Shown here in pieces: positions 1 through 64,000 of a DNA stretch of 64,000 nt. The position numbers were made by a program, and so were the translations under genes. This stretch comes from Candidatus Saganbacteria bacterium. GTDB lineage: Bacteria > Margulisbacteria > WOR-1 > JAPLLA01. How positions within the stretch are numbered: the first letter of the stretch is position 1; every line of letters begins with the position of its first letter. Below the pieces are notes generated by a model. That model had not been told where the DNA came from and made no database searches. It saw nothing but the letters and a program-made list of their open reading frames with translations. The stretch is taken from positions 2,972 to 66,971 of the forward strand of contig JAPLLA010000019.1 of NCBI GenBank assembly GCA_026387795.1. Reading direction: 5' to 3'.

Positions 1-6
1 GAAAAG

Positions 7-1359
7 ATGCGCTTTTTTGTAAAACTCTTGTTATGTTTGTGTTTATTGGTTTTTACGGTTTCTATTTTTGGTTGCGCCCCTACTAAAGGCGGAGACAAAG
101 AGATCACCTTAAATATATGGATCATGCCAAACAGTCTGGAACCGGTTAAAGATTTAGAAGAAATTCTGGCTGGTTTTGAAAAAGAAAATCCGGGAATTAA
201 AGTAAAAGTGACTTCTGTGGACTGGGGTGCAGCGTGGACCAAGATTACTACTGCCGCAACCAGCAAAGATGTGCCTGATATTGTCCAGCTCGGCTCTACT
301 TGGGTAGGGGCAATTTCAGGGATGGGGGCATTGGCTGACCTCAAAGATAAGGTTGGGGAATTGGGAGGCTCTTCCAGTTTTGTCCCGGCAGCTTGGCAGT
401 CTTCTGGCCTCAAAGGTTCAGGGCAAGTCACATCCATCCCCTGGTTTGTAGACGCACGCGCAGTTTTCTATCGCACCGACGTTTTTAAGAAGCTCGGGCT
501 TACCGAAAAAGACCTAAACACCTGGGATTCTTTTGTAAAGACTTTGCAAAAAATAAAAGAGGCAAACCTGACCATTGACGGAGTGAGGATTGTTCCTCTA
601 GGGATGGCAGGAAAGAACGATTGGAATGTTATCCATAACCTGGCTCCCTGGATTTGGGCTGCAGGCGGAGAGTTTATTGCCCCTGACCTTAAAACATCGG
701 TTGTGAACAGTCCGGATGCTCTAAAAGGGGTAATCTTTTATGTCTCTTTAGTGGAAAAAGGGTTTGTGCCGCTGGAATATTTGGAGCTCAACTCCGCACA
801 AGTAAGCAGCAACTTTAACCAAGGGGCGTGTGCCGTTGAGTTTGACGGCCCCTATGAAATAAAAACCTTAACTACTCCTCCTCAACAAGGGGGATCTTTT
901 GGCAGTGTGGCTTCAGAAAACTTTGGAGTTGCTCCTTATCCAACCGGTCCTGCCGGACGCAGCACATTTGTGGGCGGGTCAAACTTGGCAATGTTTAAAG
1001 CAGCCAAACATCCGGAAGCATCCTGGAAAGTGATCAAGTATTTAATGAACAAAGATTCCCAGCTTGCCTATGCAAAAGCAACCGGATTTTTGCCTTCCAG
1101 AACCGAAGTTTTCAATGATACTTATTTCAGCGCAGATCCAAAGAGAAGGGTTTTTAAAGAAGCGCTTAAATACGGCAAAACCTATCCCTGCATTGCATCC
1201 TGGGGGGTATTGGAACCGATCTTAACCCGTCGTTTTGGGATCATGTGGGACTATGTGACCAGGCCGGACAAAGAAGGATTGGTAGACCAACAAAAAATTG
1301 AGGAACAGCTTAAGATGGCAAGGGACGAAATGCAAGTTGTGATTTCCCAAGAGAGGTAG
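7..1359 (+). CDS. ABC transporter extracellular solute-binding protein (carbohydrate type), probable lipoprotein
   Basis: 450-aa ORF; N-terminal hydrophobic signal ending in a lipobox-like FGCAP; family-1 sugar SBP-like composition; first gene of a carbohydrate-utilisation block. Confidence 0.75.
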   Translation: MRFFVKLLLCLCLLVFTVSIFGCAPTKGGDKEITLNIWIMPNSLEPVKDLEEILAGFEKENPGIKVKVTSVDWGAAWTKITTAATSKDVPDIVQLGSTWVGAISGMGALADLKDKVGELGGSSSFVPAAWQSSGLKGSGQVTSIPWFVDARAVFYRTDVFKKLGLTEKDLNTWDSFVKTLQKIKEANLTIDGVRIVPLGMAGKNDWNVIHNLAPWIWAAGGEFIAPDLKTSVVNSPDALKGVIFYVSLVEKGFVPLEYLELNSAQVSSNFNQGACAVEFDGPYEIKTLTTPPQQGGSFGSVASENFGVAPYPTGPAGRSTFVGGSNLAMFKAAKHPEASWKVIKYLMNKDSQLAYAKATGFLPSRTEVFNDTYFSADPKRRVFKEALKYGKTYPCIASWGVLEPILTRRFGIMWDYVTRPDKEGLVDQQKIEEQLKMARDEMQVVISQER

Positions 1360-1363
1360 AGCA

Positions 1364-3193
1364 ATGTGTGGAATATTTGGCTACATTGGAGAAAAAGAAG
1401 CTCTTCCCTATATTCTTGAGGGATTAAAAAAGCTGGAGTATCGTGGCTACGACTCTTCCGGGGTTGCAGTTTTGAAGAACGGTAAGGTTACCTGCGTAAA
1501 AAAAGAAGGCAAGATCAAAAACCTCGAAAAAGCCCTGGAGAAAAAAGACCTTTCCGGAAAAATCGGGATTGGTCATACTCGCTGGGCAACCCACGGCAGG
1601 CCATCGGACGAAAACAGCCATCCCCACGCAGACTGCAAAGGAGAGATTTTTGTAGTCCACAACGGGATCATAGAAAATTACTTGATGTTAAGAAGGGCGC
1701 TGGCTGAAAAAGGGCACAAATTTCACTCCACAACAGACACCGAAGTCCTGGCACATTTAATTGAAGAGCATTTAAAAGGAAACTTGGAAGAAGCGGTCCG
1801 AGGGGCTTTGCGCGAAGTAGAAGGCTCCTATGCCATTGCGGTTATTTGCAGCAAATATCCAGACCAGATTGTAGCGGCACGTAAAGCCAGTCCATTGGTG
1901 ATTGGGATAGAAGAAAATGGGACTTTTATTTCTTCAGATATTCCCGCATTGCTTAAATACACAAGCAAGGTTATTTACCTAAAGGACGAAGAGATTGCTA
2001 CAGTTAAAAGAAAAAAAGGGCACATTTGCACTTTAAGCGGAAAGCCGGTAAAAAGAAAACCGGTTTTTATTTCTTGGGACCCGGAGTCAGCAGAAAAAGG
2101 CGGCTACTCCCATTTCATGCTCAAAGAGATCCATGAGCAGCCAAAAGCAATCCGCGACACCCTAAAAGGGAGAATACGGCCGGATAAGGCTGAGATTCAT
2201 TTTGACGAAATGAAATTTTCCGCGGATGATTTTAAGAAAATTAACCGCGTTGTTTTTACTGCTTGCGGTACCAGCTGGCATGCGGGCTTGGTTGGAGAAT
2301 ATCTTTTTGAGCAGATCGCAAAGGTTATGACCGAGGTTGAATATGCCGCAGAGTTCCGTTATCGCGACCCAGTTATGGACGACAAGACCTTGGTAATTGC
2401 AATCAGCCAATCCGGTGAAACCGCAGATACCTTGGCAGCAATAGAAGAAGCAAAAGAAAAAGGGGCAAAAGTACTTTCGATTTGCAACGTAGTAGGTTCT
2501 TCTATTGCCAGGGAGTCGGACGCAGTGGTTTATACTTATGCGGGCCCTGAGATTGGGGTTGCTTCTACCAAAGCATTTACCACGCAATTGACTGTGATCT
2601 ATCTTTTGGCTTTGCTCATGGGGCAAGTCAAAGGGACCATTTCTAAAGCAGATATCAAACAACGCATTTCCGAGCTTTTGGAGCTTCCCCAAAAAATGGA
2701 ATCACTTTTGGAGCGGGAAAAAGATGTAGAAGAAATAGCCTCCAGGTATTACGAATGTAGCAATGCCCTTTATTTAGGAAGAGGGAAGGGCTTTCCTATT
2801 GCACTGGAAGGAGCGCTCAAGCTTAAAGAAGTATCTTACATCCATGCAGAAGGATATCCTGCAGCAGAAATGAAACATGGTCCCATTGCCTTAATTGATA
2901 AAAACATGCCGGTAGTGGTTTTGGCCCTGCAAGGCCGCCGCTACGAAAAAATTCTGGGCAACATTGAGGAAGTAAAAGCCAGGGGAGGAATTGTAATTGC
3001 AGTTGCAAACGAAGGAGACGACGATATTTGGGAAAAAGCAGATGAAGTGATTTTTATCCCGCGCACATCGGAAATCATTTCCACTCTGCTTGCCATTGTT
3101 CCGCTTCAGCTTTTTGCTTACTATATTGCGGTAAAACGCGGCTGCCACATAGACCAGCCGCGCAATTTGGCAAAAAGCGTAACTGTAGAGTAA
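1364..3193 (+). CDS. glmS: glutamine--fructose-6-phosphate aminotransferase
   Basis: 609 aa; N-terminal MCGIFGY (Ntn amidotransferase catalytic Cys2); two SIS domains; C-terminal ...KSVTVE typical of GlmS. Confidence 0.95.
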   Translation: MCGIFGYIGEKEALPYILEGLKKLEYRGYDSSGVAVLKNGKVTCVKKEGKIKNLEKALEKKDLSGKIGIGHTRWATHGRPSDENSHPHADCKGEIFVVHNGIIENYLMLRRALAEKGHKFHSTTDTEVLAHLIEEHLKGNLEEAVRGALREVEGSYAIAVICSKYPDQIVAARKASPLVIGIEENGTFISSDIPALLKYTSKVIYLKDEEIATVKRKKGHICTLSGKPVKRKPVFISWDPESAEKGGYSHFMLKEIHEQPKAIRDTLKGRIRPDKAEIHFDEMKFSADDFKKINRVVFTACGTSWHAGLVGEYLFEQIAKVMTEVEYAAEFRYRDPVMDDKTLVIAISQSGETADTLAAIEEAKEKGAKVLSICNVVGSSIARESDAVVYTYAGPEIGVASTKAFTTQLTVIYLLALLMGQVKGTISKADIKQRISELLELPQKMESLLEREKDVEEIASRYYECSNALYLGRGKGFPIALEGALKLKEVSYIHAEGYPAAEMKHGPIALIDKNMPVVVLALQGRRYEKILGNIEEVKARGGIVIAVANEGDDDIWEKADEVIFIPRTSEIISTLLAIVPLQLFAYYIAVKRGCHIDQPRNLAKSVTVE

Positions 3194-3196
3194 AAC

Positions 3197-5278
3197 ATGC
3201 AAAACCCTTTTGGCGTAACTTTTTATCCTGAACTCTGGTCAAAAAACGAAGTCAAAGAAGCTTTTGTTTTAATCAAAAAAAGCGGCTTTAATATTATCCG
3301 TTTTGGCGAAATCAGCTGGGGAGAAGTAGAACCAAAAGACGGCAAATTTGATTTCCGCGCTTTTGATGAAGCATTTAAAATTGCCCAAAAACTCGGGCTT
3401 AAAATTTTACTTGGCCTCGGTGTTTCACAAGCTCCGCAATGGTTAATCGCCAAGCATCCAGAGTTCAAGCAGGTCTCTTCTTGCGGTTTTACGCATCCCG
3501 AATACGGCCCGCGGCCAAATGTATGCAGGGATAACCCCAGGTTTTTAAAATATGCCAAGCGCTATGTCGAAAAAGTACTTAAACGTTACGCCAAACATCC
3601 TGCACTTGCAATGTGGCAGATTGACAATGAGCCAAACTATCCGCCGCTAGACCTTACAAACAACTGCTTGGATTTTTGCCACTGTCCTGCCACGCGTAAA
3701 GCTTTTATTGATTGGCTTAGGGAGAGATACAAAACCATAGACAAGCTGAACCAAGCTATGGGAACAAGTTTCTGGGGAAATCGCCTGGGGAATTTTGCCG
3801 ACATTGCTACTCCCAAAGGCGGATTTTGGGATGCCGGTAACCCGCATTTTTATCTGGAATGGATGCGCTTCAAAAGCGAACAACTTAGCAAGTGGCTCTG
3901 CTGGTTAAAAGGGCTGGTCCGAAAATACGATAAAGAACATCCAGTGGGAACCAATAATTTTGTGGGAATCTGCTGCCGTACCCCCGACCATCTTAAGCTT
4001 GCCCGTGGAATGGATTATTACGGCTGGGATGTTTACCCAAAGGGGACCAGAAATTCTCCTGAGAGCTTGGCGGAACACGCAGACCATTGGAGAGGAATAT
4101 GCGAAGCAAATAATGCCGCATTTATTCTTTCCGAACTCCAAGGCGGACGCAATGTGCGCTGGGGTTATCCGGGTTGGGTAAAAGGGGAAGAAATCTACAC
4201 TTGGTCGCATCAAGTAGCAGCGCATGGTGCCAAAGGCATTTTATATCATGCTTTAAGACCCCCCCTGTTTGGCAGTGAAACCGGCGGCTTTGGGATTTTG
4301 GGTGCGGACGGAGGAGAAACAGACCGGCTGCAGGAAATTGTAAAAGCAGGTAAAGAATTAAAACAGGTTTGGCCGATTATTAAAGATGCAAAGCTAAAAG
4401 CAGAAATTGCGATTGTATATTTAAAAAGTGCGGAGATCCAAACTTATCAAGAAGAAGGTCCGGTGCGCTCTGTGCCTGCGGGTTGGGTTGGAGGGCGTGG
4501 GGACATTGGGCTTATGTATGGGCTGGATAGCATTGCAGGCGCATACAGGGTACTTTGGGACTGGGACCTGCCCGGAGAATTTCTTTTTGAAGATAACCTG
4601 GCCAAAGAACTCCCTTCTTATAAAGCGATCCTTCTTCCCAATCCATATCTTTTGGACACAAAAACCGCCCAGGCTTTAATGCAATTTGTAAAGAATGGCG
4701 GCAGCCTGATTACAGAAGCGCGGTTTGGAATGAAGGACGAGCTTGGACATCTGCGTCCGCAGCCATTCCTTCAAAACTTTTTTTCCGTTAGGTACATTGG
4801 CACAGAAGTGATTGAAGGAGAAAAAACACTCAAAAAATTAGGCGGCAAAATTACGGGTTTTAGGGATTTAATAGAAACCAAAGAAGAGGTAGCGGGCTAT
4901 TTTGAAGATGGCAAGCCGGCTTTAATTTTAAAAAAAGTAGGCAAGGGTACCATTGTTTATGCGACATTTAGTTTATTTGCAAATCTGCTTAAATATGAAA
5001 ACTTAAATATCGTCAGATGGCTGCGCAAGCATTTGCCGGAGCCTTTTTACAAATTAAAAGCGAGCGAAGAAGTGGAAATAGTGCCGTGGGAAGACAAAGA
5101 CCTTTTCTTTTATGCAATTAACCATGCGGACAAAGAAGAAAAAGTAAAAATTACCCTCCAAAATAAGGTCAAAAAAGCGGAAGATTTATTAGGGAAATCC
5201 GATTGCGTAGTTTTGCAAGGTACGATACAATTTTCTCTCATGCCGAGAGGCGTAAAACTTATTAAAGTGCACCAGTAA
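3197..5278 (+). CDS. glycoside hydrolase family 42 beta-galactosidase-like protein
   Basis: 693 aa; N-terminal GVTFYPELW...FNIIRFGEISWGEVEP, characteristic of GH42 TIM-barrel enzymes. Confidence 0.75.
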   Translation: MQNPFGVTFYPELWSKNEVKEAFVLIKKSGFNIIRFGEISWGEVEPKDGKFDFRAFDEAFKIAQKLGLKILLGLGVSQAPQWLIAKHPEFKQVSSCGFTHPEYGPRPNVCRDNPRFLKYAKRYVEKVLKRYAKHPALAMWQIDNEPNYPPLDLTNNCLDFCHCPATRKAFIDWLRERYKTIDKLNQAMGTSFWGNRLGNFADIATPKGGFWDAGNPHFYLEWMRFKSEQLSKWLCWLKGLVRKYDKEHPVGTNNFVGICCRTPDHLKLARGMDYYGWDVYPKGTRNSPESLAEHADHWRGICEANNAAFILSELQGGRNVRWGYPGWVKGEEIYTWSHQVAAHGAKGILYHALRPPLFGSETGGFGILGADGGETDRLQEIVKAGKELKQVWPIIKDAKLKAEIAIVYLKSAEIQTYQEEGPVRSVPAGWVGGRGDIGLMYGLDSIAGAYRVLWDWDLPGEFLFEDNLAKELPSYKAILLPNPYLLDTKTAQALMQFVKNGGSLITEARFGMKDELGHLRPQPFLQNFFSVRYIGTEVIEGEKTLKKLGGKITGFRDLIETKEEVAGYFEDGKPALILKKVGKGTIVYATFSLFANLLKYENLNIVRWLRKHLPEPFYKLKASEEVEIVPWEDKDLFFYAINHADKEEKVKITLQNKVKKAEDLLGKSDCVVLQGTIQFSLMPRGVKLIKVHQ

Positions 5279-5289
5279 GGAGAAAGCAA

Positions 5290-7644
5290 ATGAAGTACGG
5301 ATTTTTTGACAAGAAAAATAGGGAATATGTAATTACCAGACCGGATACGCCGCTCCCCTGGATCAATTATTTGGGCAGTGAAGAATACTGCGCGCTTTTT
5401 TCAAACACCGCAGGCGGATACAGTTTTTGCGTAGACCCTCTTTACCGCAGACTGCTTCGCTACCGTTACAACAATGTCCCTATGGACCGCGGCGGCAGAT
5501 ACATATATATAAGGGACAACAAGACCAAGGAATATTGGTCCCCAACCTGGCAGCCGGTTTTAAAAGACCTCAAGCATTTTAAATACGAGTGCCGTCATGG
5601 TACAGGGTATTCCGTGATTTCTTCAGAATATGACGGAGTACAAACCAAAGGGACCTATTTTGTCCCGCTAGGGGAGAACTGCGAAGTGTGGATGCTGCAA
5701 GTTAAAAATGTTTCTAAAGCAGCCAAGAAAAAAAACTTAACGGTTTTTTCTTTTGTGGAATTCTGCTTGTGGGACGCATTAAACGACATGACAGATTTTC
5801 AATATAACTTGAACATCGGCCAAACCGAATATACAGATGGGGTTATTTGGCACCTGACCCGCTACAGAGTAGAAAAATACCAATTTGCCTATTTAGCCTG
5901 CACCAACCAGGATGTAACCAGTTTTGATTCAGACCGGGACAGCTTTCTTGGGCCTTACGGTTCTTTTGAAAATCCCAAAGCAGTAAAAGACGGCAAATGC
6001 TCAAACTCTATTGCGTGCGGTTGGTCTCCGGTTGGTTCGCACTGTGTCCCTATTACACTGAACGATAAAAACGAAGAAACCGTTATTTTTGTACTTGGCT
6101 ATAACACAGACAAAAAAGACGTAAAAAGGATCTTAAAGAAATTCGATTCCAAAACAAAGGTGGAAAAAGAGATCCAAAAGCTCAAAGAGTATTGGGAAGA
6201 GAGCCTCAACAAGTTCACAGTTGAAACCGAAGACGAAGAAATGAACACAATGTTAAACACCTGGAACCAGTACCAATGCCGTACCACTTTTAACTGGTCC
6301 CGTTCCGCTTCTTACTACGAAGCGGGCATCGGCCGCGGCATGGGTTTTAGGGATTCAAACCAAGATACCTTGGGCTTTGTGCATCAGATCCCGCAAAAGG
6401 TAAAAGAGAGAATTATTGATATCGCTTCTACTCAATTTGAGAACGGAAGCGCAAACCACCAGTATCAGCCGCTTACCAAAAAAGGTGCTGGCGGAGGATT
6501 TTCCGACGACCATCTTTGGCTAATTATTTCTGTGGCAGGATACATTAAAGAAACTGGAGACTTTGCTTTCCTGTCTCAAAAAGTCCCGTTTGAAAACGGC
6601 AAAAAAGCGCCGATGTACGAACATTTGGAAAAAGCGATTGAATATACCATGACTAACCTGGGTCCGCACGGATTGCCCAAAATGTTTAAAGCAGATTGGA
6701 ACGATTGCTTAAACCTTCCTGGGGCCAAAGGCCAGTCAGAATCCGTGATGGTTGCCCAGCAGTTGGTTTACGTAGCCCGCGAAATGGAAAAACTGGCAGT
6801 ATACGCAGGTAAGTCGGAAGATGCGGAAAAATATGCCAAGTATGCTCAGCAAATGACCAAGAGCATCAATTCCGTAGCTTGGGATGGTTCTTGGTATTTA
6901 CGCGCTTTTACAGACGATAAGGAAGCAGTGGGATCTTCCAAATGCAAAGAAGGAAAGATTTACCTGGAAACACAGCCTTGGGCGGTTATGAGCGGAAGCG
7001 CGCCGGAAGATCGGGCAAAAAAGTGCATGGATTCTGTTTACAAGCATTTGTTCAGCAAGCACGGGATCATGATCCTGCAGCCTTCTTACGAAGAGTATCC
7101 TCCTGAGCTTGGTACGATCGGTTTTTACCCTCCGGGGCTTAAAGAAAACGGAGCGATCTTTTGTCATCCAAACCCATGGGCCATGGTTGCAGAATGCATG
7201 TTGGGCAGGGGAGACCGCGCGTTTGAATATTACAAAGCGATCCTTCCGGCAGCGCGCAACGACATAGCAGAGATCCATCGTACAGAGCCATATGTCTACT
7301 GCCAAATGATTGCGGGCCGTGACCACGCTAAGTTTGGAGAAGGCAAAAACTCTTGGTTGACTGGTTCTGCTTGCTGGAACTTTGTAGCAGCATCACAATG
7401 GATCCTTGGCATCCGCCCAGATTACGAAGGACTGATGGTTGATCCTTGCATTCCAAAAGGATGGGACGGTTTTGAAGTAAAGAGAGTATTTAGAGGCGCA
7501 ACCTATTACATTACTGTAAGAAACCCCAAACATGTTTCAAAAGGGATCAAAGAAGTTACAGTAGATGGTAAAAAGGTTGAATCCAATGTTGTCCCTGTCT
7601 TTTCAGATGGCGGCGAGCATTTTGTGGAAGTCCTCATGGGGTAG
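5290..7644 (+). CDS. glycoside hydrolase family 94 glycosyl phosphorylase (cellobiose/chitobiose phosphorylase-like)
   Basis: 784 aa; N-terminal ...ITRPDTPLPWINYLG... and overall length typical of GH94 disaccharide phosphorylases. Confidence 0.8.
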   Translation: MKYGFFDKKNREYVITRPDTPLPWINYLGSEEYCALFSNTAGGYSFCVDPLYRRLLRYRYNNVPMDRGGRYIYIRDNKTKEYWSPTWQPVLKDLKHFKYECRHGTGYSVISSEYDGVQTKGTYFVPLGENCEVWMLQVKNVSKAAKKKNLTVFSFVEFCLWDALNDMTDFQYNLNIGQTEYTDGVIWHLTRYRVEKYQFAYLACTNQDVTSFDSDRDSFLGPYGSFENPKAVKDGKCSNSIACGWSPVGSHCVPITLNDKNEETVIFVLGYNTDKKDVKRILKKFDSKTKVEKEIQKLKEYWEESLNKFTVETEDEEMNTMLNTWNQYQCRTTFNWSRSASYYEAGIGRGMGFRDSNQDTLGFVHQIPQKVKERIIDIASTQFENGSANHQYQPLTKKGAGGGFSDDHLWLIISVAGYIKETGDFAFLSQKVPFENGKKAPMYEHLEKAIEYTMTNLGPHGLPKMFKADWNDCLNLPGAKGQSESVMVAQQLVYVAREMEKLAVYAGKSEDAEKYAKYAQQMTKSINSVAWDGSWYLRAFTDDKEAVGSSKCKEGKIYLETQPWAVMSGSAPEDRAKKCMDSVYKHLFSKHGIMILQPSYEEYPPELGTIGFYPPGLKENGAIFCHPNPWAMVAECMLGRGDRAFEYYKAILPAARNDIAEIHRTEPYVYCQMIAGRDHAKFGEGKNSWLTGSACWNFVAASQWILGIRPDYEGLMVDPCIPKGWDGFEVKRVFRGATYYITVRNPKHVSKGIKEVTVDGKKVESNVVPVFSDGGEHFVEVLMG

Positions 7645-7664
7645 AGATTTGTCCTAGGCCAACG

Positions 7665-7718
7665 CCGGGAATCCCGGTGTATTGACAAGATACCGGGAAT
7701 CCCGGTATAATTGCAAAT
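7665..7718 (+). promoter_or_regulatory. consensus sigma70-type promoter TTGACA-18-TATAAT with two copies of a CCGGGAATCCCGG near-palindrome; predicted leaderless start at the ATG of the 7719 gene
   Basis: TTGACA at 7682-7687 and TATAAT at 7706-7711; near-palindromes at 7665-7677 and 7693-7705, the second inside the spacer; ATG at 7719 with no SD. Confidence 0.6.
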
Positions 7719-8681
7719 ATGAAGATCCACTTGCCAAATAGCGCTTTTTTGGGTAATATTGACCCTTTTATTCGCGGGTTTGATCCTTTATCAGACAATG
7801 TTCTGGAAATTTCCGCCAATGATAAATGGATTTCAGTTCATCCAGTGGTTTTATCGATGATTGCCGCACTTGGCTTGACAATTGATGCCAAGAATATTTC
7901 TTGTGCTAAGTTTGAAGCAAAATCAAAACACTATCTTGCGCGCATGGGACTTTTTCAAATATTGGGAATTAGATCAGACTTTGATTTTGTGGAGCACGAA
8001 CCTGCCGGCCGCTTTATTCCTGTCACCCAGATAAAAACGTCAGGCGAGCTGACAAAATTCATCACCGAAATGATCCCTCTTTTACATCTTGAGCCGGAGC
8101 AGGCGAAAACGATCGGTTACATTGTAAGCGAATTAGCGCGAAATGTTATTGAGCATGCTGCTTCCGAAAAAGGGGCAGTATTGTGCGCCCAATATTATAA
8201 AAAAAGCAATTCAATCCGCGTTGGGATTGCTGATACTGGTGTTGGCATAAAAAAAACGATCAATCAATCCTATGCTGCGGCAACTGATCTGGAGGCTGTT
8301 AAACTTGCCCTGCAGCCGGGAATTACAGGAACAACAAGAAGAGAAGGGGGTACAGAGCAAAATGCCGGGGCAGGACTGTTTTTTATAAAATCCATTGCCA
8401 GCGTGAACCGGGACTTTTTTGTCATTTACAGCGGATCAGGATTTTATAAGCTGCTGAAAAAAACATCGCGAGTAAGACCGCAGCTAAATGCAAACCCGGA
8501 AAAAGACCGGCACTCGGAAAGCGATGAAATGCCTTTTTGGCATGGGACTATTGTGGGGATAGACATTTCCCTTAACCAGACCGAAGAATTTTCCCTGTTG
8601 CTGGATGCCATAAGAAAAACCTATAGTACTGCTCTGAAAGAAAGAAGAAAATCACGCTATAGGAAGCCAAGGTTTATATGA
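7719..8681 (+). CDS. GHKL-type ATP-binding protein (HATPase_c-like, RsbW/anti-sigma-kinase-like) with unknown N-terminal domain
   Basis: 320 aa; N-box-like SELARNVIEHA, G1-like GIADTGVGI and G2-like GAGLFFIKS motifs. Confidence 0.6.
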   Translation: MKIHLPNSAFLGNIDPFIRGFDPLSDNVLEISANDKWISVHPVVLSMIAALGLTIDAKNISCAKFEAKSKHYLARMGLFQILGIRSDFDFVEHEPAGRFIPVTQIKTSGELTKFITEMIPLLHLEPEQAKTIGYIVSELARNVIEHAASEKGAVLCAQYYKKSNSIRVGIADTGVGIKKTINQSYAAATDLEAVKLALQPGITGTTRREGGTEQNAGAGLFFIKSIASVNRDFFVIYSGSGFYKLLKKTSRVRPQLNANPEKDRHSESDEMPFWHGTIVGIDISLNQTEEFSLLLDAIRKTYSTALKERRKSRYRKPRFI

Positions 8682-8962
8682 AGCAGATAAATATTTTTGA
8701 TAAAGCTGGATCGTTTGCGGAAAATAAAGACATTGCTAAAGCGGTCCGGATAGAAGAGATCCTTCCTGCGTTAAACAAGCAGGAGGAAATTATCCTGGAT
8801 TTCAAAAACGTTGAGGCTGCTACGCAGTCTTTTATCCACGCGCTTCTCAGCGATGTTATAAGGAAATACGGCGGCGAGGTTTTGGACAAAATATCTTTTA
8901 GATCGTGTAATGATACCGTAAAAAAGATAATAGGCATTGTGGTTGACTACATGCAGGAGTAA
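8678..8962 (+). CDS. small STAS-like (DUF4325-like) protein, putative partner of the upstream ATPase
   Basis: 94 aa; start overlaps the stop of the upstream gene (ATGA); size and pattern of STAS-like antagonist proteins. Confidence 0.5.
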   Translation: MKQINIFDKAGSFAENKDIAKAVRIEEILPALNKQEEIILDFKNVEAATQSFIHALLSDVIRKYGGEVLDKISFRSCNDTVKKIIGIVVDYMQE

Positions 8963-8968
8963 AGCACT

Positions 8969-8999
8969 GGTGTGCCATTTTGGCACACCTCTATTTTCC
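8969..8999 (+). terminator. intrinsic terminator-like hairpin after the STAS-like gene
   Basis: GGTGTGCCA-TTTT-TGGCACACC stem-loop followed by a T-rich tract. Confidence 0.45.
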
Positions 9000-9041
9000 G
9001 ACGGCGGCGAGCATTTTGTGGAAGTGGCGATGGGGTAAGAC
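9000..9041. repeat. displaced ~42-bp copy of the 3' end of the GH94 gene; direct repeat partner of 7606-7647
   Basis: GACGGCGGCGAGCATTTTGTGGAAGTGGCGATGGGGTAAGA versus GATGGCGGCGAGCATTTTGTGGAAGTCCTCATGGGGTAGAGA at 7606-7647; both encode ...SDGGEHFVEV.MG*. Confidence 0.65.
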
Positions 9042-9169
9042 AAGGAGCCAGATATTTTTTTATTAGCTTCCTCCGGTTCCATTGCTATTGCAGTCAGCTT
9101 TTATTTGTTCCATTTTTCTGCCTCACGAGGCTAATTTTGTTAATAGGTTCAAAAATCTTTTCAGATTAG

Positions 9170-9427
9170 TTAGGAGGCTCCTCCACTACCATCCGAGCAC
9201 TCTCCTGTGGCACCTGTTCCTGGAGCACAAAGCTCTGTTGAGATAACATCTCCGCCATCGCCACAGCCGAATGCTGCCGAAGGGCCCGTATTACACGAGT
9301 TGTTTGCTATTCCCCCATTGGCAACACATCCGCCAGCAGCATTTGAACCCGCAGGGCAAGCATCTCCGTATGTCTTTCGGGAAGCTAAACTTAGTAGGCC
9401 TGGGGCTTGATATTTTATCTTTTCCAT
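9170..9427 (-). CDS. Cys/Gly/Ala-rich small protein (85 aa) ending ...GSGGAS
   Basis: ATG at 9427 preceded by GGAGGA SD; sequence MEKIKYQAPGLLSLASRKTYGD followed by a low-complexity C/G/S/T/A-rich region with 7 Cys; immediately downstream of the JAMM gene on the same strand. Confidence 0.45.
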   Translation of the reverse strand: MEKIKYQAPGLLSLASRKTYGDACPAGSNAAGGCVANGGIANNSCNTGPSAAFGCGDGGDVISTELCAPGTGATGECSDGSGGAS

Positions 9428-9474
9428 TTTATTCCTCCGCAGGTTGATTTTAGTAAAGCATACACTATGGAATA

Positions 9475-9484
9475 GGGGGGGGGG
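9475..9484. repeat. G10 (C10 on the coding strand) homopolymer tract in the JAMM/small-protein intergenic gap
   Basis: direct read: aataGGGGGGGGGGcaagg. Confidence 0.85.
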
Positions 9485-9499
9485 CAAGGAGAAAAACCG

Positions 9500-10075
9500 C
9501 TAAGCCTTAGTGCTAAAAGTGGATGAATCCCAATTTACAGGAATATCTTTTTTGTAAGTCAGCTTGCGGTTTAAGTAGTCAGAGAGCATCTGCTTAAGCT
9601 CTGCCATTTCTTTTTCCGGCAGGTTATCGCTCATCTTTGGCTTTCCAGTGGCAATATCAACTACCGTAAACCCTTTATCGCTTATTACTCTAATCGCTTC
9701 GGGAACAGCGGTCTTTTTTACTACCTGGTAAGCCGCGAATTCTGGATTGTACTGGTCGCGTAATCCCACAATAAATAAATAGCGAAAATTGTGGGCCAAA
9801 TCCTGCTCCGATGGATAAGCTATACCTTTAGGATGAGTATGGTAAACTCCTAAAAATTCCATCCCGTGCTTTTGTAAAAAGAGGTGGCCGCGCTCAAAAT
9901 CTTCGCCAACCAAGCCGTATTTTTTATTTGGGTCAAGGAATTCTTTGTTGGCAATGGGAAGTACGGCCATAATAGAGTTCCCTTGCCCGCCCAAGATTCC
10001 GCCAGTCTCCTGCGGATACGCTTCCATGGCTTGTTGTAAAATTATTCTATATTGATGCTCTGTAATCTGTAACAT
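9500..10075 (-). CDS. JAMM/MPN+ family metalloprotease (Mov34-like)
   Basis: 191 aa; ...GVYHTHPKGIAYPSEQD matches the JAMM motif H-x-H-x(7)-S-x(2)-D; upstream Glu also present. Confidence 0.7.
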   Translation of the reverse strand: MLQITEHQYRIILQQAMEAYPQETGGILGGQGNSIMAVLPIANKEFLDPNKKYGLVGEDFERGHLFLQKHGMEFLGVYHTHPKGIAYPSEQDLAHNFRYLFIVGLRDQYNPEFAAYQVVKKTAVPEAIRVISDKGFTVVDIATGKPKMSDNLPEKEMAELKQMLSDYLNRKLTYKKDIPVNWDSSTFSTKA

Positions 10076-10082
10076 AATTTAG

Positions 10083-10209
10083 TTGTTGTGGGGGTGCGTT
10101 GTGGGTTGTGGGGCGAGTTGTGAGTAGTGAGAATGGGGATAATTTAAATAATTCCCCACAACCCACCCTCACAACACGCCTCACAGCTCATAACCCACAA
10201 CTCACAACC
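10083..10209. repeat. ~127-bp imperfect GT-rich/CA-rich palindrome (possible long stem-loop, possible G-quadruplex-forming on the transcribed strand)
   Basis: left arm of GTTGTGGG-type repeats, central GGGGATAATTTAAATAATTCCCC, right arm of CACAACCC-type repeats; fills the gap between the YqeY-like stop and the JAMM start. Confidence 0.5.
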
Positions 10210-10638
10210 CTAAGAAAGAAATTTCTTTACCATGGCATTAACAACTTTGCCGTCTATGCCAGGAGCCTTTTGGAGAACCTCTTTCATGACTTTGCCCATA
10301 TCCTTGGCAGAAGCTGCACCGGTATCGGCAATGACTTGTTTGATTAGCGTTTTTAGTTCTTCTTCGGAAAGAGCTTTGGGTAAATATTCTTCCACAATCA
10401 AAAGCTCTTTAGCGGTTTCTTCTGCGGCTTCGTTTCTCCCCACTTTTATTGCTTCTTCAATCGCTTCTTTTAGGCTCTTGCCGTATTTAGAAATAATTTT
10501 GATGATTTCTTCGTCCGGAAGTTCCCCCCGCGCATTTACCAAAAGGATCTTGCTCTTTACCATGCGGAGCACCGAAAGCCTTTCCGCGTTTTTTTCTTTC
10601 ATGGATTTCTGCAAATCGTCGTTTAATTTTTTAAACAT
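10210..10638 (-). CDS. GatB/YqeY domain-containing protein
   Basis: start MFKKLNDDL at 10638 with GGAGGAG SD; ...LSVLRMVKS... typical of the YqeY family; the longer 162-aa ORF is probably an over-extension. Confidence 0.8.
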   Translation of the reverse strand: MFKKLNDDLQKSMKEKNAERLSVLRMVKSKILLVNARGELPDEEIIKIISKYGKSLKEAIEEAIKVGRNEAAEETAKELLIVEEYLPKALSEEELKTLIKQVIADTGAASAKDMGKVMKEVLQKAPGIDGKVVNAMVKKFLS

Positions 10639-10699
10639 TTTTCTCTCCTCCTTTTCGCGGCATGATACTACATATGACAGTGTATAGCAAGAAAGCAAA

Positions 10700-10760
10700 A
10701 CAAAAACACCATATATAGCAGCTTGACAGCCCCAGATATAGTAGCCTATACTGACCCCGC
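10700..10760 (+). promoter_or_regulatory. putative nrdR promoter (TTGACA-17-TATACT) with two NrdR-box-like ATATAG-containing motifs
   Basis: ACACCATATATAGCAG near 10706-10721, TTGACA at 10724-10729, CCCAGATATAGTAGCC near 10731-10746, TATACT at 10747-10752; SD GAGGT precedes the TTG start at 10779. Confidence 0.35.
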
Positions 10761-10778
10761 TCCCAGAGGTAGTGAATA

Positions 10779-11246
10779 TTGAAGTGTCCTTTTTGTGGCA
10801 AAAAAAACGATCGAGTACTGGAATCGCGAGTTGCGGAAGAAGGGTTGGCAGTCAGAAGGCGCCGCGAATGCGTTGGGTGTAAGGAACGCTTTACTTCCTA
10901 CGAGCGGATAGAAGAAAAGCCCCTCTGGGTGATCAAGCGCGACGGCCGCAAGGAGACTTATTCCAGGGAAAAACTGTTAAGCGGGGTGGTGAGGGCGTGC
11001 CACAAGCGATCAGTAGCGCTTAGTGCGGTAGAAAGATTGGTTTCCGAAGTAGAAAAACTTTTACATAAAGAAAAAGGGCGGGAGGTTAAATCTTCAAAAC
11101 TTGGCGAACTCACCCTAAAAAAGCTTAGAAAACTGGATTCCGTAGCCTACGTGAGATTTGCCTCTGTTTACCATCAATTTAAAAACCCCGAAGAGTTTTT
11201 TATTGAAATGAAGAAATTATTATCCGGGGGGCGTCGTGGCAGATAG
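10779..11246 (+). CDS. nrdR: transcriptional repressor NrdR
   Basis: 155 aa; N-terminal zinc ribbon MKCPFCG...CxxC followed by an ATP-cone domain; TTG start. Confidence 0.9.
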   Translation: MKCPFCGKKNDRVLESRVAEEGLAVRRRRECVGCKERFTSYERIEEKPLWVIKRDGRKETYSREKLLSGVVRACHKRSVALSAVERLVSEVEKLLHKEKGREVKSSKLGELTLKKLRKLDSVAYVRFASVYHQFKNPEEFFIEMKKLLSGGRRGR

Positions 11247-13280
11247 AGAAAAGAAAGGAAGTGCGGCAATGAATCCAATGGCAGTAGCGGACGAAATAAA
11301 AAAAGAAGATTCAACGGACTTGGCTTTGTTTGTAAGAACCTCGGGAGACGATATTATTGCCTGGAACAGGCAGAAGATTGTGGAAGCCTTGATCCGGGAG
11401 ACCGGGCTGGCCAGAGAAATAGCGGACCAGATTGGATGTGAAGTGGAAGACGAAATGAAGAAGATGAACCTTAGGTTTGTTACTTCCCCGCTTATCCGCG
11501 AGCTGGTAGATGTAAAACTTTTGGAACACGGTGAAGAAGAAGCGCGGCGCAAGCATACCAGACTTGGCACCCCGCTTTATGATGTGCAGCAGCTCATTGT
11601 CAACGCCAACAAAGAAAATGCCAATGTCCCACATGGTCCCGAAGCCACCAACCTGACCCTTGCTGAAAACATTAAAAAAGAATTTGCCCTACTTTCGGTT
11701 TTTGCCCAGGATGTTGCTGATGCACACATGCGTGGCGACCTGCACCTGCATGATTTGGGTTTTATAGACCGCCCTTATTGCAGCGGACAATCCGTGGAAT
11801 ATGTAAAAAAATTCGGGCTCGACCTTCCAAACGCGCTTTCAATAGCAAAACCGGCAAAACACGCAGAAGTTTTGCTTGCACAAATGGTTAAATTCTCTGC
11901 TGCACTCCAGGGAGTGTTTGCCGGTGCAATTGGCTGGGATGCGGTAAACCTCTTTTTTGCTCCATTTTTAGAAGGGATGTCAGACGCAGAGATTAAGCAG
12001 ATTGCACAAATGATGATCTATGAATACAGCCAGCAAGCAGTGGCCAGGGGAGGGCAGGCGATTTTTTCAGACATCAACATATACTGGGAAATTCCCAAAC
12101 ACTTTGAAAATGTTCCGGCAATCGGCAAGGGGGGACAGTATACGGGCAAGGTTTACGGAGACTACTTAAAAGACGCACAGAGGTTTGCTTGGGCATTATT
12201 TGACGTATATATGGAAGGAGACGGCTCCGGTCGTCCCTTCTTTTTCCCAAAACCGCTGGTGCACATGACTGAAAAGTTTTTTAAAACCGAAGGCCACCAA
12301 GAATTCTTATTGCATATTTCCAAAGTCGCCACGGAAATGGGGAACACTTATTTTGTGTTTGACCGGGGAGAAACCGCCAAGATTTCCGAATGCTGCCGTC
12401 TCTCTTTTAAGCTGGAGCAGTCGGATCTGGATGATGCCAAAGAACCGTGGAGGATGCGCTATTCCGCTCTCCAAAACGTAACCATCAACCTCCCCAGGAC
12501 AGCATTTAAAGCAGAGGGAAGCGATGAAAAACTCTTTGTGCTGATAGGAGAAATGCTGGAACTGGCAGCTACTGCACACGTACAAAAGAAAAATTTTATT
12601 GAAGCGCTCTTGGCCAAAGGTACAAGCGGACCGCTTTCCATGCTAGCCATGAAGCGTGATGGCCAGCCGTATCTTAGGATGTTTAGAGTAAGTTATTTAA
12701 TGGGCATTTTGGGTCTCAATGAACTGGTGCAAGCACATATTGGCAAAGAGATGCATGAAAGCGACGCAGCTCTAAAACTGGGGCTCAAAGTAAATTCTTT
12801 TATGAAAATAAAATGCGACGAACTTTCCAGAAAGCACGGAATCCATTTTGTGTTGGAGCAAACCCCGGCAGAATCCACTGCCTATCGTTTTGCAAAACTT
12901 GATATTGCGCACTACCCTGAACAAGCCAAAAGAGTGGTAAAAGGGAATTTTGCTACAGGTGAAATTTATTACACTAATTCCACTTATTTCAATGAGAAAG
13001 CAAGCCGAGCCCTGCAAGCATTGCCAATTTTGTCATCAAGACCTTCCGTGAAACACAAAACACGCAAATTGCTTTTTCCCCGGAATTTACTTCCTGCAAC
13101 GACTGCGGGAAGATTGTAAGAGGACTAAAAGATCGCTGCCCTTATTGCAGTTCCGAGCAAATCGAAGGGATTACACGTATTACCGGGTATTTTTCAAAGA
13201 TTAAAGGATGGAATCGCGGTAAGACAGGGGAACTCAAGGAACGTTTCCGCGTCGGCACATTTTTTGAGGCATCATGTTAA
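11236..13280 (+). pseudogene. nrdD: anaerobic ribonucleoside-triphosphate reductase paralog (copy 1) with an internal ~95-nt out-of-frame deletion
   Basis: collinear with the intact copy at 13274-15367 up to ...YYTNSTYFN; then frame A reads a non-homologous tail ending at 13119 while frame +2 continues ESKPSPASIANFVIKTF...CNDCGKIVRGLKDRCPYC...RITGYFSKIKGWNRGK (Zn ribbon and glycyl-radical motif) to 13280; the ~32 aa VGNPMNLIDRVKQEGLFHPLIDAGALTHIWLG present in copy 2 are missing. Confidence 0.55.
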
Positions 13281-15367
13281 AACCCGAGATGCTCCAAGAG
13301 GAGAAAGAAGCGACAGATTTAGCTGTTTTTGTCCGCACTTCCACAGAAGATATGGTGGAGTGGGACAGGGAAAAAATTATTGGCGCATTGGTCAAAGAGA
13401 CGGGACTGGACCGGGAAATAGCAAAGATCATTGGTATCGAAGTTGAAAAGCAGATCCGCTCTATGTCTGTAGAAGTAATCACAGCACCCTTGGTTAGAGA
13501 ACTTGTAGATGTTAAGCTTTTGGAATATAAGCTGGAAGAAGCCAGAAGAAAGCATACCCGCTTGGGGGTTCCGGTTTACGACGTAAAAAGGATTATTTTT
13601 CACAAAAACAAAGAAAATGCCAATACTCCGCACTCCCCGGAAGCCACCAACCTGACCCTTGCGGAAAACATTAAAAAAGAATTTGCTTTAATGAATGTCT
13701 TTTCCCTTGATGTGGCAGATGCCCACATGCGCGGAGACATCCACCTCCACGACCTTGGTTTTGTAGACCGGCCTTATTGCAGCGGCCAGTCTATTGAATA
13801 CGTAAAAAAATTCGGGCTTGATCTTCCGGGTGCACCTTTTTCCGCAAGACCAGCGGAAGATGCGGATGAGCTGATTTCTCAGATCGTTAAGTTTTCAGTT
13901 GGGCTTCACAGTTTTTTTGCAGGAGCAATTGGCTGGGATGCCGTAAATATGTTTATGGCCCCTTATCTGGAAGGGTTGGGTTACGGCCACGTTAAAAAAC
14001 TGGCCAAGAAGTTGATTACGGAATTTGCGGCTGTGGCTGTGGCTGGCGGGGGGCAGGGGCTTTTTTCGGATTTAAATATTTACTGGGAAACTCCCAAGCA
14101 TTTTGAACAAGTCCCGGCTATAGGAAGGGAAGGGAGATATACCGGCAAGACTTACTCCGAATATTCCAAAGAAGCTCAGGAATTTGCCAAAGCGATGTTT
14201 GAAGTTTACAGAGAAGGGGACGGGGCAGGCAGGCCTTACTTTTTCCCAAAGCCATTGGTTCACATTACAGACAAATTTTTTAATACTCCCGGGCACGAAG
14301 AGTTTCTCAATTTAATCAGCGCAGTGGCTGCAGAAAAAGGGAACACTTACTTTGTTTTTGACAGGGGAGAGACCGCAAAAATCTCTGAATGCTGCCGCCT
14401 CTCTTTTAAACTGGAATATTCCGATCTGCAAGATGCCAAAGAACCATGGAGAATGCGCTATAGCGCCATCCAAAATGTTTCCATAAACCTTCCGCGCATT
14501 GCTTACCTGGCAGAACACGACAACGACCGGCTTTATAAAGAGATAGGGAGGTTTTTGGAAATAACCACAGCTGCACACAGGCAAAAGAAAAAATTTATAG
14601 TTGAGCTTTTAAACGAAGGTCCAAACGGGCCACTCTCCCTTTTAGCTACAAACCGTGACGGCGAAACGTACCTTAGATTGCGCCGCGTTACTTACCTTAT
14701 TGGCATGGTGGGTTTAAACGAAATGGTCCAATATCATTTGGGGAAAGAAATGCATGAAACATCCGAAGCATTAAAGCTTGGGCTCAAAATCATCTCTTTT
14801 ATGAAATTAAAATGCGAAGAGCTTTCGGAAAAATACGATATGCATTTTGTTTTGGAACAAACACCCGCAGAATCCACTGCGTATCGTTTTGCAAAGCTGG
14901 ACATGAAACACTTTTGTGTGGAAGCCGAGAAAGTGATGAAAGGAAATCTGGCGAACGGTGAAATTTATTATACCAATTCCACCTATTTCAATGTTGGGAA
15001 TCCCATGAACCTGATCGACCGCGTTAAACAAGAAGGGTTGTTCCACCCGTTGATTGACGCGGGTGCTCTTACCCACATTTGGCTGGGAGAATCACAGCCG
15101 GACCCGGAGTCTATTGCAAATTTTGTGGTCAAGACTTTTAACTCTACCCAAAATTCGCAGATTGCTTTTTCACCGGAATTTACAGTTTGCGGGGATTGCG
15201 GAAAAACCAGCCGCGGGTTATACTCTACCTGCCCGTTTTGCGCATCTGCGCACATCGAAGGAATCACTAGAATCACGGGCTATTTCTCGCGTGTTGCGGG
15301 CTGGAACAAAGGGAAAATCGGAGAGTTAAAAGACCGTCACCGGACCCAAGTCTTAAAGGAGGGTTAA
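13274..15367 (+). CDS. nrdD: anaerobic ribonucleoside-triphosphate reductase (class III RNR), intact copy
   Basis: 697 aa; C-terminal CGDCG...CPFC zinc ribbon and RITGYFSRVAGWNKGK glycyl-radical motif. Confidence 0.9.
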   Translation: MLKPEMLQEEKEATDLAVFVRTSTEDMVEWDREKIIGALVKETGLDREIAKIIGIEVEKQIRSMSVEVITAPLVRELVDVKLLEYKLEEARRKHTRLGVPVYDVKRIIFHKNKENANTPHSPEATNLTLAENIKKEFALMNVFSLDVADAHMRGDIHLHDLGFVDRPYCSGQSIEYVKKFGLDLPGAPFSARPAEDADELISQIVKFSVGLHSFFAGAIGWDAVNMFMAPYLEGLGYGHVKKLAKKLITEFAAVAVAGGGQGLFSDLNIYWETPKHFEQVPAIGREGRYTGKTYSEYSKEAQEFAKAMFEVYREGDGAGRPYFFPKPLVHITDKFFNTPGHEEFLNLISAVAAEKGNTYFVFDRGETAKISECCRLSFKLEYSDLQDAKEPWRMRYSAIQNVSINLPRIAYLAEHDNDRLYKEIGRFLEITTAAHRQKKKFIVELLNEGPNGPLSLLATNRDGETYLRLRRVTYLIGMVGLNEMVQYHLGKEMHETSEALKLGLKIISFMKLKCEELSEKYDMHFVLEQTPAESTAYRFAKLDMKHFCVEAEKVMKGNLANGEIYYTNSTYFNVGNPMNLIDRVKQEGLFHPLIDAGALTHIWLGESQPDPESIANFVVKTFNSTQNSQIAFSPEFTVCGDCGKTSRGLYSTCPFCASAHIEGITRITGYFSRVAGWNKGKIGELKDRHRTQVLKEG

Positions 15368-15368
15368 A

Positions 15369-15686
15369 ATGGGAGAGCAACAGATTGATATTAAGGTGTT
15401 TGGTAAACCGGGCTGCGAATATTGTAAGACCACCATGAAAAAGTTTGAGACCTTCCTGGACCGGTGGGAGATAGAAGACTCCAAAGTAGCTTTAAGTTTT
15501 TTTGATATGGAAACAGTAGACGGTTTGGCAGAAGGGGCTTTTTATTCTGTAACCAAGATCCCTGCCACTGTAATTGAAAAGCAGGGAGAACAACTCGGTT
15601 TTTGGCACGGCCAAGTCCCGATCTCAAAAGATTTTGAAAAGTTTTTTGAAGAGCTTAGACCAGTGTCAGCAGTAGAGATTAACTAG
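15369..15686 (+). CDS. glutaredoxin/NrdH-like thioredoxin-fold protein
   Basis: 105 aa; CEYC redox motif near the N-terminus; immediately downstream of nrdD. Confidence 0.55.
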   Translation: MGEQQIDIKVFGKPGCEYCKTTMKKFETFLDRWEIEDSKVALSFFDMETVDGLAEGAFYSVTKIPATVIEKQGEQLGFWHGQVPISKDFEKFFEELRPVSAVEIN

Positions 15687-15694
15687 GTTAAAAA

Positions 15695-16576
15695 CTAATC
15701 TAAGCAGAGTTTATAACGGGTAGACTTATTTTGCCCTTCTTTTGTGACTAATTTATTTTTTATCAACGGAACAATAATCTGATTTATTCTTGAACGTGTA
15801 AGACCCATGGTTTTTTGTAATTCTTTTACTCCTATTAGGGGTCGATCTTTTAAGGTTTTTATTAGTTCTTCTTGTCTAGGAGAGAGAGTTAGCGTGCATT
15901 TGGAGGAGACCTGTAATTCTTCAATCCGTTTTTTTGTTTTTCCTAAGGTTGCAACAATTCCTTCGGCAACATATTCAACCCAATGGGTTAAATTGTTGTC
16001 CAATTCGCGGGTTTGCTGGATTTTTTCATAATAGTATTTGCGGTTAGAAGCGAAAAAATCATCTAGGCTAAGAATGTGATTTGTATCGATTCCCCATTGA
16101 TATATAATCCAGGCCCCAACCGCCCTGGCTACCCGGCCATTCCCGTCCGAAAAAGGGTGGATAGAAACAAAACGATGGTGAAAGATTGCTCCTACAATTA
16201 CACCATGCAAGATTTTTGTTTTTGAAGAGTTTAGCCATTCAAGGAGTTCGTGCATTAGTTTTGGGGTTTGCTTGGGAGTGGGAGGGGTGTAAATACGGAT
16301 TCTATTTTCATTGACCACATAGTTTTGCTTGGTTTTGTAGCTCCCAGTTTTTTGGTTTGGTAGTAATTCCTGCATAAGCATTTTGTGCAGGAGAAAAAGG
16401 GCGGATTCTGTTATTTGTGACTGGGAATGTTTTTCTATCCAGCACAAGGCTTTTAGGTAGTTGGTGATCTCTTTTTCGTAGTGCAGGGGGATTTTTAATT
16501 GTTCCCCTTGTTCCAGGGCTTTGACTTGTGCCAGGGATAAAGGGTTCCCTTCTATTGAAGTAGAAGAGTGGGCCAA
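15695..16576 (-). CDS. fic: Fic family protein (AMPylase-type fold) with C-terminal winged-helix domain
   Basis: 293 aa; canonical Fic motif HPFSDGNGRVAR; C-terminal HTH-like segment. Confidence 0.85.
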   Translation of the reverse strand: MAHSSTSIEGNPLSLAQVKALEQGEQLKIPLHYEKEITNYLKALCWIEKHSQSQITESALFLLHKMLMQELLPNQKTGSYKTKQNYVVNENRIRIYTPPTPKQTPKLMHELLEWLNSSKTKILHGVIVGAIFHHRFVSIHPFSDGNGRVARAVGAWIIYQWGIDTNHILSLDDFFASNRKYYYEKIQQTRELDNNLTHWVEYVAEGIVATLGKTKKRIEELQVSSKCTLTLSPRQEELIKTLKDRPLIGVKELQKTMGLTRSRINQIIVPLIKNKLVTKEGQNKSTRYKLCLD

Positions 16577-16636
16577 GTGCGCTCTGGTCTCTTTTTGAAG
16601 TTAAAGCAAGGCACATACATGGTAGCCATTATACAT

Positions 16637-16669
16637 TTGCGTCAAGTTTGCGTCAAGGGTTGCGTCAAG
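16637..16669. promoter_or_regulatory. three direct repeats of TTGCGTCAAG at ~11-12-bp spacing upstream of fic
   Basis: copies at 16637-16646, 16648-16657 and 16660-16669; lies 60-95 nt upstream of the fic start on the minus strand. Confidence 0.6.
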
Positions 16670-16672
16670 GGC

Positions 16673-17350
16673 TTATTTGGAGATCCTTTTTAGCAGTGCT
16701 TGCGGATTGTCTTTAATGGCTTTTATGATTGCTTCTTTTTTTAGCCCAGCCGCTTTTGCTACAGCGTAAGCTTCTATTTGTGTAATGAGTCCAGTTTCGC
16801 TATGTGCATCGGTATTAACCAGGAGGTCTGCGCCCCAGGCAGTAGCTATGGCTGCCACGTGTTTGTTGCCGAGCTTGTGTCCATGCTTGGCAGAGAGCTC
16901 CAGGTAAATCCCATGCTGCTTGGCAAGCAAGGTGTCTTCTTCTGTAATTTCCCCTGGATGCGCCAATATGTCTACTAATCCTTTTAGCTTTACTGCAGCG
17001 TGGTTGGTTCCCGGATAAACAGGTTCTACCGGACTTTCGCCGTGGACAATAACAATCTTTGCCCCAAGCTGTTTGGCTTTTTCCGCATAAAAAGGTATTT
17101 GGGATGGAGTAATGTAGCTTAGCTCTACCCCAGGGATAACCGTAATCCCAAGTTCCGGGCCTTGTTCATTTACAAATTTTAGGATGCTTTTTATGACGAA
17201 TTCAAAATTTGATGCATCCACGTGGTCAGTGATGGCAATTGCAGCATGGTCACGGATTTCAGCTTCTCTAACCAGTCCGGCAGGCAGCAGCAGCCCGTCG
17301 CTTAAAGTAGTGTGGCTATGAAATTCGATCCTTTTGCCCAAATCCTGCAT
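16673..17350 (-). CDS. PHP-domain metal-dependent phosphoesterase
   Basis: 225 aa; N-terminal IEFHSHTTLSDG typical of the PHP (histidinol-phosphatase-like) fold. Confidence 0.7.
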   Translation of the reverse strand: MQDLGKRIEFHSHTTLSDGLLLPAGLVREAEIRDHAAIAITDHVDASNFEFVIKSILKFVNEQGPELGITVIPGVELSYITPSQIPFYAEKAKQLGAKIVIVHGESPVEPVYPGTNHAAVKLKGLVDILAHPGEITEEDTLLAKQHGIYLELSAKHGHKLGNKHVAAIATAWGADLLVNTDAHSETGLITQIEAYAVAKAAGLKKEAIIKAIKDNPQALLKRISK

Positions 17351-17402
17351 GTTTTTATTCTAACACATTGAAATTTACTTTAATACTTGCCGATAGTAAC
17401 TT

Positions 17403-18164
17403 ATGCTAGAACTGGTTAGTAATGTTAAGCAATTTGCTTCTAAGCAGGAATGGGAATATGCTTGGCATGTTTATGGGAAAGCTTTGGGTAAAAGAAATAC
17501 TCCTGCGCCTGCAAAGCAATGTGATAGGGTAGAGGGAGACTTTCCTAGCTGGGAAAAGGGATGGATTCAGCAAGGGATAACAGTCATGGCGCACCTGGCC
17601 AATGGAATGGACCCTCCGGAAGCCAGCTACCTGGCATGGCTGGCAACTTCAAAAAGCGTATTTTCACAGCTTCCAATAGCAGTATCAGTTGATTTTAGTC
17701 CCACTCCAAGAGCGCTTCGGGCAATTTTGGCGTCGGCCACAGATCCAGCAGCAAGTGAAATCTGTTATGCAAAGTTTATGGCAGGCTTGTCCGGCATCCA
17801 GCGGCGATACCCAAGAGCTTTAATGGTGATGACAGACAGTAGTGTTCAACCCCACAATTGGGACCGCTATCCAAGAAAACCAGAAGAGCTTCTCAATGGG
17901 ATTGCATATCCTTTTGCTGGGGTAGCACTGGCAAAAACAGATTTTCTTTCGCCAAAAGATGGGGCAACTCCTACCCATGAGATGTTCCATTTATTGGGTT
18001 TTGCAGGGCACCATGGTAACTATGCAGTGCCAGGATACCCGGAAGAAGAATGCGTGATGCAGCGTTATCCTAAAACTACGCACTTGTGCCGCAGGGATGG
18101 GGATGCCTTGAGGGCTTTTTGGGGCGGAGTGGAAGAGACCACAGGGAGGCGGTTTTTGCTGTGA
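17403..18164 (+). CDS. hypothetical protein with HExxH zinc-metallopeptidase-like motif
   Basis: 253 aa; THEMFHLLGFAGHHG motif. Confidence 0.4.
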   Translation: MLELVSNVKQFASKQEWEYAWHVYGKALGKRNTPAPAKQCDRVEGDFPSWEKGWIQQGITVMAHLANGMDPPEASYLAWLATSKSVFSQLPIAVSVDFSPTPRALRAILASATDPAASEICYAKFMAGLSGIQRRYPRALMVMTDSSVQPHNWDRYPRKPEELLNGIAYPFAGVALAKTDFLSPKDGATPTHEMFHLLGFAGHHGNYAVPGYPEEECVMQRYPKTTHLCRRDGDALRAFWGGVEETTGRRFLL

Positions 18165-18306
18165 AAAATATTTGTTTAAAACTGAAATTTCCGGCAAAAT
18201 TGCACGATATATATATAGAAGAGAGTAGCAAACGAGCATTTGCTATATTTGTTTAAACTAAAAAACGCCTGAGCCTGTTCGGGCGTTTTTTTATGGAGGG
18301 GTAGAG

Positions 18307-19185
18307 ATGAAACCAGGACCAGTCGGCGGGCCAACCGGAAGCGGAATGACACCTGTCCAGCAAATCAATTTGCCGCAGCTTTTACGCAGAATAGTTTCTG
18401 CTTATGATTTGGAAAATTTTGCCAAAGGTGGAGAGGTGGCAGCCTCTAGAATTGCCAATATTAAAGCCGGGCTAGAGCGGTTTCCAGTGCAATTAAGAAA
18501 AACCTTTTTATTGCAACTGCCGCAAATGGCGCTGGGTGGGCTTACTAGCAGGGCCCCTCTTATTAAAGCCTTGGTTAAGACCCTGGATTTTACCGCGGAT
18601 CCTCATAGCGTAGTAGAGTTTTTTAGCGGAGGGAATTTAAGCGGCCCAATTGCTTTGTCTGATACGCAGCGATATATACAGGTTTCTGATGACCCCTTGA
18701 TTTCTGCATTGGGATTCCTGCCGGAAGAGTTTTTTTTGGAGCTAGGATTTTCTGAGTTTACCGATCGAAGCTTTTTGAAAATGGCGCCTGCGTTGCCTGC
18801 AGATGAAAGATCTCCAATTGAAAACATTATTAAACTGGCTGTTCCAAACCTAAGGTATTTGCAAGAATCAGTACAAGCATTTGCTGGCCGGCCAGCTATG
18901 GCAGGCCAGGCAGATCTTTGTTTGGCATTTTTTTGGGCTACGGATCCATTTTTAGAAATGGAAACAGTAGTGAGGCCGGGCGGATATATGGTTACGGTGG
19001 ATGTCTCTAACGCAGATCTTAAGGGAGCTGTCAAAGCAGCGCCTGGTCCGGTTCTTTCGGAATTAAAAGAAGTAAAGAGCTCTCAAGTACGGACAGACCT
19101 TATGGCTGCTATTACTAAAAAATTAAAAGAAACTCCGGGGTATAAAGAGCTCAATCTGCGCGTAGTGATTTATCAAAAACAGTAG
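18307..19185 (+). CDS. hypothetical protein
   Basis: 292-aa ORF with GGAGGGG SD; no recognisable motifs. Confidence 0.4.
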   Translation: MKPGPVGGPTGSGMTPVQQINLPQLLRRIVSAYDLENFAKGGEVAASRIANIKAGLERFPVQLRKTFLLQLPQMALGGLTSRAPLIKALVKTLDFTADPHSVVEFFSGGNLSGPIALSDTQRYIQVSDDPLISALGFLPEEFFLELGFSEFTDRSFLKMAPALPADERSPIENIIKLAVPNLRYLQESVQAFAGRPAMAGQADLCLAFFWATDPFLEMETVVRPGGYMVTVDVSNADLKGAVKAAPGPVLSELKEVKSSQVRTDLMAAITKKLKETPGYKELNLRVVIYQKQ

Positions 19186-19191
19186 AAAGCT

Positions 19192-20124
19192 TTATTTGAG
19201 TAAAGATAAAACCTCTTTTTTTGTGTTTTCCGGATCCTTATTTTCTGTCCAATTTACATTTTCGAACCTTCTAAACCAAGTCCTCTGCCGCTTGGCAAAG
19301 TTACGGGTCCCTTGTTTGATTTGGTTTATAGTATCCTCGAGCTTTATCGCCCCCTCTAAATATTGAACAATCTCTTTATATCCAAGCGCTTCCATGGCAG
19401 GCAATTCTTTTGAATATCCTTTTTTAACTAAAGCCTCAACTTCAGTAACTAATCCTTTTTCAATCATCTGATCTACGCGCTGGTTGATCCTTGCATAAAC
19501 CTCTTCATTTGGAAGGGTTAATCCAAATAGAAGAAACTGGTGATTCCCCACATTTAAATGTGGGGAATTTGTACTTGTTTCCTTCTTTTCTTTTTTATTG
19601 AACCGGCTAAAAGGCGTTCCCGTAAGCTTAAAAACCTCTAAAGCACGGACAACCCTTTTTTTGTTATTAGGATGTATTTTTGCTGCTGCATCCGGATCAA
19701 CTGTTTGCAGTTCATGATGCAAATCTTCCGCATTCCTTTCTTCCAGTTCTTTTCTTAGTGCTGGATCAGCGGCCAAACTAGGGAAAGAAAAGCCTTCTAA
19801 TAGACTCCATAGATATAGTCCGGTGCCGCCAACAATAATTGGGACCTTTTTCCTTTTTTGTATTTCCGGGATTAACTCCTTTGCCTCTTTTACAAAATCC
19901 ACAACAGTCCAGCTTTCGTCCGGATTGCGGATGTCAATTAAGTGATGGGGAATGAGGGATTGTTCTTTTTTGGAAGGCTTGGCTGTTCCAATATCCATGC
20001 CGCGATAAACCTGCATTGAATCAGCGGATATAATTTCACCATGGAGTTCTTTGGCAAGTTCTAGGGCAACTGCGCTTTTGCCAACTGCAGTCTGTCCAAA
20101 AATTACCAGAACAGGGGAAGGCAT
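19192..20124 (-). CDS. miaA: tRNA dimethylallyltransferase
   Basis: P-loop VIFGQTAVGKS, ...SADSMQVYRGMDIGTAKP; start chosen at MPSPVLVIFG (AGGGAAG SD); the ORF track extends to 20154. Confidence 0.9.
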   Translation of the reverse strand: MPSPVLVIFGQTAVGKSAVALELAKELHGEIISADSMQVYRGMDIGTAKPSKKEQSLIPHHLIDIRNPDESWTVVDFVKEAKELIPEIQKRKKVPIIVGGTGLYLWSLLEGFSFPSLAADPALRKELEERNAEDLHHELQTVDPDAAAKIHPNNKKRVVRALEVFKLTGTPFSRFNKKEKKETSTNSPHLNVGNHQFLLFGLTLPNEEVYARINQRVDQMIEKGLVTEVEALVKKGYSKELPAMEALGYKEIVQYLEGAIKLEDTINQIKQGTRNFAKRQRTWFRRFENVNWTENKDPENTKKEVLSLLK

Positions 20125-20125
20125 T

Positions 20126-20815
20126 TTAATCTTCCCTGGAGCTGCGTAGCGCAATCAAGCGGATCAGGTTAAGGACTGCCATGGCAGTAGCTGCAACGTA
20201 AGTAAGGGCAGCGGCATTAAGTACTTGTTTTGCCATAGGAAGCTCTTCTTGGTTCAAGTATCGCCCATCTCCAAGCAAAGCAAGGGCGCGCTTGCTGGCA
20301 TTGAATTCAACTGGCAGCGTGATGAGCTGGAAAGCAACTGCCAGGGAAAAAGCAATGATCCCCAAATCCATTAATGGCCCATAGCTCATGAGTAGCCCTA
20401 TAAAAAACATAGGCATGGCTAGGTTAGATCCAAAGCTGGCTACAGGAACAAAATTGTTTCTAATTTTTAAGGGTGCGTAGTTTTTGGCATCTTGCAAAGC
20501 ATGGCCTACTTCGTGTGCAACCACACCCAAAGCAGCAACAGAGTGATCAGAATAGTTTGTTTCTGAAAGCCGCAGTTTTTTGTCCCTGGGGTCATAATGG
20601 TCGGAAAGGTCTCCAGGAATGGACTCAACTGCTACTTCTCCTATCCCGCCTTTGGACAAAAGTTCTCTTGCCAGCTGTGCCCCGGTTATACCCGAAGAAG
20701 CTTGTACCTGGGAATACTTTGCGTAGGTCCCTTTCACCTTAAACTGGGCATAGATTGCCAAGATAATCGCCGGAATTAATAATAAAAAAGTTGGATCATA
20801 AAACATTTTAAACAC
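20126..20815 (-). CDS. YugP-like neutral zinc metallopeptidase (membrane-associated)
   Basis: 229 aa; HEVGHALQ zinc-binding motif; hydrophobic N- and C-terminal segments typical of the family. Confidence 0.8.
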   Translation of the reverse strand: MFKMFYDPTFLLLIPAIILAIYAQFKVKGTYAKYSQVQASSGITGAQLARELLSKGGIGEVAVESIPGDLSDHYDPRDKKLRLSETNYSDHSVAALGVVAHEVGHALQDAKNYAPLKIRNNFVPVASFGSNLAMPMFFIGLLMSYGPLMDLGIIAFSLAVAFQLITLPVEFNASKRALALLGDGRYLNQEELPMAKQVLNAAALTYVAATAMAVLNLIRLIALRSSRED

Positions 20816-21515
20816 CCCTCAACGTTATATTTGGAACATATACTTTACCAGCTTCGGCAAAAACTTTCAATTCGTCGGCTTCATAGGGCTTAATGGTCTC
20901 AAAGCTTTTATCCAGGGTTTCTTTGTTTACAAATTGCTGCAGGACCACTCTTTTTGCTTTGGGAATGGCTTTTAGCATTTCAATAATAGATTCTTTATTA
21001 TGCAGGGTTGGGACTACGGTGAGCCTAAATTCATGGTCGACTTCAGCATTTATAATCACATCGATGCTTTCTTTGATTTTAGCAGGATCGGCTTTGACTC
21101 CGCTTGAGAGATCATATCGTTCGTCCAGCGGACCCTTGTAGTCCATGGCAACATAATCTACCAGCTTAGAATTGATCAATTCTAAAAGCATTTTCGGATT
21201 GGTGCCGTTAGTATCAAGCTTTACCAGTAATCCTAATTTTTTAAATCTTTTACAGAGCTCTGGCAGCCAAGTATTCAAGGTAGGTTCCCCTCCCGTGATT
21301 ACAATCCCGTCTATAAAATCTTTTCTTTCTTGTATAAAAGCCTCGATATCCTCAATTTTGATTTTCTTCATCTTTTCCGGTCGGGTAATTAGAATGCTGT
21401 TGTGGCAAAAAGGGCAGCGGAAGTTGCAGCCTGGGATAAAAAGCACAGAAACAATCTTGCCGTCCCAGTCCAAAAAAGAGGTCTCTAAAAATCCGCGGAT
21501 ATCAAAATCATTCAT
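20808..21515 (-). CDS. radical SAM activating enzyme, NrdG-like (anaerobic RNR activase family)
   Basis: 235 aa; ...LFIPGCNFRCPFCHN CxxxCxxC radical SAM cluster motif typical of glycyl-radical activases. Confidence 0.6.
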   Translation of the reverse strand: MNDFDIRGFLETSFLDWDGKIVSVLFIPGCNFRCPFCHNSILITRPEKMKKIKIEDIEAFIQERKDFIDGIVITGGEPTLNTWLPELCKRFKKLGLLVKLDTNGTNPKMLLELINSKLVDYVAMDYKGPLDERYDLSSGVKADPAKIKESIDVIINAEVDHEFRLTVVPTLHNKESIIEMLKAIPKAKRVVLQQFVNKETLDKSFETIKPYEADELKVFAEAGKVYVPNITLRGV

Positions 21516-21963
21516 TGCGATGTTCTTTGTGGATATACTTGTGCTCTACTTCGCGCAGGATCTGTAAGGTGAAAAGGATAAAGACAGTAGCAGCAATTGC
21601 GCCCATATAGAAATTACATCCTACTGCCATGCCAATCATAGACGCTCCCCAAATTGAAGCAGCAGTAGTCAGCCCTATTACAGATCCGCCAGCTTGGAAA
21701 ATTGCCCCCGCACCCAGAAATCCAATCCCAGCTACTACCCCTGCAGCAATCCTTCCGGGGTCTCCTCCTGGAGCAAGTTGTGCCATGTAGATAGACATTT
21801 GCATGGCCAGGCAAGAGCCAATGGCAACCAGGGTGTGCGTTCTAAGTCCGGCTACTTTCCGCTCTTTTTCCCTGAAGTATCCGATCAGTCCGCCCAAGGC
21901 CAAGGCCAAAACCAGGTTGGTCATGATCTGGATGTCATTTAAGTTTAAAAATGGGATGTTCAT
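21508..21963 (-). CDS. MgtC/SapB family membrane protein
   Basis: 151 aa; N-terminal ...LALGGLIGYFREKERKVAGLRTHTLVAIGS matches the MgtC family. Confidence 0.75.
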   Translation of the reverse strand: MNIPFLNLNDIQIMTNLVLALALGGLIGYFREKERKVAGLRTHTLVAIGSCLAMQMSIYMAQLAPGGDPGRIAAGVVAGIGFLGAGAIFQAGGSVIGLTTAASIWGASMIGMAVGCNFYMGAIAATVFILFTLQILREVEHKYIHKEHRNE

Positions 21964-21986
21964 GTGTTTACCCCCTTTGGCATAAA

Positions 21987-22403
21987 TTATACATCAAAAA
22001 CAACGCGGACCTGCCACCCTTTTTCTGTCTCTTTTATTCCCAGCTGGTTGTAGGTGGCGGCTTTGACGGAGCGCAGGATTTGGTGTTTTTTGGGATCGAT
22101 TTTTTCTCCTTTTACCTCTGCTTTTAATTCTGTTTTGGAAAGGGAAAAAATCTTGAAGCTTTTAAAAAGTAGATGCTGACTATCTTCCAGAAAAAGAAGC
22201 TCATTTAACCAGTTTACCAAAAGCTCTTCCTGGTTTTGAGCTTCAACAGTAATGTCAAAAGAGGTTTTTGAACGTACACCTTTAAGATCAACAATCAAAG
22301 AGAGCATTCCAGAGGCTGCATTTTCAAACGTTTTTTTCAAGGTTTTTCCGTAAGCAATAATTCCTACGTCTGAAGGGTGGGGGATGATTTCGTATGTTTT
22401 CAT
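21987..22403 (-). CDS. archease (tRNA-splicing ligase RtcB cofactor family)
   Basis: 138 aa; N-terminal YEIIPHPSDVGIIAYGKTLKKTFENAA typical of archease. Confidence 0.8.
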   Translation of the reverse strand: MKTYEIIPHPSDVGIIAYGKTLKKTFENAASGMLSLIVDLKGVRSKTSFDITVEAQNQEELLVNWLNELLFLEDSQHLLFKSFKIFSLSKTELKAEVKGEKIDPKKHQILRSVKAATYNQLGIKETEKGWQVRVVFDV

Positions 22404-22496
22404 GGTAAGAGTAAGCTTAGCAAATTTATGGCGGATCTTACATATAAAAAGTGAAATTTACAGTATCTGTTTTCGATATAATTGCGGAGGGGAAAG

Positions 22497-23798
22497 ATGA
22501 TTGCATTAAGAAGATTATATGGCTGTGATGCATGTGCGCGGGTAGAAACTGCACAAGTAATTATTGCCGCAAGAAGAGACGCGTGGAAAAATGCCCAAGC
22601 AGCAGGACAGGCCTCAAAAGCAGATGTTTTAAGGCAAGAGTTTTGGGGTAAAAAGGAATTAGCTGCAGATACTGCGGACCCAAGAATCTTGGCACTTGGT
22701 GGCAATAGTTTTACTGGAGGATCTACCTCAAACGACGCAATCTTACGACTTCTAATAGAAGACAAGACTGGCTACGTCCCAGCAACACGTAATGAGGGAT
22801 CTGGACTTTTTGAGCCAGACCCATCGGTAGAAGTTTCTCACGCTGACTTGATGCGCGAGCTGCTGCCTAAAGAAGCATTGTGCGAATTTTTGGGTATTGA
22901 TAACTTAAAAAAATTTGATCCTTTGGTACATGGCCGTGCCGCTTACCGTTTTTTTGTGATGCAACTGACCAAAGCAAATGTCCACGCTGCTCCAAAGGGA
23001 CAGGCCAGTGTGGAGATTATGCAGTTTGGCCCTCTTACCAAACAGGATTTATTGGAATTGATTCCTCGCAAAGAAAGACAAGAACTGGGAATGAGGAGAG
23101 AATTTCTAGAGCAGTTTGAGCCGCCTACTGTAGAAGAGATGGTTGCAGACGGAATAGTTTTGGACGGTGGACATCCTCAAACCTTAATTAAAGTTGCTTC
23201 CGGACACATTGAAAGCTACCGGGTTATTTCTGAATTATATCAATTAGGCTTAGCTGCTAATGCGACCATAGGGGTTCCTACTGAAAAACCATTTAAAGAT
23301 ATCCATGGATACACGTGGCAGCAAGCAGGAGAGATGGCAATAGGAGCACAATTGGGAGCAGCTGCAATTGCTTTTTACATTGGTAGGGCGCAAGACTTTT
23401 TTGAGGGGAGATATCCGCTGCGTTTTGTTGGCGAATGCATTTCCCTGACAGCCAGAGAAGGGATTATTTCTATGGCAGCAAGCATCAATGGAAGGCATGC
23501 AGCAGGAGCCGCATTTAGAATTGGCGCCAGCGTTGTAACTGTGCAGCCCACAAAAATAGAAGGTGAAACATTGGGATTTTTGAATTGGGCGCTTGAACGG
23601 GCCCAGGAATTAGAACCTCGCCAGCAAGTGTATACTATGCCAGAAAGAACAGTGGTCCCTTTTAAAGAATATGAAGAATCTGAAGGCCATTTGGAAACGG
23701 TTTCTTCCCCGCTTTTAAAAGAAGGGTATGCCAAGTTTTTAAAAGCGCATGTTATTGCTGCTTGGAGAGTTTCACAGTTCATTAAACAAATGGTTTAG
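22497..23798 (+). CDS. hypothetical protein
   Basis: ATG at 22497 with GGAGGGG SD (the ORF track starts at a TTG at 22482); ~433 aa; no recognised motifs. Confidence 0.5.
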   Translation: MIALRRLYGCDACARVETAQVIIAARRDAWKNAQAAGQASKADVLRQEFWGKKELAADTADPRILALGGNSFTGGSTSNDAILRLLIEDKTGYVPATRNEGSGLFEPDPSVEVSHADLMRELLPKEALCEFLGIDNLKKFDPLVHGRAAYRFFVMQLTKANVHAAPKGQASVEIMQFGPLTKQDLLELIPRKERQELGMRREFLEQFEPPTVEEMVADGIVLDGGHPQTLIKVASGHIESYRVISELYQLGLAANATIGVPTEKPFKDIHGYTWQQAGEMAIGAQLGAAAIAFYIGRAQDFFEGRYPLRFVGECISLTAREGIISMAASINGRHAAGAAFRIGASVVTVQPTKIEGETLGFLNWALERAQELEPRQQVYTMPERTVVPFKEYEESEGHLETVSSPLLKEGYAKFLKAHVIAAWRVSQFIKQMV

Positions 23799-23967
23799 AC
23801 TATCGGATTTGCAATTATAAACCCCTTAATTTTCTGCAATCTGGCCTCAAATTTGTCGATATATATATAAGGGCCTATGGCCCTAATGACAAATGTCCAA
23901 TGTCAAATGACAAATGAAGGCAGAAAAGCTTTGGCATCGCCTTTATTAAGAGCGAGGAGGAATAAAA

Positions 23968-25581
23968 ATGCCGGTAACCCCAACAGATGGATCCCCATGT
24001 GTTAGAAAGTATCAAGAGGTTGCAAGATCACACCCTGGAACAGTTTTCGAGATTATCCGTTCCCATTTTAAGCCCCGTTTTGCCTTGGCAGTTCTAGCTA
24101 CTTTTGGAGATAGGGCAAAGGGTGTTTGGGATGCTTTAATTAAAAAGGGGTATATTGATACAAAAGGGAATGTCCAACCAGCATTTAGCGCGATGACCAG
24201 AGAAGGGTTTGATTTGGACCGGACCCTGGAGCAAGACGAGGTCTTGGATGCCTTTGAAGATATGGGCCCAACAATCTGGCGAGAAATGGGCAAGTGCGGA
24301 TATGTAAATGCCAGGGGCGTAATACAGAAAGGCAGGGTTTCTCTGACTACTCCGGAAACAACGCTTTTATTTAATCAATTAAAAATGCATGACAGGGAAA
24401 GGCCGGTAGCATTAAGAGTTGTTGGAAGCCGGGTAGAACTTACTGTAGAGGGAAGAGACTACGTTGGCCAAGATGCATATTTGAGGTTTGAAGACGAAGA
24501 GTTGCTTGTACCGCAGTTTGTAAGCGGAGAAGAAGCAATGGGCAGTGCAATAATTGCTGCTACACATTATGGAGAGGCATGCAGTGTAATGCGAGCTTTG
24601 AGCGCTTTGGATGACGGCTCCCAAGAATATACAATAACAATTACCATAAAAGGAAAATTAGCCGGCGAAGTAGGAGGGAAGCTTGTAATAGGAGAAACAT
24701 TGGGGACAGGATCCGGAGCCCCAATTGTACAGCCCCCTTCTCTTTTAGACCTAGACCCTGCGAATTTTGATTCTCTTCCGGATGAGGTTAGGGCAGTTGC
24801 AGCGAGTCCGGAAGAACTGGCCCAAGTTCCGGTTTATGTCCCCGGGGGAGAGATCCTTCATGCAATACCCTGCATTGTTCCCGATCAAAAATATCCGAAA
24901 GAAAAAGCAGCTCATCCCGATGCGGTTTTTGAAATTATAGGAAAAAGTCGAGGATTTGTAACAATGGCAGACTTGTCTGCGTTTCATGAGAAAGCCTCTG
25001 TAATTTGGGGGGCCTTGTTACGCAGGAGGTATATAGATAAATCCGGAAGAATTAATCGTACAGTGCAAGAAGGAAGAGGGAGCTTCCAATTGGATACGGC
25101 ATTGCTGCCCGGGCATTTTTCCAGATTGGAAGGGCGCGGAAAAGAAATAAGACAAGCTTTAGTTGACGGCGGTTTTATGGATAGGGATTATAACGTACAA
25201 AGGCCCGAATATAAATTAAGCGCGGCTGAACAAGGGAGGATTTTTGATATATTAACCGATAAAAAGGGGAAGAGCCGGATGGCGCTTAGGGTTTTAGGAC
25301 CAAGGTTTGAGCTTACTGTTTTAGGAAGAGAATATATCAGCGACGCAGGGAGGCTGGCGCAAGACGAGACTGTGTATTTGGTCCCCAAAGAAGCGCTATT
25401 TTTTAATGGTGCAAGGGTAGCACAATCTGCAATTGAAGTGGTTGGATATAGGGGCGATACGCAATGCGATGTAGTGAAGGCATTTAAAGAGGTTGAAGCA
25501 GGGAACAGCGACTATGGGCTAGAGGTGAGGGTAAAGGGATTGCTGGCAGATGAAATAGGAGCGAAACTTCATTTTGGTTAG
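23968..25581 (+). CDS. hypothetical protein built from two ~250-aa tandem internal repeats
   Basis: 537 aa; both halves begin VFEII...; the first contains ...RPVALRVVGSRVELTVEGRDYVGQDAYL... and ...TIKGKLAGEVGGKLVIG; the second contains ...SRMALRVLGPRFELTVLGREYISDAGRL... and ...RVKGLLADEIGAKLHFG. Confidence 0.5.
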   Translation: MPVTPTDGSPCVRKYQEVARSHPGTVFEIIRSHFKPRFALAVLATFGDRAKGVWDALIKKGYIDTKGNVQPAFSAMTREGFDLDRTLEQDEVLDAFEDMGPTIWREMGKCGYVNARGVIQKGRVSLTTPETTLLFNQLKMHDRERPVALRVVGSRVELTVEGRDYVGQDAYLRFEDEELLVPQFVSGEEAMGSAIIAATHYGEACSVMRALSALDDGSQEYTITITIKGKLAGEVGGKLVIGETLGTGSGAPIVQPPSLLDLDPANFDSLPDEVRAVAASPEELAQVPVYVPGGEILHAIPCIVPDQKYPKEKAAHPDAVFEIIGKSRGFVTMADLSAFHEKASVIWGALLRRRYIDKSGRINRTVQEGRGSFQLDTALLPGHFSRLEGRGKEIRQALVDGGFMDRDYNVQRPEYKLSAAEQGRIFDILTDKKGKSRMALRVLGPRFELTVLGREYISDAGRLAQDETVYLVPKEALFFNGARVAQSAIEVVGYRGDTQCDVVKAFKEVEAGNSDYGLEVRVKGLLADEIGAKLHFG

Positions 25582-25593
25582 TAGGAGCGGAAT

Positions 25594-26739
25594 ATGTTTG
25601 ATCGTGTAATAGTCAGTTGTCCGGTAAAACGACTCGGTTCTCTCATGGACTTTAGCCCTGTGCTTGAGGGGATGAGCAGGTTTTTCCCTGGCAGGACGGT
25701 GCTTGTGCCTATGAGCAGACAAGCAGAACATTTGTGGCGCTATAAACTTGACGATATGAGAGAAAAAGGAGAGGCTCTGGACGTAAGAGGTAATCGGCCA
25801 AATATTATAAGGGAATTGCTGGAAAGACAAAGGGTGCTTGGGATCCCATTGACAGATGATTATGGAACAGGGGCAGAGACTCTTTCCCAAATGCTCAAGC
25901 TTACGCCTGAAGCTGCTTGTTGGGTCGGGAGCAAGGAAACAGAAGACTATTTTAGAAAATGTGCAAGGGACCTTATACCTGTTGAAGTGGCCCCTATTCT
26001 TAAGCAATACTTAAGTCACGTGGTAGATGCCACTCCCCCCACTGTTATTCACGGATCTGTAGCAGTTATCCAAAAAGCACTGGAGCTTTCGGGCCAGGAG
26101 CTTCCTGCAGATTTTAGAGCGCAGCCTCTGGTTTGGACCAGTGACAGGGAAGTCGAGACTGCAGAAGGGTTTTTTCAACGTGGCGGACTGGAAGCAGGAA
26201 GGACCATAGGAATGCATTTGGCCTCTGCCTCATATGATGTGGATAGATTCATATGGCCATGGAGAAATTTTGCGGAAGTAGCAGACCATTTTTTGGAACA
26301 AAATTTTCAAATACTTTTGGTTACAGGTAGTTTTTTTTCTGGAACCCATCCAGGGAGAGACAACTACGCCTGGCAGGATCATCGTGAATTTATGCAAGAG
26401 CTTCAGAAAAAACATCCTTCACGCAGGGAGAACGTAAAACTGTTTTACGGTGATGTTTTAGCAGAAGCAGAAGTGATCAGAAGATGCAGGACTTTTCTTT
26501 CCGCTGAGACAGGGCCTGCACACCTGGCTTCGGCAGTGGGGACGCCAAAAGTTACTATTGCTGCAAGTGAAGACCAAAAGTTTTTTTGGTTGCTCACAGG
26601 TGAACGCGACTTTGGCTTTGTATCGATGCGGGGGAAACAAAGAGGGCATAGAGATATTTTTTCCCCGGAGGTTGATACAGTGATTGAAGCAATGGAGTCC
26701 ATATTAGATGGGAGGACTAGGAGCACAGCTGCCGGATGA
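25594..26739 (+). CDS. glycosyltransferase family 9-like (heptosyltransferase-fold) protein
   Basis: 381 aa; C-terminal ...[22 protein letters not shown] resembles the GT9 signature. Confidence 0.45.
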
Positions 26740-27802
26740 TTGCATCTCCCATTTCGGATGTCCCTACAGCAGTAGGATCGTTTCTGTCCAGCTTCATGTC
26801 GTAAGTAACGTCTTTTCCTTCTCTAATTATATCTGCCACTGCTTTTTCCAGTTTTTTTGCAGCGTCAATTTCTCCCAGATATTCCAACATCAAAACGCCT
26901 GAAAGGATCATAGCAGTAGGATTAACCTTGTTTTGCCCCTTATACTTTGGCGCACTTCCGTGTACTGGTTCAAACAAAGCAATGTCTTTACCAATGTTTG
27001 CTCCTGGTGCAATCCCCAGACCCCCGATTAGCCCTGCACAAAGATCAGAGATAATATCGCCATAAAGATTTGGGAGTACTAATACATCATATAGTTCGGG
27101 TTTTTGTACTAACTGCATGCACATGTTGTCTATCAATCTCTCTTCATATTCTATTTTGCCCGCATATTCTTTTGCTACTTTTCTGGCTTCGTCAAAAAAT
27201 AAGCCGTCTGTAAACTTCATGATGTTTGCTTTGGTTACAGCAGTTACTTTTTTGCGGCCGTATTTTATTGCATAATCAAAAGCGTAGCGCACAATTCTTT
27301 GCGTACAGGCGCGGGAGATGGGCTTAATGCTTATTCCGGAGTGTTCGTTAATGTGGCGGTGGCTAAGTTTTTCAATGGTTTCAATGAGTGTTTCTGTTTC
27401 CGGCTTGTCCACTTCAAACTCGATCCCTGCATACAGATCTTCGGTATTTTCCCTGACAATTACCAAATCAATGTTTTCGTACTTTGAACGCACGCCAACA
27501 TAATATTTTGCAGGGCGCAGACAAACATAAAGGTCCAGCTCTTTTCTTAGAGCAACATTTACGCTCCTAAAACCTTTACCAATCGGAGTAGTAATGGGGC
27601 CTTTGATGGCAACTTTGTTCTTGCGAATAGACTCAATAACGTTTTGAGGGAGGGGTGTGCCTGCTTTTTCCATGATATCCACACCTGCATGCTGGATATC
27701 CCAATTAAACTTTACTCCGGTAGCTTCGAGTACTTTTCTGGTTGTTTCTGCGATTTCTGGCCCGGTCCCATCACCCGGGATAAGGGTTACGTTATAGGTC
27801 AT
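26717..27802 (-). CDS. leuB: 3-isopropylmalate dehydrogenase (isocitrate/isopropylmalate dehydrogenase family)
   Basis: 361 aa; N-terminal [10 protein letters not shown]; adjacent to leuD. Confidence 0.7.
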
Positions 27803-28302
27803 AGCTTGAATCCCCCGTGTTTTTTGAAATGTTCTACCAGCCCGCCATCGGACAATAATGTTTGCATGGTTGGGGGGAGGGGGCTGAATTTTAATTCTTT
27901 ACCTTTGGTCTTATTGGTTACCATCCCCTTATCTAAATCTACTTCTAGATCGTCCCCATCATCAATTCCGTCTGTATCAAGCTCCAAAGCCGGCAACCCC
28001 AAATTAAAAGAGTTGCGATAGAAAATTCTGGCAAAAGATTTGGCCAGCACTGCCGAAATATTTGCGTACTTTATAGCTTGAGGAGCTTGTTCGCGGGATG
28101 AACCGCAGCCAAAGTTTGAGCCCGCTACAATAAAGTCTCCGGGCTGGATCCTTTGATAAAAATTGGGATCCAGGTCTTCCATTACATGCTTTGCCAGCTC
28201 TACCGGGTCTTGGATTTTAAACTTGTAGCGCCCGGAGATAATATAATCCGTATTAATATCGTTATTTTGGCTGAAGCGCCTTGCTTTTCCTTTTAAAATC
28301 AT
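27799..28302 (-). CDS. leuD: 3-isopropylmalate dehydratase small subunit
   Basis: 167 aa; [25 protein letters not shown] typical of short-form LeuD. Confidence 0.85.
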
Positions 28303-28483
28303 TATGAGGGATTATAGCACCCAAAAAAGGAGGGGTCTAGATTCGCAGGCAGTTTTTGAAAAGCATAGTTTTTATAGAAAAATCTCAAATTTTTCACCAA
28401 TTGCGCTATCTCTTATTATTCGAATTTATAAACCCCCCAAATAGATTTGAGTAATTTGGGATCAACGCGAATTAGTGAAATAT

Positions 28484-29482
28484 TTAATTCCAGCCCTGGT
28501 CCCCGGCCCAGAAGAAAAATCCTAGCGGCCAATTCCCAGGCCCGCCCCACCCAATATTAATAACCCCAAGCAGAGGGATGTACATTCTGACCCCCACGCC
28601 CGCCCCGTAAGCAACCCCGCCGTTAAACACATATCCCGCATCCCCAAATCCGTAAAATTGAAGCTTGGTTCCTTTTGAGTTTGGTATTTCAATTACCGGA
28701 GCGCGCAGCTCCATGCTCCCTGCCACAATTCCTGGGCCCATGGCATAGGGATTACTGGAAGCGCGTACATAGGGATTAAGGGGTCCAGCGGTATTATAAA
28801 TATCTCCACCAAAAAGATTGACCCCAAAACCAACTACCCCCCTAAAAGCAAGCACCATTCCTACCGGAAGCTGAACATAAAAACGGCCTTCGTTGTTATT
28901 TGCAAAAAAGAATTGGCTAAATTTTTCCTTCTGATTTTCCGCATTGGTTGTAGACCCAAAGTACGCTCCCCCTGAAACAGAAGTAAGAAAATAATATCCG
29001 GATTTGGGGAGCAGCCAGTTGTCGCGGCCGTCTACTTCGAGCGCTACTTTTAACCCGGGCTGGAAAATTTCATAATTTCCGGATTCCGGAGCAGTATAAT
29101 AAAAACTTGGAGAAACCAGGAGCGTGGTTTTCGGGGCAATTTTTACTCCCAGAGTAATGCTTGCCCCCATAATAGTTTCAAGCGATCCATCGATATAATT
29201 GACCCGGGATGCGCGTTCCGCTTCAAACCTTCCGGATACGGGATGATCTTTTCCAAAAACAAAAAGATGAGGGTCTTCGTAAAAGATGTTGCCGCCAATG
29301 TTGTACATGAACTTATGGCCCGCTGGGAAGAAAAAATGGGTAGTAAGCATCCCGCCTATTTTTTCTCCTCCCCCAAAAAGGTTAAGATATTTTCCTCCTA
29401 AGCCAAAAAGAAACTGGTCTTTTCCTCCCCCGCCTCTTATGGTTAAAGCCCCGGAATAAGGCTCGTCAATTTCCACAACCAA
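28484..29482 (-). CDS. hypothetical Gly/aromatic-rich protein, possible outer-membrane beta-barrel
   Basis: 332 aa; alternating Gly/aromatic beta-strand-like pattern; 29 nt downstream of the 129-aa ORF and in a different frame. Confidence 0.35.
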   Translation of the reverse strand: MVVEIDEPYSGALTIRGGGGKDQFLFGLGGKYLNLFGGGEKIGGMLTTHFFFPAGHKFMYNIGGNIFYEDPHLFVFGKDHPVSGRFEAERASRVNYIDGSLETIMGASITLGVKIAPKTTLLVSPSFYYTAPESGNYEIFQPGLKVALEVDGRDNWLLPKSGYYFLTSVSGGAYFGSTTNAENQKEKFSQFFFANNNEGRFYVQLPVGMVLAFRGVVGFGVNLFGGDIYNTAGPLNPYVRASSNPYAMGPGIVAGSMELRAPVIEIPNSKGTKLQFYGFGDAGYVFNGGVAYGAGVGVRMYIPLLGVINIGWGGPGNWPLGFFFWAGDQGWN

Positions 29483-29510
29483 AGTCCTTTCCCCATCTTT
29501 TTCTACAAAT

Positions 29511-29900
29511 TTAAAGTCTTTTATAACAAAGGTTTTTAAACGTGCTGGCTTCGGAAATCCGTCCGGAAAGCGTGGAAAGATCTGCAGGCAAGGGATCTCC
29601 CGGGTTTAGTCCTGCATAACCCAGTTCACGCAGGATCACTTCGGTTTTTGTTTTTTGTTTTCCCTTTTTGGAAACCGTAATTTTGATGGCATCGATTTTT
29701 TCTTCTTTAATTTCTACTTCCAATTTTTCCTCATTGGCTTTTACGCTTGCAGTTGCGCGTAAGTTGTTTGCCAAATATAAATCTTCTATGGCCCTTTCCA
29801 GGTGTTTTAAAGAAGGGGCGGTCCTGGTCCAGCTTACTGCCAAAAGTATGGCGGAGCGAATTTGCATGGCCGGAAAACGCGTTTCGCTTTTGATTAACAA
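29511..29900 (-). CDS. hypothetical protein, possibly the N-terminal POTRA-like part of a split outer-membrane protein
   Basis: 129 aa; begins at the stop of the TPR gene. Confidence 0.3.
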   Translation of the reverse strand: MLIKSETRFPAMQIRSAILLAVSWTRTAPSLKHLERAIEDLYLANNLRATASVKANEEKLEVEIKEEKIDAIKITVSKKGKQKTKTEVILRELGYAGLNPGDPLPADLSTLSGRISEASTFKNLCYKRL

Positions 29901-29923
29901 AAAATCAGGGAGAACTCCGCTTT

Positions 29924-32674
29924 TTAGTATTTCCAGCTCGTCTTTAAATGCGGTTTTTTGTTCCGAGGTTCCTTCTTTAATTCGTGGTTTCCCCTTGCTT
30001 CGGATATGTGTGCCAGCTCATAAAAAAGGTTTGCAAGTTTTGCAGGGTCTTTTTGGGCCTTAAATTCGTCAATGGTTGCAACATAACCAAGATATGCGCT
30101 TTCGTAGTCACCTAATACCCACAGCTGTCTGCAGGCAACCAAGCGCTCTTCTCCGGAAGAGAGGTCGCGGATTTTTTGATAAGTAATAGTTGCCAGTTTT
30201 TTTAGTGATTCTTTATTCCCTAGTTCCTGCACCAGATCCTGGGATTCTTCTTCCCAGAGCGAAACCAGTATCCCTCCAATCTCGACAAGCTTTTCCCTGT
30301 TTCCCTCTGCCAATTTGAGGGCTTCTTCCCACGCTTTATAGGAAAAAGGCCCAAAAAACCGAATCGCTTTGCCAAACTCCATTAAAGCAGGCAAATTGCG
30401 GTTTGCTGTTGCAACCTTAATATTAACAGCCAAGGTCTCAAGCACTTCTTCTCTTACTGCTTCTTCCGCTCTTTTAATTTTGCGGTCTTTGCTCCCTTCC
30501 TTTTTCTTTACCAAGGCATCCATTATCCGCGAAGAGAGTTGGAATAAATCCATTCCCAAATTCAGATCCAGGGTATCTTCCGCTAAAGTGCGGATTTCTC
30601 CGATACGCTTGATCCCTTCTTCAAAAACCATTCCGCGTACAAGCTCCAGCGCATCTACCAGGGCAGGAGGAGCATTTTTATCTCCTATTTTATCGGTGAT
30701 AAAAAAGAAAAGGTCAAAATAAAGCGAAACAATCTTCAGCATTTCTTCCGTGCTTTTTGCTGCTTTTGCTTTTTCAAAATCTGTGCCGAGTTTTTTTATG
30801 AAGCTCTTTTTAAAGGTCCCTTCTATAATGTAGCCGGCTTGTTGTTTTAGCGCTGCCGCAATTTCCTTGATCCCTTCTATTTCCTCGGGGTTGGTAACGC
30901 TTTTTTCTTTCATTTCCGAGGCTTGCTTTAAAAGCGAGGCGCTTTGCGTAAAAACCGCTTCAACAATATAGAAAAAAACATCGGGACGGTTTTGCTGCTT
31001 GATCAGTTCGGCGGTGCGGTAAAAAGAGCGGCTTTCCAGGTCTACGGCTTTTTTATTGATCTTATCCCATTCCTCTTCAGAATATTTTTTGTTGAAAATT
31101 GCACCGGTCAGCTTTCCTATGGTTTGGGAGAGCAGATAGCTGGGGTTAAAATAAGTAAGGAGTGCGGTTACCCCAAAGTTAAGCAGGGACTGGGCAATGT
31201 TTGGTTTTCCTGCCCGGATCCTGACCAAGTTTGTTTCTGCCTGAGTTTGGATAAAAGCAAAACGGATGTGCAGGTTTGCGGTTAACATGGGATCTTCTCC
31301 TGCTATGGCCAGTGCTTTTTCGTAGTTTTCAAAAGCCTTATCAATATCTCCTCCGGATAAATAAAGGTCTCCCAATTGCATGGCATATTGCGTATTTTTG
31401 GGGGCCAGGGAAACCAGTTTTTCCATAATACGAATCGCATCCGCAGTTTCTCCCATAGAGACATAAAGCTGGCTAATATCAAAGAGCATGCTCACATCTT
31501 CTTTTGCCGTTTTTTCCGCCGATTTAAGCGCAGCTTTCATTGAAGGAATGCATCTGCCCAAGTGGTAGCGTAAATAAGGCTGGTAACCGGGAAGAAACTT
31601 ATTTATCTGCAACAGTGCCAGAAAGATGCTTGCCAATCGTAACTGTAGTCCCGCATTTTCCGGGTTTTTTTCTGCAGCTTCGTCATAGACCTTTACCGCT
31701 GATTCCAGGGACTTGTATGCGTCCATGTATTCTTCCTGTGCCATTAGGATCTTTGCTTTTTTAAGTTCCAGGTCGGCAAAGAAGATTGCTTTTTGTTTTT
31801 CATTTGGGAAAGGGGTTTTTCCCGTAATTTTTATGGTGATTTCTATCCAACCCAAAGCAGAGTCGTATTTTTTGTTTTGCAGGTCAAATTCGGATTCCAA
31901 AAGCAAAAAAGCAGGGACCTCCAGGAGCATTTCCATTGGCACGCATTCGGATAAAAGCCCAAAATCTACCAAAGCGTTTTTTGGCGCAGGGTTTTTATCC
32001 AACGGCAGCTTGCATCCCGCCCTTAGCCCGTTGATTAAATAGTAGTAAGCCTGGTCAAACTTATTGGCGGCGGCAAAAAATCGGTAAGCGTTAAAATAAA
32101 TCTCCGTCAATTCCGGTCCCGATGCCACTGCTTTTTTGACCAGCTCTTCCGCTTTTTCTATTTTGATCTTACCGTTTCCGTAGAGGATAAAAGCAAAGAG
32201 CATAATTAAGTAAGGCTTGTCCGGGGTTTTGACAGGGAGAAGCTGCGCTTCAAATTTAGCAAGCATTTCTTCCCCAAGATCTTGGGAAAGAAGTACGTTC
32301 AAAGCATACAAAAACTTCATGTCCGGGTCCAAAATCTCAAAAGCAGTAACTGTTTTCCCTTCTTTGAGTTTTCCGATTTTTTCCGTGAAGAGTTTATATC
32401 TAAGCTGGATCAGGTCTGTGCGGTTGAGCTGTTCCGGTGACTGGATTTCTCTTTCAATTTCTTCGGCGGTAATAGCGGCAACTGCTCCGCCCGCAAATTC
32501 TATGATTGCAACTATGGTCCCTTGGTTAATTTGTGGTGGGGGAGTTTCTATGGGAGGGGTGGGGGCGGCGGGATCTACTTGTCCTTGTCCTTCTATCCCT
32601 TTTTCTGCAGACTGGGGCAGCGCAGATAAAATGGGCCGAGGTACAAGCAAAGATGTGGCAGTTATACCGCTCAT
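29924..32674 (-). CDS. large tetratricopeptide-repeat (TPR) protein
   Basis: 916 aa; Pro-rich N-terminus then many TPR-like repeats; GAGGAGAGGA SD. Confidence 0.7.
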   Translation of the reverse strand: MSGITATSLLVPRPILSALPQSAEKGIEGQGQVDPAAPTPPIETPPPQINQGTIVAIIEFAGGAVAAITAEEIEREIQSPEQLNRTDLIQLRYKLFTEKIGKLKEGKTVTAFEILDPDMKFLYALNVLLSQDLGEEMLAKFEAQLLPVKTPDKPYLIMLFAFILYGNGKIKIEKAEELVKKAVASGPELTEIYFNAYRFFAAANKFDQAYYYLINGLRAGCKLPLDKNPAPKNALVDFGLLSECVPMEMLLEVPAFLLLESEFDLQNKKYDSALGWIEITIKITGKTPFPNEKQKAIFFADLELKKAKILMAQEEYMDAYKSLESAVKVYDEAAEKNPENAGLQLRLASIFLALLQINKFLPGYQPYLRYHLGRCIPSMKAALKSAEKTAKEDVSMLFDISQLYVSMGETADAIRIMEKLVSLAPKNTQYAMQLGDLYLSGGDIDKAFENYEKALAIAGEDPMLTANLHIRFAFIQTQAETNLVRIRAGKPNIAQSLLNFGVTALLTYFNPSYLLSQTIGKLTGAIFNKKYSEEEWDKINKKAVDLESRSFYRTAELIKQQNRPDVFFYIVEAVFTQSASLLKQASEMKEKSVTNPEEIEGIKEIAAALKQQAGYIIEGTFKKSFIKKLGTDFEKAKAAKSTEEMLKIVSLYFDLFFFITDKIGDKNAPPALVDALELVRGMVFEEGIKRIGEIRTLAEDTLDLNLGMDLFQLSSRIMDALVKKKEGSKDRKIKRAEEAVREEVLETLAVNIKVATANRNLPALMEFGKAIRFFGPFSYKAWEEALKLAEGNREKLVEIGGILVSLWEEESQDLVQELGNKESLKKLATITYQKIRDLSSGEERLVACRQLWVLGDYESAYLGYVATIDEFKAQKDPAKLANLFYELAHISEARGNHELKKEPRNKKPHLKTSWKY

Positions 32675-32730
32675 AGCAACTTCCTCTCCTCATATATATA
32701 TCGACGAAAATGGCGGTAAAATTCAGTTTT

Positions 32731-33934
32731 TTAGAGGTAATTTCGCGGGTCCGCGATCTTTCCTTCGATTACAGAGGCAGCTACAGTGGCAGGAGATGCG
32801 AGGTATATAAACGCATTCGGATTTCCCATTCTACCTTTAAAGTTGCGGTTTGCAGTAGAAATAGCATTTTCTCCGTCAGCAGGTACTCCTTGATGAGTGC
32901 CGACACATGGGCCACATCCAGGCGCAACCACTACGGCATTTGCTTCCACAAAAGTTTCGATCAAACCTTCTTTTAAAGCATCCTTAAAAATCTGCCTGGA
33001 AGCAGGAGCCACTATCAATCTGGTTTCTTTGTTTACTTTTTTACCCTTTAGAATTCCTGCAGCAATCCGTAAGTCTTCCATTCTTCCGTTAGTGCAAGTT
33101 CCAATAAATCCTTCTGCACGGCTTTGCAATTTGCGGTTCGATTTTGGAAACATCAAACTCTTTTACAGAAGCATATTTTGCGTCCGCATCAGGCGATTGA
33201 GGGCTCATTTTTTTCTTAGAATGTTTTTTAACCCAATCTAAGATTTTCTCGTCTGCTTCCATAAGCCCAACCTTTGCCCCTGCTTCTATAGCCATGTTTG
33301 AAATAGTAAAACGCGCTTCAACCGATAGATCGGAAATTACCGGTCCACCAAACTCAATAGCCTGATAAGTTGCTCCGTCTGCGGTAATTTTACCGATGGT
33401 GTATAGGATGAGGTCTTTTGAAAAGACTCCCTTGGGAAGCTTGCCTGTGTAGATAATTTTCATGGTTTCCGGTACTTTGAACCAGAGTTTTCCGGAGATA
33501 ATTCCTGCAGTAAGGTCAGTGGACCCTACGCCGGTTGAAAAAACATTGATGGCACCGTAGGTGCAAGTGTGTGAATCTGCCCCGATTACTAAATCACCGG
33601 GAACAACGTGTCCTTGTTCAGGAACTAACTGATGGCAAACCCCGCAGCCTACGTCATAGAGTACAACTCCTGTTTCTGCCACAAAACTACGGATCTTTTG
33701 GTGGATGGCAGAAACCCCGATGTTTGGGCTGGGAGCACTGTGGTCAATACAGATCGCTACCTTGGATGCATCAAAAGGTTTTTGGCCGTGCATTTTGCGA
33801 AAAGAATCAATTGCAACTCCAGAGGTCCCGTCTTGGCCCATTAAAAAATCTAGGCTGGCAATAACGATGTCCCCGGCATAAGCATCTGTGCCACTATGAT
33901 TTGATAATATTTTTTCGGAGATTGTCTTCCCCAT
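32731..33934 (-). pseudogene. leuC: 3-isopropylmalate dehydratase large subunit, disrupted (two overlapping ORFs)
   Basis: N-terminal ORF 33089-33934 ends ...[18 protein letters not shown]; the C-terminal ORF in another frame continues [11 protein letters not shown]...APGCGPCVG; ~15-20 residues expected between AKP and IGSCTNG are missing. Confidence 0.6.
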
Positions 33935-33936
33935 GA

Positions 33937-34869
33937 TTATTTCCGTTTAGCCCATTGGGTCTTTTCTTTTTGCTGGAGGGTTTTTTCAACTTCTTTGGCT
34001 TTGTTGATAAGGTAGGGGTCGAGCGCTTCGCTCTCCATGACTTCCTGGTAAAGCTTTATGGCTTTAGGGTTTTTCAGCATTTCTGCCAAGTTTAATTTGC
34101 TCCGGTTAACCAGGTCGCTGTATCCGCTTTTTGAAGCAATAATTTCTTTACAAAGCTTTTGTGCTTTTTCAAAATCCTCTTTTTTTGCTCTCCGTATATA
34201 GAGTTCCGAAAGTATTACCTTGCTCTTAATGTAAAAGTAATCGTCCGTACGTTCTTTGAGGATTTTTAATGCGTCTTGGCACGATTTTATTCCGTCGTTT
34301 AACTTGCCGGGCTTGTGGTAAAGAATTAATTCCCCTATTCCCAGGAATGCCCTGGCTCTAAAATACCAGTGCGCTTTTTTGTTTTTTGCCAGTTTTTCAA
34401 AAAGCTTAAGAGCTAAATTGTGGTCGTTTGTGGCATCGCGAGTCATCCGAAGGTCCGCTTCTACTATCACGGCTTTGGCTGCAAAGAAGTTTGCCAGGTC
34501 TTTGCCCAAATGCTTGGATGCGCTATCGCACAGAGCAATCGCATCTGCTATCTCCGCACCCTTGCCGGAAGGGACATAGAGTTCAGCTAAGCCGATTTTG
34601 GCGCGTGCGGTTAAATGTGCGGAGCCGCTGGTTTCAATGATGTTTTGGTAAAGACGCTGTGCCTGCTTATAGTCTCCGCCTTCGCCGCGGCCCACCAAGA
34701 GGTCTGCCATGCCAAACATGATTTCCCGAATGTCCGAACGGTTGGGATATTGGGCAAGGATAAACTTATAGCGCTTGATCGCTTTTTCGATTTTTTCTTT
34801 TTCGGAAGGGGCAGGGAAGCCCAACTCCTGTTGTACTATAAAAGCCATAACCGGCGAAAGAATTCCCAT
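33937..34869 (-). CDS. TPR repeat protein
   Basis: 310 aa; repeated A..Y.....Y-type helical repeats. Confidence 0.6.
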   Translation of the reverse strand: MGILSPVMAFIVQQELGFPAPSEKEKIEKAIKRYKFILAQYPNRSDIREIMFGMADLLVGRGEGGDYKQAQRLYQNIIETSGSAHLTARAKIGLAELYVPSGKGAEIADAIALCDSASKHLGKDLANFFAAKAVIVEADLRMTRDATNDHNLALKLFEKLAKNKKAHWYFRARAFLGIGELILYHKPGKLNDGIKSCQDALKILKERTDDYFYIKSKVILSELYIRRAKKEDFEKAQKLCKEIIASKSGYSDLVNRSKLNLAEMLKNPKAIKLYQEVMESEALDPYLINKAKEVEKTLQQKEKTQWAKRK

Positions 34870-34927
34870 GCTAAAACTCCTTTTGGCAATTGATAATTTA
34901 TTTTATATGATGTAAAATGTTAAGTCA

Positions 34928-35712
34928 ATGATATCGGAAGAACGACTAGCGCAACTTAAAGAGCTGGAAGACAAGATCAGCCTCTCTTTTTTGAATAAAG
35001 GCCTTCTTAACCGATCCGTTACTCATAGTTCTTACGCAAATGAATGGGCGATGCCGTGCTAAAACTTATCATGAGCGAATACCTCTTCAATAAATTTCCC
35101 GCTAAACAGGAAGGGGATCTTACCAAAATCCGGTCCGCAACTGTATCCGATGTAACATTGGCAAATATCGGAAGGCAATTGGGCCTTGGTGACTACCTGC
35201 TTTTGGGGAGCAACGAAGCGCGTACAGGCGGCAGGCGCAGGAGAAGTAACATTGCCAATGCTTTTGAGTCTATTCTGGGGGCCATTTACCTGGATTCCGG
35301 AATCGGTAAAGCGCGCGATTTTGTAATCTCCGCAATCAGCGAAGAAGTGGAAAAAGTGAGCACCGAAGGATTTATCCGCGACTACAAGAGCGCTTTGCAG
35401 GAAATTTCTCAAAAAGAAAAATGGGGGCTACCTCTTTACCGTGTAGTAAAAGAGAGCGGCCCAAAGCACAAAAGGGTTTTTTGGGTGCAGGTAAAAGTAA
35501 AAAACCGGGTGCTGGGACTGGGCAGGGGCGGGAGCAAAAAAGATGCGGAACAAAGAGCAGCTTCTTTTGCTTACGAAAAAATTAAAAAAGAAAAGAAACT
35601 TCCGGAAGAAGAAAAAGCCGGAGGGATTAAAGAACTTTTAGGCACGGTCCGCAAAGGGATCCGTTTCCGTTTAAGGAAGGAGCACAGTGACGATGACGCG
35701 TCTGCTGGTTAA
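34928..35712 (+). pseudogene. rnc: ribonuclease III, disrupted at the catalytic signature
   Basis: ATG at 34928 encodes MISEERLAQLKELEDKISLSFLNKGLLNRSVTHSSYANEW then a stop; the downstream frame resumes at GDAVLKLIMSEYLF... with an intact dsRBD-containing C-terminus; the expected NERLEFL segment between HSSYANE and GDAVL is absent. Confidence 0.6.
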
Positions 35713-36982
35713 AAAAGGCCGCATTATAGATCCTTCTTCAAAACTGGACGCAGTAAAAGACCTCTTAATTGAAAACGGTAAGATCATAAAAATTGCAGAC
35801 AAAATTACCTCCTCCGGCGCAGAAACTATTGACGCTGCCAATGCTTGGGTTTTGCCCGGATTGGTTGATATGCACTGCCACTTAAGAGATCCCGGAAATC
35901 CGGAAGAAGAAACCATTGCATCCGGGACCCGCTCTGCAGCTTTGGGCGGTTACACCTCAATTGCCTGCATGGCCAACACAGAACCGCCGCTGGATAACCG
36001 GGCGCAGATTCAATATGCAATCTCAAAAGCGCAAAAAGAAGGACTCATCAACGTTTTTCCAATTGGGGCAGTGAGCAAAGGGCTTAAAGGAGAAGAATTG
36101 GCAGAGATCGGTTTTATGCTGGAAGAAGGGGCAAAAGGATTTTCGGATGACGGCAAGCCGATTATGAATGCGGAACTAATGAGAATGGCTCTCCAGTATC
36201 TGTCGCAATTTGATCTTCCGGTAATTTCCCATTGTGAAGACAGCATGCTTTCTTCCGGCGGAGAAATGAACGAAGGTGCGCTTTCTACGGAGCTGGGCTT
36301 AAAAGGGATCCCAAAACTGGCGGAAGAGATTATGGTGGAAAGGGATCTAAGACTTGCGGAAAAATTCGGCAGAGTACACATTGCACATGTTTCAACTTCC
36401 GGTTCTGTGGACCTGGTCCGTCAGGCAAAGAAAAGGGGAGTCAAAGTCACGGCAGAAACCGCGCCGCACTACTTTTCTCTTACAGAAGAAGCGGTACGCG
36501 GATACAATACCAATGCAAAAGTAAATCCTCCCTTGCGTACCGCAAAAGACGTTAAGGCAATTATCAAAGGGCTGGGAGACGGGACCATTGATGCAATTGC
36601 CACAGACCATGCGCCCCATGTCATAGAAGAAAAGAATGTAGAGTTTGGTTTGGCCTCAAATGGGATGGTTGGGTTTGAAACCGCACTTGCACTGGTGATT
36701 ACTTTTCTTGTAAACACCAAAGCGCTTACTCCTTTGCAAGCAGTCCCAAAATTAACCATTATGCCTGCGAACATCCTTAAGATAAACAAAGGGACGCTCA
36801 AGGTTGGTTCAGATGCGGATGTGACAATTGTGGATCCAAAAAAAGAGTGGACCGTAGATGCCTCGAAATTTTCCTCACGCTCCAAGAACTCTCCCTTTGA
36901 CGGAATGAAACTCCAAGGCAAAGTGATGCATACGATTGTGGGTGGACGGATAGTAGTCAAAGATTCGCAGCTGGTGAAGTGA
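35693..36982 (+). CDS. pyrC: dihydroorotase
   Basis: ~430 aa; ...GLVDMHCHLRDPG metal-binding motif; the ORF track starts two codons earlier. Confidence 0.85.
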   Translation: MTRLLVKKGRIIDPSSKLDAVKDLLIENGKIIKIADKITSSGAETIDAANAWVLPGLVDMHCHLRDPGNPEEETIASGTRSAALGGYTSIACMANTEPPLDNRAQIQYAISKAQKEGLINVFPIGAVSKGLKGEELAEIGFMLEEGAKGFSDDGKPIMNAELMRMALQYLSQFDLPVISHCEDSMLSSGGEMNEGALSTELGLKGIPKLAEEIMVERDLRLAEKFGRVHIAHVSTSGSVDLVRQAKKRGVKVTAETAPHYFSLTEEAVRGYNTNAKVNPPLRTAKDVKAIIKGLGDGTIDAIATDHAPHVIEEKNVEFGLASNGMVGFETALALVITFLVNTKALTPLQAVPKLTIMPANILKINKGTLKVGSDADVTIVDPKKEWTVDASKFSSRSKNSPFDGMKLQGKVMHTIVGGRIVVKDSQLVK

Positions 36983-37017
36983 CGCGTCTTACCTTGAAAA
37001 CCATTAAAATTTTCCTT

Positions 37018-37110
37018 AGAGCTGGAAACCTGCGACTAAACGTCGCGGTTTCCAGATATTTCAGAGGGATTTTTTTTGGAAACCGAGGCGTTCAGCCTCA
37101 GGTTTCCAAC
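37018..37110. repeat. REP-like double-hairpin element, copy A
   Basis: GGAAACCTGCGACTAAACGTCGCGGTTTCC at 37024-37053 and GGAAACCGAGGCGTTCAGCCTCAGGTTTCC at 37078-37107; the same pair recurs at 46082-46178. Confidence 0.65.
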
Positions 37111-37198
37111 TTATTTGCTGTATTTAGTTTCGTGCTTTTTGTCATTTGTTATTTGTCATTTGTCATTTCCTTGGGTGGCTGCAGCTACACAGGAGCCA

Positions 37199-37959
37199 TG
37201 ACCGAGATCCGCATTTCCCCTTTTTCCGAGACAGTAGGTGCAGGACTAACTGCACAGTTTTATGCCACAGGTTATGATTCCGGAGGACGCCCAATTACCA
37301 TTAGCCCAACTTGGAGCGTGTGGGGAGGAGTTGGGACAGTGGATGCAACCGGAAAGTTTTATGCAGGGGCATCAACAGGGATAGGATATGTTATTGCTAC
37401 TGCTTCGGGCATTTCCGGGCAAGCACAAGTTACAGTTACAGACAAAGGATCCATTTCCGGGAAAGTGCGCAATGTTTTAACGGAACTTCTAAGCGGAATT
37501 ACAGTGAGGATCGTAACCGACCATTCTAAATCCGCTCAAACAAACTCATCCGGTAGTTACATCCTTTCCGATTTGCTCCCTGCTACTTATCAAGTAGAAA
37601 CAGTAGGGACTACCCGTTATGGTTCTTCTTCCGGAGAAGCTACGGTATACACCGGTCAAGGGAGCACTTTGAATTTTACGCTAAGTGAGAGAATAGGGAT
37701 CCAAACAGATTCTATTAATAGGACCGGTACAACAATGAACATCAACGGGACAGTCAGGAATAACGGGAGCACTTCCGCTACCGGTTGTACGGTGTTTTAC
37801 TTCTTTTATAATGCGGAAGATTTTCCCATGGGGAGCGGATCTTCTTCTCTTGGCACTATTGCTGCCGGGTCTACAGAAGCGTTTATAATGGTTGTAAATT
37901 TATCGGAAGATGCAGATCCCAGCAGGACGGTGAAATATGGCATTGCCGGCGGATTCTAA
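37199..37959 (+). CDS. hypothetical protein with Big_2-like Ig domain and carboxypeptidase-regulatory-like domain; start uncertain
   Basis: ATG at 37199 (MTEIRISPF...); the ORF track extends upstream to a GTG at 36979 across the REP element; an alternative start would give a lipobox LGGC. Confidence 0.45.
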
Positions 37960-38281
37960 TCCAGAAAAAGAAGCACAAAGGATAGTGGCGGAGTACTTAT
38001 CTGGGCTAGGGTGGGCCAGGCAGTGGCAGCAAGTGATAGAAAGAGAACCGCGGTCTTTTGGAAGGGACGAAAGAGAAGACAAGCTGCGCAAAGCAGAAAA
38101 GATGATGGAAGAAACCGAAGACCGCTTTAGCCAGCATGTGGAAAAATACCTCCACGATTCTTCGCCGGAAGCCAAACAAGTGTTGGAAAACATTCTAAAA
38201 AAACTTTCGCCTCGCCGCGACTTGGGGTTTTTCTGCCAGAGGATTTTGAGCCACATTAAAAACAAGCTGGGGATTTATTAG
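37937..38281 (+). CDS. hypothetical charged small protein
   Basis: 114-aa ORF; overlaps the 3' end of the 37199 gene; no motifs. Confidence 0.3.
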   Translation: MALPADSNPEKEAQRIVAEYLSGLGWARQWQQVIEREPRSFGRDEREDKLRKAEKMMEETEDRFSQHVEKYLHDSSPEAKQVLENILKKLSPRRDLGFFCQRILSHIKNKLGIY

Positions 38282-41200
38282 GCTTGGCTTTGTACTTCCC
38301 TTTGTAATTCAGACAGATTAAACGATAAATGCGGACGCCAGATAAAATTAAATCTTTCTACTGCTACGAAATAGCTTATCTCTTTATCTCCAATCTTGCC
38401 GGTAAACCTGCGATAGGTATCGGACATAGACTTAAAATTATAGATATGGGTATTGCGGTCAAATAATTCCGGATGGTCTGCTGCAGTCCAGCCAGAAGCA
38501 ACGCTTTCTACGGCGGAGCCAAGATACCTGGCATTGGGGTTTGCATCATCGTATTGGCGATTGGGATCTGCCAGATGAGTCATTGTGCCGCTGTCAAAAG
38601 GATCAAACATTACCCATTCGTGTGCACCGGATAGCATGCCTGGAAAGTGAGCGGATTTTTCAGCAAAACCCATGTAAACAGCGCTTCTGATCCCTGCTTC
38701 CTGGTAAGCCATTTGCAGTACCGGTGAACGATGCCTGCAACATCCGCCTTTTTTCATGAAAAAAGCCTGAGTTAAAAATTGCCCAGTTTGGCCTTTTTCC
38801 CTGGATTGCTTATCTGAATATGAAATGTGGAGCTGCTCGAAAATGTTTTTGGCTAAGCCGACTACGTGGTCAGGGGCATTTAATAATCCCGCGGCAAGGC
38901 GGGAGATTGCTTCTTTTTTTGCGGCTATCACAAATTCAAAAACAACAGAAGGATCTCCTGCGCTGTCTTTTTCCCCTTTGTTTATCCCTGCAACTTCACC
39001 GTGTTCCAGGGGTTTTCCCAATTCTGCATTGAGTAGCGCAGGAGAACAGTCATGTTGGCGCAGGAATGGGTTGTCAGCCACTTCCCCATATTTGTCCGGA
39101 GTGATTTCTGCTGCAAGCGTTATTTTGTGCCCATTTGGAAACAAAGCTGCCTCGATTTTTGTTCTGGTTAACATGGTTCTGCGCACTGCCTGGTCAAATT
39201 GTTTTTCTGCTTGAGGGGTAAGCCCGCCGACTTTTGCTTTCCAACCAAGGAGTCCTCCGGTTTTAGTTTTTGGCAGAGAAGCATATAAATCAGCCAATAC
39301 CTGATTTTCCGCGCGGATGCATGCAAGCGGGTCCCTAAGGTAAAGTTCTACATAAGTGTAAAAATCACTTGCAGTGGCAACGCGCATTACTCCGCCGGAA
39401 GCTTTGGGCATGGCCAGGCCACTGACCTCATCCGGTGTAAACTTTCCAAAAAGCTCCCCCAGTAAAACTGCTTTTACACTTTTTACCGGACGGGGCGCAA
39501 GAGCTGCTGCTTGTGCAACTACTCCCAGCAGGCCGTGTAACTTGCCCAGATATTCTTTTTTGTAGTTAGCTACTCTGGCAATACCCTTCCCACTGGTTAC
39601 ATATGTTTTTATCATTTCTCTCATTTTTAGCAAGGTATCTGGTTCTTTTGTAAGCAGGCCAATGAACTCCGTAAGATTTTCTGCAGTTAAAGAGACCGCA
39701 GCCAAAGTTGGGTGAGAGAAAGAAACTTTCCCGCCGGGTCTGTTGACTTTATGCGGGAAGAGAGAGCTAAACGCAGTGTTAAATGCTTCGGGATCACTAT
39801 GCCACTGCAGGTATCCAAGAATAATCCGTCTTAAAACTTCATTTTCAGGTGTATTTAATGCTGCCACAATTTGGGTTTGGGCAGCAGCAACTTTTGCTTC
39901 TATGGCAGCCCCGATTTTGGCGATGGCTGCTGTGCGGTGTTCAATTTTTTCTCGAATTTGTGCATTTGCCGGATCTGCCTGGGCTGCTGTTTCCCAAAGT
40001 GCACAATACTGCCGTAAGGCGGATAAAGCGGTAAAAAGATTTTCCAGGGAGTGCATTCTTGCCAGTTCTGCGCCGCTGGTTGAGATTGCTATGCCTTGAT
40101 TAAAAATAGCCCTAACTACATCCTTTTTGTCTCCTTGCTGTGCTTGCAAATCCGCTTCTGCTTCTTGGGCTGTTTTAAGAGCGCTTTTTTGCGGCGGCGT
40201 AGGAGGTTCCGGGACAGAAACTCTGGTGTGTTTATAAGCAAAAACAGAGACATTGTCCCCATGTGCACCACCGTTTGCTCTCATTGTTTCTACAGAGGCC
40301 TGGTAAATGTTTGCAGCTAAGTCAACTAAAGAAGATGTGGGGTCCAGCAGCTCAACAAAAGAAGCAAACTTTTCTTCTCCGGGCTTTTTTGAGGCAGCGT
40401 TAAAAGGAAGGTTGTCCCGCGGACCGTCAGTCATTCCCAAGACAATATCCCCTTCTTCCAATTCGCAGGTAAAAACATGCGGAGTACTGTTGGTTTGGCC
40501 CAAGGCTCTCAAAATTATGTGATTATTAGGAAACCCCCTAAAAATTTCATGATATTCTCTTAGCTCTTCTCCGCCTATGGGTTGGGTAGGGTAATCTCCT
40601 TTATCCATTTTATATCCTTCAACGGCTAAGTTGTCGTCGAACGACACTTGATGCAAGGTCCCGTTTTGTTTAAGGACATAAACAGGGGCGTCACCTATGT
40701 TAACTACAGTTAAAGTATTTCCGCGGACCTCGTAAGCAGCAACAGTACTTCCCATTCCTTTTAAGGTTTGTTTTTCCGGCCTTCCGTCTAAAGCTGCAGC
40801 AGCAAGATCTTTTTCTACTTCTTCCAATATTTTTGCTTGAGCCAGTGCAATACATTCTTGCAAAGTTTTACCTTCGCCAAGAGCTTTGGAAAAAACCTCT
40901 GCTGCTATGCGGCTGGCAACTTCTCCCCCTGCGTGTCCTCCCATGCCGTCAAAACAAACAAAAACCTTCCTTTGGGCATCTTCATAATACAAAATAGCAT
41001 CTTCGTTTTTTGCCCTTGCTCCAATGCTGGTGAGGCCGTGTATGTTTTTCCCTGGGAAAGTGATGACCCCTTCTGCTCCGCCCGCGTAAAATTTTACAGT
41101 TTGTACTGGTGCTGCTTCTTTCTGTGCAATGACTCGGTCCAAGTTTTCCAGTGCTTTGGTTTTGGCGCCCGCTATGTCTACCATAGACTGTAAAAGTGCG

Positions 41201-44184
41201 GCGTCTTCCGGAGAGGTAAAAATCCGTCTTCCTTTTTCTAATGCTTTGGTCCAAATTCCAAGTTCTTTGTCAACTAGAGAGCGGGTGATCCTTAATTGGT
41301 CCAATGTTTCCTTGTTTAAAGCCTCTAAATTTCCGCTTCCAGCAGCAGCAATGCTTACAGCTGCAGCTGTATTCATCCCTACGGTTCCACCTGGTCCTGT
41401 AACCAGGTAAATGGGATCTATTTGTTCCAGAGCTTCTTTATGTAAGCGGCGGGCCAGGGCTTTTTTGGTTAGGCTTAAAGCAGTTCTGGCATGTGCTACT
41501 TCTGCTTCAAAAGGTTTTTCATGTGGGAACCTAGCATTCGCTCTTTCCCAAATAGGAACACTTCTGGCAAAACCATCCAAGACCCCTTCCAAGGCAGCCA
41601 CATCCCAGCCAGTAGCCAAAGCAGCAACCCGGTCTGTTTCCGATGCATGCTGTCTAATGATATTTCTTATATGTCCGTCAATTTGGCGATGATGGGTAGT
41701 GGACCAGGCACGTTCTTGATCTCCTTCTGCGCTTGTTCTGGCAGCGGCAACATCATCTTTTCTTAATTTAATCGCTTGATTAAGGGCCTCCAAACCTTCC
41801 CGTTTTCTTTTTGCCAGTTCCCCAAAAGGGTGGTCTGGGGAAAAAGCAGCATCCGCACCCTGCCATAGCCGCAATGCTTCTCCCATGCGATGGCTGGTTT
41901 CTTCTAGGATTGCTAAACTGGTATCATTGGTTGTTCTGGGGCCGTTTTCCATGCGGTCTCTGATCCGGGTCCAAGCAACACCTGCGTCGGTATTTGGAAA
42001 AAGATCTGCTTCGGCTTTTTCGGTTTTTCTTTTTGCATTAGCAAATACAGCTTCCTTTTCTTCTATAGCAGTCCCTAATATTATTCGAGCGGTTTTAAGG
42101 TTTTCGGTTTTTTTGGAAGCTTCACTGCTTTCCGGGAATTCACTGCTAAGCGGTTCCCAAACCACCAAGATATCCCCTAAAATTTTCTGAGTAGCCTGAA
42201 GCAGTGCTAAAGAAGTGTGGTCCAAGAATTCAGGCTGTTCCAGTGCCACTCCATAGGTGTCTTCTACTTCCTCGGGAGCATAACCAGTTGCCATTTTCAA
42301 TATATCATTTTCTGCTTTCCTGGCCAGGCTCATTTGCCTTTCCATGTGTACAACTGCAACTCGTTGTTCCAGGATCCTTAGTTCAGCCAACTGTGCGTTG
42401 ATGGGGATAGTTAAGTCCGGCTTTTCAATAGACAATCTTTCCCAAAACGCAATTCTGCTCCTTAGCCAAGAGAGGGTTTGAGCTACTGTTCTGTAACCTT
42501 GTTCTTCCTCGATCCCGGCTGCCCTAAAAGAAGGCGGGAGGGGAGCAGTATTAGCAGGATCCCTTTTCCATTCCAAATAAGTCTTTATATCTGCATGCCT
42601 GGCCAGAAATTCCGTTTCTTGTGCCTTGTGGAATGCAACCGGGTCATTGGTCCTCCCGATTTTTAAGTCAATTATTTTTTGAAGTTCTACAAGGGCCCTG
42701 GCATAACCCTCAATTTTATCTTGTGCAAAGGCTGGGTCGTTTAAACTGGTTCTGGCAGTTTCCCATGCAGCTTTTAGTGTTTGGGCTTTTTCATAAACTG
42801 CTTGGAGTTCGGGAAGAGAATAGGCTGCTAATTCATCGGGATTTTCCCTTGCGCTGGTCATTACAGTGCTAAAATGCACTGGCGGTTCTGCCCCCAATAA
42901 TTCCCCGATAGTTCTACTTTCTTCCGCTACTAATTTGGCAAAGGTCAAAACTTTTTTATCACTCTTAGCTGTTGCCAAGGCGTGTTGTAAAACAGTCATG
43001 CGAAGGGAACTTTTAGGATGATTAACTTCTGCGGCAAAGCTTTGCCAGCTTGCAATGTGCTCTCCCAGAAAAGTTAAAACTGATTCTATAGCAGCCAAGC
43101 TATCTTCGACTGCTGCCAGGTCCCTAAAACTTTCCGGTAAATCACGTGTTGCTCCGGGTTGCGTTCTTGCGGCCAAATATTCCTGGGCTTTGCCAGAAAG
43201 AGCTGCAATTACTTGGGCTTCTTCTCTAAGCTTTGCTTCATGTAAGCTTTGTTTTAGTTCCCCAATTACGCGTCCAAGGGTTTCCAAGTCCGCGGTGTAT
43301 TGAGCGTGAAGCTCTGTCCCGTCTTCCAAAAGAGGGAGTAGTTCTTCGCGGACCAATCGTTCTGCTTCAACCAAGGTTTTTAGGTCTGCCAAAGTGGTAC
43401 CTGCATACTGCCTGGAAACAACCATAATTGCAGCAGGGGAGATGCCCAGCAGGTCTTGTGTAGCAGTCCCCAAAGTTTCTCTTAAAGCATCAATCCTTGC
43501 TCCTTCTTCTTGCACTTCCCTTCCCAGACGCGCGGAAGATTCTCTTAACTGCCGTGCTTGTTCTTCTAACCCCGGAAGATTTGCTTCTCTTTCTGCTTCT
43601 ACCAGTGCTCTACGCATGTCTTCTACTGGTCCCATAAGTACAGCTTTGAAAGCTGCCAAGGAATCCCTGCATCCTTTCAAAGCAGCAGTTAGGTCTCCTG
43701 CTTGTTCTTCTCCTTCTCTTTTTGCTCCTTCTAACTCATCCTTACCTGCTTCTTCAAGACCAGGAGTTGTAAGCGCGCCTAAAACAACAGCAAGCGCATT
43801 ATTTATACCGCTTAAGGCAGCATTTAACTCAGTAATTTGAGCACTTAAATCTTTTGCTTCTGCATTGGCGTCAAATTCTTGCAATACCCCTGATTCTGCA
43901 TTGGCAATGGCGCTTCTCTGAGCTGCCAGTTCCCCGCTTTTTTCTTCTATTGTTCTTGCTGTTTCTTTCAAAGAAGCGGTGGCTTGATCTGCCAAGGGGC
44001 GTTTTTGTTCCAATGAACCTGTGAGGGTATCGATTTCTTCCCGCGCAGAGATTACCTTAAGCCAAGCAGCTTGAAAAGCAGAGACCTCTGCTGGTAATGT
44101 GGGTCTTATTGTAGGTTTTTGATGAGAACGAAACAGAACGAGATCGCCTGTTCTTATTAGTCCTCTTACACCGGGACTCTGCAT
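38278..44184 (-). CDS. giant multidomain protein (1968 aa): shared N-terminal paralog module, PP2C-type phosphatase domain, C-terminal transglutaminase-like Cys-His-Asp domain
   Basis: the first ~600 aa are collinear with the 585-aa and 723-aa neighbours; FVCFDGMGGHAGGE, NIGDAPVYV and LGMTDGPRDN are PP2C motifs (DNA ~40190-40950); C-terminal GGCCRHRS...GAHEWVMFDPFD fits a transglutaminase-like Cys/His/Asp core (DNA ~38480-38760). Confidence 0.7.
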   Translation of the reverse strand: MQSPGVRGLIRTGDLVLFRSHQKPTIRPTLPAEVSAFQAAWLKVISAREEIDTLTGSLEQKRPLADQATASLKETARTIEEKSGELAAQRSAIANAESGVLQEFDANAEAKDLSAQITELNAALSGINNALAVVLGALTTPGLEEAGKDELEGAKREGEEQAGDLTAALKGCRDSLAAFKAVLMGPVEDMRRALVEAEREANLPGLEEQARQLRESSARLGREVQEEGARIDALRETLGTATQDLLGISPAAIMVVSRQYAGTTLADLKTLVEAERLVREELLPLLEDGTELHAQYTADLETLGRVIGELKQSLHEAKLREEAQVIAALSGKAQEYLAARTQPGATRDLPESFRDLAAVEDSLAAIESVLTFLGEHIASWQSFAAEVNHPKSSLRMTVLQHALATAKSDKKVLTFAKLVAEESRTIGELLGAEPPVHFSTVMTSARENPDELAAYSLPELQAVYEKAQTLKAAWETARTSLNDPAFAQDKIEGYARALVELQKIIDLKIGRTNDPVAFHKAQETEFLARHADIKTYLEWKRDPANTAPLPPSFRAAGIEEEQGYRTVAQTLSWLRSRIAFWERLSIEKPDLTIPINAQLAELRILEQRVAVVHMERQMSLARKAENDILKMATGYAPEEVEDTYGVALEQPEFLDHTSLALLQATQKILGDILVVWEPLSSEFPESSEASKKTENLKTARIILGTAIEEKEAVFANAKRKTEKAEADLFPNTDAGVAWTRIRDRMENGPRTTNDTSLAILEETSHRMGEALRLWQGADAAFSPDHPFGELAKRKREGLEALNQAIKLRKDDVAAARTSAEGDQERAWSTTHHRQIDGHIRNIIRQHASETDRVAALATGWDVAALEGVLDGFARSVPIWERANARFPHEKPFEAEVAHARTALSLTKKALARRLHKEALEQIDPIYLVTGPGGTVGMNTAAAVSIAAAGSGNLEALNKETLDQLRITRSLVDKELGIWTKALEKGRRIFTSPEDAALLQSMVDIAGAKTKALENLDRVIAQKEAAPVQTVKFYAGGAEGVITFPGKNIHGLTSIGARAKNEDAILYYEDAQRKVFVCFDGMGGHAGGEVASRIAAEVFSKALGEGKTLQECIALAQAKILEEVEKDLAAAALDGRPEKQTLKGMGSTVAAYEVRGNTLTVVNIGDAPVYVLKQNGTLHQVSFDDNLAVEGYKMDKGDYPTQPIGGEELREYHEIFRGFPNNHIILRALGQTNSTPHVFTCELEEGDIVLGMTDGPRDNLPFNAASKKPGEEKFASFVELLDPTSSLVDLAANIYQASVETMRANGGAHGDNVSVFAYKHTRVSVPEPPTPPQKSALKTAQEAEADLQAQQGDKKDVVRAIFNQGIAISTSGAELARMHSLENLFTALSALRQYCALWETAAQADPANAQIREKIEHRTAAIAKIGAAIEAKVAAAQTQIVAALNTPENEVLRRIILGYLQWHSDPEAFNTAFSSLFPHKVNRPGGKVSFSHPTLAAVSLTAENLTEFIGLLTKEPDTLLKMREMIKTYVTSGKGIARVANYKKEYLGKLHGLLGVVAQAAALAPRPVKSVKAVLLGELFGKFTPDEVSGLAMPKASGGVMRVATASDFYTYVELYLRDPLACIRAENQVLADLYASLPKTKTGGLLGWKAKVGGLTPQAEKQFDQAVRRTMLTRTKIEAALFPNGHKITLAAEITPDKYGEVADNPFLRQHDCSPALLNAELGKPLEHGEVAGINKGEKDSAGDPSVVFEFVIAAKKEAISRLAAGLLNAPDHVVGLAKNIFEQLHISYSDKQSREKGQTGQFLTQAFFMKKGGCCRHRSPVLQMAYQEAGIRSAVYMGFAEKSAHFPGMLSGAHEWVMFDPFDSGTMTHLADPNRQYDDANPNARYLGSAVESVASGWTAADHPELFDRNTHIYNFKSMSDTYRRFTGKIGDKEISYFVAVERFNFIWRPHLSFNLSELQREVQSQA

Positions 44185-44278
44185 TTAAATAACCTTCCTT
44201 TTTCTGTCCTATATATATATCGTAATATTTAGGCAAAAATTGCATTTTTTGACCGATTTTTTAGGGGCAAACGGATGC

Positions 44279-46036
44279 TTAAGCTTGCTGTTTCGCGGTT
44301 GTTTCCAAGGCCCTTAATTCTGTTAAATGCGAATTAATTTTATCGGCTAATCCAGGATTTTCCCAAAGCAAACCTTCCCAAAAAGCGATCCGTTCTTTTA
44401 ACCAAGGGAGCGCTTCTGCTGCTGCTTCTCTTTTTGATTGCTTAGCCACAGAATAAGCAGGGGAGGGTATATAAGAAACCCAATCTTTTGCCAAATTTAA
44501 ATAAGCTTCCATAACCGGGTGGCGGGCCAAATCTTCTGCTTCTTGTGCTTTGTGGAAAGCAACTAGGTCACCAGTTTTTCCGCTTTTTAAATCAATTGCT
44601 TTTTGGAGTTCGGAAAGCGCCTTGGTGTAGCCTTTGATTTCTTCTTTACCAAACTCTGGATCGCCAATCCTGGCTCGCATTTTTTCCCACTCGCCAAGGA
44701 AAGCTTGAACTTTTTCGCAAGCTATTTGGAGTTCAGCAAGGGGGAGCTTTACCAGCCATTCCGGGTTTTTCTTGGCAAAAAACAGAAGGTCGGATAAGCC
44801 GGTGCGAAATTCAGGACACTCAGGATTCAAAAAAGAGAGCCCCTTGCTAGCTGTACCCTCTAGGTCTTTTACTGAGAAAAAGGCGCGTCGTGTTAGATCT
44901 TCTTTTTTGCTTGCTAGCTCCTTTTTTAGACACTCTAAATGAAAGGAGCTCATATCATAGCCTGTCTCTTGGCAAAAAACCTGCCAGATTGCAATCTGCT
45001 TTCCCAAAAAAACTATCTTCTGTTCACATTCTTCCACGGGGTCGTCTATTTTAGGAAGGGCTTTTTTTGCAAGTTCTTCTTCGTCCCACCTTGCTTCATG
45101 TAGTTGCCTCTTTAGGTCTGCCAATGCTATGGCAGCCGGGTCCCTGCCATAAAACATCGATTCCGCTAAAAGAGGACCAATCTCTTCGCGCAGCAATCGG
45201 CTTGCTTCGCGCAAAGTTTTTAGGTCTTCCAAAGCACTTCCTTTATACTCTCCCAATACAACCATAGCTGCAGCAGGGGAGAAGCCTGAAACCTCTTGCA
45301 TAACCAGCGGCAACTCTTTTCTTAATACCGCAAGCCTTTCTTCTGCTTCCCGCACTTCTCTTTCAATGCGAGCATGATATTCTATTGAATCTCGTTCATG
45401 TAGCCACAATCTACGAGCAGGGGAAGTTGCGTCTGCGATTGCCAGTGCTGTGCGCATTTCTTCTACGGGTTTCATAAGTATGGCTTTGAAATTTGCTAAG
45501 GAATCCCTGCATCCTGTTAAAACAGCAGTTAGTTCTCCTGCTTGTTCTTCTCCTTCTCTTTGAACCCCTTCTAACTCATCTCTATCTTTTGCTTCAAGAC
45601 CAGGAGCTTTGAGCGCGTCTAAAACAACAGCAATTGCACCCTTTATGCCTTCTAAGACAGCATTTAAATCAGTAATTTGAGTGCTTAATTCTTGGACCTC
45701 TGGAGTTGCGTCAAATTCTTTTAACGTAGCAGCTTCTGCAAGGGCAATAGCGCTTCTTTGGGATTCAAGCGCGCGGTTGCTTTCATCTACAGCTATGGCA
45801 GTTCTGCCTATTTCCGTAGTAGGCCACCCTTCCAAGAAAGAGCGGCTATGTTCCAAGAATGCTTCCCTGTCCTTTATTTCTGTGCGTGCGGAAAGCAGTC
45901 TAAGCCAAGCAGCTTGGAAGGGGGTAACAGTTTCCGGCAAAAAAGTTTTTATAACAGCTTTTGTAATAGCAGTAGGGCGGTATATGGTAATATCGCTTAC
46001 TCTTCTCGGCCCGCTAGCCACATCTGCACACAGCAT
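44279..46036 (-). CDS. paralog (585 aa) of the N-terminal module of the giant protein
   Basis: conserved segments TPFQAAWLR, SQRSAIALAEA..KEFDATPEVQELSTQITDLNA, LEGVQREGEEQAGELTAVLTGCRDSLANFKAILMKPVEEM, DLVAFHKAQEAE, RIAFWE. Confidence 0.65.
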   Translation of the reverse strand: MLCADVASGPRRVSDITIYRPTAITKAVIKTFLPETVTPFQAAWLRLLSARTEIKDREAFLEHSRSFLEGWPTTEIGRTAIAVDESNRALESQRSAIALAEAATLKEFDATPEVQELSTQITDLNAVLEGIKGAIAVVLDALKAPGLEAKDRDELEGVQREGEEQAGELTAVLTGCRDSLANFKAILMKPVEEMRTALAIADATSPARRLWLHERDSIEYHARIEREVREAEERLAVLRKELPLVMQEVSGFSPAAAMVVLGEYKGSALEDLKTLREASRLLREEIGPLLAESMFYGRDPAAIALADLKRQLHEARWDEEELAKKALPKIDDPVEECEQKIVFLGKQIAIWQVFCQETGYDMSSFHLECLKKELASKKEDLTRRAFFSVKDLEGTASKGLSFLNPECPEFRTGLSDLLFFAKKNPEWLVKLPLAELQIACEKVQAFLGEWEKMRARIGDPEFGKEEIKGYTKALSELQKAIDLKSGKTGDLVAFHKAQEAEDLARHPVMEAYLNLAKDWVSYIPSPAYSVAKQSKREAAAEALPWLKERIAFWEGLLWENPGLADKINSHLTELRALETTAKQQA

Positions 46037-46081
46037 TTAAAAAACCTTCCTTTTAGAGACCTCCGAAAAATTAGCTTTCTG

Positions 46082-46178
46082 AGAGCTGGAAACCTGCGGC
46101 TGAACGCCGCGGTTTCCAGATTTATCTCTAGAGCAACTCATTTTGGAAACCGAGACGTTTAGTCTCAGGTTTCCAAAA
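46082..46178. repeat. REP-like double-hairpin element, copy B
   Basis: GGAAACCTGCGGCTGAACGCCGCGGTTTCC at 46088-46117 and GGAAACCGAGACGTTTAGTCTCAGGTTTCC at 46145-46174; between two paralogous genes. Confidence 0.65.
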
Positions 46179-46209
46179 TCGAATTATTCGGAGCTCTCCT
46201 TTTGTTTTT

Positions 46210-48381
46210 TTATGCTCTTGTTTTTGAAATTGCAGTAGTTAAATTTCTAAATGCGGCTTGTAATTGGTCAATTAAAGCATCAAAAGGCCGGTCCGGATAA
46301 CACTTTTGGTTTGCATTTGGCCAGAGGATGTTTAGGCGCGTAGAAAGAATCTCTCTGGCAAGGACCAGCATAGCTTTTTTGTATTTGCCCAGAGTTTCAG
46401 GAGAGGTTTCTGCTGCAGCGCTAATTTCCCGGAGAAGATCCTCATAATGCTGACTCTCATAAAGAACGTCTTCTTCTGACAATGCCGCATCTCTTGCTAT
46501 TTTAATGTTTTTTTCCCTTGAAGAAATAACTGCGCCAATAGTTCTCATAGCAGTTCCTCTTTTTTCAATCTTTTGGGCAATAATAGTATTTTGGGGATAT
46601 TTGAAGCGAAGGGCTAGCCATAAGCCTGTGCCAAGCTGCAGCATAGAGCGCACAGAGAGCATAGAGTGAAGCTGTGATCCCCGAAATGTTTCAGGACGGC
46701 CAGCTTGAGCCCTGTGGTACATGCCTGTGGTTTTCCCGGGGCAGAAAATGTCTTCATTTGCCTGGTCCATAATTTCTTTTTCCCTGATAATAACAGCAGC
46801 GATTTCTAGTTTTTCTTTAGCCTCTCTTAAAGCAGTTAAGCGGCTGTTGATTTTGGCAATATCTGGGTGAGAGGGATGGGCTGCTACTACTCTTTCGTAT
46901 TCCGGAATACAGGATTCTGTAACTTGCAATCCGCTGTTTATCAGGGTTACCCATGGATCCTGGTATAAATAACTATAATTGCGAGGCAAAGGGCCCTCTG
47001 ACGAGTGATAAGGGGCATCCGAATCTTCTAAATATGCATTATATCCCTGTCCCTGGTTTTGCATAACAGTTTCCAAGTGAGGGACTGCTTCCAGCAGTTC
47101 TTCTTCTGCACAGAGCGCAAATGCTACGGGGTCATCCACTGCTTTGCTTTTTATTGCTATCATCATGTCTAACTTCTCCAAAACAATTTTATAAGTACTG
47201 GTCTTGATCCCTGCAAGGCAAGGAGAATCGATGGCTTTCTCAAAAGCTTTCCATTTATGGAGTAGAGCAGTGATTGTTTCATGGGCGGAATGGAGAAATG
47301 GGAGGGAAAATCTTCCAAACCCGGGATGTTCCGGGTAATGTTCAATACTGCACAAAAACCCAAAATCTTCTTTAACTTTTGGCAGTGCAGCATTTAAAAT
47401 GCCTTCTTCTTCTCTCAATTTTTGGTCGATAAGGGATTGGAATAAATCACGGATTTTACCGCGCAATAAACTTAGGTCCTCACCGTATTGGGTAGAAAGA
47501 ACTGTTCCCAACACTAAAAGAGGGAGAAGCTTGTTCTCAATCAATAGCACTGTTTCTCTTAAGGTTGTAAGGTCCTCGATGGTTTCTGCTGGGTATGTCC
47601 TGTTTAATATCGCAGCAGAAGCAGGGGAGAGAGCAGTTAGATCTCTATTTACTGCAGCTTCTTCTTCTCTTAGCTCTGCCAGCGTTGCCTCATCTGCCCG
47701 GATTTCTGTTGTTCGGTCAGCTTGTTGTCTCTCAATGGTAGCCTTGGTTTCTCTAAGACCGCGTTCCCTTTCTACTAAAGCCGGCTTTTCTGCTTCAATA
47801 GTCTGGCGCAATGTTTCTACCGGTCTCATTAGTACGGTTTTGAAAGCTGCCAAGGTATCCCTGCAGCCTGTCAAAGCAGCGCTTAGCTCTCCTGCTTGTT
47901 CTTCCCCTTCTATTTTTGCCGCTTCTAGCTCGTTTCTATCTGCTGCTTCAAGACCAGGAGTTGTAAGCGCGCCTAAAACAACTGCAGCTGCATCGCGGAT
48001 ACCGTCTAAGGCAGCAGTTAATTCAGCGATTTGAGAGCTTAACTCTTTTACTTCGGAAGTAGCACTAAATTCCTGCGAAGCAGCAGCTTCTGCTTGTGCA
48101 AGATCTTTGGTTTGTTTTTCCAATGCTGCGGTTGTTTCCGTAATTGCGGTTTCGATTTTGGGGAGCAGGACTGCAGCATGCTTGGAAAGGCCAGTTTTTA
48201 CTACTAACATCTTTTCCCGTGCAGAGATTTCTTCTCTTATAAATATTTTCCTGAGCCAGAGGGTCTGGAAAGGGGTTTGGGTTTGGGGCAGGGGAGTGCG
48301 GACCCTTGCTGCTCCCGGAAGCACAAAAGTTCTTATGCTTACTCTTCTTGCAGTTGCTCCATCTACACTGGGTCCGGACAT
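46210..48381 (-). CDS. paralog (723 aa) of the N-terminal module of the giant protein
   Basis: TPFQTLWLR, ...ELSSQIAELTAALDGIRDAAAVVLGALTTPGLEAADRNELEAAKIEGEEQAGELSAALTGCRDTLAAFKTVLMRPVE..., DDPVAFALCAEEE. Confidence 0.65.
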   Translation of the reverse strand: MSGPSVDGATARRVSIRTFVLPGAARVRTPLPQTQTPFQTLWLRKIFIREEISAREKMLVVKTGLSKHAAVLLPKIETAITETTAALEKQTKDLAQAEAAASQEFSATSEVKELSSQIAELTAALDGIRDAAAVVLGALTTPGLEAADRNELEAAKIEGEEQAGELSAALTGCRDTLAAFKTVLMRPVETLRQTIEAEKPALVERERGLRETKATIERQQADRTTEIRADEATLAELREEEAAVNRDLTALSPASAAILNRTYPAETIEDLTTLRETVLLIENKLLPLLVLGTVLSTQYGEDLSLLRGKIRDLFQSLIDQKLREEEGILNAALPKVKEDFGFLCSIEHYPEHPGFGRFSLPFLHSAHETITALLHKWKAFEKAIDSPCLAGIKTSTYKIVLEKLDMMIAIKSKAVDDPVAFALCAEEELLEAVPHLETVMQNQGQGYNAYLEDSDAPYHSSEGPLPRNYSYLYQDPWVTLINSGLQVTESCIPEYERVVAAHPSHPDIAKINSRLTALREAKEKLEIAAVIIREKEIMDQANEDIFCPGKTTGMYHRAQAGRPETFRGSQLHSMLSVRSMLQLGTGLWLALRFKYPQNTIIAQKIEKRGTAMRTIGAVISSREKNIKIARDAALSEEDVLYESQHYEDLLREISAAAETSPETLGKYKKAMLVLAREILSTRLNILWPNANQKCYPDRPFDALIDQLQAAFRNLTTAISKTRA

Positions 48382-48465
48382 ATGAAAGGCTCCTTTTTTA
48401 TATTGTCGTGCGGATTTAGAGGAAATTTCGTTTCCAGCGGTTTTTTTTTAGCGGATTAAAATTAT

Positions 48466-58063: not shown

Positions 58064-58792
58064 TTATGTTTTCACAATCCGCATCTTGCCTCTAACCCCG
58101 AGCTGATCATCTTTTATAATGAGAGCTCCCTTGAGTCCTCTGATTCTTGTTGCCAGCTCCAATCCCTTTTCAATATCTTGAACGGTTTTTACTAAATTCC
58201 CGATTGCGGTAGCTGCTGCGTCTGCAAGCGCAGTAGATTTTGCGATTGTAACCACTGCGTCTGCTTTTCCAAAGCTTAAAGAGTGGCCAACAGTTCCTGC
58301 GGAAGTACAAACTCCAAGCGGCATGTCGGAAGGATCGATCTCTATGGCGATTTTATGGGTAAAAGGGGAATGGACTCCTGCAAATACGCCGATCCGCCTG
58401 GTTACCTCGCTCCGCATAAAAATGTCCCCGCCGTTTTCTACAATGATTTCCTGAGAATATTTCAAAAGGCCTCTTCCCACAAATTCCGCAACCGCACCTG
58501 CTACTGCTGCCATGGGGCCAACCTTTGCTGCTTCTCCTGCTTTAGCCATTTCTTTTACAATCTTGGGAGAAAAAAACGAAACCTTAACCGGCGCTAAACT
58601 GCTTTGGAAAATAGGATTTTGTGCAATGTAGGTTTCAAGCTCAAGCCGGTATTTTTTCACCAGTTCCAAGGCTTGGTCTTTTAAATTCCGGTTTGCCAGG
58701 ATCAAAAGGTCAGTCTCTTTTTCAATTACAGTGAAAGAGATCAAATCTTGACTGGAGAGTTGTTGGCGGTAAGTTCTTGGTTCGAAAATCAT
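58064..58792 (-). CDS. hypothetical protein (UPF0280/ApbE-like)
   Basis: 242-aa ORF; weak family resemblance only. Confidence 0.4.
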   Translation of the reverse strand: MIFEPRTYRQQLSSQDLISFTVIEKETDLLILANRNLKDQALELVKKYRLELETYIAQNPIFQSSLAPVKVSFFSPKIVKEMAKAGEAAKVGPMAAVAGAVAEFVGRGLLKYSQEIIVENGGDIFMRSEVTRRIGVFAGVHSPFTHKIAIEIDPSDMPLGVCTSAGTVGHSLSFGKADAVVTIAKSTALADAAATAIGNLVKTVQDIEKGLELATRIRGLKGALIIKDDQLGVRGKMRIVKT

Positions 58793-58808
58793 TTGAATCC
58801 TCTTTTAT

Positions 58809-58838
58809 GGAAACCGAGGCGTTTAGACTCAGGTTTCC
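58809..58838. repeat. REP-like single hairpin, copy C
   Basis: GGAAACCGAGGCGTTTAGACTCAGGTTTCC, identical in type to the second hairpin of copies A and B; between the hisB stop and the next gene start. Confidence 0.55.
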
Positions 58839-58841
58839 AAC

Positions 58842-59441
58842 TCATAGGATTCCCTTTGTCGAGGGTACCCCTCTTTTTCTGGGGTTAATCTGGCACGCTT
58901 TTCTTAGTGCTACTGCAAAAGCCTTGAAGATTGCTTCAATGATGTGGTGGGTATTTTCCCCGCGGATCAGATTAATATGTATATTAATGCCTGCATTGAG
59001 CACCAATGCTTCAAAAAACTCTTTTACTGTTTCAGCGTCAAATTCAGAAAAAGGCTTATATGGCAATTGTACGGCATACGTAAGATGAGGCCTGCCTGAT
59101 ACATCAATTACCACTTCTGCCAAAGCTTCGTCCATTGGCACTTTATTTTCCGCATAACGTTCAATCCCTTTTTTGTCTCCTAGAGCAACTCGGAAAGCTT
59201 GGCCCAGCACAATGCCCACGTCTTCTACTGTGTGGTGCATATCTATATGTATATCGCCTTTGCAGGAAAGTTTGAGGTCAAATAGCCCGTGTTTGGAAAA
59301 TAGCTCAAGCATGTGGTCAAAAAACCCGATCCCGGTTTTGATCTTGCTTTTCCCTGTACCATCGACGACTAAGTCGAGCTTGATGTCTGTTTCGCTGGTT
59401 TTTCTTTTAAGTGATGCTTTGCGTTTTTTCATGGTCTCCAT
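58842..59441 (-). CDS. hisB: imidazoleglycerol-phosphate dehydratase
   Basis: 199 aa; ...HIDMHHTVEDVGIVLGQAF... and ...INIHINLIRGENTHHIIEA typical of IGPD. Confidence 0.9.
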   Translation of the reverse strand: METMKKRKASLKRKTSETDIKLDLVVDGTGKSKIKTGIGFFDHMLELFSKHGLFDLKLSCKGDIHIDMHHTVEDVGIVLGQAFRVALGDKKGIERYAENKVPMDEALAEVVIDVSGRPHLTYAVQLPYKPFSEFDAETVKEFFEALVLNAGINIHINLIRGENTHHIIEAIFKAFAVALRKACQINPRKRGVPSTKGIL

Positions 59442-59450
59442 ATTATAACA

Positions 59451-60479
59451 TCAAAAAAGCTTCTCTTGTTTCGAATTTTCTTTTGCAGGGGATTTAAGCC
59501 CCAAGTGTTTATAAGCAGCAGGTGTTGCAGTGCGTCCTCTGGGAGTGCGGTCTACAAACCCGATCTGCATCAAGTATGGTTCGATCACATCTTCAATTGT
59601 ATCCGACTCTTCTCCGATTGCATTTGCCAAAGTATCCAGGCCCACTGGTCCGCCCCCAAACTTCTCAATTATTGAAGAGAGGATTTTGCGGTCGATTTTA
59701 TCCAGTCCCAACTCATCAATTTCCAGGGCAGAAAGTGCCATCTGGGCGGTGGCCTTATCAATCCTTCCCTTCGTTTTTACTTCTGCGTAATCCCTGACCC
59801 TTCGTAATAATCGGGTAGCAATCCTAGGAGTCCCTCTTGAGCGCTTTGCAATTTCATCTGCACCAACTGGGTCAATGGGAATATCCAGCACTTTGGCTGC
59901 GCGAGTGATAATCTGCTTCAATTCATCCAAGTTATAAAACTCGAGCCTGCAAACCATTCCAAATCTATCTCTCAAAGGAGAAGAAAGCAGGCCTGCTCTG
60001 GTAGTTGCTCCGATCAAGGTAAACTTTGGCAAGTCTAGGCGGATCGAACGCGCACTTGGACCTTTACCGATCACAATATCCAAGCCAAAGTCTTCCATAG
60101 CAGGATACAGAACTTCTTCCACTACGTGATTCAAGCGGTGGATCTCATCAATAAATAAAACATCTTTTTCTTTGAGGTTTGTAAGTATGGCTGCAAGGTC
60201 GCCTGGACGCTCGATTGCAGGACCGGACGTGATTTTTATCTCTACACCCATCTCGCCTGCAATAATGTGTGAGAGAGTGGTTTTTCCCAGTCCCGGCGGT
60301 CCGTAGAATAGGAGGTGCTCCAAAGATTCTCCGCGTTGCCTGGCTGCATCCATGTGCACCAGTAAATTCTCTTTAATTTTTTGCTGTCCTACAAAATGGT
60401 CAAGCTTGGTTGGGCGAAGCCCGGAAAAAAGGAGGTCTTCGGTTTGCGGGTCTTGGTTTAAAAGCTCATCTGCTACCAT
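59451..60479 (-). CDS. ruvB: Holliday junction branch migration helicase RuvB
   Basis: 342 aa; Walker [10 protein letters not shown]; ...LDHFVGQ... N-terminus; arginine finger region. Confidence 0.95.
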
Positions 60480-62640
60480 AAATCCTCTTGTATTGTTGGT
60501 AGGAACGCATTACCTTTTTAACATAATTCCTGGTTTCTCGCAAAGGGATACTTTCCACAAAAACATCTACATCCAGGTCAGTTGCTCCCCCCAGCTCGTC
60601 AATCCACTTGCTAACCCGGCTTGGACCGCCGTTGTAAGCAGCCAAAGCATAATATTCTATCCCATAAAACCGGTTCAAAAGATCGGACAAATAATATGCT
60701 CCCATGGAGATATTTACTTGGGGGTCAAAAAGTTTTGGGGTCGCATAATCCCTAAACCCAAGCATTCTGGCCAAACCTTTTCCGGTTTTGGGCATAATCT
60801 GCATTAGTCCCCTTGCAGAAGAGCGTGAAACTGCCGATGAGCCAAACCTGCTCTCTTCCCTCATTACAGAAAGTACAAAGTATGGGTCTGTCCCGTGGAG
60901 TTTGGAATAAAAATCCACTTCTTTCCAGTAAGCCAAAGGATAGGCAAGCGGCCAAAGGTCCTGGGGTACAGAATCGAGCTTCCCTTTTTCCGTAGCAGTG
61001 CTTAAATAATTATCAGCTAAAAGAGTAGGGCCCCTAAATTCACCGATTGCAAAAAGAACTTTTCCCAAGGGGTACAAAATCTTATCATTGCGTGCCAGGT
61101 CTGCGGCTTCAATTGCAGCAAACCTGTAAAGCCCCAGGCTAAAGAGCGCGGAGTATCTTTGATAAACAGGATTTTGTTTTAAGTCTTCTTCTGATACTTG
61201 TCCGGAGTAATCCGCTTTCTTTAACAGTGCGCCCCAAAGGTCCAAGATGGGAGACATTTCCTCATCGCTCTCTTTTTCTTTAATTTTAAAGATGGAGAGG
61301 TCTACGCTGGGTTTTGTTTGGGCCCTTTCAATTGACTCTCCGTATTTTTTGAGCTGCAGGCCCGCCCTAAAAGCGTAATAACTATAGCGATTGTTTCTGA
61401 TGATTCTTTGGTAACAATCCACTGCCTGGTCTTTATGGTCCGTAACTTCCGCAGCTTTTGCCAGCCAATAAGTGAGCTGTTCGCCGCTTTCGTAGTTTTT
61501 GTATTTTTCATACGATGACTTCAAGCTTTCGTAAGCAGACTCCATGGATCCGATCCTATAATAAAGGAAGCCCAAATTGGCCGCAGCATCATCTACGATC
61601 GGGCTGCCCGGATATTTGGCCAGGAATCTTTTATAGATGGAGATTGCGGAGTCAAAATCGAGTTTTTTCTCGTATCTTTTTGCCAGGTCAAAAGCTGCTT
61701 GCTCTGCGTAAGTGCTGTGCGGGTAGACCTCCACCACTGTTTTTAGGGACTGGAGGCTCTCTTCTTCTTCCCCGGCATAAGCGTATGCAAAAGAGAGGTA
61801 GTAAGCTGCTTCCGGTGCAATCGGGGTGCCAAATTTGCCGCACCCCTCAAAAATATTGATCGCTTCTTTGGTTTTGCTTCTCCTAAGCTCGGATCTGCCA
61901 TACATTAAATAGGAGTACTTGCCAAGTAGCATCCCTGGGTAGCGGCTATACATAGTTTTAAAAGCATCGGATGCGCTCCTGTAATCTTTATTTGCCCAAA
62001 AGTTTACGGCCTCAATAAAACCGCGGTAATATTTCCTGTTTTTGGAAGTATATCTCTTTTTCAACGCATCTTTATATAAAAGCTCCAGGTTGTCCGAAGA
62101 GTCTGCGGGGTTTAAAACTACTGTCTTTTCAACCGGAACTTTCACTTTTTTCTTTTTGGCTGGGGGAGCAGCTTCTTCAATGGTTTTTTCTGTCTCATTC
62201 AAAAGAAATGAAGCCTCTTTTACTGCAGCAGAAAGGTCGTCGTTGCCGATAATTTTATTAAAAATGCTTTCTGCTTTGGCAAAATTCTTTAGGTTCATGT
62301 AACACTTGCCGCTTTGGAGTAAGGTAAAAGGGATCAAAGCGCTTTTAGGGTACTTATTCATGACGAGCTGATAATTTTGTAGGGCTTTCAAATAATCTTT
62401 TTCGTTGAAATAACTTTCCGCTATCCCAAACCCGGAATATTCGGACAAGGCATATGACTCATCTGTGCAGGTTTCAAACATCTTTCTGGCATCTGCAAAT
62501 TTTCCCTCTTTTGAGAGAGCAAAACCCTTTTGCAGAGACTGGTCATAGTTATTTTCTGTTGCAAAGGCAGTTACTGCCAGGCAAAAGAAGAAAAGCATCC
62601 CTATCAACGATATTTTTTTCACAGGCCAGCATTCTACCAC
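60466..62640 (-). CDS. soluble lytic murein transglycosylase (TPR/superhelical region plus SLT domain)
   Basis: 724 aa; signal peptide; C-terminal SLT motif ...[29 protein letters not shown]...AYNGGPSRV. Confidence 0.8.
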
Positions 62641-62947
62641 GCAAAACGAATTCTTGCCATTTCCAGCATTTCTTAGCTGGGGGGAACAATAATTGTAGAT
62701 GTAACAGGTGGTTTGTTTTCTCCAATTGTCTCACGGATTGTGCTATCACTTATAACCCCAATCTATTTAGGCCTCTAATTTTGTTACTCGAATTACCCAG
62801 ATTAAGCGAAGGGAAAGCAAAGCGCTATTTGCGTAATAGGCGATAGCGCAATTGGGGAGGAATTTGCGATTTGCTAAGAAGCAGGAAGGCGGCTCTTTAA
62901 AGTCCACACAACACTAAACAGTAGACAGGTGCCATCATTTTGTTTGC

Positions 62948-64000
62948 TTATATTTGTTCAGCCAGATTTTTTATTTGGGGAAGCAGGTAAAAAGGGATTG
63001 AGACAAGCGTAAAAGATATTTCTTTGGTCGAAACCTCTTCCTTGGCAAAGAGCCCATTGTAAACCCTGAAAAGCTTTTTTATCCCAGTTAATTTGGCAAA
63101 TTCCCTTAATGATTTGAGGTGCCCGCTTTTGCCGGATTTTACTTCAATTGCAAGGATGCTCCCGGAAAAAGGGAGCACAAAGTCAACTTCAGCAGTGCTT
63201 CCGGGTACGTCCCTATACCAATAAGAGAGAGAAGGTGTGCGATTTTCTTCCAAGGCCAAAAGCTGCTGTCCCGTAACCTGCTCTGCAATTTTGCCTCGGA
63301 AAAACTCATTTAGTTCAATTTTACCCAATAAAACATCTCTTATGCCCAAACGATAATTTACCAGGCCCGCATCAAGAAAAATTAATTTTGGGGCCTTTTT
63401 TATTTTCGGCGTTAAAGGTAGTGCAACGGAGTTGCTGGCTGCAGCGCGATAAACCAGCATGGCTTTTTCCAGTGTGTCAAACGCCGAGCTGATTTCACGG
63501 CTTTTAAACCCCGACCCTGCGAAGTTTTCGTAAGTGATGGTTTGCCCGGCAAAAAGAGGGGCGTTTTCTATTATGTGAACGAGGTATTTTGCGCTTGCCT
63601 CCGCAGCATATTTGGGAATATCTTCCAGGTAAGAAGTAAAAAGTGAATTGTAAATATGAGGAAGAAGAGAAAGGTTTTTTTCTTCTACGTAGGCCTTGAC
63701 TGCCTCTGGCATGCCACCAACCATTAAATATTCTCCAAAAAGCTTGGAGCTCATGTCATGAATGGGTCCCGGTATGGCAGTGTCAGGAGAAAAATTGCTT
63801 AAATAGGAGAGCGTTTCTTTTTCTCCAATTGCTTCCAGAAACTCAAAAAAGTCCAGCGGGTGAAGATATGCATATTCAACCCGTCCGACAGGGAAAGAAA
63901 ACCCCTCTTTTTTCATGCGGACTTCCATTAGAGATCCTGCGGCAATAACGTGAAGCAGCGGTTTTTCTTCGTAGAAAAAACGGAGCAGTTTTATTAGTGC
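62948..64000 (-). CDS. DUF4143-containing AAA-type ATPase, 5'-truncated at the window edge
   Basis: the reading frame stays open upstream of 63928 to the window end; the visible C-terminal part resembles DUF4143 ATPases. Confidence 0.5.
   Translation of the reverse strand, partial: ALIKLLRFFYEEKPLLHVIAAGSLMEVRMKKEGFSFPVGRVEYAYLHPLDFFEFLEAIGEKETLSYLSNFSPDTAIPGPIHDMSSKLFGEYLMVGGMPEAVKAYVEEKNLSLLPHIYNSLFTSYLEDIPKYAAEASAKYLVHIIENAPLFAGQTITYENFAGSGFKSREISSAFDTLEKAMLVYRAAASNSVALPLTPKIKKAPKLIFLDAGLVNYRLGIRDVLLGKIELNEFFRGKIAEQVTGQQLLALEENRTPSLSYWYRDVPGSTAEVDFVLPFSGSILAIEVKSGKSGHLKSLREFAKLTGIKKLFRVYNGLFAKEEVSTKEISFTLVSIPFYLLPQIKNLAEQI

Follow-up and report, generated by a model that had tools for sequence, protein, structure and literature searches.

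A stand-alone GHKL kinase-STAS gene cassette at the end of a GH94 gene in Candidatus Saganbacteria, and footprints of its dispersal

Two systems that pair a GHKL kinase with a STAS partner, CapK/CapS and VapK/VapS/VapC, were characterized in 2026 (Chambers et al., EMBO J; PMC13373217), and both kinase-STAS pairs act as switches that sense DNA damage. CapK-CapS regulate CBASS, Bub, Bil and Thoeris operons, with W68 of CapK contacting single-stranded DNA (ssDNA), and vapKSC is a toxin-antitoxin and anti-phage operon; a pair of this kind can tie DNA damage to very different outputs (PMC13373217). In CapK-CapS, which lie directly upstream of the immune operon under their control, ssDNA activates the kinase, and phosphorylation frees the repressor from its palindromic operators; VapK has, N-terminal to its GHKL domain, a STAS domain with a conserved aromatic residue for ssDNA (PMC13373217). 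Coupling of DUF4325, a STAS-like family, to PIN domains had been reported in 2017. Here we describe, in a window of 64,000 nucleotides (the whole stretch of Candidatus Saganbacteria DNA that was analysed), a cassette of two genes, K and S, that adjoins the 3' end of a GH94 gene. It is a discrete, horizontally mobile, recombinase-free two-gene unit, foreign to the GH94 locus, and its sequence marks it as a stand-alone, effector-less relative of the CapK/CapS and VapK/VapS switches. A first-pass annotation of this DNA had considered such a module not to be a described system; that opinion gives way for kinase/STAS pairs as such, which the 2026 study describes, and holds for the effector-less, stand-alone version, which is described neither there (PMC13373217) nor in other literature found. 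The account we favor, and regard as probable, is that of an autonomous, moron-like unit of ~1.3 kb that encodes a kinase/STAS switch and was imported from a related donor with the assistance of homology.

The K gene (7719-8681, plus strand) encodes an anti-sigma-type GHKL kinase (Bergerat fold) of 320 residues, and the S gene (8678-8962, plus strand) a STAS-like protein of 94 residues; an ATGA overlap joins S to K, an arrangement of translational coupling. HMM searches, which return HATPase_c_2 for K and DUF4325 for S (E = 8e-13), bear out the initial description of a GHKL ATPase with an overlapping STAS-like partner. K has an extra N-terminal alpha/beta domain of ~105 residues and, at its C-terminus, a helix bearing a basic tail; in an AF2 model the alpha/beta domain occupies residues 1-105 and contains the invariant W37. 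Searches of Pfam, PDB sequences and hhalign gave no support for a STAS fold in this domain, and its Foldseek matches to chains of 6m36 are to RsbW, not to RsbV. S stops directly after its STAS domain; where a phospho-acceptor is expected it carries an invariant T49-Q50-S51-F52, with T49 and S51 constant in 60 sequences. A profile of S compared with PDB gave as its top match 9z7o_A, "Escherichia VapS" (E = 0.0057), above a STAS anti-sigma antagonist, and S48 of VapS aligns between T49 and S51; at the sequence level the tie to VapS is a weak one, with E = 0.15 for the single sequence of S. HTH and wHTH families are matched by neither K nor S, and S has no recognizable DNA-binding domain.

The sigma-70 promoter of the cassette (7682-7711, plus strand) agrees with the consensus at 12 of 12 positions, with TTGACA at 7682-7687, a spacer of 18 nt and TATAAT at 7706-7711, and the ATG of K lies 7 nt past the -10 element, which predicts a leaderless mRNA. 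S is followed by an intrinsic terminator (8969-8999, plus strand), in which a 9-bp stem, GGTGTGCCA/TGGCACACC (8969-8989), precedes the T-run TCTATTTTCC; its U-tract comes from relic GH94 codons. Both elements had been proposed in the first-pass annotation and are confirmed. The palindrome (TA)CCGGGAATCCCGG(TA) is also present twice in the promoter region, in operator-like placement both times: O1 (CCGGGAATCCCGG, 7665-7677) lies immediately 5' of the -35 element, and O2 (TACCGGGAATCCCGGTA, 7691-7707) fills the promoter spacer and overlaps the -10 element. Most of the 72 listed loci keep the palindrome, in the form TACCGGGAWTCCCGGTA, and in an alignment of upstream regions the homology among loci begins at the first palindrome. 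The short spacer between the GH94 stop codon and the first operator (7645-7663, plus strand) shows no conservation in the cassettes of other loci and was probably brought along as flanking DNA of the donor. Promoter spacing is the same across loci and in phage relatives of 43% identity, in which the layout is unchanged and the inverted repeat differs in sequence (TACCCGTAGATCGTAT/ATACGACCTACGGGTA); by this comparison of sequences, the operators co-vary with the proteins in the distant phage clade.

More than 70 further loci, from several phyla, carry the K-S pair at 63-88% identity with a matching arrangement of promoter and operators; the labels on K homologues at 74-88% identity are Saganbacteria, Omnitrophica, Chlamydiae and Spirochaetes. 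The GH94 flank, in contrast, has no relative above 69% (the identity of its closest non-self homologue), while K homologues reach 88%. Among 80 metagenome loci, S follows K wherever the contig permits, and with thousands of relatives K-S is among the most conserved and most widely transferred genes of these uncultivated lineages. The sibling loci are placed between unrelated housekeeping genes: their 111 immediate neighbors match 136 Pfam families, the most frequent of which is found in only three. Presence of the same cassette in dozens of unrelated sites, together with its own promoter, substantiates the earlier view of a mobile, self-promoted two-gene unit. The suggested co-occurrence in defence islands did not materialize, as the neighbors of sibling loci are mostly housekeeping genes and defence islands are not their typical setting; PADLOC holds no defence-system model for the pair. 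The ends of the unit are imprecise, with spacers that vary and an S tail truncated at differing points; information content falls to about zero a few codons beyond DYMQE, and homology ends at about the S stop codon. In phage loci (L182-L184), the 43% relative lies, with its own terminator, between head-protease/capsid and tape-measure genes. Phage morons are autonomous promoter-gene-terminator units of this kind, inserted between phage genes.

The target in the window is a gene of cellobiose-phosphorylase type (5290-7644, plus strand; Pfam Glyco_hydro_94, E = 6e-167; GH94_b-supersand, E = 6e-83), whose conserved C-terminus is an ...EH.VEV.MG* tail. A direct repeat of 50 nt, identical at 42 of 50 positions (84%), brackets 7644-8987, and thus the flanking repeats of ~42 bp first proposed are real, somewhat longer, and within a few bases of where they had been placed. 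The left copy (7594-7643, plus strand) is the present 3' end of GH94, its functional last 16 codons, with the stop TAG at 7642-7644, and encodes ...PVFSDGGEHFVEVLMG*. The right copy (8988-9037 in the 50-nt repeat, 8988-9038 with its complete stop codon, plus strand) is an untranslated relic of a GH94 3' end that reads in frame as PLFSDGGEHFVEVAMG*, with the stop TAA at 9036-9038. Mismatches flank, on both sides, an exact core of 23 nt, GGCGGCGAGCATTTTGTGGAAGT, at 7609-7631 and 9003-9025; the core occurs only these two times in the 64 kb, where chance predicts none, and was absent from 100 shuffles even with three mismatches allowed. Contigs of four different sequencing runs, assembled independently, show no mismatch over a segment of 1540 nt, and the cassette is present in every contig with the GH94 protein that reaches beyond the gene; these two observations rule out an assembly artefact, including the collapse of an assembly repeat as source of the right copy. 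Downstream of the cassette lie a convergent small ORF and then a JAB gene.

Duplications of local sequence recur among the sibling insertions. Direct repeats that flank the cassette and reach a score of 49 or more, where the maximum in a null of 300 mismatched pairs was 31, were found at 13 of 66 loci versus two of 85 shifted control windows, an enrichment of about eightfold (Fisher p = 4e-4). About one-fifth of insertions carry such duplications, of 22-346 nt, and ~80% have none; from one insertion to another the repeats are unrelated in sequence. They span the 3' ends of neighboring genes in the window (GH94), at L105 (PEP carboxylase, PEPC) and at L100 (integrase), and the 5' ends at L142 and L169, and in each case leave the gene intact. 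The first-pass annotation had read the repeats as the footprint of an integrated element. Insertion is upheld by the sibling sites, by the enrichment and by an empty site; a site-specific integrase is contradicted by the variable repeats, and the many cassettes that lack a duplication likewise speak against a site-specific mechanism, not against insertion itself. The empty site was found on comparison with relatives of L105, where the arrangement is PEPC-[33-nt repeat + cassette]-purE: three relatives, with PEPC 90, 82 and 79% identical, have PEPC and purE separated by 30-44 nt. The relic copy at L105 is identical to the gene end of two other loci (L179 and L180), and the copy in use differs at two synonymous sites; this sequence evidence identifies the right copy at L105 as the ancestral end of the gene, the left copy having arrived with the cassette. 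No empty site is available for the GH94 locus itself, and its local history is therefore deduced from the sibling insertions: by analogy with L105, whose right copy matches the empty site of relatives exactly, 8988-9038 is probably the ancestral GH94 end, still adjoining the DNA that originally lay downstream. Insertion exactly at the stop codon, as first proposed, is then probably the wrong geometry.

These footprints make homology-assisted recombination from a related donor the most likely mode of integration. Donor DNA would have brought the cassette along with the donor's own GH94 end, and a crossover with the recipient GH94 end would have fallen inside the 23-nt identical core, whether a circle integrated through one Campbell-type crossover or a linear fragment entered by homology-facilitated illegitimate recombination. 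The divergence on both sides of the exact core fits such a crossover between diverged orthologous ends; a length of ~23 nt is near the minimum for RecA-dependent exchange. GH94 would now end in imported sequence (7594-7644), and its original end would persist as the untranslated relic (8988-9038), having lent its T-run to the terminator, with no part played by any recombinase encoded by the cassette. A different origin of the repeat, duplication of the target in place, through staggered breaks, for instance, or through a double switch of template while DNA was replicated or repaired, would make the copies initially identical, with the right one decaying and the left one under selection. The differences pooled over all repeats (21/14/38 at codon positions 1/2/3) approximate what one neutral and one constrained copy would give, the 346-nt relic at L100 has a frameshift (a 2-nt insertion) and near-uniform substitutions, the 35-nt repeat at L146 is perfect, and the variable length of the duplications suits template switching. 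We nevertheless hold this origin to be unlikely, since at L105 it is the relic that shows no change against two outgroups while the functional copy carries the two synonymous ones, since all six differences at L142 are at third positions, within seven codons beside 26 identical bases, and since the GH94 relic retains frame, stop and a conservative protein sequence despite 16% divergence. Far less probable still is the remnant of an integrative element, in which a site-specific integrase, now lost or encoded elsewhere, joined a GH94-mimicking attP to attB. Duplicated 3' ends and an identical core amid divergence do resemble attL and attR, the sibling at L100 adjoins a tyrosine integrase gene, and distant relatives of the pair adjoin an integrase in Marinitoga phage MPV1 and Francisella prophage KIRK. 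Yet the repeats are unrelated in sequence, range over 22-346 nt and are absent at most insertions, the cassette ends vary, integrases make up only two of the 111 neighbors, and the one at L100 is the duplicated target, not a partner; in the window, no recombinase gene lies within 10 kb of the cassette, in keeping with the integrase-free cassette first described. A transposon or insertion sequence was rejected on the lack of a bracketing inverted repeat and of duplications of fixed length, and an integron gene cassette on the 12/12 promoter that the unit carries and the loss of information past the S stop, which leaves no conserved attC.

As to function, homology suggests for K an ATP-dependent Ser/Thr kinase like SpoIIAB and RsbW, which would phosphorylate either T49 or S51 of its partner S. 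If CapK and VapK are a guide, the trigger would be ssDNA from DNA damage or phage replication, possibly sensed through W37 of the N-terminal domain. The palindromes that cover the -35 and -10 elements would let a DNA binder encoded in the cassette, be it dimeric S or the basic helix at the C-terminus of K, regulate the unit's own expression. Since K and S are accompanied by no effector gene, the kinase is the most likely output; S would then be its decoy or antitoxin, as in toxin-antitoxin or abortive-infection systems. The alternative would be action on a host target. The pair could instead be an ordinary partner-switching module of the general stress response, K being an anti-sigma factor that holds a host sigma factor and S its antagonist. 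SpoIIAB and RsbW are the best structural matches of K, which also has weak NCBIfam matches to anti-sigma F and B factors, JGI labels its homologues "anti-sigma regulatory factor", and a gene of the sigma-70 family lies 3' of the sibling at L155. We think this distinctly improbable: neither a sigma factor nor a PP2C phosphatase is present in the cassette or recurrent among the 111 neighbors, a cassette shared across phyla at 75-88% identity could not depend on a specific host sigma factor, and copies are found as phage morons. Moreover, the N-terminal domain of K is missing from SpoIIAB and RsbW, and S is a member of DUF4325, a family with couplings to PIN toxins and a fusion to a DrmA model, and has VapS as its best match. 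At the other extreme, K-S may be a complete conflict module, comprising an ssDNA-triggered toxic kinase, a STAS decoy or antitoxin and a new operator reader, that spreads across phyla without a recombinase and patches the gene ends it interrupts with the copy from its previous host; this fuller proposal is a tentative one, which we consider unlikely.

The cassette represents a minimal form of the kinase-STAS switch, with no repressor domain, toxin gene or fixed neighbor, and knowledge of its output would reveal if a kinase can act as effector in its own right, and which factor reads the conserved operators. In its footprints nature provides a clear case of small accessory units entering compact genomes at the ends of genes, recombinase-free and with the target undamaged.

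Among described systems, VapKSC is like K-S in having an HTH-less GHKL kinase followed by a small STAS protein (VapK being likened by description, not by sequence), in the absolutely conserved Ser/Thr on the second STAS helix, and in its stand-alone operons scattered among genomes. It differs in that K-S has no VapC/PIN gene in the window or recurrent at siblings (PIN is matched neither by the downstream opposite-strand ORFs of the window nor among families found in at least two of the 111 neighbors), in that the 94-residue S is without the C-terminal helix by which VapS blocks VapC, and in that K-S has its own conserved palindromic operators and leaderless promoter. With CapK-CapS the cassette shares the order of kinase then STAS gene, CapK phosphorylating its STAS partner, as well as palindromes that overlap promoter elements, indicative of autoregulation, and an invariant N-terminal Trp (W37 here, W68 in CapK); unlike that pair, it lacks the N-terminal HTH of CapK and the C-terminal wHTH of CapS, has half-sites TACCGGGA versus TTAA for CapS, and lies among housekeeping genes with no immune operon downstream. 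SpoIIAB/SpoIIAA, RsbW/RsbV and SiaB/SiaC differ from K-S, a horizontally mobile unit devoid of sigma factor, phosphatase and diguanylate cyclase, whose kinase is extended by ~105 residues at the N-terminus and has a basic helix at the C-terminus. As for mode of entry, Campbell-type or homology-facilitated illegitimate recombination, which we infer here from footprints alone, likewise gives homologous direct repeats of variable length whose copies have diverged as orthologues do. The resemblance to phage morons lies in the promoter and terminator of its own, the unrelated flanking genes, the lack of a recombinase, and the 43% copy inside a phage structural module; the difference is that most K-S copies are chromosomal, among housekeeping genes, and that about one in five is accompanied by a duplication of host sequence.

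The two genes downstream of GH94, a GHKL kinase gene (K) and its STAS-like DUF4325 partner (S), belong to an autonomous transcription unit, moron-like in character, that is exchanged among genomes and phages, a conclusion drawn from the unrelated neighbours of its copies and from their presence in phages, a prophage and a plasmid. Relatives of K number 2966 in a protein collection clustered at 90% identity; the best 120 of these are 72-88% identical to it, and the named ones among them bear Saganbacteria, Omnitrophica, Chlamydiae and Spirochaetes labels. An exhaustive search retrieved 91 clusters of 50% identity at E<=1e-30 and 2475 at E<=1e-3. For the neighbouring GH94, a search of 5.8 billion proteins gave nothing above 69% identity. 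Wherever the contig allows (three MAG contexts and 80 metagenome loci), S follows K. The 111 proteins encoded immediately beside the pair match 136 Pfam families, the commonest occurring in three proteins; most are housekeeping proteins (PEP carboxylase, GatB, ALAD, Fe-hydrogenase, RNase HII and others), and only two are integrases. Defence genes were not enriched among these 111 neighbours, and the co-occurrence in defence islands that the first-pass annotation proposed to look for left no signal there. DNA homology between loci extends from the first promoter palindrome to around the S stop codon, information content dropping to about zero within a few codons past a conserved ...VVDYMQE, and the point at which the S tail is cut off differs between loci. 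The Omnitrophica cassette (L008-L010, 1208-7280) lies within a GH94-containing sugar-utilisation locus (SBP, GH94, glycoamylase, cassette), not next to GH94 and without a repeat; this proximity is probably coincidental.

A single-sequence scan of viral contigs gave no match, and a profile of distant relatives identified six loci in them, including relatives at 43% identity. These lie in a phage, with head-protease/capsid genes on one side and the tape-measure gene on the other, and are laid out as in the window, with leaderless spacing and a strong terminator; their inverted repeat is a different one (TACCCGTAGATCGTAT ... ATACGACCTACGGGTA), and in this distant clade operator sequence co-varies with the proteins. 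More distant pairs adjoin the integrase of Marinitoga phage MPV1, or are carried in Francisella prophage KIRK and on an Alicyclobacillus plasmid.

Within the window the unit opens with a perfect sigma-70 promoter (TTGACA at 7682-7687, an 18-nt spacer, and TATAAT at 7706-7711) and two operator-like palindromes, the only copies in the window: O1, CCGGGAATCCCGG (7665-7677), just upstream of the -35 element, and O2, TACCGGGAATCCCGGTA (7691-7707), spanning spacer and -10 element. Because the ATG of K (7719) lies 7 nt past the -10 element and is preceded by no Shine-Dalgarno sequence, the mRNA is predicted to be leaderless. K (7719-8681; 320 aa) and S (8678-8962; 94 aa) overlap at ATGA, and a terminator with a 9-bp stem (8969-8989) lies 3' of S, its T-run belonging to the duplicated GH94 end beyond the cassette (the relic, or right copy). 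Base composition is unremarkable relative to the surroundings. An Rfam scan of the region yielded no family at threshold, the one candidate, SAM_alpha, reaching 20.7 bits (E=0.09) where the gathering score is 36. Most of the 72 listed loci share the arrangement TACCGGGAWTCCCGGTA, TTGACA, TACCGGGAWTCCCGGTATAAT, 6-9 nt and start codon.

Several loci depart from this arrangement. At least three operator palindromes precede K at L136 (3920-4000), L104, L119 and L131; at L136 a 28-nt unit, operator plus -35, is duplicated in tandem, which suggests slippage or recombination between operators. In one subclade (L148, L149, L162, L166, L143, L139 and L146) a single full palindrome is joined to a -10-like TAAAAT; about 35 nt further on comes the half-site TTCCCGGTA, alone and immediately ahead of the start codon. 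The leaderless arrangement is absent from these copies. L093, a metagenomic cassette among the closest (K 81% identical, S ending in DYMQE and stop as in the window), has no palindromic promoter upstream of K (1-118), and its control region appears to have been lost or replaced.

K matches HATPase_c_2 and includes an extra alpha/beta domain (residues 1-105, with W37, H41 and P42 invariant), for which searches detected no family; its C-terminus is a helix with a basic tail. S matches DUF4325 'STAS-like', and its invariant T49-Q50-S51-F52 occupies the phospho-acceptor position of STAS antagonists. Against all PDB sequences the S profile best matched 'Escherichia VapS' (9z7o, E=0.0057), with a STAS anti-sigma antagonist ranking below it. 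When the pair was considered as a known defence system, the one PADLOC match was a single DrmA model (PDLC02567, DISARM DrmA), the N-terminus of which resembles a fused K-S: both proteins match it there, at positions 75-248 and 324-389 (K, E=2e-15; S, E=2e-6), implying that some DrmA helicases may carry a fused K-S sensor module. Folding of a natural K-S fusion, P0108, without an alignment gave a pLDDT of 38 and no usable complex model.

The cassette is bracketed by a 50-nt direct repeat (7594-7643 and 8988-9037; 42/50 identical) with an exact 23-nt core that occurs only in these two copies within the 64-kb window; shuffled sequence gave no core match in any shuffle, even with 3 mismatches allowed. 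In the left copy the GH94 gene (5290-7644; Pfam E=6e-167) has its true 3' end. Read in frame, the right copy gives PLFSDGGEHFVEVAMG and stop, the left PVFSDGGEHFVEVLMG and stop; as it shares the frame of the left copy, the conserved family tail (...EH.VEV.MG and stop) and the string FSDGGEHF specific to this GH94 lineage, the right copy is a genuine GH94 end. Differences fall on both sides of the core, and the relic retains frame and stop codon. Across the structure, 1540 nt are identical base for base in contigs of four sequencing runs, and contigs with the exact GH94 all have the cassette or stop 14 nt past the gene. The collapse of an assembly repeat, a concern of the first-pass annotation, is therefore excluded, and the bracketing copies it described are real. 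One assembly of this genome (contig ERR15302205_1382518, right end) breaks 14 nt past the GH94 stop, before the palindromic promoter, which may reflect assembly-graph branching at sequence common to several community cassettes or population heterogeneity at the site.

Comparable duplications recur elsewhere. Comparison of the 400 nt preceding K and the 400 nt following S gave a direct-repeat score of at least 49 at 13 of 66 loci, the maximum over 300 mismatched locus pairs being 31; control windows of equal size shifted into the flanks reached 49 in 2/85 cases (Fisher p=4e-4). The repeats are local sequence, unrelated from locus to locus, 22-346 nt long and 84-100% identical, and span either the 3' terminus of the gene upstream (GH94 in the window, PEP carboxylase at L105, a tyrosine integrase at L100) or, in the gene downstream, its 5' end or its convergent 3' end (L142, L169, L155); the duplicated neighbour gene is left intact in every case. 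Spacers between repeat and cassette range from about 5 to 100 nt on the left and from 0 to 280 nt on the right. With sequence, length and spacers all varying by locus there is no fixed target-site duplication and no common att core, and since ~80% of insertions have no detectable repeat, it is not obligatory. The 'classic' integrase-type footprint previously proposed is thus not what these repeats represent. At L100, 346 nt of the integrase 3' end are duplicated (2095-2440 and 3823-4170), including the catalytic HxxR...Y region; the right copy, with a 2-nt insertion, is a pseudogene fragment.

Neither 80 GH94 loci from species-representative genomes nor the 5.8-billion-protein search provided an empty site for the window GH94; the 80 loci lack the cassette but are too distant (best 65% identity) and not syntenic. 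The comparison with an empty site succeeded instead at L105, where a sibling cassette separates PEP carboxylase (PEPC) from purE and the final 33 nt of PEPC occur twice. Three relatives (PEPC 90, 82 and 79% identical) have gidA-PEPC-purE without a cassette and a PEPC-purE gap of 30-44 nt. The L105 relic and the DNA following it correspond to the empty-site sequence of two of them, L179 and L180, exactly over 33 nt; the left copy, used by PEPC, has two synonymous differences and then a foreign spacer. We therefore take the right copy at L105 to be the ancestral end, the left most likely having arrived with the cassette, and by analogy the first-pass placement of the window insertion exactly at the stop codon probably needs correction. 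Its view of an integrated mobile cassette lacking an integrase is borne out by the unrelated sites, the recurrent flanking repeats and this empty site.

Difference patterns at L142 and in the window point the same way, as would be expected of crossover between diverged orthologous ends: at L142 the six differences, within a stretch of seven codons, affect third codon positions exclusively and adjoin 26 identical bases. We accordingly favour homology-assisted integration from a related donor, either Campbell-type or by homology-facilitated illegitimate recombination. Duplication in situ at insertion, followed by decay of one copy, is a serious rival: it accommodates the pooled repeat differences at codon positions 1/2/3 (21/14/38), so that synonymous bias does not itself prove donor origin, and the long L100 relic is decaying, with a frameshift and near-uniform changes. 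It sits poorly with L105, where the relic matches the empty site and the functional copy carries the synonymous changes, and with L142; these two loci alone make a clear case for a donor. Tested for mosaicism against L178, L179 and L180, the L105 flanks showed no clear breakpoint. If donor integration is correct, the ancestral site should read GH94 ...GAAGTGGCGATGGGGTAA joined directly to GACAAGGAGCC; a relative in which ...GTCCTCATGGGGTAG runs into GACAAGG would point to the left copy as the ancestral one.

Elsewhere in the window (10779-15686), two NRDD-family ORFs lie side by side after NrdR and before a thioredoxin-like gene. They measure 627 and 697 aa here and are called as 712 and 697 aa at L001; duplication or splitting of an anaerobic ribonucleotide reductase could account for the pair. 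The minus strand also carries two giant ORFs, one of 1968 aa (38278-44184) and one of 1853 aa (48466-54027).

The comparisons establish the anatomy of the unit, its mobility and the conservation of its motifs, and suggest how it may operate. K would phosphorylate S at T49 or S51, with ssDNA, by homology to CapK and VapK, as the putative trigger. A cassette-encoded factor would bind the putative operators and autoregulate the leaderless promoter; candidates are S as a dimer or K, likewise dimeric, through its basic C-terminal helix. As for output, K itself may be the effector, S serving as its decoy or antitoxin; alternatively the output may be a target in the host. An ordinary anti-sigma function is less likely: the pair is not accompanied by a sigma factor, and the unit works in different phyla.

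The PDB match to VapS points to the systems described by Chambers et al. (EMBO J 2026, PMC13373217). There ssDNA activates CapK (HTH-STAS-GHKL) to phosphorylate the repressor CapS (STAS-wHTH); the palindromes that CapS binds overlie its own promoter as well as the promoter of an immune operon downstream. In the second system VapS keeps the PIN toxin VapC inhibited unless phosphorylated by VapK (STAS-GHKL), and vapKSC gives protection against a phage. The authors chose only loci with all three vap genes, and units of K and S alone are not described there. The term 'undescribed', as applied in the first-pass annotation, needs correction for K-S pairs of this kind; it is the effector-less unit that the papers found do not describe. 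A literature search on DUF4325, PF14213, and HATPase_c_2 with STAS and defence returned incidental mentions only, and no K-S-only unit. An earlier observation, that DUF4325 genes are coupled to a PIN clade, fits the CapK/VapK family, as does the match of both K and S to the PADLOC DrmA model. Two minus-strand genes converge on the cassette (9170-10075): a small ORF of 85-105 aa, which NCBIfam matches weakly (E=0.0012) to ScmA, the SynChlorMet precursor, and a gene for a Prok-JAB protein (E=1e-14). The Bil/Bub/CBASS operons regulated by CapK/CapS include JAB proteins; given the opposite orientation and the other neighbours of sibling cassettes, a link is unlikely.

The cassette resembles CapKS and VapKSC in its K-then-S order, kinase type and conserved acceptor residue, and in the palindromes over its promoter. 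Unlike CapKS it has no HTH, wHTH or downstream immune operon, and unlike VapKSC it has neither VapC nor the C-terminal inhibitory helix of VapS. As these defining, output-giving features are missing, we assign it to neither system and, judging from its sequence, regard it as a stand-alone, effector-less variant of the CapKS/VapKSC-type switch.

Follow-up and report, generated by a model that had tools for sequence, protein, structure and literature searches.

Between positions 7665 and 7721, the stretch of DNA analysed here (64,000 nt, one strand, from a Candidatus Saganbacteria bacterium; hereafter the window) carries what is almost certainly, on the comparison of related loci, a conserved and functional leaderless promoter with two dyad-symmetric operators. 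Taken as a whole, the unit probably serves a horizontally mobile two-gene kinase/STAS cassette as a self-contained promoter-operator, autoregulated by the cassette. Each element named in an earlier note on this DNA is under selection, as judged from alignment with relatives; the mobile kinase/STAS cassette, common to bacteria and archaea, is a context that was absent from that note.

The promoter region was read directly, letter by letter. The 13-mer CCGGGAATCCCGG, a perfect dyad of the form 6-1-6, occurs at 7665-7677 and again at 7693-7705, and an exact search for further copies returned these 2 and no third in the 64-kb window. Together with their flanks, the 13-mers form a 24-nt direct repeat with a spacing of 28 nt (repeat search) and also a larger imperfect palindrome of 41 nt, the centre of which is the A of the -35 TTGACA. 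The -35 and -10 hexamers are separated by a spacer of 18 nt, within the 16-18 nt range for a sigma-70-type promoter. The proximal operator occupies this spacer and its final TA constitutes the first bases of the -10; the dyad-symmetric sites thus overlap core promoter elements, the proximal one being fused to the -10. The direct reading bears out, position for position, the perfect TTGACA-18-TATAAT with two near-palindromic copies that had been described earlier, including the placement of one copy 5' of the -35 and the other inside the spacer. The same reading, with a scan for Shine-Dalgarno (SD) sequences, agrees with the description of a -10 that ends 7 nt (TGCAAAT) before the ATG at 7719 and of a start lacking an SD, no SD-like purine run being present in the last 20 nt before this ATG. 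In the whole 64 kb, this promoter is the only 12/12 match to the sigma-70 consensus, about 0.05 such matches per window being expected from base composition, and three 11/12 matches were found. A literature search found CCGGGAATCCCGG in no paper. The positions of the features are given in Table 1.

Table 1. Promoter, operators, cassette genes and flanking repeats. Positions are those of the window, except in the rows for other loci.
Feature	Position	Strand	Remarks
Left direct repeat DR1 (flanking repeat of the window)	7595..7648	+	last 16 codons and stop (7642-7644) of the GH94 gene; 54 nt, 83% identical to 8988-9040; translates to PVFSDGGEHFVEVLMG, then stop
Distal operator O1, CGCCGGGAATCCCGGTG	7663..7679	.	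centre -48 from ATG, just 5' of -35
Perfect 13-bp core of O1	7665-7677		unchanged in L168; homologous site of bacterial loci centred at -47 +/- 2
-35 hexamer TTGACA	7682..7687	+	TTGAC-type here in 53/80 loci; invariant in L168
Proximal operator O2, TACCGGGAATCCCGGTA	7691..7707	.	centre -20; perfect match to the family consensus
-10 hexamer TATAAT	7706..7711	+	TATAAT in 30/53 bacterial-type loci, TAnnnT variants in the others
Gene K	7719..8681	+	320 aa; STAS-like N-domain and SpoIIAB/RsbW-type GHKL core; VapK homologue; no SD
Gene S	8678..8962	+	94 aa; STAS only; DUF4325, VapS-like; 4-nt ATGA overlap with K
Intrinsic-terminator-like hairpin GGTGTGCCA-TTT-TGGCACACC, then TCTATTTTCC	8969..8999	+	hairpin 8969-8989
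Right direct repeat DR2	8988..9040	+	relic second copy of the GH94 3' end; translates to PLFSDGGEHFVEVAMG, then stop
L059 flanking repeat	~3850-5340		46 nt, perfect; 5' end of next gene; directly after XerA-like recombinase gene
L017 flanking repeat	~3320-4840		54 nt; 3' half of the tRNA gene adjoining the cassette
L068 flanking repeat			166 nt
L055 flanking repeat			108 nt
L016, L008 and L071 flanking repeats			shorter
L036 37-nt repeat, three copies	1476-1512, 4683-4719, 6247-6283		between the cassette and two AbiEi/AbiEii pairs

The earlier note had called this layout unusual for a window in which other genes have GGAGG SDs. Unusual it is, but not unique, because at 27799-28302 (minus strand) lies another gene with TATAAT 7 nt 5' of its ATG; it has no SD and may also be leaderless. 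A strong SD is present in only 20 of the 41 long ORFs of the window, about half.

The promoter drives a 1.34-kb cassette that consists of genes K and S and a terminator. K, a serine kinase, matches HATPase_c_2 in a profile search and has a long basic C-terminal helix. S matches PF14213 (E 8e-13), and its residues T49, Q50 and S51 are invariant in the family alignment. The ATGA overlap between the two reading frames suggests translational coupling. The terminator-like hairpin is the top-ranked candidate of the region, with 9 pairs, 6 of them GC (-18.3 kcal/mol, z -2.9). Domain and profile searches detected no HTH, wHTH or RHH domain in K or S, and NCBIfam gave no match above cut-off. PADLOC called no defence system, its sole match being confined to the N-terminal part of a DrmA model and probably due to a fusion. 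An Rfam match to SAM_alpha inside gene S was sub-threshold (E 0.11) and was judged to be due to chance.

Homologues of K are numerous: 2966 matches were obtained, of which the best 120 have 72-100% identity. A single scan across species-representative genomes yielded 310 related loci, and the layout was analysed in the best 80 of these (K 65-79% identical). Their bacterial hosts are Saganbacteria, Elusimicrobia, Omnitrophota, Planctomycetes, Chlamydiae, Spirochaetia, Deltaproteobacteria and CPR lineages, and their archaeal hosts Nano-, Woese-, Micr- and Aenigmarchaeota, Thermoplasmata and Methanosarcinales. A bacterial layout was found in 53 of the best 80 loci: the dyads are centred at about -47 and about -19, a TTGAC-type -35 lies at about -36 and the terminal TA of the second dyad starts the -10. 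The start codon follows 5-11 nt further on (mode 6), a gap which supports the leaderless reading put forward in the earlier note. An archaeal layout (17/80) has a full dyad centred at -50, a TATA box TTTATAAA at about -30 and a half-site (A)TTCCCGGTA immediately 5' of the start codon, a spacing that corresponds to the geometry of an archaeal leaderless promoter. A variant layout, with a degenerate proximal site or a short leader, is seen in 10/80. No SD was found at the predicted leaderless K starts of the bacterial and archaeal layouts. K begins with ATG in 66 of the 80 loci, with GTG in 13 and with TTG in 1; the 14 non-ATG starts (L009, L022-L025, L032, L037, L038, L045, L046, L048, L056, L060 and L078) occupy the leaderless position, 5-8 nt past the -10.

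The consensus of the 17-bp dyad is TACCGGGAWTCCCGGTA, with half-sites 1 bp apart. The weight matrix built from 104 sites reads T A C C G G G A W T C C C G G T A, with A at the centre of 53 sites and T at that of the other 51. When the loci of the relatives (530 kb) were searched for this operator, 91 of 93 matches fell in the 130 nt that precede K. In the closest relative found (L168), K is 88% identical and stands in the same GH94 context, with a GH94 C-terminus 90% identical. Both 13-mers, TTGACAA and TATAAT are invariant between it and the window, and the remainder of the 74-nt intergenic region has diverged; the 7-nt gap before the ATG is constant in length and changed in sequence.

Archaeal marker genes lie beside the cassette in two loci, aIF2-gamma and XerA in L059 and a Hel308-type helicase in L065; the archaeal assignment is therefore not a binning artefact. 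In a tree of K, the loci with archaeal promoters form one clade which mixes archaeal phyla and has a single bacterial-promoter locus nested inside, and the bacterial phyla are intermixed too. This topology points to few transfers across the two domains and many within each. In the plasmid and phage databases, relatives of the cassette were found only at <30% identity; two plasmid matches were inspected and were not VapKSC-like. Three phage contigs of IMG/VR (L085-L087) carry a 43%-identical relative, in which the K-S cassette lies amid phage tail and structural genes in a moron-like position (e.g. L085 5940-7250). In L084 (3730-4000), an insertion of about 190 nt rich in inverted repeats (MITE-like) lies between the archaeal promoter-operator and the K start.

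Remote subfamilies have the same layout with different repeats. In L170 (50% identity), TTACGTAA-type repeats surround TTTACA-17-TAAAAT-6-ATG, and in the phage-borne L085 (43%), ATACCCGTAGATCGTAT and its inverse surround TTGACA and run into TATAAT-6-ATG; L171 (46%) keeps a CCTGGATTCCAGG version of the site. Since the layout is kept while the repeats differ, these subfamilies suggest that the binder of the operator is encoded by the cassette itself. When residues of K and S were compared between subfamilies with the same and with different operators, the few sequences gave a weak hint at P6, P16 and G20 of K. Further remote subfamilies have SD leaders instead. One of them (L173/L174 793-1173; 47% identical) has, along with its SD leader, an extra upstream ORF of 126 aa with no family match, which is a candidate for a separate regulator of that subfamily.

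The cassette is flanked by repeats of target DNA. All relatives of the GH94 gene terminate in ...EHxVEVxMG followed by the stop codon, and DR1 and DR2 both still encode ...FSDGGEHFVEVxMG and a stop; DR2 is therefore a true relic of the GH94 3' end. With this 3' end duplicated on both sides, the 1.34-kb promoter-K-S-terminator unit is an insertion. Most differences between the two copies are synonymous or fall, several together, in one codon, which suggests that both evolved as coding sequence. The presence of L168 behind the same GH94 gene indicates that the insertion took place before the two lineages separated and was passed on vertically from then on. At least 9 loci (the window, L059, L017, L068, L055, L036, L016, L008 and L071) have direct repeats of target DNA on either side of the cassette. 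No empty insertion site was found; among the GH94 genes of the metagenome scan, identity reached no more than 68%, and the closest relative of the cassette (L168) already holds the insertion. The insertion boundary varies by locus from 71 to 487 nt upstream of the ATG. The only genes aboard are K and S, with no recombinase, and a scan for the tyrosine-recombinase motif within 4 kb was positive in only 3 of 64 loci and negative in 61. No conserved 3' element (attC-like) follows the S stop codon across the loci. Of the marks of an integrase-borne island or an integron cassette, the direct repeats are thus present, and a recombinase and attC were not found. In L036, an AbiEii pair and the K-S cassette are followed by an AbiEi/AbiEii pair, the array lying between two AAA_14/DUF4143 genes; it looks like a serial insertion of small toxin-antitoxin-like cassettes at one site. 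In L070 (~6600-6760), a solo operator lies 1.4 kb downstream of the cassette and is joined to a 35-nt sequence that also follows the cassette stop; it may be the scar of a deletion or an excision, or else a second cassette that has degenerated.

These data bear on several other explanations of the dyads. A functionless chance match to the consensus would agree with the frequency of promoter-like sequences in the window, which is about that of shuffled sequence (31 found at >= 9/12 against 27.5 +/- 5.3 in shuffles), but the match is the sole 12/12 in 64 kb, the 13-mer is exactly duplicated and the unit is kept in dozens of distant genomes; the conservation data refute this explanation, the probability of which is next to nil. 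Very improbable, too, is a structural role of the palindromes, in which a hairpin or a cruciform would terminate read-through of the GH94 gene, insulate against it or modulate promoter topology. The 71-nt promoter region does fold as single-stranded DNA (-17.5 kcal/mol, z -5.65), and the whole 41-nt region is an imperfect palindrome, as such a role would have it. However, among the 101 non-consensus positions of 46 site pairs, compensation occurs within the site for only 6 and in the partner site for only 10; paired sites have complementary centre bases in 22 cases and identical ones in 24, which amounts to random pairing. The lack of compensatory substitutions places the constraint on the sequence and not on a hairpin, and the structural function was rejected for the absence of covariation. 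Moreover, neither hairpin is followed by a T-run, an Rfam search gave no match for the promoter/dyad region, and the dyads, being located 5' of the predicted transcription start, would be absent from the mRNA of the cassette. The dyads fit a dimeric protein that reads their sequence; their fixed positions around the -35, along with the missing compensation, favour the operator for a dimeric protein that the earlier note had proposed.

Such a protein might belong to the host, or the sites might be targets of CCNGG-type methylation, in which case no cassette protein would read them. In keeping with this explanation, neither K nor S shows a recognisable DNA-binding domain, and the half-sites contain CCGGG/CCCGG, with CCWGG variants. 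Yet the same 17-mer is kept in hosts of more than 10 bacterial and archaeal phyla, is nearly confined to the cassette and switches identity in the remote subfamilies with the layout constant. A host factor is not expected to travel with the cassette in this manner, and this explanation is considered unlikely. The dyads might otherwise be primarily recombination or mobility sites at the left end of the cassette, acted upon by a recombinase in trans, with the overlap of the promoter being secondary. The insertion between target-DNA repeats, the lack of a recombinase in the cassette, the rarity of recombinase motifs near it and the solo dyad of L070 would all suit this idea, but the positions of the dyads are locked to the -35 and -10 in bacteria, or to the TATA box and the start in archaea, and not to the variable insertion boundary. 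Nothing similar is present at the right end, where no conserved sequence extends past the S stop, and a 1-bp centre is atypical of the core sites of tyrosine and serine recombinases. Recombination as the primary role is accordingly held to be quite improbable.

Kinase-STAS pairs with comparable promoters have been described recently. CapK (HTH-STAS-GHKL), which is activated by ssDNA, phosphorylates CapS (STAS-wHTH), which as a dimer represses its own promoter as well as an immune promoter further downstream; the palindromes of CapS overlap the -10 and in their 'narrow' form have half-sites 1 bp apart, and phosphorylation of a conserved serine releases CapS (Chambers et al., EMBO J 2026, PMC13373217). 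VapK (STAS-GHKL) phosphorylates the STAS antitoxin VapS, upon which the VapC nuclease is released (PMC13373217), and the coupling of DUF4325 genes to a VapC/PIN clade was noted in an earlier survey (PMC5499597). On the first 286 residues of VapK, obtained from the supplementary model file of PMC13373217, hhalign placed the K-family profile with a probability of 98.4% (E 6.8e-15) over 219 columns that span both the STAS-like and the GHKL domains. The best match of the S-family profile among PDB sequences is Escherichia VapS (E 0.0024), the phospho-serine region of which aligns with the invariant T49-Q50-S51 of S.

The cassette resembles VapKSC in its gene order (K then S), its VapK-homologous kinase and its DUF4325 partner with a conserved Ser/Thr. 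Unlike VapKSC, it has no VapC/PIN third gene: in the window the terminator and DR2 follow S, and all-against-all clustering of the neighbouring ORFs revealed no conserved or recurrent third gene near the cassette in 81 loci. S also lacks the C-terminal extension that inhibits VapC, the K-S family occurs in archaea as well as in bacteria, and a leaderless promoter with dyad operators has not been described for VapKSC. With CapK/CapS, the cassette shares a GHKL kinase with a STAS partner and, by analogy, the same logic of palindromes in the own promoter that overlap the -10 and have a 1-bp half-site spacing. It differs in that CapS has a C-terminal wHTH whereas S is STAS only, and CapK has an N-terminal HTH whereas K begins directly with the STAS-like domain. 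CapKS lies upstream of an immune operon, whereas K-S stands alone with neighbours that differ at every locus, and the half-site is TACCGGGA in the window and TTAA for CapS. Homology thus places K-S in the VapK/VapS-CapK/CapS superfamily, in a third architecture that has no VapC, no HTH or wHTH and no downstream operon. By analogy the pair would work in the manner of CapS autoregulation, yet it falls outside both CapKS and VapKSC as these are defined.

Other known systems are less close. The partner-switching modules SpoIIAB/SpoIIAA and RsbW/RsbV differ in that no sigma factor partner is present here; the cassette also occurs in archaea, which have no sigma factors, and K has an extra STAS-like N-domain and the long basic C-terminal helix. 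Type II toxin-antitoxin operons, like the cassette, consist of two short overlapping genes with an own promoter and palindromic operators across the -35 and -10 and are transferred promiscuously between bacteria and archaea, and the L036 cassette is arrayed with AbiEi/AbiEii pairs. They differ from the cassette, which has no recognisable DNA-binding antitoxin domain and in which K is a candidate toxin at most. Leaderless mRNAs are known from lambda cI, Tn1721 tetR and many actinobacterial and archaeal genes. As in these, the start codon of K lies at the predicted transcription start and lacks an SD, a geometry kept in the bacterial and archaeal versions, but here it is a feature of a mobile unit common to both domains and not a general habit of the host.

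The analysis itself establishes the sequence elements with their geometry and conservation, the absence of covariation between paired bases, and the folds and homology of the proteins. In the proposed mechanism, a sigma-70-type RNA polymerase would use TTGACA-18-TATAAT and transcription would begin no more than about 2 nt from the A of the ATG, if not at this A itself, so that the K-S mRNA would be leaderless. S would be translated through coupling at the ATGA overlap, and the hairpin 8969-8989 would terminate the transcript. As the two 17-bp dyads bracket the -35 and occupy the spacer as far as the -10, a dimer bound to them in a sequence-specific manner would exclude the polymerase, resulting in negative autoregulation; the binder may be K, S or a K-S complex. 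On the analogy of CapK/CapS, activation of the kinase would lead to phosphorylation of S near T49-Q50-S51, and the operator would be freed. A leaderless start together with an own operator would make expression independent of the SD usage and the regulators of the host, which fits a unit that occurs across many bacterial phyla and also, with the operator paired to a TATA box, in archaea.

A joint reading, which is tentative and rather doubtful as a whole, is that a minimal VapK/VapS-like kinase-STAS pair constitutes an autonomous cassette, of a selfish or defensive nature, that passes from one domain to the other between bacteria and archaea. Its dsDNA operator would be read by STAS/GHKL proteins devoid of a canonical DNA-binding domain, its promoter would have been refitted from sigma-70 to TATA with the operator kept, and it would insert free of a recombinase, leaving target duplications of 30-170 nt. 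If true, the reading of a dsDNA operator by STAS/GHKL proteins would be a new mode of DNA recognition, and a sharp question is raised as to which HTH-less protein reads the 17-bp dyad. If correct, the cassette would also be a compact natural portable expression unit with its own promoter, operator, leaderless start and terminator, which works in Elusimicrobia, CPR bacteria and DPANN and methanogenic archaea with only the polymerase-recognition elements swapped. The kinase-STAS signalling family of CapK/CapS and VapKSC, reported from bacteria in 2026, is extended to archaea and to a stand-alone architecture without a known effector. The interest of the cassette rests on an operator conserved across the domains although the promoter was swapped, on the absence of a DNA-binding domain and on the mode of insertion, and its defined operator-promoter pair is usable for studies of cross-domain transfer and of leaderless translation.

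Some other features of the window may be mentioned. A small Gly/Cys-rich ORF at 9170-9487 (minus strand), 85 aa in the public contig and with no family match, adjoins a Prok-JAB gene and may encode a peptide precursor. A run of 10 G at 9475-9484, flanked by the start region of this ORF and the end of the JAB/MPN gene (9500-10075, minus strand), could be a slippage tract or a weak point of the assembly. A further promoter, TTGACA-18-TATACT (11/12), lies at 10723-10752, 26 nt 5' of the start of nrdR (TTG at 10779). Two giant ORFs, both on the minus strand, are present at 38278-44184 (1968 aa) and 48466-54027 (1853 aa).

Follow-up and report, generated by a model that had tools for sequence, protein, structure and literature searches.

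On the minus strand of a 64-kb stretch of DNA from Candidatus Saganbacteria (this whole stretch is called the window below), a gene encoding a JAMM/MPN+ metalloprotease is followed by a small ORF in the same orientation, whose Cys- and Gly-rich product ends in DGSGGAS. Saganbacteria are a little-studied sister lineage of Cyanobacteria. The locus raises two questions, namely what the small protein is and whether the protease encoded next to it belongs to the same system. The first-pass annotation had proposed either that the protease trims the small protein after its C-terminal Gly-Gly, according to the logic of QbsD and QbsE, or that the small protein is a leader-plus-core, RiPP-like precursor. 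Our results favour the precursor: the 85-residue ORF is probably an orphan RiPP precursor, related to the peptides of SynChlorMet-like cassettes, and its adjacency to the JAMM gene is then incidental.

The protease gene and the small gene

Both genes are present in the annotated order and orientation (Table 1). The spacer between them contains, according to a consensus scan, neither a terminator-like nor a promoter-like site.

Table 1. Features of the JAMM-peptide locus, in coordinates of the 64-kb window
Feature	Position	Strand	Remarks
JAMM/MPN+ metalloprotease gene, 191 aa	10075..9500	-	Pfam Prok-JAB (PF14464)
Spacer from JAMM stop to peptide start, 72 nt	9428..9499	-	C10 homopolymer at 9475-9484; GGAGGA ribosome-binding site at 9433-9438; direct read
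Small Cys/Gly-rich ORF, 85 aa and stop	9427..9170	-	3' of the JAMM gene, same strand; C-terminus DGSGGAS
Predicted leader, residues 1-23, MEKIKYQAPGLLSLASRKTYGDA	9359..9427	-	family motif K-Y-x-x-P-x-L
Predicted core, residues 24-85	9173..9358	-	six units of about 10 residues, C-x-x-G-x-x-A-x-x-x
Stop codon of the peptide gene, TAA	9170..9172	-	
Mini-ORF, 16 codons and stop, MEQIKADCNSNGTGGS	9063..9113	-	3' of the peptide gene

The small ORF is a real gene, and more than a chance reading frame. The GGAGGA motif ends 5 nt upstream of its ATG, and its GC3 (0.35) is lower than its GC1 (0.57) and GC2 (0.65) in a genome of 44.6% GC, as expected of a real Gly/Ala/Cys-rich coding frame. Its product is identical to a hypothetical protein recorded at NCBI for a Candidatus Saganbacteria MAG (NT099_02430), and the same 2.2 kb is found, with a DNA identity of 100%, in three other assemblies (L002-L004). 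As the peptide thus comes from one population only and these three assemblies are DNA-identical, they offer no substitution pattern for a selection test. The peptide contains six Cys (positions 24, 34, 45, 55, 67 and 77) instead of the seven counted previously, and Gly-Gly occurs four times along it, so that this dipeptide is not confined to the C-terminus.

A non-coding RNA reading of the region was rejected, as no Rfam family is found there, the only matches being spurious ones to miRNA precursors on a 109-nt hairpin upstream of the JAMM gene. The mini-ORF located 3' of the peptide gene shares with it an 18-nt match (16/18) that spans both start regions. It was considered as a deleted second copy of the precursor; the alignment score (48) is not above that of shuffled controls (37 +/- 5, maximum 54), and such an origin is doubtful.

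The protease had been annotated as a JAMM/MPN+ enzyme, and this is borne out by its match to Prok-JAB (54.4 bits, E 1.3e-14, for a cutoff of 25) and by its intact zinc site, E...HxHx7Sx2D, in which E23, H79, H81, S89 and D92 do not vary among 25 homologues. Its model is of high confidence over residues 1-132 (pLDDT about 90). The top Foldseek match is DSY2949 (2kks; E 5.7e-11), and the target-normalised TM-score against the desampylase PfJAMM1 (5lda) is 0.82. Because the closest proteins, in sequence as in fold, are the minimal prokaryotic JAMMs (2kks, 2kcq, PfJAMM1 in 5lda and 5ld9, and AfJAMM), the enzyme is not RadC-like, an assignment that the first-pass annotation had considered damaging to a peptide substrate. 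It is nevertheless below the cutoffs of the more specific models, namely desampylase NF041370 (31.4 bits versus 130) and CBASS Cap3 NF050170 (15.4 bits versus 200), and PADLOC returns generic JAB matches only. The family to which it belongs comprises 97 homologues of 38-86% identity, mostly 190-197 aa long, the named ones all being from Saganbacteria or Margulisbacteria; it is characterized by a C-terminal extension of about 60 aa that ends in an invariant F-S-T-x-A.

A family of decapeptide-repeat precursors

A word-indexed search with the peptide retrieved no sequence but the peptide itself, and metagenome scans, using either P0100 or an alignment of the window peptide with P0099, gave no match. 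An exhaustive phmmer search of 1.8 billion representatives detected three distant relatives (P0099, P0100 and P0101; E 1e-4 to 5e-4), which display the same leader and Cys periodicity as the window peptide, and a profile search added a further one, P0102. Six more family precursors, encoded in loci L016-L020 and L022 and linked to cassettes, were identified with E values of 2e-16 to 2e-7. With P0101 and P0102, these form a cassette-linked set of eight peptides, and the family alignment contains 11 members.

When the eight cassette-linked peptides alone were used to build an HMM, and 6,804 six-frame ORFs from the 64-kb window and 15 loci were searched with it, the 85-residue ORF scored 37.7 bits (E 7e-10). 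It is aligned over HMM positions 3-85, from the leader through the sixth unit, and no other six-frame ORF of the window gave a significant match. Since 1000 shuffles that preserve its composition score 9.3 bits at most, the similarity reflects homology and not a low-complexity bias.

Members of the family are 75-100 aa long and consist of a leader of 23-30 aa carrying K-Y-x-x-P-x-[LIV], followed by a core of six or seven units that each begin with Cys. Gly occupies position +3 in 63 and Ala position +6 in 41 of the 71 units of the 11 members. In most cassette-linked members the Cys spacing is 10,10,10,12-13,10,10, and all seven of those with seven Cys have a fourth unit lengthened to 12-13 residues. 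The window peptide, whose identity to its relatives is 35-50%, agrees with the long-core decapeptide-repeat family both in profile score and in architecture. Its Cys spacing is 10,11,10,12,10, five of its six units have Gly at +3, and the sixth is shortened to CSDGSGGAS. Y6 and P9 are invariant in a five-sequence alignment of the family, and the boundary between leader and core would lie just before C24. Conservation of the leader motif, of the register of Cys and of Gly at +3 at such a level of identity argues for constraint.

When modelled by AlphaFold2 with the family alignment, the window peptide shows no domain (mean pLDDT 38.5, pTM 0.16), and it has no Pfam match. The absence of a predicted fold suits a peptide substrate but not a protein of the beta-grasp type, in line with the earlier remark that the small protein does not look beta-grasp-like. 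The proposal of a leader-plus-core precursor gains support from homology, since the relatives are peptides of cassettes encoding radical SAM/SPASM enzymes and PqqD.

In the case of P0101, the gene order is ABC ATPase, PqqD and then, directly, the precursor. The cassette of P0102 (L012) encodes two successive radical SAM/SPASM enzymes, ScmC (PF27840), an ABC exporter, PqqD and the precursor. The best NCBIfam matches of its genes are ScmE (1e-64), ScmF (5.6e-94), ScmC and ScmD (1.2e-14), all below the equivalog cutoffs, which makes it a divergent SynChlorMet-like cassette; its two radical SAM/SPASM enzymes also match, more weakly, the StsB, AlbA and PapB models. A scan of GTDB species genomes with the ScmF-like protein of L012 revealed similar cassettes in MAGs of Planctomycetia, Omnitrophota, Desulfobacteraceae and Deltaproteobacteria. 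Among the 12 ScmF-related loci, seven have a close ScmF relative and six a family precursor; the distance from ScmF to the precursor downstream is about 1 kb in L022 and about 2.8-3 kb in L016-L020. The cassette of L017 is composed of genes for a CxxCxxCC protein, ScmE-like, ScmF-like and ScmC-like proteins, an ABC exporter, PqqD, the precursor, an S26 signal-peptidase-I-like protein (E 2.3e-9), which is a candidate leader peptidase, and an NTP_transf_5 protein.

The SynChlorMet cassette itself is defined bioinformatically, by TIGRFAMs/NCBIfam models, and was reportedly first described by Haft and Basu in 2011. In the literature searched, we found no paper naming SynChlorMet, ScmA, ScmE or ScmF, and no published chemistry or product of cassettes of this type.

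The JAMM gene and its link to the peptide

If the two genes formed a JAMM/ubiquitin-like pair, cleavage after Gly82-Gly83 would remove Ala-Ser and expose a diglycine for adenylation, sulfur transfer or conjugation. Several features of the locus are in agreement with this mechanism: the genes share a strand, with 72 nt and no terminator-like site between them, the active site is intact in an enzyme whose fold is nearest to those of DSY2949 and PfJAMM1, and the peptide does end in GG-AS. The pairing is, however, not conserved. In six other loci carrying an orthologue of the JAMM gene (40-86% identity), the peptide is never found beside it; in six-frame translation, neither the peptide-family HMM nor a motif regex detects a family member at any of them, and no gene for a ubiquitin-like protein is called beside the JAMM gene. 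The closest of these loci, L001, encodes a JAMM protein of 86% identity and has upstream, as in the window, yqeY, nrdR and nrdD; a converging gene lies one base past the JAMM stop, and the 194 nt that follow the JAMM gene before the end of the contig contain no peptide gene. The JAMM gene is followed by a converging MFS gene in L005 and L006 and lies beside a DUF3108 gene in L007, and in L013, L014 and L015 it is divergent from an H+-pyrophosphatase gene and followed by unrelated genes.

The neighbourhood of L001 is rearranged, with a duplicated 50-nt end of a GH94 gene and an inserted two-gene module.

The reverse search led to a similar picture. No JAMM gene was found in the 12 ScmF-related loci or at P0100, P0101 and P0102; these three relatives and six genome loci thus stand against the pairing, which is limited to the present lineage. 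The E1-like, ThiF or MoeB partner called for by the first-pass annotation is absent from the 64-kb window, as are ThiS and MoaD genes, and the lack of a beta-grasp or any other predicted fold in the peptide also speaks against a ubiquitin-like substrate.

The C-terminus of the peptide had been read as a processing signal, a view that the rest of the family does not clearly bear out. The terminal Gly-Gly, one of four, lies inside the shortened sixth repeat, and the ends of the relatives vary: P0100, P0101 and P0102 in GGPG, GGAK and GGPK, and other members in GSDTN, GFGF, FFVK, LGVI or TPNV. Their last units are CKAGGAK, CKAGGPK, CGGGGGPG, CQPGGIPGA, CKTGFGF, CKDGAFFVK, CKSGLGVI, CNDGFTPNV and CLAVGSDTN. 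To judge from these sequences, GG-AS appears to result from the Gly-rich composition of the repeats and not to be a conserved processing site. Taken as a whole, trimming of the small protein after its C-terminal Gly-Gly by the JAMM enzyme is very improbable.

Alternatively, a local recruitment could have made the JAMM enzyme the peptidase that removes the leader or the tail of an orphan RiPP precursor, in replacement of the S26-type peptidase of the cassettes. Besides the adjacency and common orientation of the genes, this possibility would fit with the absence of an S26-like gene from the window and could give a role to the C-terminal extension of the JAMM family, which is conserved and unexplained. 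On the other hand, this family occurs across Margulisbacteria regardless of the peptide, the JAMM sequence is not unusual in the window, given its 86% identity to the homologue of the peptide-free L001, and the Saganbacteria relative P0100 has a locus devoid of JAMM. We know of no JAMM enzyme that acts as a RiPP leader peptidase, and we regard such a recruitment as quite unlikely.

The JAMM gene is a separately conserved, lineage-wide stand-alone gene, which we do not judge to be part of the peptide system, and its adjacency to the peptide gene looks accidental. The reading as a bacterial ubiquitin-like system gives way to a concrete and testable one, that of a RiPP precursor.

Proposed maturation of the peptide and comparison with known systems

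No relative of SPASM radical SAM enzymes, PqqD, ScmC, S26 peptidases or peptide exporters is encoded within the 64-kb window, whose sole radical SAM gene (20808-21515) encodes an activase-type protein of 235 aa. P0100, the second Saganbacteria member of the family, is located between prs and the homoserine dehydrogenase gene; the 16 kb surrounding it contain no gene for a maturase, PqqD, ScmC, an S26 peptidase or an exporter, apart from generic ABC ATPase matches to the exporter query. Saganbacteria are moreover absent from the ScmF relatives retrieved in one scan, of low sensitivity as it used a single protein as the query. As no maturase gene is found in the window or near P0100, and no Saganbacteria cassette in the scan, maturation in trans is put forward here as a hypothesis.

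The same absences would be expected if the peptide acted without radical SAM maturation, for instance in binding metals or in redox reactions by virtue of its many thiols, or if it were a functionless relic of a lost cassette. Neither Saganbacteria member has a maturase gene nearby, no Saganbacteria cassette was detected in the low-sensitivity scan, and the rearranged L001 locus lacks the peptide in the 194 nt after its JAMM gene. A relic would, however, hardly be expected to have an intact ORF with a strong ribosome-binding site, and a peptide with six Cys and no His in 85 residues would make a poor metallothionein; the metallothionein-like reading, which also lacks a predicted fold, was judged weak and set aside. 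An unmodified or relic peptide is thus a less likely possibility, which deserves to be kept in mind.

Under the preferred reading, that of an orphan precursor, maturation could proceed as follows: (i) a PqqD-type chaperone would bind the KYxxPxL leader; (ii) radical SAM/SPASM enzymes would modify the six regular CxxGxxA units, each unit most likely acquiring a single Cys-derived thioether cross-link, in the manner of sactipeptides and ranthipeptides; (iii) the leader would be cut just before Cys24, after G-D-A, at an AxA-like site and by an S26-type peptidase; and finally (iv) the product would be exported by an ABC transporter. Cys-rich substrates of SPASM enzymes are most commonly modified by thioether cross-links (PMC10114670). 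The AxA-like site reads G-D-A|C in the window peptide; several relatives have A-Q-A|F or A-Q-A|C there. For the window peptide, this scheme would require maturases that are encoded at another locus of the genome and act in trans.

One variant of this scheme, in which the adjacent minimal JAMM enzyme and not an S26 peptidase trims the cassette-less Saganbacteria decapeptide-repeat precursor, either at the leader or at the tail after Gly-Gly, appears very unlikely; if it were true, a JAMM enzyme would for the first time be implicated in RiPP maturation. Should the proposed chemistry be correct, one cross-link per ten-residue unit would make the product an unusually regular polycyclic RiPP. That the two Saganbacteria members stand alone among housekeeping genes raises the question of precursor maturation in trans.

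The locus can be compared to several known systems. As in QbsE/QbsD, CysO/Mec+, SAMP/HvJAMM1 and PfJAMM1 systems, a minimal MPN+ enzyme (HxHx7Sx2D) adjoins a small ORF, here with a Gly-Gly two residues from its end. In contrast to these systems, the small protein has no predicted beta-grasp fold, there is no E1 gene in the window and no conserved linkage, and the JAMM protein differs from desampylases by its score, far from the equivalog cutoff given above.

YxxPxL is a leader motif of lasso peptides, where it is bound by a PqqD-type RRE. The leader of the window peptide has the same spacing (Y6-x-x-P9-x-L11), and the PqqD proteins of its relatives weakly match lasso PqqD models. A lasso-peptide reading was nevertheless rejected, as the core is 62 residues long, with no acceptor Asp or Glu at core positions 7-9 for a macrolactam, and as no cyclase or B2 protease is encoded in the window or in the relatives' cassettes.

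Closer similarities are found with the SCIFF, ranthipeptide and sactipeptide systems (CteB, PapB, AlbA), in which a short leader likewise precedes about six regularly placed Cys, and whose radical SAM/SPASM enzymes and PqqD-type recognition element have counterparts around the relatives. The window peptide differs from these precursors by its unit, CxxGxxAxxx with a 10-residue periodicity instead of a CX3D- or CX3E-type motif, and the relatives' cassettes differ by having two radical SAM enzymes and ScmC. By analogy, the window peptide may thus be said to resemble these precursors in outline, while its 10-residue CxxGxxA unit is distinct.

The closest known system is SynChlorMet. Residues 6-51 of the window peptide, that is to say the leader and Cys units one to three, align to positions 1-47 of the 49 positions of the ScmA model (TIGR04252), and the genes of the relatives' cassettes best match ScmC (TIGR04249/PF27840), ScmD (TIGR04248) and ScmE/ScmF (TIGR04250/04251). 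The scores against ScmA are, however, all below the 35-bit cutoff, whether for the window peptide (20.0 bits, E 6e-4), P0099 (26.9 bits, E 4e-6) or P0101 (17.5 bits, E 3.5e-3), and P0102 and the six long precursors of L016-L020 and L022 do not match this model. Strict membership of ScmA thus fails on score, as well as on context since no cassette lies within the 64-kb window, and equivalog cutoffs are likewise not reached by the Scm-type enzymes of the relatives. The core is in addition about twice as long as that of ScmA, with six units in the window peptide and seven in most cassette-linked relatives. The decapeptide-repeat family would therefore be best described, from its sequences, as a longer-cored sister of ScmA. 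It constitutes a coherent precursor family, mostly missed by the curated ScmA model and tied to SynChlorMet-like cassettes with two radical SAM enzymes in MAGs of Planctomycetia, Omnitrophota and Deltaproteobacteria.

The JAMM extension and the flanks of the JAMM and peptide genes

All the aligned JAMM homologues from Margulisbacteria and Saganbacteria (25/25) carry a C-terminal extension of about 60 aa, which corresponds to residues 135-191 of the window protein (gene at 9500-10075, minus strand). In these 25 sequences Y174 is invariant, as is the extreme C-terminus, F187-S-T189-x-A191-COOH, and model confidence is low throughout the extension (pLDDT 42-74). This tail may serve for docking or autoinhibition.

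The JAMM gene is preceded by an imperfect 109-nt hairpin, rich in GTGGGTTGTGGGG / CCCCACAACCCAC, occurring once in the window (Delta G -67 kcal/mol; z -7.8 vs shuffles). Searching Rfam retrieved no genuine family for it, only spurious miRNA-precursor matches. The hairpin might act as a terminator or a structured leader, or it might be a REP-like element. Between the JAMM and peptide genes, a ten-C tract, unchanged in three other assemblies, could be either slippage-prone or a sequencing-sensitive site. Beyond the peptide gene lies a 16-codon ORF whose start resembles that of the peptide gene (16/18 nt), but whose overall similarity to it is not above that of shuffled controls.

Features of the window discussed in this part
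Feature	Position	Strand	Remark
Direct repeat, 50 nt, two copies	7594-7643 and 8988-9037	+	84% identity
Tandem repeat, 24 nt, two copies	7665-7688 and 7693-7716	+	immediately upstream of HATPase_c_2 gene
Region enclosed by 50-nt repeat copies	7719-8962		
16-codon ORF, MEQIKADCNSNGTGGS then stop	9063-9113	-	own GAGG site
Ten-C homopolymer	9475-9484	-	spacer between JAMM and peptide genes
Imperfect hairpin, 109 nt	10093-10201	-	between yqeY and JAMM gene
First nrdD	11236-13119	+	one of two tandem NrdD paralogues
Fic protein	15695-16576	-	matches PADLOC SoFic, E 3.6e-54
Aconitase-family large subunit (LeuC-like)	32731-33156 and 33089-33934	-	two overlapping ORFs
Giant ORF, 1968 aa	38278-44184	-	sole recognised domain: PP2C/SpoIIE phosphatase
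Giant ORF, 1853 aa	48466-54027	-	essentially without Pfam domain
IS200-like Y1 transposase	55281-55925	+	
DUF4143 ATPase	62948-63928	-	matches PDC-S01, E 1.2e-98

A rearranged segment downstream of the peptide gene

The second copy of the 50-nt direct repeat is left over from the 3' end of the GH94 gene (ending in FSDGGEHFVEVAMG and the stop codon). The two copies are separated by a 1.39-kb segment containing two genes, one of HATPase_c_2 type and one of DUF4325 (STAS-like) type. Both genes match the N-terminal module of a PADLOC DrmA (DISARM) model. The segment looks like an inserted two-gene module, so rearrangement has taken place downstream of the peptide gene. In each copy of the 24-nt tandem repeat, hexamers resembling TTGACA or TATAAT come after the palindrome CCGGGAATCCCGG; the repeat could be an operator/promoter.

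Other genes in the window

Defence and mobile genes are scattered through this otherwise housekeeping region, which also encodes two giant ORFs. Compared with Logan contig L002, which comes from another assembly and is otherwise identical, the window lacks 94 nt at ~12993, so that the first NrdD reads as 627 aa with an aberrant tail, vs 712 aa in L002; either the assembly has collapsed here or the deletion is real. The split of the LeuC-like gene reflects either a frameshift or an error in assembly.

A candidate leader peptidase in an SCM-like cassette

In L017, one of the loci from other phyla (L016-L020) that combine SCM-like (SynChlorMet-like) radical SAM cassettes with a precursor of the family, the cassette encodes an S26 signal-peptidase-I-like protein (14235-14963 (+), E 2.3e-9). 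Its gene and that of an NTP_transf_5 protein directly follow the precursor gene. Many of the L016-L020 precursors carry an AxA-like motif immediately before their first Cys, which points to a probable site of leader cleavage.

Follow-up and report, generated by a model that had tools for sequence, protein, structure and literature searches.

Metagenome scaffolds are known to contain local assembly errors supported by not one read, as described by Chen, Anantharaman, Shaiber, Eren & Banfield (Genome Res 2020, PMC7111523), who found them especially prominent in IDBA-UD output and reported the spreading of the resulting incorrect protein sequences into databases. On the other hand, frameshifting internal deletions in recognisable housekeeping genes are also found among the pseudogenes of reductive evolution, for example those of obligate symbionts and of pathogens recently restricted to a host, where they are lineage-wide and accrue further substitutions and lesions. 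Moreover, microhomology-mediated and slippage deletions in bacteria cause losses of tens of nucleotides within genes, which are bounded by short direct repeats. The locus described here, from a Candidatus Saganbacteria MAG, has something in common with each of these systems. As with the errors of the first group, its lesions lie in short stretches of scaffold that other data from the population do not support, in the same setting of short-read metagenome scaffolding, and they have left truncated or wrong proteins in public databases. Frame-breaking internal deletions of housekeeping genes are shared with the second group, but here they are confined to one assembly, and what remains of the genes does not differ from the functional alleles. 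Losses of tens of nucleotides within genes are shared with the third, but no short direct repeats bound them.

The window, that is, the whole stretch of 64,000 nt analyzed, is part of a 67,678-nt GenBank contig of the MAG (locus tags NT099_*) and does not contain a single N. The species itself is missing from the GTDB representative genomes, where its nearest relative is the WOR-1 (Saganbacteria / Margulisiibacteriota) genome RIFOXYB2_FULL_46_45, with 77% protein identity in the aconitase large subunit. Searches of JGI metagenome contigs gave no matches at either the DNA or the protein level, and those of the literature naming the run accessions returned nothing relevant. The comparison set consisted of Logan assemblies of 13 runs, 12 of them from ENA (ERR15302166, 170, 175, 179, 191, 197, 198, 205, 206, 213, 223 and 224) and a single one with an SRR prefix, from NCBI SRA (SRR20698651), whose contigs were retrieved through the exact-sequence look-up of intact neighbouring proteins. 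Tiling of the Logan contigs by BLAST covered 49,120 of the 64,000 bases of the window, with 100.000% identity once six deletions and three SNPs are set aside. The remaining 14,880 nt stayed outside the comparison because no exact record was available for three genes, two of them giant (1968 and 1853 aa) and the third of 723 aa; all three are long ORFs, unbroken in the window.

Alignment to these otherwise identical contigs, from which all lesion sizes were measured, revealed six clean deletions in the window (D1 to D6), distributed across five genes, each of which is full-length in the Logan contigs. The intact allele was found in every run whose contigs span a given junction (D1 and D2 are spanned in four runs, D6 in three, D5 in two, and D3 and D4 in one), so that none of the lesions is present in the independent assemblies of the population. 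Altogether, the five genes are intact, with 100% identical flanks, across at least seven independently assembled runs of the same population. The initial annotation, made from the window's sequence, had recognised three lesions, in nrdD copy 1, leuC and rnc, all of which are present, but the count was incomplete, as D2 (94 nt), D4 (28 nt) and D3 (2 nt) had been missed. As for the SNPs, one maps to position 27504 (T in the window, G in the Logan contig) in an isocitrate/isopropylmalate dehydrogenase-family gene, and the other two to positions 35013 and 35018, 27-32 nt upstream of the D6 junction. Other genes in the interval flagged by the initial annotation, as seen from the ORF listing and family scans, are nrdR (10779-11246), a thioredoxin-like gene, miaA, nrdG and pyrC.

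The first of the broken genes is copy 1 of a tandem nrdD pair (11236..13280, plus strand), which encodes 712 aa when intact. Its frame is broken by D1, at the junction 12993|12994, where 94 nt are missing (positions 9627-9720 of Logan contig L001), in good agreement with the loss of about 95 nt previously proposed at this site. The missing segment encodes TSCSMNPIDRVKKEGLFHPLIDAGALTHVWLG. As a result of the frameshift, the annotated protein MCX5750525.1 corresponds to an ORF of 627 aa (11236-13119), and the genuine C-terminus, which contains both the zinc site (CxxC...CxxC) and the glycyl-radical motif (RITGY), lies in another frame that extends up to position 13280. The Pfam NRDD profile is covered from 1 to 560 of its 562 positions by the intact allele of 712 aa, as compared to 1-449 of 562 by copy 1 of the window. 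The second copy (13274..15367, plus strand) is an unbroken tandem paralogue with 68% protein identity to the intact copy 1, and the segment lost in D1 aligns to this NrdD2 protein without gaps, which indicates that the longer allele of copy 1 is the functional and ancestral one. Among the best 120 NrdD homologues, which range from 680 to 714 aa, the sole truncated one is the MAG's own protein. A collapse induced by the two paralogues was ruled out, as D1 shows no long exact match between them and their overall nucleotide identity is 67%.

A Fic-family gene (15695..16629, minus strand; 342 aa when intact) carries D2 near its 5′ end, at the junction 16600|16601, with 94 nt missing (L001 13328-13421); its shortened ORF of 293 aa (15695-16576) is the GenBank protein MCX5750529.1. 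A TPR-repeat gene (28484..32674, minus strand), which encodes 1406 aa when intact, contains two lesions: D3 at 29542|29543, a loss of only 2 nt (GT), and D4 at 29980|29981, where 28 nt are missing (L005 7219-7246). Both lesions split the gene into three ORFs of 916, 129 and 332 aa, the largest of which is MCX5750545.1. Exact-sequence look-up showed that MCX5750525.1, MCX5750529.1 and MCX5750545.1 are carried by GenBank under the name 'MAG: Candidatus Saganbacteria bacterium', each one as a singleton cluster and all on one shared contig. Since the products of the broken genes are already GenBank proteins, the deletions belong to the public deposit itself. No other public record of the truncated products was found, an index of gene positions lacking them as well, and the intact alleles had no exact match in a collection of 15 billion proteins.

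The gene named leuC in the initial annotation (32731..33934, minus strand) encodes the large subunit of the aconitase / 3-isopropylmalate dehydratase / homoaconitase family, with 417 aa when intact. It is split by D5, at 33118|33119, where 50 nt are missing (L005 4031-4080), within the range of about 45-60 nt that had been estimated for this site. The missing segment encodes HQVDNVSPVSEVLGTPI, and the two fragments left in the window are ORFs of 281 aa (33089-33934) and 141 aa (32731-33156) on the minus strand. Against the family profile, positions 275-293 are absent from the gene of the window and a change of frame follows, and a higher score is obtained with the intact allele. The last of the lesions, D6, breaks the RNase III gene rnc (34928..35712, plus strand; 275 aa when intact) at the junction 35044|35045, a placement that is ambiguous by 1 nt. 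The presence and position of this lesion had been correctly proposed, but its size of about 15-20 nt had not, the measured value being 43 nt. The N-terminal 39 codons (MISEERLAQ...THSSYANE) are in one frame and an ORF of 222 aa (35044-35712) follows in another. The missing piece encodes FQGSPVYSNERLEL, which carries a portion of the RNase III signature. The match of this ORF to the profile begins at position 40, in contrast to the essentially full-length Pfam match of the intact allele. No protein record was returned by exact look-up for either the aconitase fragment of 281 aa or the rnc ORF of 222 aa, which is consistent with their annotation as pseudogenes.

One explanation for such a set of broken genes would be genome decay at the level of the lineage, in which relaxed selection would be eroding the housekeeping genes of host-associated or epibiotic Saganbacteria. 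This had been offered as one of two possible readings of the lesions, and it finds some support in the number of genes affected, five of about 24 within 22 kb, as well as in the potential dispensability of nrdD copy 1 when an intact paralogue is present. However, all five genes are unbroken in all other assemblies of a population that is 100% identical, in at least seven runs. In other Saganbacteria/WOR-1 genomes, the corresponding neighbourhood contains unbroken genes for the aconitase large subunit and RNase III, and NrdD is full-length as well. The lesions are thus neither fixed nor shared with relatives. Nor have the broken genes gathered secondary substitutions, their remainders showing none at all apart from the pair of SNPs close to the D6 junction (32 nt away or less); these SNPs and the second lesion of the TPR gene are the only exceptions to an absence of accumulated changes. 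What is left of each gene matches its intact allele, so that no decay has taken place since the lesions arose. Moreover, no gene is broken in the remaining 27 kb compared, and the pathway partners of the aconitase-family protein, a small subunit (27799-28302) and a dehydrogenase (26717-27802), are unbroken. Genome decay is therefore refuted as an explanation of these lesions, and a lineage-wide erosion is hardly conceivable.

The anatomy of the junctions offers further hints about the origin of the deletions. No microhomology or direct repeat was detected, with at most one shared base at any of the five larger junctions, and there is no homopolymer at any of the six. The view that the three originally noticed lesions shift the frame and do not derive from homopolymer slips holds for all of them. 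All six length differences are shorter in the MAG, with no insertions, and none of the six lengths is a multiple of three, an outcome expected by chance with a probability of about 0.09 and contrary to what purifying selection would lead one to expect. On the other hand, a systematic location of the lesions within conserved motif regions, which had also been proposed, is not borne out by the data: the D5 segment of the aconitase-family gene falls in the 44th percentile of windows for conservation, an average value, and the D6 segment of rnc in the 4th percentile, as measured with three relatives. Slippage or microhomology-mediated deletion was discarded as a mechanism, given that the lesions are not bounded by short direct repeats. 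Programmed frameshifting or recoding was also rejected, as from 2 to 94 nt of coding sequence are absent and the genes are uninterrupted in both the same population and its relatives.

Some regularities can be observed among the junctions. The losses at D1 and D2 are of equal size, 94 nt each, with AAAGCAAG occurring 2-3 nt after either junction, and the reverse complement of AAGCAAGG is located 13 nt from D4. In a permutation test, a 7-mer common to three of the five sites had a p of about 0.04. A site motif for a nuclease or recombinase was considered and rejected: AAGCAAG occurs no more than 20 nt from D1, D2 and D4, yet a similar coincidence is found in 4% of random site sets. The sharing of this motif by D1, D2 and D4 is probably due to chance.

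A different possibility is that the deletions are real but very recent, as part of a haplotype from a sub-lineage dominating the source sample, which would have suffered multiple double-strand breaks repaired through blunt, NHEJ-like end-joining. Such a history is in line with the junctions free of microhomology, as left by blunt end-joining, and with the two SNPs that adjoin the D6 junction, which resemble the occasional point errors introduced nearby. The nine differences that set the window apart from the other assemblies all fall within 22 kb and, if the contig were a pure de Bruijn assembly, the k-mers of the junctions would have to occur in the reads. However, six frameshifting deletions against three SNPs, in sequences with 100% identity elsewhere, would require a mutation burst made only of deletions, and the deletion allele is present in no other assembly. 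The sub-lineage would also have come to dominate the sample despite the simultaneous loss of RNase III, the aconitase-family large subunit and one NrdD, and a similar density of lesions would result in hundreds of broken genes in a genome of 2-3 Mb. No lesions were found outside the interval 12993-35045 in the 27 kb of compared window, and the clustering of the six lesions in that interval is non-significant (p about 0.07, in a range test built from the comparison coverage). A real haplotype of this kind is thus unlikely, and its more specific form, in which the six deletions arose together in one Saganbacteria sub-lineage through a burst of double-strand breaks over about 22 kb followed by blunt end-joining, is very unlikely.

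The most likely explanation, to which we would give a probability of roughly 0.8, is that the six lesions are local assembly or scaffold-join errors of the deposited MAG and not mutations of the organism. A systematic assembly or consensus artefact was the second of the two readings originally offered and, as far as can be judged from the sequences, it would fit all the findings. The process would start with a population thinly covered in the source sample, whose reads would yield several short contigs with small uncovered gaps between them. A hint in this direction comes from SRR20698651, the only run with an SRR prefix in which the population was seen, where it is represented by a contig of just 1.4 kb; the connection of this run to the MAG is one that we infer. 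During scaffolding, gap-closing or post-processing, contig ends may have been butted together without Ns, a misestimated overlap may have been trimmed, or Ns may have been stripped. Joins of this kind would lead to clean deletions whose lengths are arbitrary and would in most cases break the reading frame, and the NCBI annotation pipeline would finally call truncated proteins or pseudogenes across the joins. A weakness of this account is that no junction can arise from de Bruijn contigs by themselves, which makes it necessary to assume that scaffolding or editing took place. Arbitrary joins of error-prone contig ends predict the features observed at the junctions, whereas slippage and long-term decay do not; the junctions are indeed arbitrary, with variable lengths and deletions only, and the two SNPs by the D6 junction are placed where contig-end errors would be expected. 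The exception is the equal 94-nt length of D1 and D2, which stays unexplained.

A particular version of this artefact would be an editing step after the assembly, in which N-gaps or flagged spans were deleted before submission and their flanks joined. The lack of Ns in the window and the GenBank proteins that run straight across the junctions agree with such a step, as do the arbitrary sizes of the deletions and the fact that in other assemblies the DNA removed belongs to true genes. Judged by sequence alone, however, such an edit would look the same as a join made by a scaffolder, and this version is regarded as quite unlikely.

Two further observations run counter to assembly errors in general. 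The density of lesions, with six in about 49 kb as judged from assemblies, greatly exceeds the 13 errors in 1.13 Mb (roughly 13 per 1.1 Mb) described in PMC7111523. In addition, the equal length of D1 and D2 and the AAAGCAAG sequence that they share are not predicted by random joins.

A last question to be considered is what these lesions mean for the databases and for the biology attributed to these bacteria. MCX5750525.1, MCX5750529.1 and MCX5750545.1 are truncated proteins that GenBank/nr already presents as genuine, which calls for a warning about database quality. If the rate of six lesions per about 49 kb holds throughout the MAG, both its gene content and its pseudogene counts would be unreliable. 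Should the deletions instead be real, they would be comparable, in a bacterium, to clustered break-and-rejoin events, observed in a natural population that selection had not yet purged of them. In any case, broken genes in MAGs can be quickly checked by comparison with other assemblies made independently from the same population, and any metabolism or reduced, host-dependent lifestyle inferred from the lesions of this Saganbacteria MAG would be misleading.

In the intact population represented by the independent Logan contigs, both nrdD paralogues are full-length and carry the glycyl-radical motif, and their products align without gaps at 68% protein identity. The two genes lie in tandem after nrdR and together with a small thioredoxin-like gene (positions 10779-15686 of the window), and the activase gene nrdG is found about 5 kb from this cluster, on the opposite strand (20808-21515). 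Two class III reductases are adjacent in this anaerobe.

Two giant ORFs occupy the minus strand at 38278-44184 (1968 aa), with a PP2C/SpoIIE-like phosphatase domain in its centre, and at 48466-54027 (1853 aa), with a tandem repeat of 3.9 copies of a 216-nt (72-aa) unit at 51456-52293. A complete product of either ORF was absent from all contigs of the look-up index, the two longest contigs stop at ~37.1-37.2 kb, and no exact record was found elsewhere for either product. A gene pair at 7719-8965 (4352-5595 of the matching Logan locus L001) consists of one gene for a HATPase_c_2 protein (320 aa), similar to anti-sigma-factor kinases, and one for a DUF4325 protein (94 aa), with a Prok-JAB gene immediately downstream; the pair may constitute a small regulatory or defence-like module.

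The same population was also detected, at 100% identity, in the NCBI run SRR20698651, where it is confined to one 1.4-kb contig covering 53900-55277 (locus L103). This run may be related to the source sample of the MAG itself, and the short contig suggests low coverage in that sample.

A last point concerns the deletions in nrdD copy 1 (D1), the Fic gene (D2) and the TPR gene (D4), whose junctions lie 2-13 nt from the 8-mers AAAGCAAG and AAGCAAGG (12997-13004, 16603-16610 and, on the opposite strand, 29993-30000, respectively). D1 has exactly the same length as D2, 94 nt. Since a permutation test gave p ~0.04, this is probably due to chance. Three truncated or frameshifted GenBank products, MCX5750525.1 (11236-13119), MCX5750529.1 (15695-16576) and MCX5750545.1 (29924-32674), have been entered as ordinary proteins and form singleton clusters in nr; pending a check of the reads, they are to be regarded as erroneous.

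Follow-up and report, generated by a model that had tools for sequence, protein, structure and literature searches.

A 1968-residue protein of Candidatus Saganbacteria with a PP2C phosphatase domain and a divergent transglutaminase-like domain on a helical-repeat scaffold

The gene array and its chromosomal setting

The window analyzed here (the whole stretch of DNA, 64,000 nucleotides, from Candidatus Saganbacteria bacterium GCA_026387795.1 JAPLLA010000019.1:2972-66971) represents an ordinary part of the chromosome of a free-living anaerobe and includes genes encoding NrdD, GH94, GlmS, RuvB and dihydroorotase. The Saganbacteria lineage is known from groundwater and sediment, and host association has not been reported for it (PMC6349859). 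The gene under study lies on the minus strand and runs from ATG to stop exactly at the coordinates proposed in an earlier note made from the sequence (Table 1). Its product, a 215-kDa protein, is identical to the NCBI MAG protein 'protein phosphatase 2C domain-containing protein [Candidatus Saganbacteria bacterium]'.

Table 1. Genes, domains and residues of the locus, ordered by position in the window
Feature	Positions	Strand	Description
CarboxypepD_reg protein gene	36979..37959	plus	Convergent neighbour
114-aa protein gene	37937..38281	plus	Convergent; its last 4 bases are shared with the 1968-aa gene, at the stop codon of the latter
1968-aa gene	38278..44184	minus	ATG-to-stop ORF, 1968 aa + stop codon
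Transglutaminase-like module, residues 1666-1968	38281..39189	minus	Pre-core region, catalytic core and C-terminal extension finishing 'ERFNFIWRP'
Catalytic core, residues 1772-1875	38560..38871	minus	Invariant columns in 26-sequence alignment A1
D1873	38566-38568	minus	Core residue
W1857	38614-38616	minus	Core residue
H1855	38620-38622	minus	Core residue
C1816	38737-38739	minus	Core residue
Helical linker, residues 1329-1665	39190..40200	minus	Eighth repeat unit at W1397; conserved with P0003
PPM/PP2C Ser/Thr phosphatase domain, residues 1054-1320	40225..41025	minus	Pfam, NCBIfam, alignments to PstP, Stp1 and tPphA
Seven ~100-aa helical-hairpin repeats, Trp-anchored	41095..43182	minus	W380, W474, W581, W676, W774, W879, W978
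N-terminal paralog module, residues 1-606	42367..44184	minus	BLASTP and alignment A2; helical or coiled-coil
Paralog B, 585 aa	44279..46036	minus	N-terminal module and three repeat units; no enzymatic domain
Paralog C, 723 aa	46210..48381	minus	N-terminal module and a different helical C-terminal part; no Pfam domain
1853-aa gene, first in the array	48466..54027	minus	Gly-rich N-terminus, long coiled coil

This gene belongs to an array of four co-directional genes separated by gaps of 84-173 bp. The module that the earlier note had described as shared with paralogs was recovered as the N-terminal part common to the 1968-aa protein and to the products of the two upstream genes: residues 11-606 are 42% identical to the 585-aa product of the adjacent gene and residues 1-442 are 40% identical to the 723-aa product (BLASTP). 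Close to its N-terminus, the module carries a conserved motif, 'TPFQAAWL'. The 1853-aa protein shows no BLAST similarity to these paralogs. It displays four 72-aa repeats in tandem and two adjacent hydrophobic helices (residues 156-215), and could serve as a membrane anchor. An IncD match was also observed on a neighbouring gene; the chlamydial origin that it suggested was discarded in view of the Saganbacteria annotation of the source and of the syntenic relatives.

The two convergent genes located downstream are conserved in a related locus (L001, with 65% and 50% identity for the CarboxypepD_reg protein and the 114-aa protein, respectively) and also in L026. A metagenome scan with the alignment of close relatives (A4) gave no confirmed locus, and promoter and terminator scans remained at chance level. 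Searches with anti-phage defence models (PADLOC) yielded no match, just a weak coiled-coil similarity to LmuB. A 2010-aa gene located upstream of the relative P0004 was considered as a 'split' version of the scaffold and rejected, as it shows no similarity; neither does a 463-aa gene located upstream of an archaeal PP2C gene, when compared with the 1968-aa protein.

The helical scaffold and the embedded phosphatase domain

The repeats of the scaffold share the consensus 'L..W[EQ]......P', whose Trp is invariant in the stacked alignment of single units (A6), and the AF2 model of one unit is all helical (pLDDT 82.4). In a leave-one-out HMM test over the eight units, six of them, including that of W1397 (17 bits), scored above all 500 shuffles and two (W474 and W978) did not. 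Relatives of this Trp-anchored scaffold were not detected beyond a few Saganbacteria-like contigs. A word-indexed database search with the whole protein returned the self-match alone, the candidate list being swamped by coiled-coil content.

The repeat units of W978 and W1397 flank a PP2C domain, which is inserted between two repeats of the scaffold. This domain scores 53.6 bits with PP2C_2 (PF13672, residues 1054-1281; cutoff 24), 25.0 bits with SpoIIE (PF07228; cutoff 25) and 18.4 bits with PF00481, i.e. below the threshold of 20.3. The NCBIfam model of Stp1-type PP2Cs (NF033484) gives a partial match of 97.1 bits over profile positions 5-187 of 232, far under its equivalog cutoff of 230, and the domain is therefore not a Stp1/IreP ortholog. 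The three motifs listed in the earlier note as PP2C metal-binding hallmarks are all present (FDGMGGH at residues 1078-1084, NIGDAP at 1162-1167 and MTDGPRD at 1251-1257), and alignment recovers the conserved metal ligands that it had called for at four positions (D1062, D1079/G1080, D1165 and D1253), which match those of tPphA, Stp1 and PstP. These positions correspond to the Asp that follows the conserved Arg, the DG of DGxGG, the third-metal Asp of GDS and the Asp of (S/T)DG. The position of the phosphate-binding Arg, for which we propose R1057, is also intact. D1310 would be the last metal ligand, as suggested by the extension of the SpoIIE match to residue 1318 and by a 'GDNVSV' motif; a search of the PDB for the terminal DN ligand with residues 1209-1330 alone gave spurious matches only. 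As judged from the sequence, the presence of an apparently intact PP2C phosphatase domain is solid.

The combination of PP2C and transglutaminase-like domains was found in one MAG protein. The nearest full-length relative, P0003, is syntenic and keeps the 640-aa C-terminal module (residues 1329-1965 match its residues 692-1329 with 39% identity) but lacks the PP2C domain. Both observations, one sequence on one contig and a closest relative devoid of PP2C, would be expected if an assembly or gene-calling artefact had joined a separate PP2C gene to a scaffold gene in the MAG. However, the reading frame is unbroken over 5.9 kb, the GC content is even along the gene (0.456-0.465), the units found on either side of the PP2C domain belong to one repeat family, and the sequence that follows this domain runs straight into the part conserved in P0003. 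An artefact is thus very improbable, and we consider the PP2C domain as a genuine part of the scaffold protein. For the P0002 ortholog, the contig terminates in a poly-Pro run.

The transglutaminase-like domain and its relatives

The earlier note had also assigned the C-terminal end to a transglutaminase-like Cys-His-Asp domain. Its motifs are GGCCRHR (residues 1813-1819) and GAHEWVMFDPFD (residues 1853-1864). With the Transglut_core model (PF01841), the whole protein scores 18.7 bits and its last 220 aa alone 22.9 bits, both under the Pfam gathering score of 23, whereas most homologs retrieved by exhaustive phmmer exceed it (23.4-44.8 bits). C1816, H1855, W1857 and D1873 are invariant in the alignment of 26 sequences (A1). 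The profile built from this alignment matches the protein-glutamine gamma-glutamyltransferase TgpA (6g49, E = 1.2e-5) and TglA from S. pyogenes (9crn, E = 0.0016), and the columns of C1816, H1855 and D1873 align with the Cys, His and Asp triad of 6g49. A single-sequence search of the PDB with the C-terminal 280 aa found no match, and the family profile alone succeeded. In the structure model of the domain, which is of moderate confidence (pLDDT 67.8), the Cys lies at the N-terminus of a helix (63-76) and the His and the Asp on consecutive strands (101-108 and 117-124); a Foldseek search with this model gave no match at E <= 0.001.

Taken together, the family profile and the predicted fold indicate that the C-terminal domain is a true, divergent member of the transglutaminase-like Cys-His-Asp fold, within the transglutaminase/papain-like type. 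The fold and the type of triad proposed in the earlier note are thereby upheld, but its identification of the Asp is not, and the Pfam model by itself stays below threshold. In the family, the invariant Asp belongs to 'LADPN' (D1873) and not to 'FDPFD' (D1861 or D1864), D1861 being conserved solely in closer relatives. Of the CC pair, the second Cys (C1816) occupies the invariant nucleophile position.

The protein could alternatively be mainly structural, a coiled-coil protein of cytoskeleton-like type. One or both enzyme-like domains would then be vestigial remnants or binding modules, and their fusion a chance event in one lineage. Of the 1,968 residues, about 1,450 lie in helical repeats or coiled coil, neither paralog B nor paralog C carries an enzyme domain, P0003 is devoid of PP2C and the fusion was seen once, all of which would agree with a structural role. 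Nevertheless, all four alignable metal-ligand positions and the Arg position of the PP2C domain are intact and the subfamily shows no variation in the Cys-His-Asp triad, two features that would be unexpected in decayed domains; furthermore, the 640-aa C-terminal module is retained at 39% identity between orthologs. We therefore regard a mainly structural role as unlikely, and favour two functional enzyme modules carried by a scaffold.

The subfamily to which the thiol domain belongs is marked by GG-x-C-R-H-R...LQEAG...H-x-W-V...D-P-N and occurs mainly in uncultured lineages (Saganbacteria, Margulisiibacteriota, Woesearchaeota, Nanoarchaeota and a few others). Six relatives (P0011, P0016, P0017, P0018, P0020 and P0026) are fused to FHA domains. 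In two samples, the gene immediately upstream of P0007 encodes a standalone PP2C in the same orientation and overlaps the end of the preceding gene. A Pkinase gene divergently adjoins P0035 and P0006. These links to phospho-signalling occur in separate branches of the subfamily; several other relatives (L001, L002, L009, L023 and L025) showed no FHA, PP2C or kinase neighbour. The associations amount to guilt by association, and each of them probably reflects one evolutionary event.

The earlier note had considered both activities as typical of effectors that manipulate host signalling. The protein would then be exported, by secretion or injection, as an effector or toxin. The three paralogs would share the N-terminal module for trafficking or secretion and differ in their C-terminal payloads, and the PP2C domain and the thiol enzyme would act on the proteins of a different cell, whether eukaryotic or prokaryotic. 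The locus lends this proposal no support. The 1968-aa protein has no hydrophobic N-terminus, signal peptide or transmembrane segment, Pfam and NCBIfam searches found no secretion or trafficking domain, and the alignment of the N-terminal module found no match in the word-indexed database at E <= 0.001. No dedicated effector-secretion genes adjoin the 1968-aa gene. The sole secretion-related gene of the window, located about 12 kb away, encodes a secretin resembling a component of type II secretion or type IV pili, and is separated from the array by an exchanger gene and an IS200-like transposase gene. There is no immunity-like gene downstream on the minus strand, the downstream genes being convergent and in a housekeeping-like operon. 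Furthermore, the literature presents the source lineage as free-living (PMC6349859), in line with the appearance of the genome, and effector-like structural matches of the thiol domain rank under generic transglutaminase and NAT matches. The FHA fusions and the kinase or PP2C neighbours of the relatives fit cytoplasmic signalling better. We thus consider an effector function improbable; the comparative evidence points to endogenous Ser/Thr phospho-signalling rather than to a host-targeting effector.

Proposed role and comparison with known systems

Overall, the reading that we favour, with middling confidence, is that of a large helical-repeat scaffold that bears PP2C and thiol-enzyme modules, is coupled to phosphorylation and joins its paralogs in a common assembly. 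The scaffold protein would probably be cytoplasmic or membrane-peripheral. Its first module would be active as a metal-dependent PPM/PP2C Ser/Thr phosphatase held between two scaffold repeats. The second one, a C-terminal thiol enzyme of transglutaminase fold with the putative triad C1816-H1855-D1873, would cleave, transamidate or deamidate a protein target, and its recruitment or its activity may be coupled to Ser/Thr phosphorylation. Elsewhere in the subfamily, this coupling could be ensured by an N-terminal FHA reader of phospho-Thr or by a neighbouring gene for a PP2C or a Hanks kinase; in the 1968-aa protein, the phospho-eraser would be part of the same polypeptide. The N-terminal module would allow the three paralogous proteins to gather on one partner or in one assembly, and this partner may be the 1853-aa product, possibly anchored in the membrane. 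It should also be emphasized that the fusion is known from a single MAG protein and therefore may be recent and functionally loose.

More speculatively, the whole GG-C-C-R-H-R clade could be a previously unrecognised output of Hanks-type Ser/Thr phospho-signalling, i.e. a thiol protease, protein cross-linker or deamidase whose targeting or gating would depend on phospho-threonine marks, which FHA domains would read in some lineages and fused or adjacent PP2Cs would erase in others; in Saganbacteria, this output would be carried by giant Trp-anchored helical-repeat scaffolds assembling with their paralogs. We put this extension forward tentatively and hold it to be rather doubtful. A full-text literature search found no paper on a module combining transglutaminase-like, FHA and PP2C components, and literature searches on TglA found nothing. 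To our knowledge, no described phosphorylation module has a transglutaminase-like output domain.

Both catalytic domains come from known superfamilies, and neither is categorically new. The PP2C domain belongs to the same fold family as Stp1/IreP, PstP and tPphA (HMM), with which the R-x4-D, DGMGGH, GD-x-x and (S/T)DG motifs align residue by residue. It differs from them by its location in the middle of a 1968-aa scaffold, whereas the known enzymes are stand-alone or membrane-anchored PP2Cs of about 240 aa, by 'GDAP' where they usually have 'GDSR', and by about 19 extra residues between the TDG and GDN motifs. Compared to the Transglut_core proteins (PF01841; TgpA 6g49 and TglA 9crn), the C-terminal domain has its own signature, which includes GG-C-C-R-H-R, LQEAG and a C-terminal 'FN-x-x-W-R' extension. 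Its kinship with arylamine N-acetyltransferases, LapG-type BTLCP proteases and the effector thiol enzymes Ceg10, SpvD and SseI is at the fold level only, with identities of 9-15% and no sequence-level match in Pfam or the PDB.

The three components of the FHA, Hanks kinase and PP2C 'threonine phosphorylation' modules recur around the thiol-enzyme subfamily. Unlike these modules, the 64-kb window includes no kinase or FHA partner among its ORFs of at least 200 aa. This work corrects the tempting label of host-manipulating effector for a protein of a free-living organism, and defines a small, divergent subfamily of the transglutaminase fold that has been repeatedly joined to FHA readers, PP2C erasers and Hanks kinase writers. 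Provided that this link is functional, the phospho-signalling of bacteria and archaea would thereby gain a covalent or proteolytic output.

Catalytic domains of the 1968-aa protein

Our analysis recovered the ORF that the earlier note had delineated, and all the motifs that it quoted (see table). An identical NCBI entry is annotated [quoted passage not shown]. Only a single sequence of this protein is known, on a single contig of 67.7 kb. The gene has uniform GC content (0.456-0.465), and an assembly artefact is disfavoured since the frame and the repeats are continuous.

Features of the window and of the P0007 array (window coordinates unless stated)
Feature	Position	Strand	Remark
1968-aa ORF	38278..44184	minus	1968 codons, ATG start
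FDGMGGH	residues 1078-1084		1968-aa protein
NIGDAP	residues 1162-1167		1968-aa protein
MTDGPRD	residues 1251-1257		1968-aa protein
GGCCRHR	residues 1813-1819		1968-aa protein
GAHEWVMFDPFD	residues 1853-1864		1968-aa protein
1853-aa gene	48466..54027	minus	first of the four-gene array
Secretin	56349..57524		~2.3 kb beyond the 1853-aa gene
Y1 (IS200-like) transposase ORF	55281..55925	+	between the four-gene array and the secretin gene
Fic/DOC-family protein	15695..16576	minus	293 aa; Pfam Fic 71.9 bits
Two tandem NrdD-family genes (anaerobic ribonucleotide reductase)	11236..13119, 13274..15367	+	627 and 697 aa
281-aa ORF	33089..33934	minus	matches only the first ~295 of 463 Aconitase model positions
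P0007 array	L015 6493..10837; L016 7792..12136		tight, co-directional: 463-aa, 230-aa PP2C, 711-aa P0007

The PP2C domain proposed initially was confirmed by Pfam PP2C_2 (53.6 bits for a gathering score of 24; residues 1054-1281), and SpoIIE reaches 25.0 bits for a threshold of 25 (residues 1233-1318). Together with the PP2C_2 match, the score of the NCBIfam Stp1/IreP model (97 bits, well below the 230-bit equivalog cutoff) indicates a PP2C that is not an Stp1 ortholog. The domain aligns with PstP (1txo, 2cm1), Stp1 (2pk0) and tPphA (2j82) with E-values of ~1e-10 to 1e-11. R1057 and D1062 fall on the R-x-x-N-x-D of these bacterial enzymes, D1079 and G1080 on their DGMGGH, D1165 on their GDSR (GDAP here) and D1253 on their (S/C)SDG. 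Based on the SpoIIE envelope and the motif GDNVSV, the final metal ligand is most likely D1310, a residue for which direct alignment of the C-terminal fragment of the PP2C gave no placement. In the PPM family, this set of residues is the one required for an active enzyme.

The C-terminal domain scores below the Pfam Transglut_core cutoff of 23 (18.7 bits for the whole protein, 22.9 for its last 220 aa), and a single-sequence search of PDB gave no match. Residues 1700-1968 served as query for an exhaustive phmmer search of 1.84 billion cluster representatives, which returned 27 matches (E <= 0.001), including the query itself and P0019, a repeat protein rejected as spurious. The 25 true relatives comprise two close ones (P0002, 73% identity; P0003, 50%) and 23 distant ones, most of which themselves exceed the Transglut_core gathering score (23.4-44.8 bits). 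Just seven columns are invariant in the alignment of 26 sequences, including C1816, H1855, W1857 and D1873. The derived profile matches TgpA (6g49, a solved transglutaminase-fold protein; E = 1.2e-5), whose Cys, His and Asp columns superpose on those of the domain, and TglA from S. pyogenes (9crn; E = 0.0016). Because of these invariant columns and profile matches, we assign the domain to the transglutaminase-like superfamily as a genuine, divergent member. The fold given by the earlier note stands despite the low Pfam score, but the conserved nucleophile is C1816, the second of the two Cys, since the preceding position is variable (C, S, V or N), and the Asp that is conserved is D1873, within ADPN, rather than either Asp of FDPFD. 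The catalytic residues of both domains being intact, the hypothesis of vestigial domains is disfavoured. The homologous module extends beyond the Pfam core, starting near residue 1666 and reaching the C-terminus; its end motif ERFNFIWRP is also found in P0004, P0007, P0014 and P0015. P0002 is devoid of ~30 residues immediately before the catalytic CCRH, a low-confidence model region (domain residues 37-58).

Relatives and their suggested links to Ser/Thr phosphorylation

The C-terminal subfamily is rare in reference genomes, with five loci (two Woesearchaeota, one Nanoarchaeota, one Pseudomonadota MAG and one other Saganbacteria); a further relative is found in one Margulisiibacteriota MAG. 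Gene order is as in the window at L001 (P0003, 1331 aa) and L026 (truncated P0002), both genes facing, in convergent orientation, a ~115-aa gene and a CarboxypepD_reg gene, whose L001 copies share 50% and 65% identity, respectively, with those of the window. The last 4 bp of the 1968-aa gene (38278..38281) are shared with the 3' end of the convergent 114-aa gene; the corresponding overlap is 26 bp at L026, and 380 bp separate the two genes at L001. P0003 shares 39% identity over its last 640 residues and a weakly similar N-terminal module, and has no PP2C. The contig ends inside the P0002 gene, in a poly-Pro run (L026 1..84; 16 codons) that is the probable cause of the assembly break. P0004 (L023) lies downstream of genes encoding a 242-aa protein and a very basic 2010-aa protein (1144..7176), which has repeats rich in Arg and Lys, a hydrophobic region at its centre and a faint match to GGDEF; both are unrelated to the Saganbacteria scaffold.

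Six cluster representatives of these relatives carry an N-terminal FHA domain. A 230-aa PP2C gene directly precedes, on the same strand, that of P0007, a transglutaminase-like protein with a hydrophobic central region, in two samples (L015, L016). This PP2C gene overlaps the end of the preceding gene, whose 463-aa product is Cys-rich with a lipoprotein-like N-terminus. The presence of a histone-fold gene makes the contig look archaeal. Furthermore, a Pkinase gene is divergently adjacent to each of the giant relatives P0035 and P0006. No FHA, PP2C or kinase neighbor was found at the loci examined for several other relatives (L001, L002, L009, L023 and L025). Including the fusion in the window, four separate kinds of links tie this thiol-enzyme clade to Ser/Thr phosphorylation; they are only suggestive, since each probably reflects a single evolutionary event.

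Scaffold, gene array and genomic context

The paralog module noticed earlier was corroborated: residues 11-606 share 42% identity with the adjacent 585-aa product, and residues 1-442 share 40% with the 723-aa product. The PP2C lies between two repeat-scaffold units. The 1853-aa protein has a Gly-rich N-terminus and two adjacent hydrophobic helices (residues 156-215). In its gene, a 216-bp (72-aa) unit is repeated 3.9 times in tandem (51456..52293; DQEVVDRIAxIDRxLDPTNPFDL...), and these repeats match Pfam IncD (chlamydial inclusion membrane protein family; 33.9 bits). Such a bilobed hydrophobic hairpin with an IncD-like match is curious for Saganbacteria.

The window is ordinary chromosome, encoding a sugar-binding protein, GlmS, GH42, GH94, two NrdD, MiaA, IPMDH, an Omp85 protein, RNase III, dihydroorotase, RuvB and an SLT transglycosylase. 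The Fic/DOC-family protein, a possible AMPylase or toxin, adjoins a PHP-domain protein. The 281-aa ORF may encode a large subunit of LeuC type that is split or truncated; an isopropylmalate/isocitrate dehydrogenase gene (26717..27802) lies in that region too. Neither kinase nor FHA genes were detected in window ORFs of at least 200 aa, and PADLOC gave no meaningful match on the window.

The 1968-aa protein has no hydrophobic segment sufficient for a signal peptide or membrane helix. The only secretion-related gene of the window encodes a secretin, ~12 kb away and separated from the 1853-aa gene by Na/Ca exchanger and IS200-like transposase genes. A PilM/PilO/secretin cluster is likewise found within a few kb of P0035 and P0006, which also adjoin the Ser/Thr kinase (L021, L022; genes ~350-5620 and 8270-9800); this shared proximity may be coincidence. 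An effector manipulating host signalling, as the earlier note proposed, is an unlikely reading that no observation positively supports. The evidence best fits a bifunctional enzyme that is not secreted and is carried by a helical scaffold. The PP2C would act as the eraser, and the action of the transglutaminase-fold thiol enzyme would be coupled to Ser/Thr phosphorylation. The common N-terminal module probably gathers the three paralogs into one assembly, for which the 1853-aa product, with its two hydrophobic helices, is a candidate membrane anchor.

A full-text literature search for transglutaminase-like, FHA domain and PP2C found these terms together only in unrelated contexts. Both catalytic domains come from known superfamilies; apparently undescribed are the divergent subfamily, the phospho-signalling partners that recur with it and the PP2C plus transglutaminase-like architecture.
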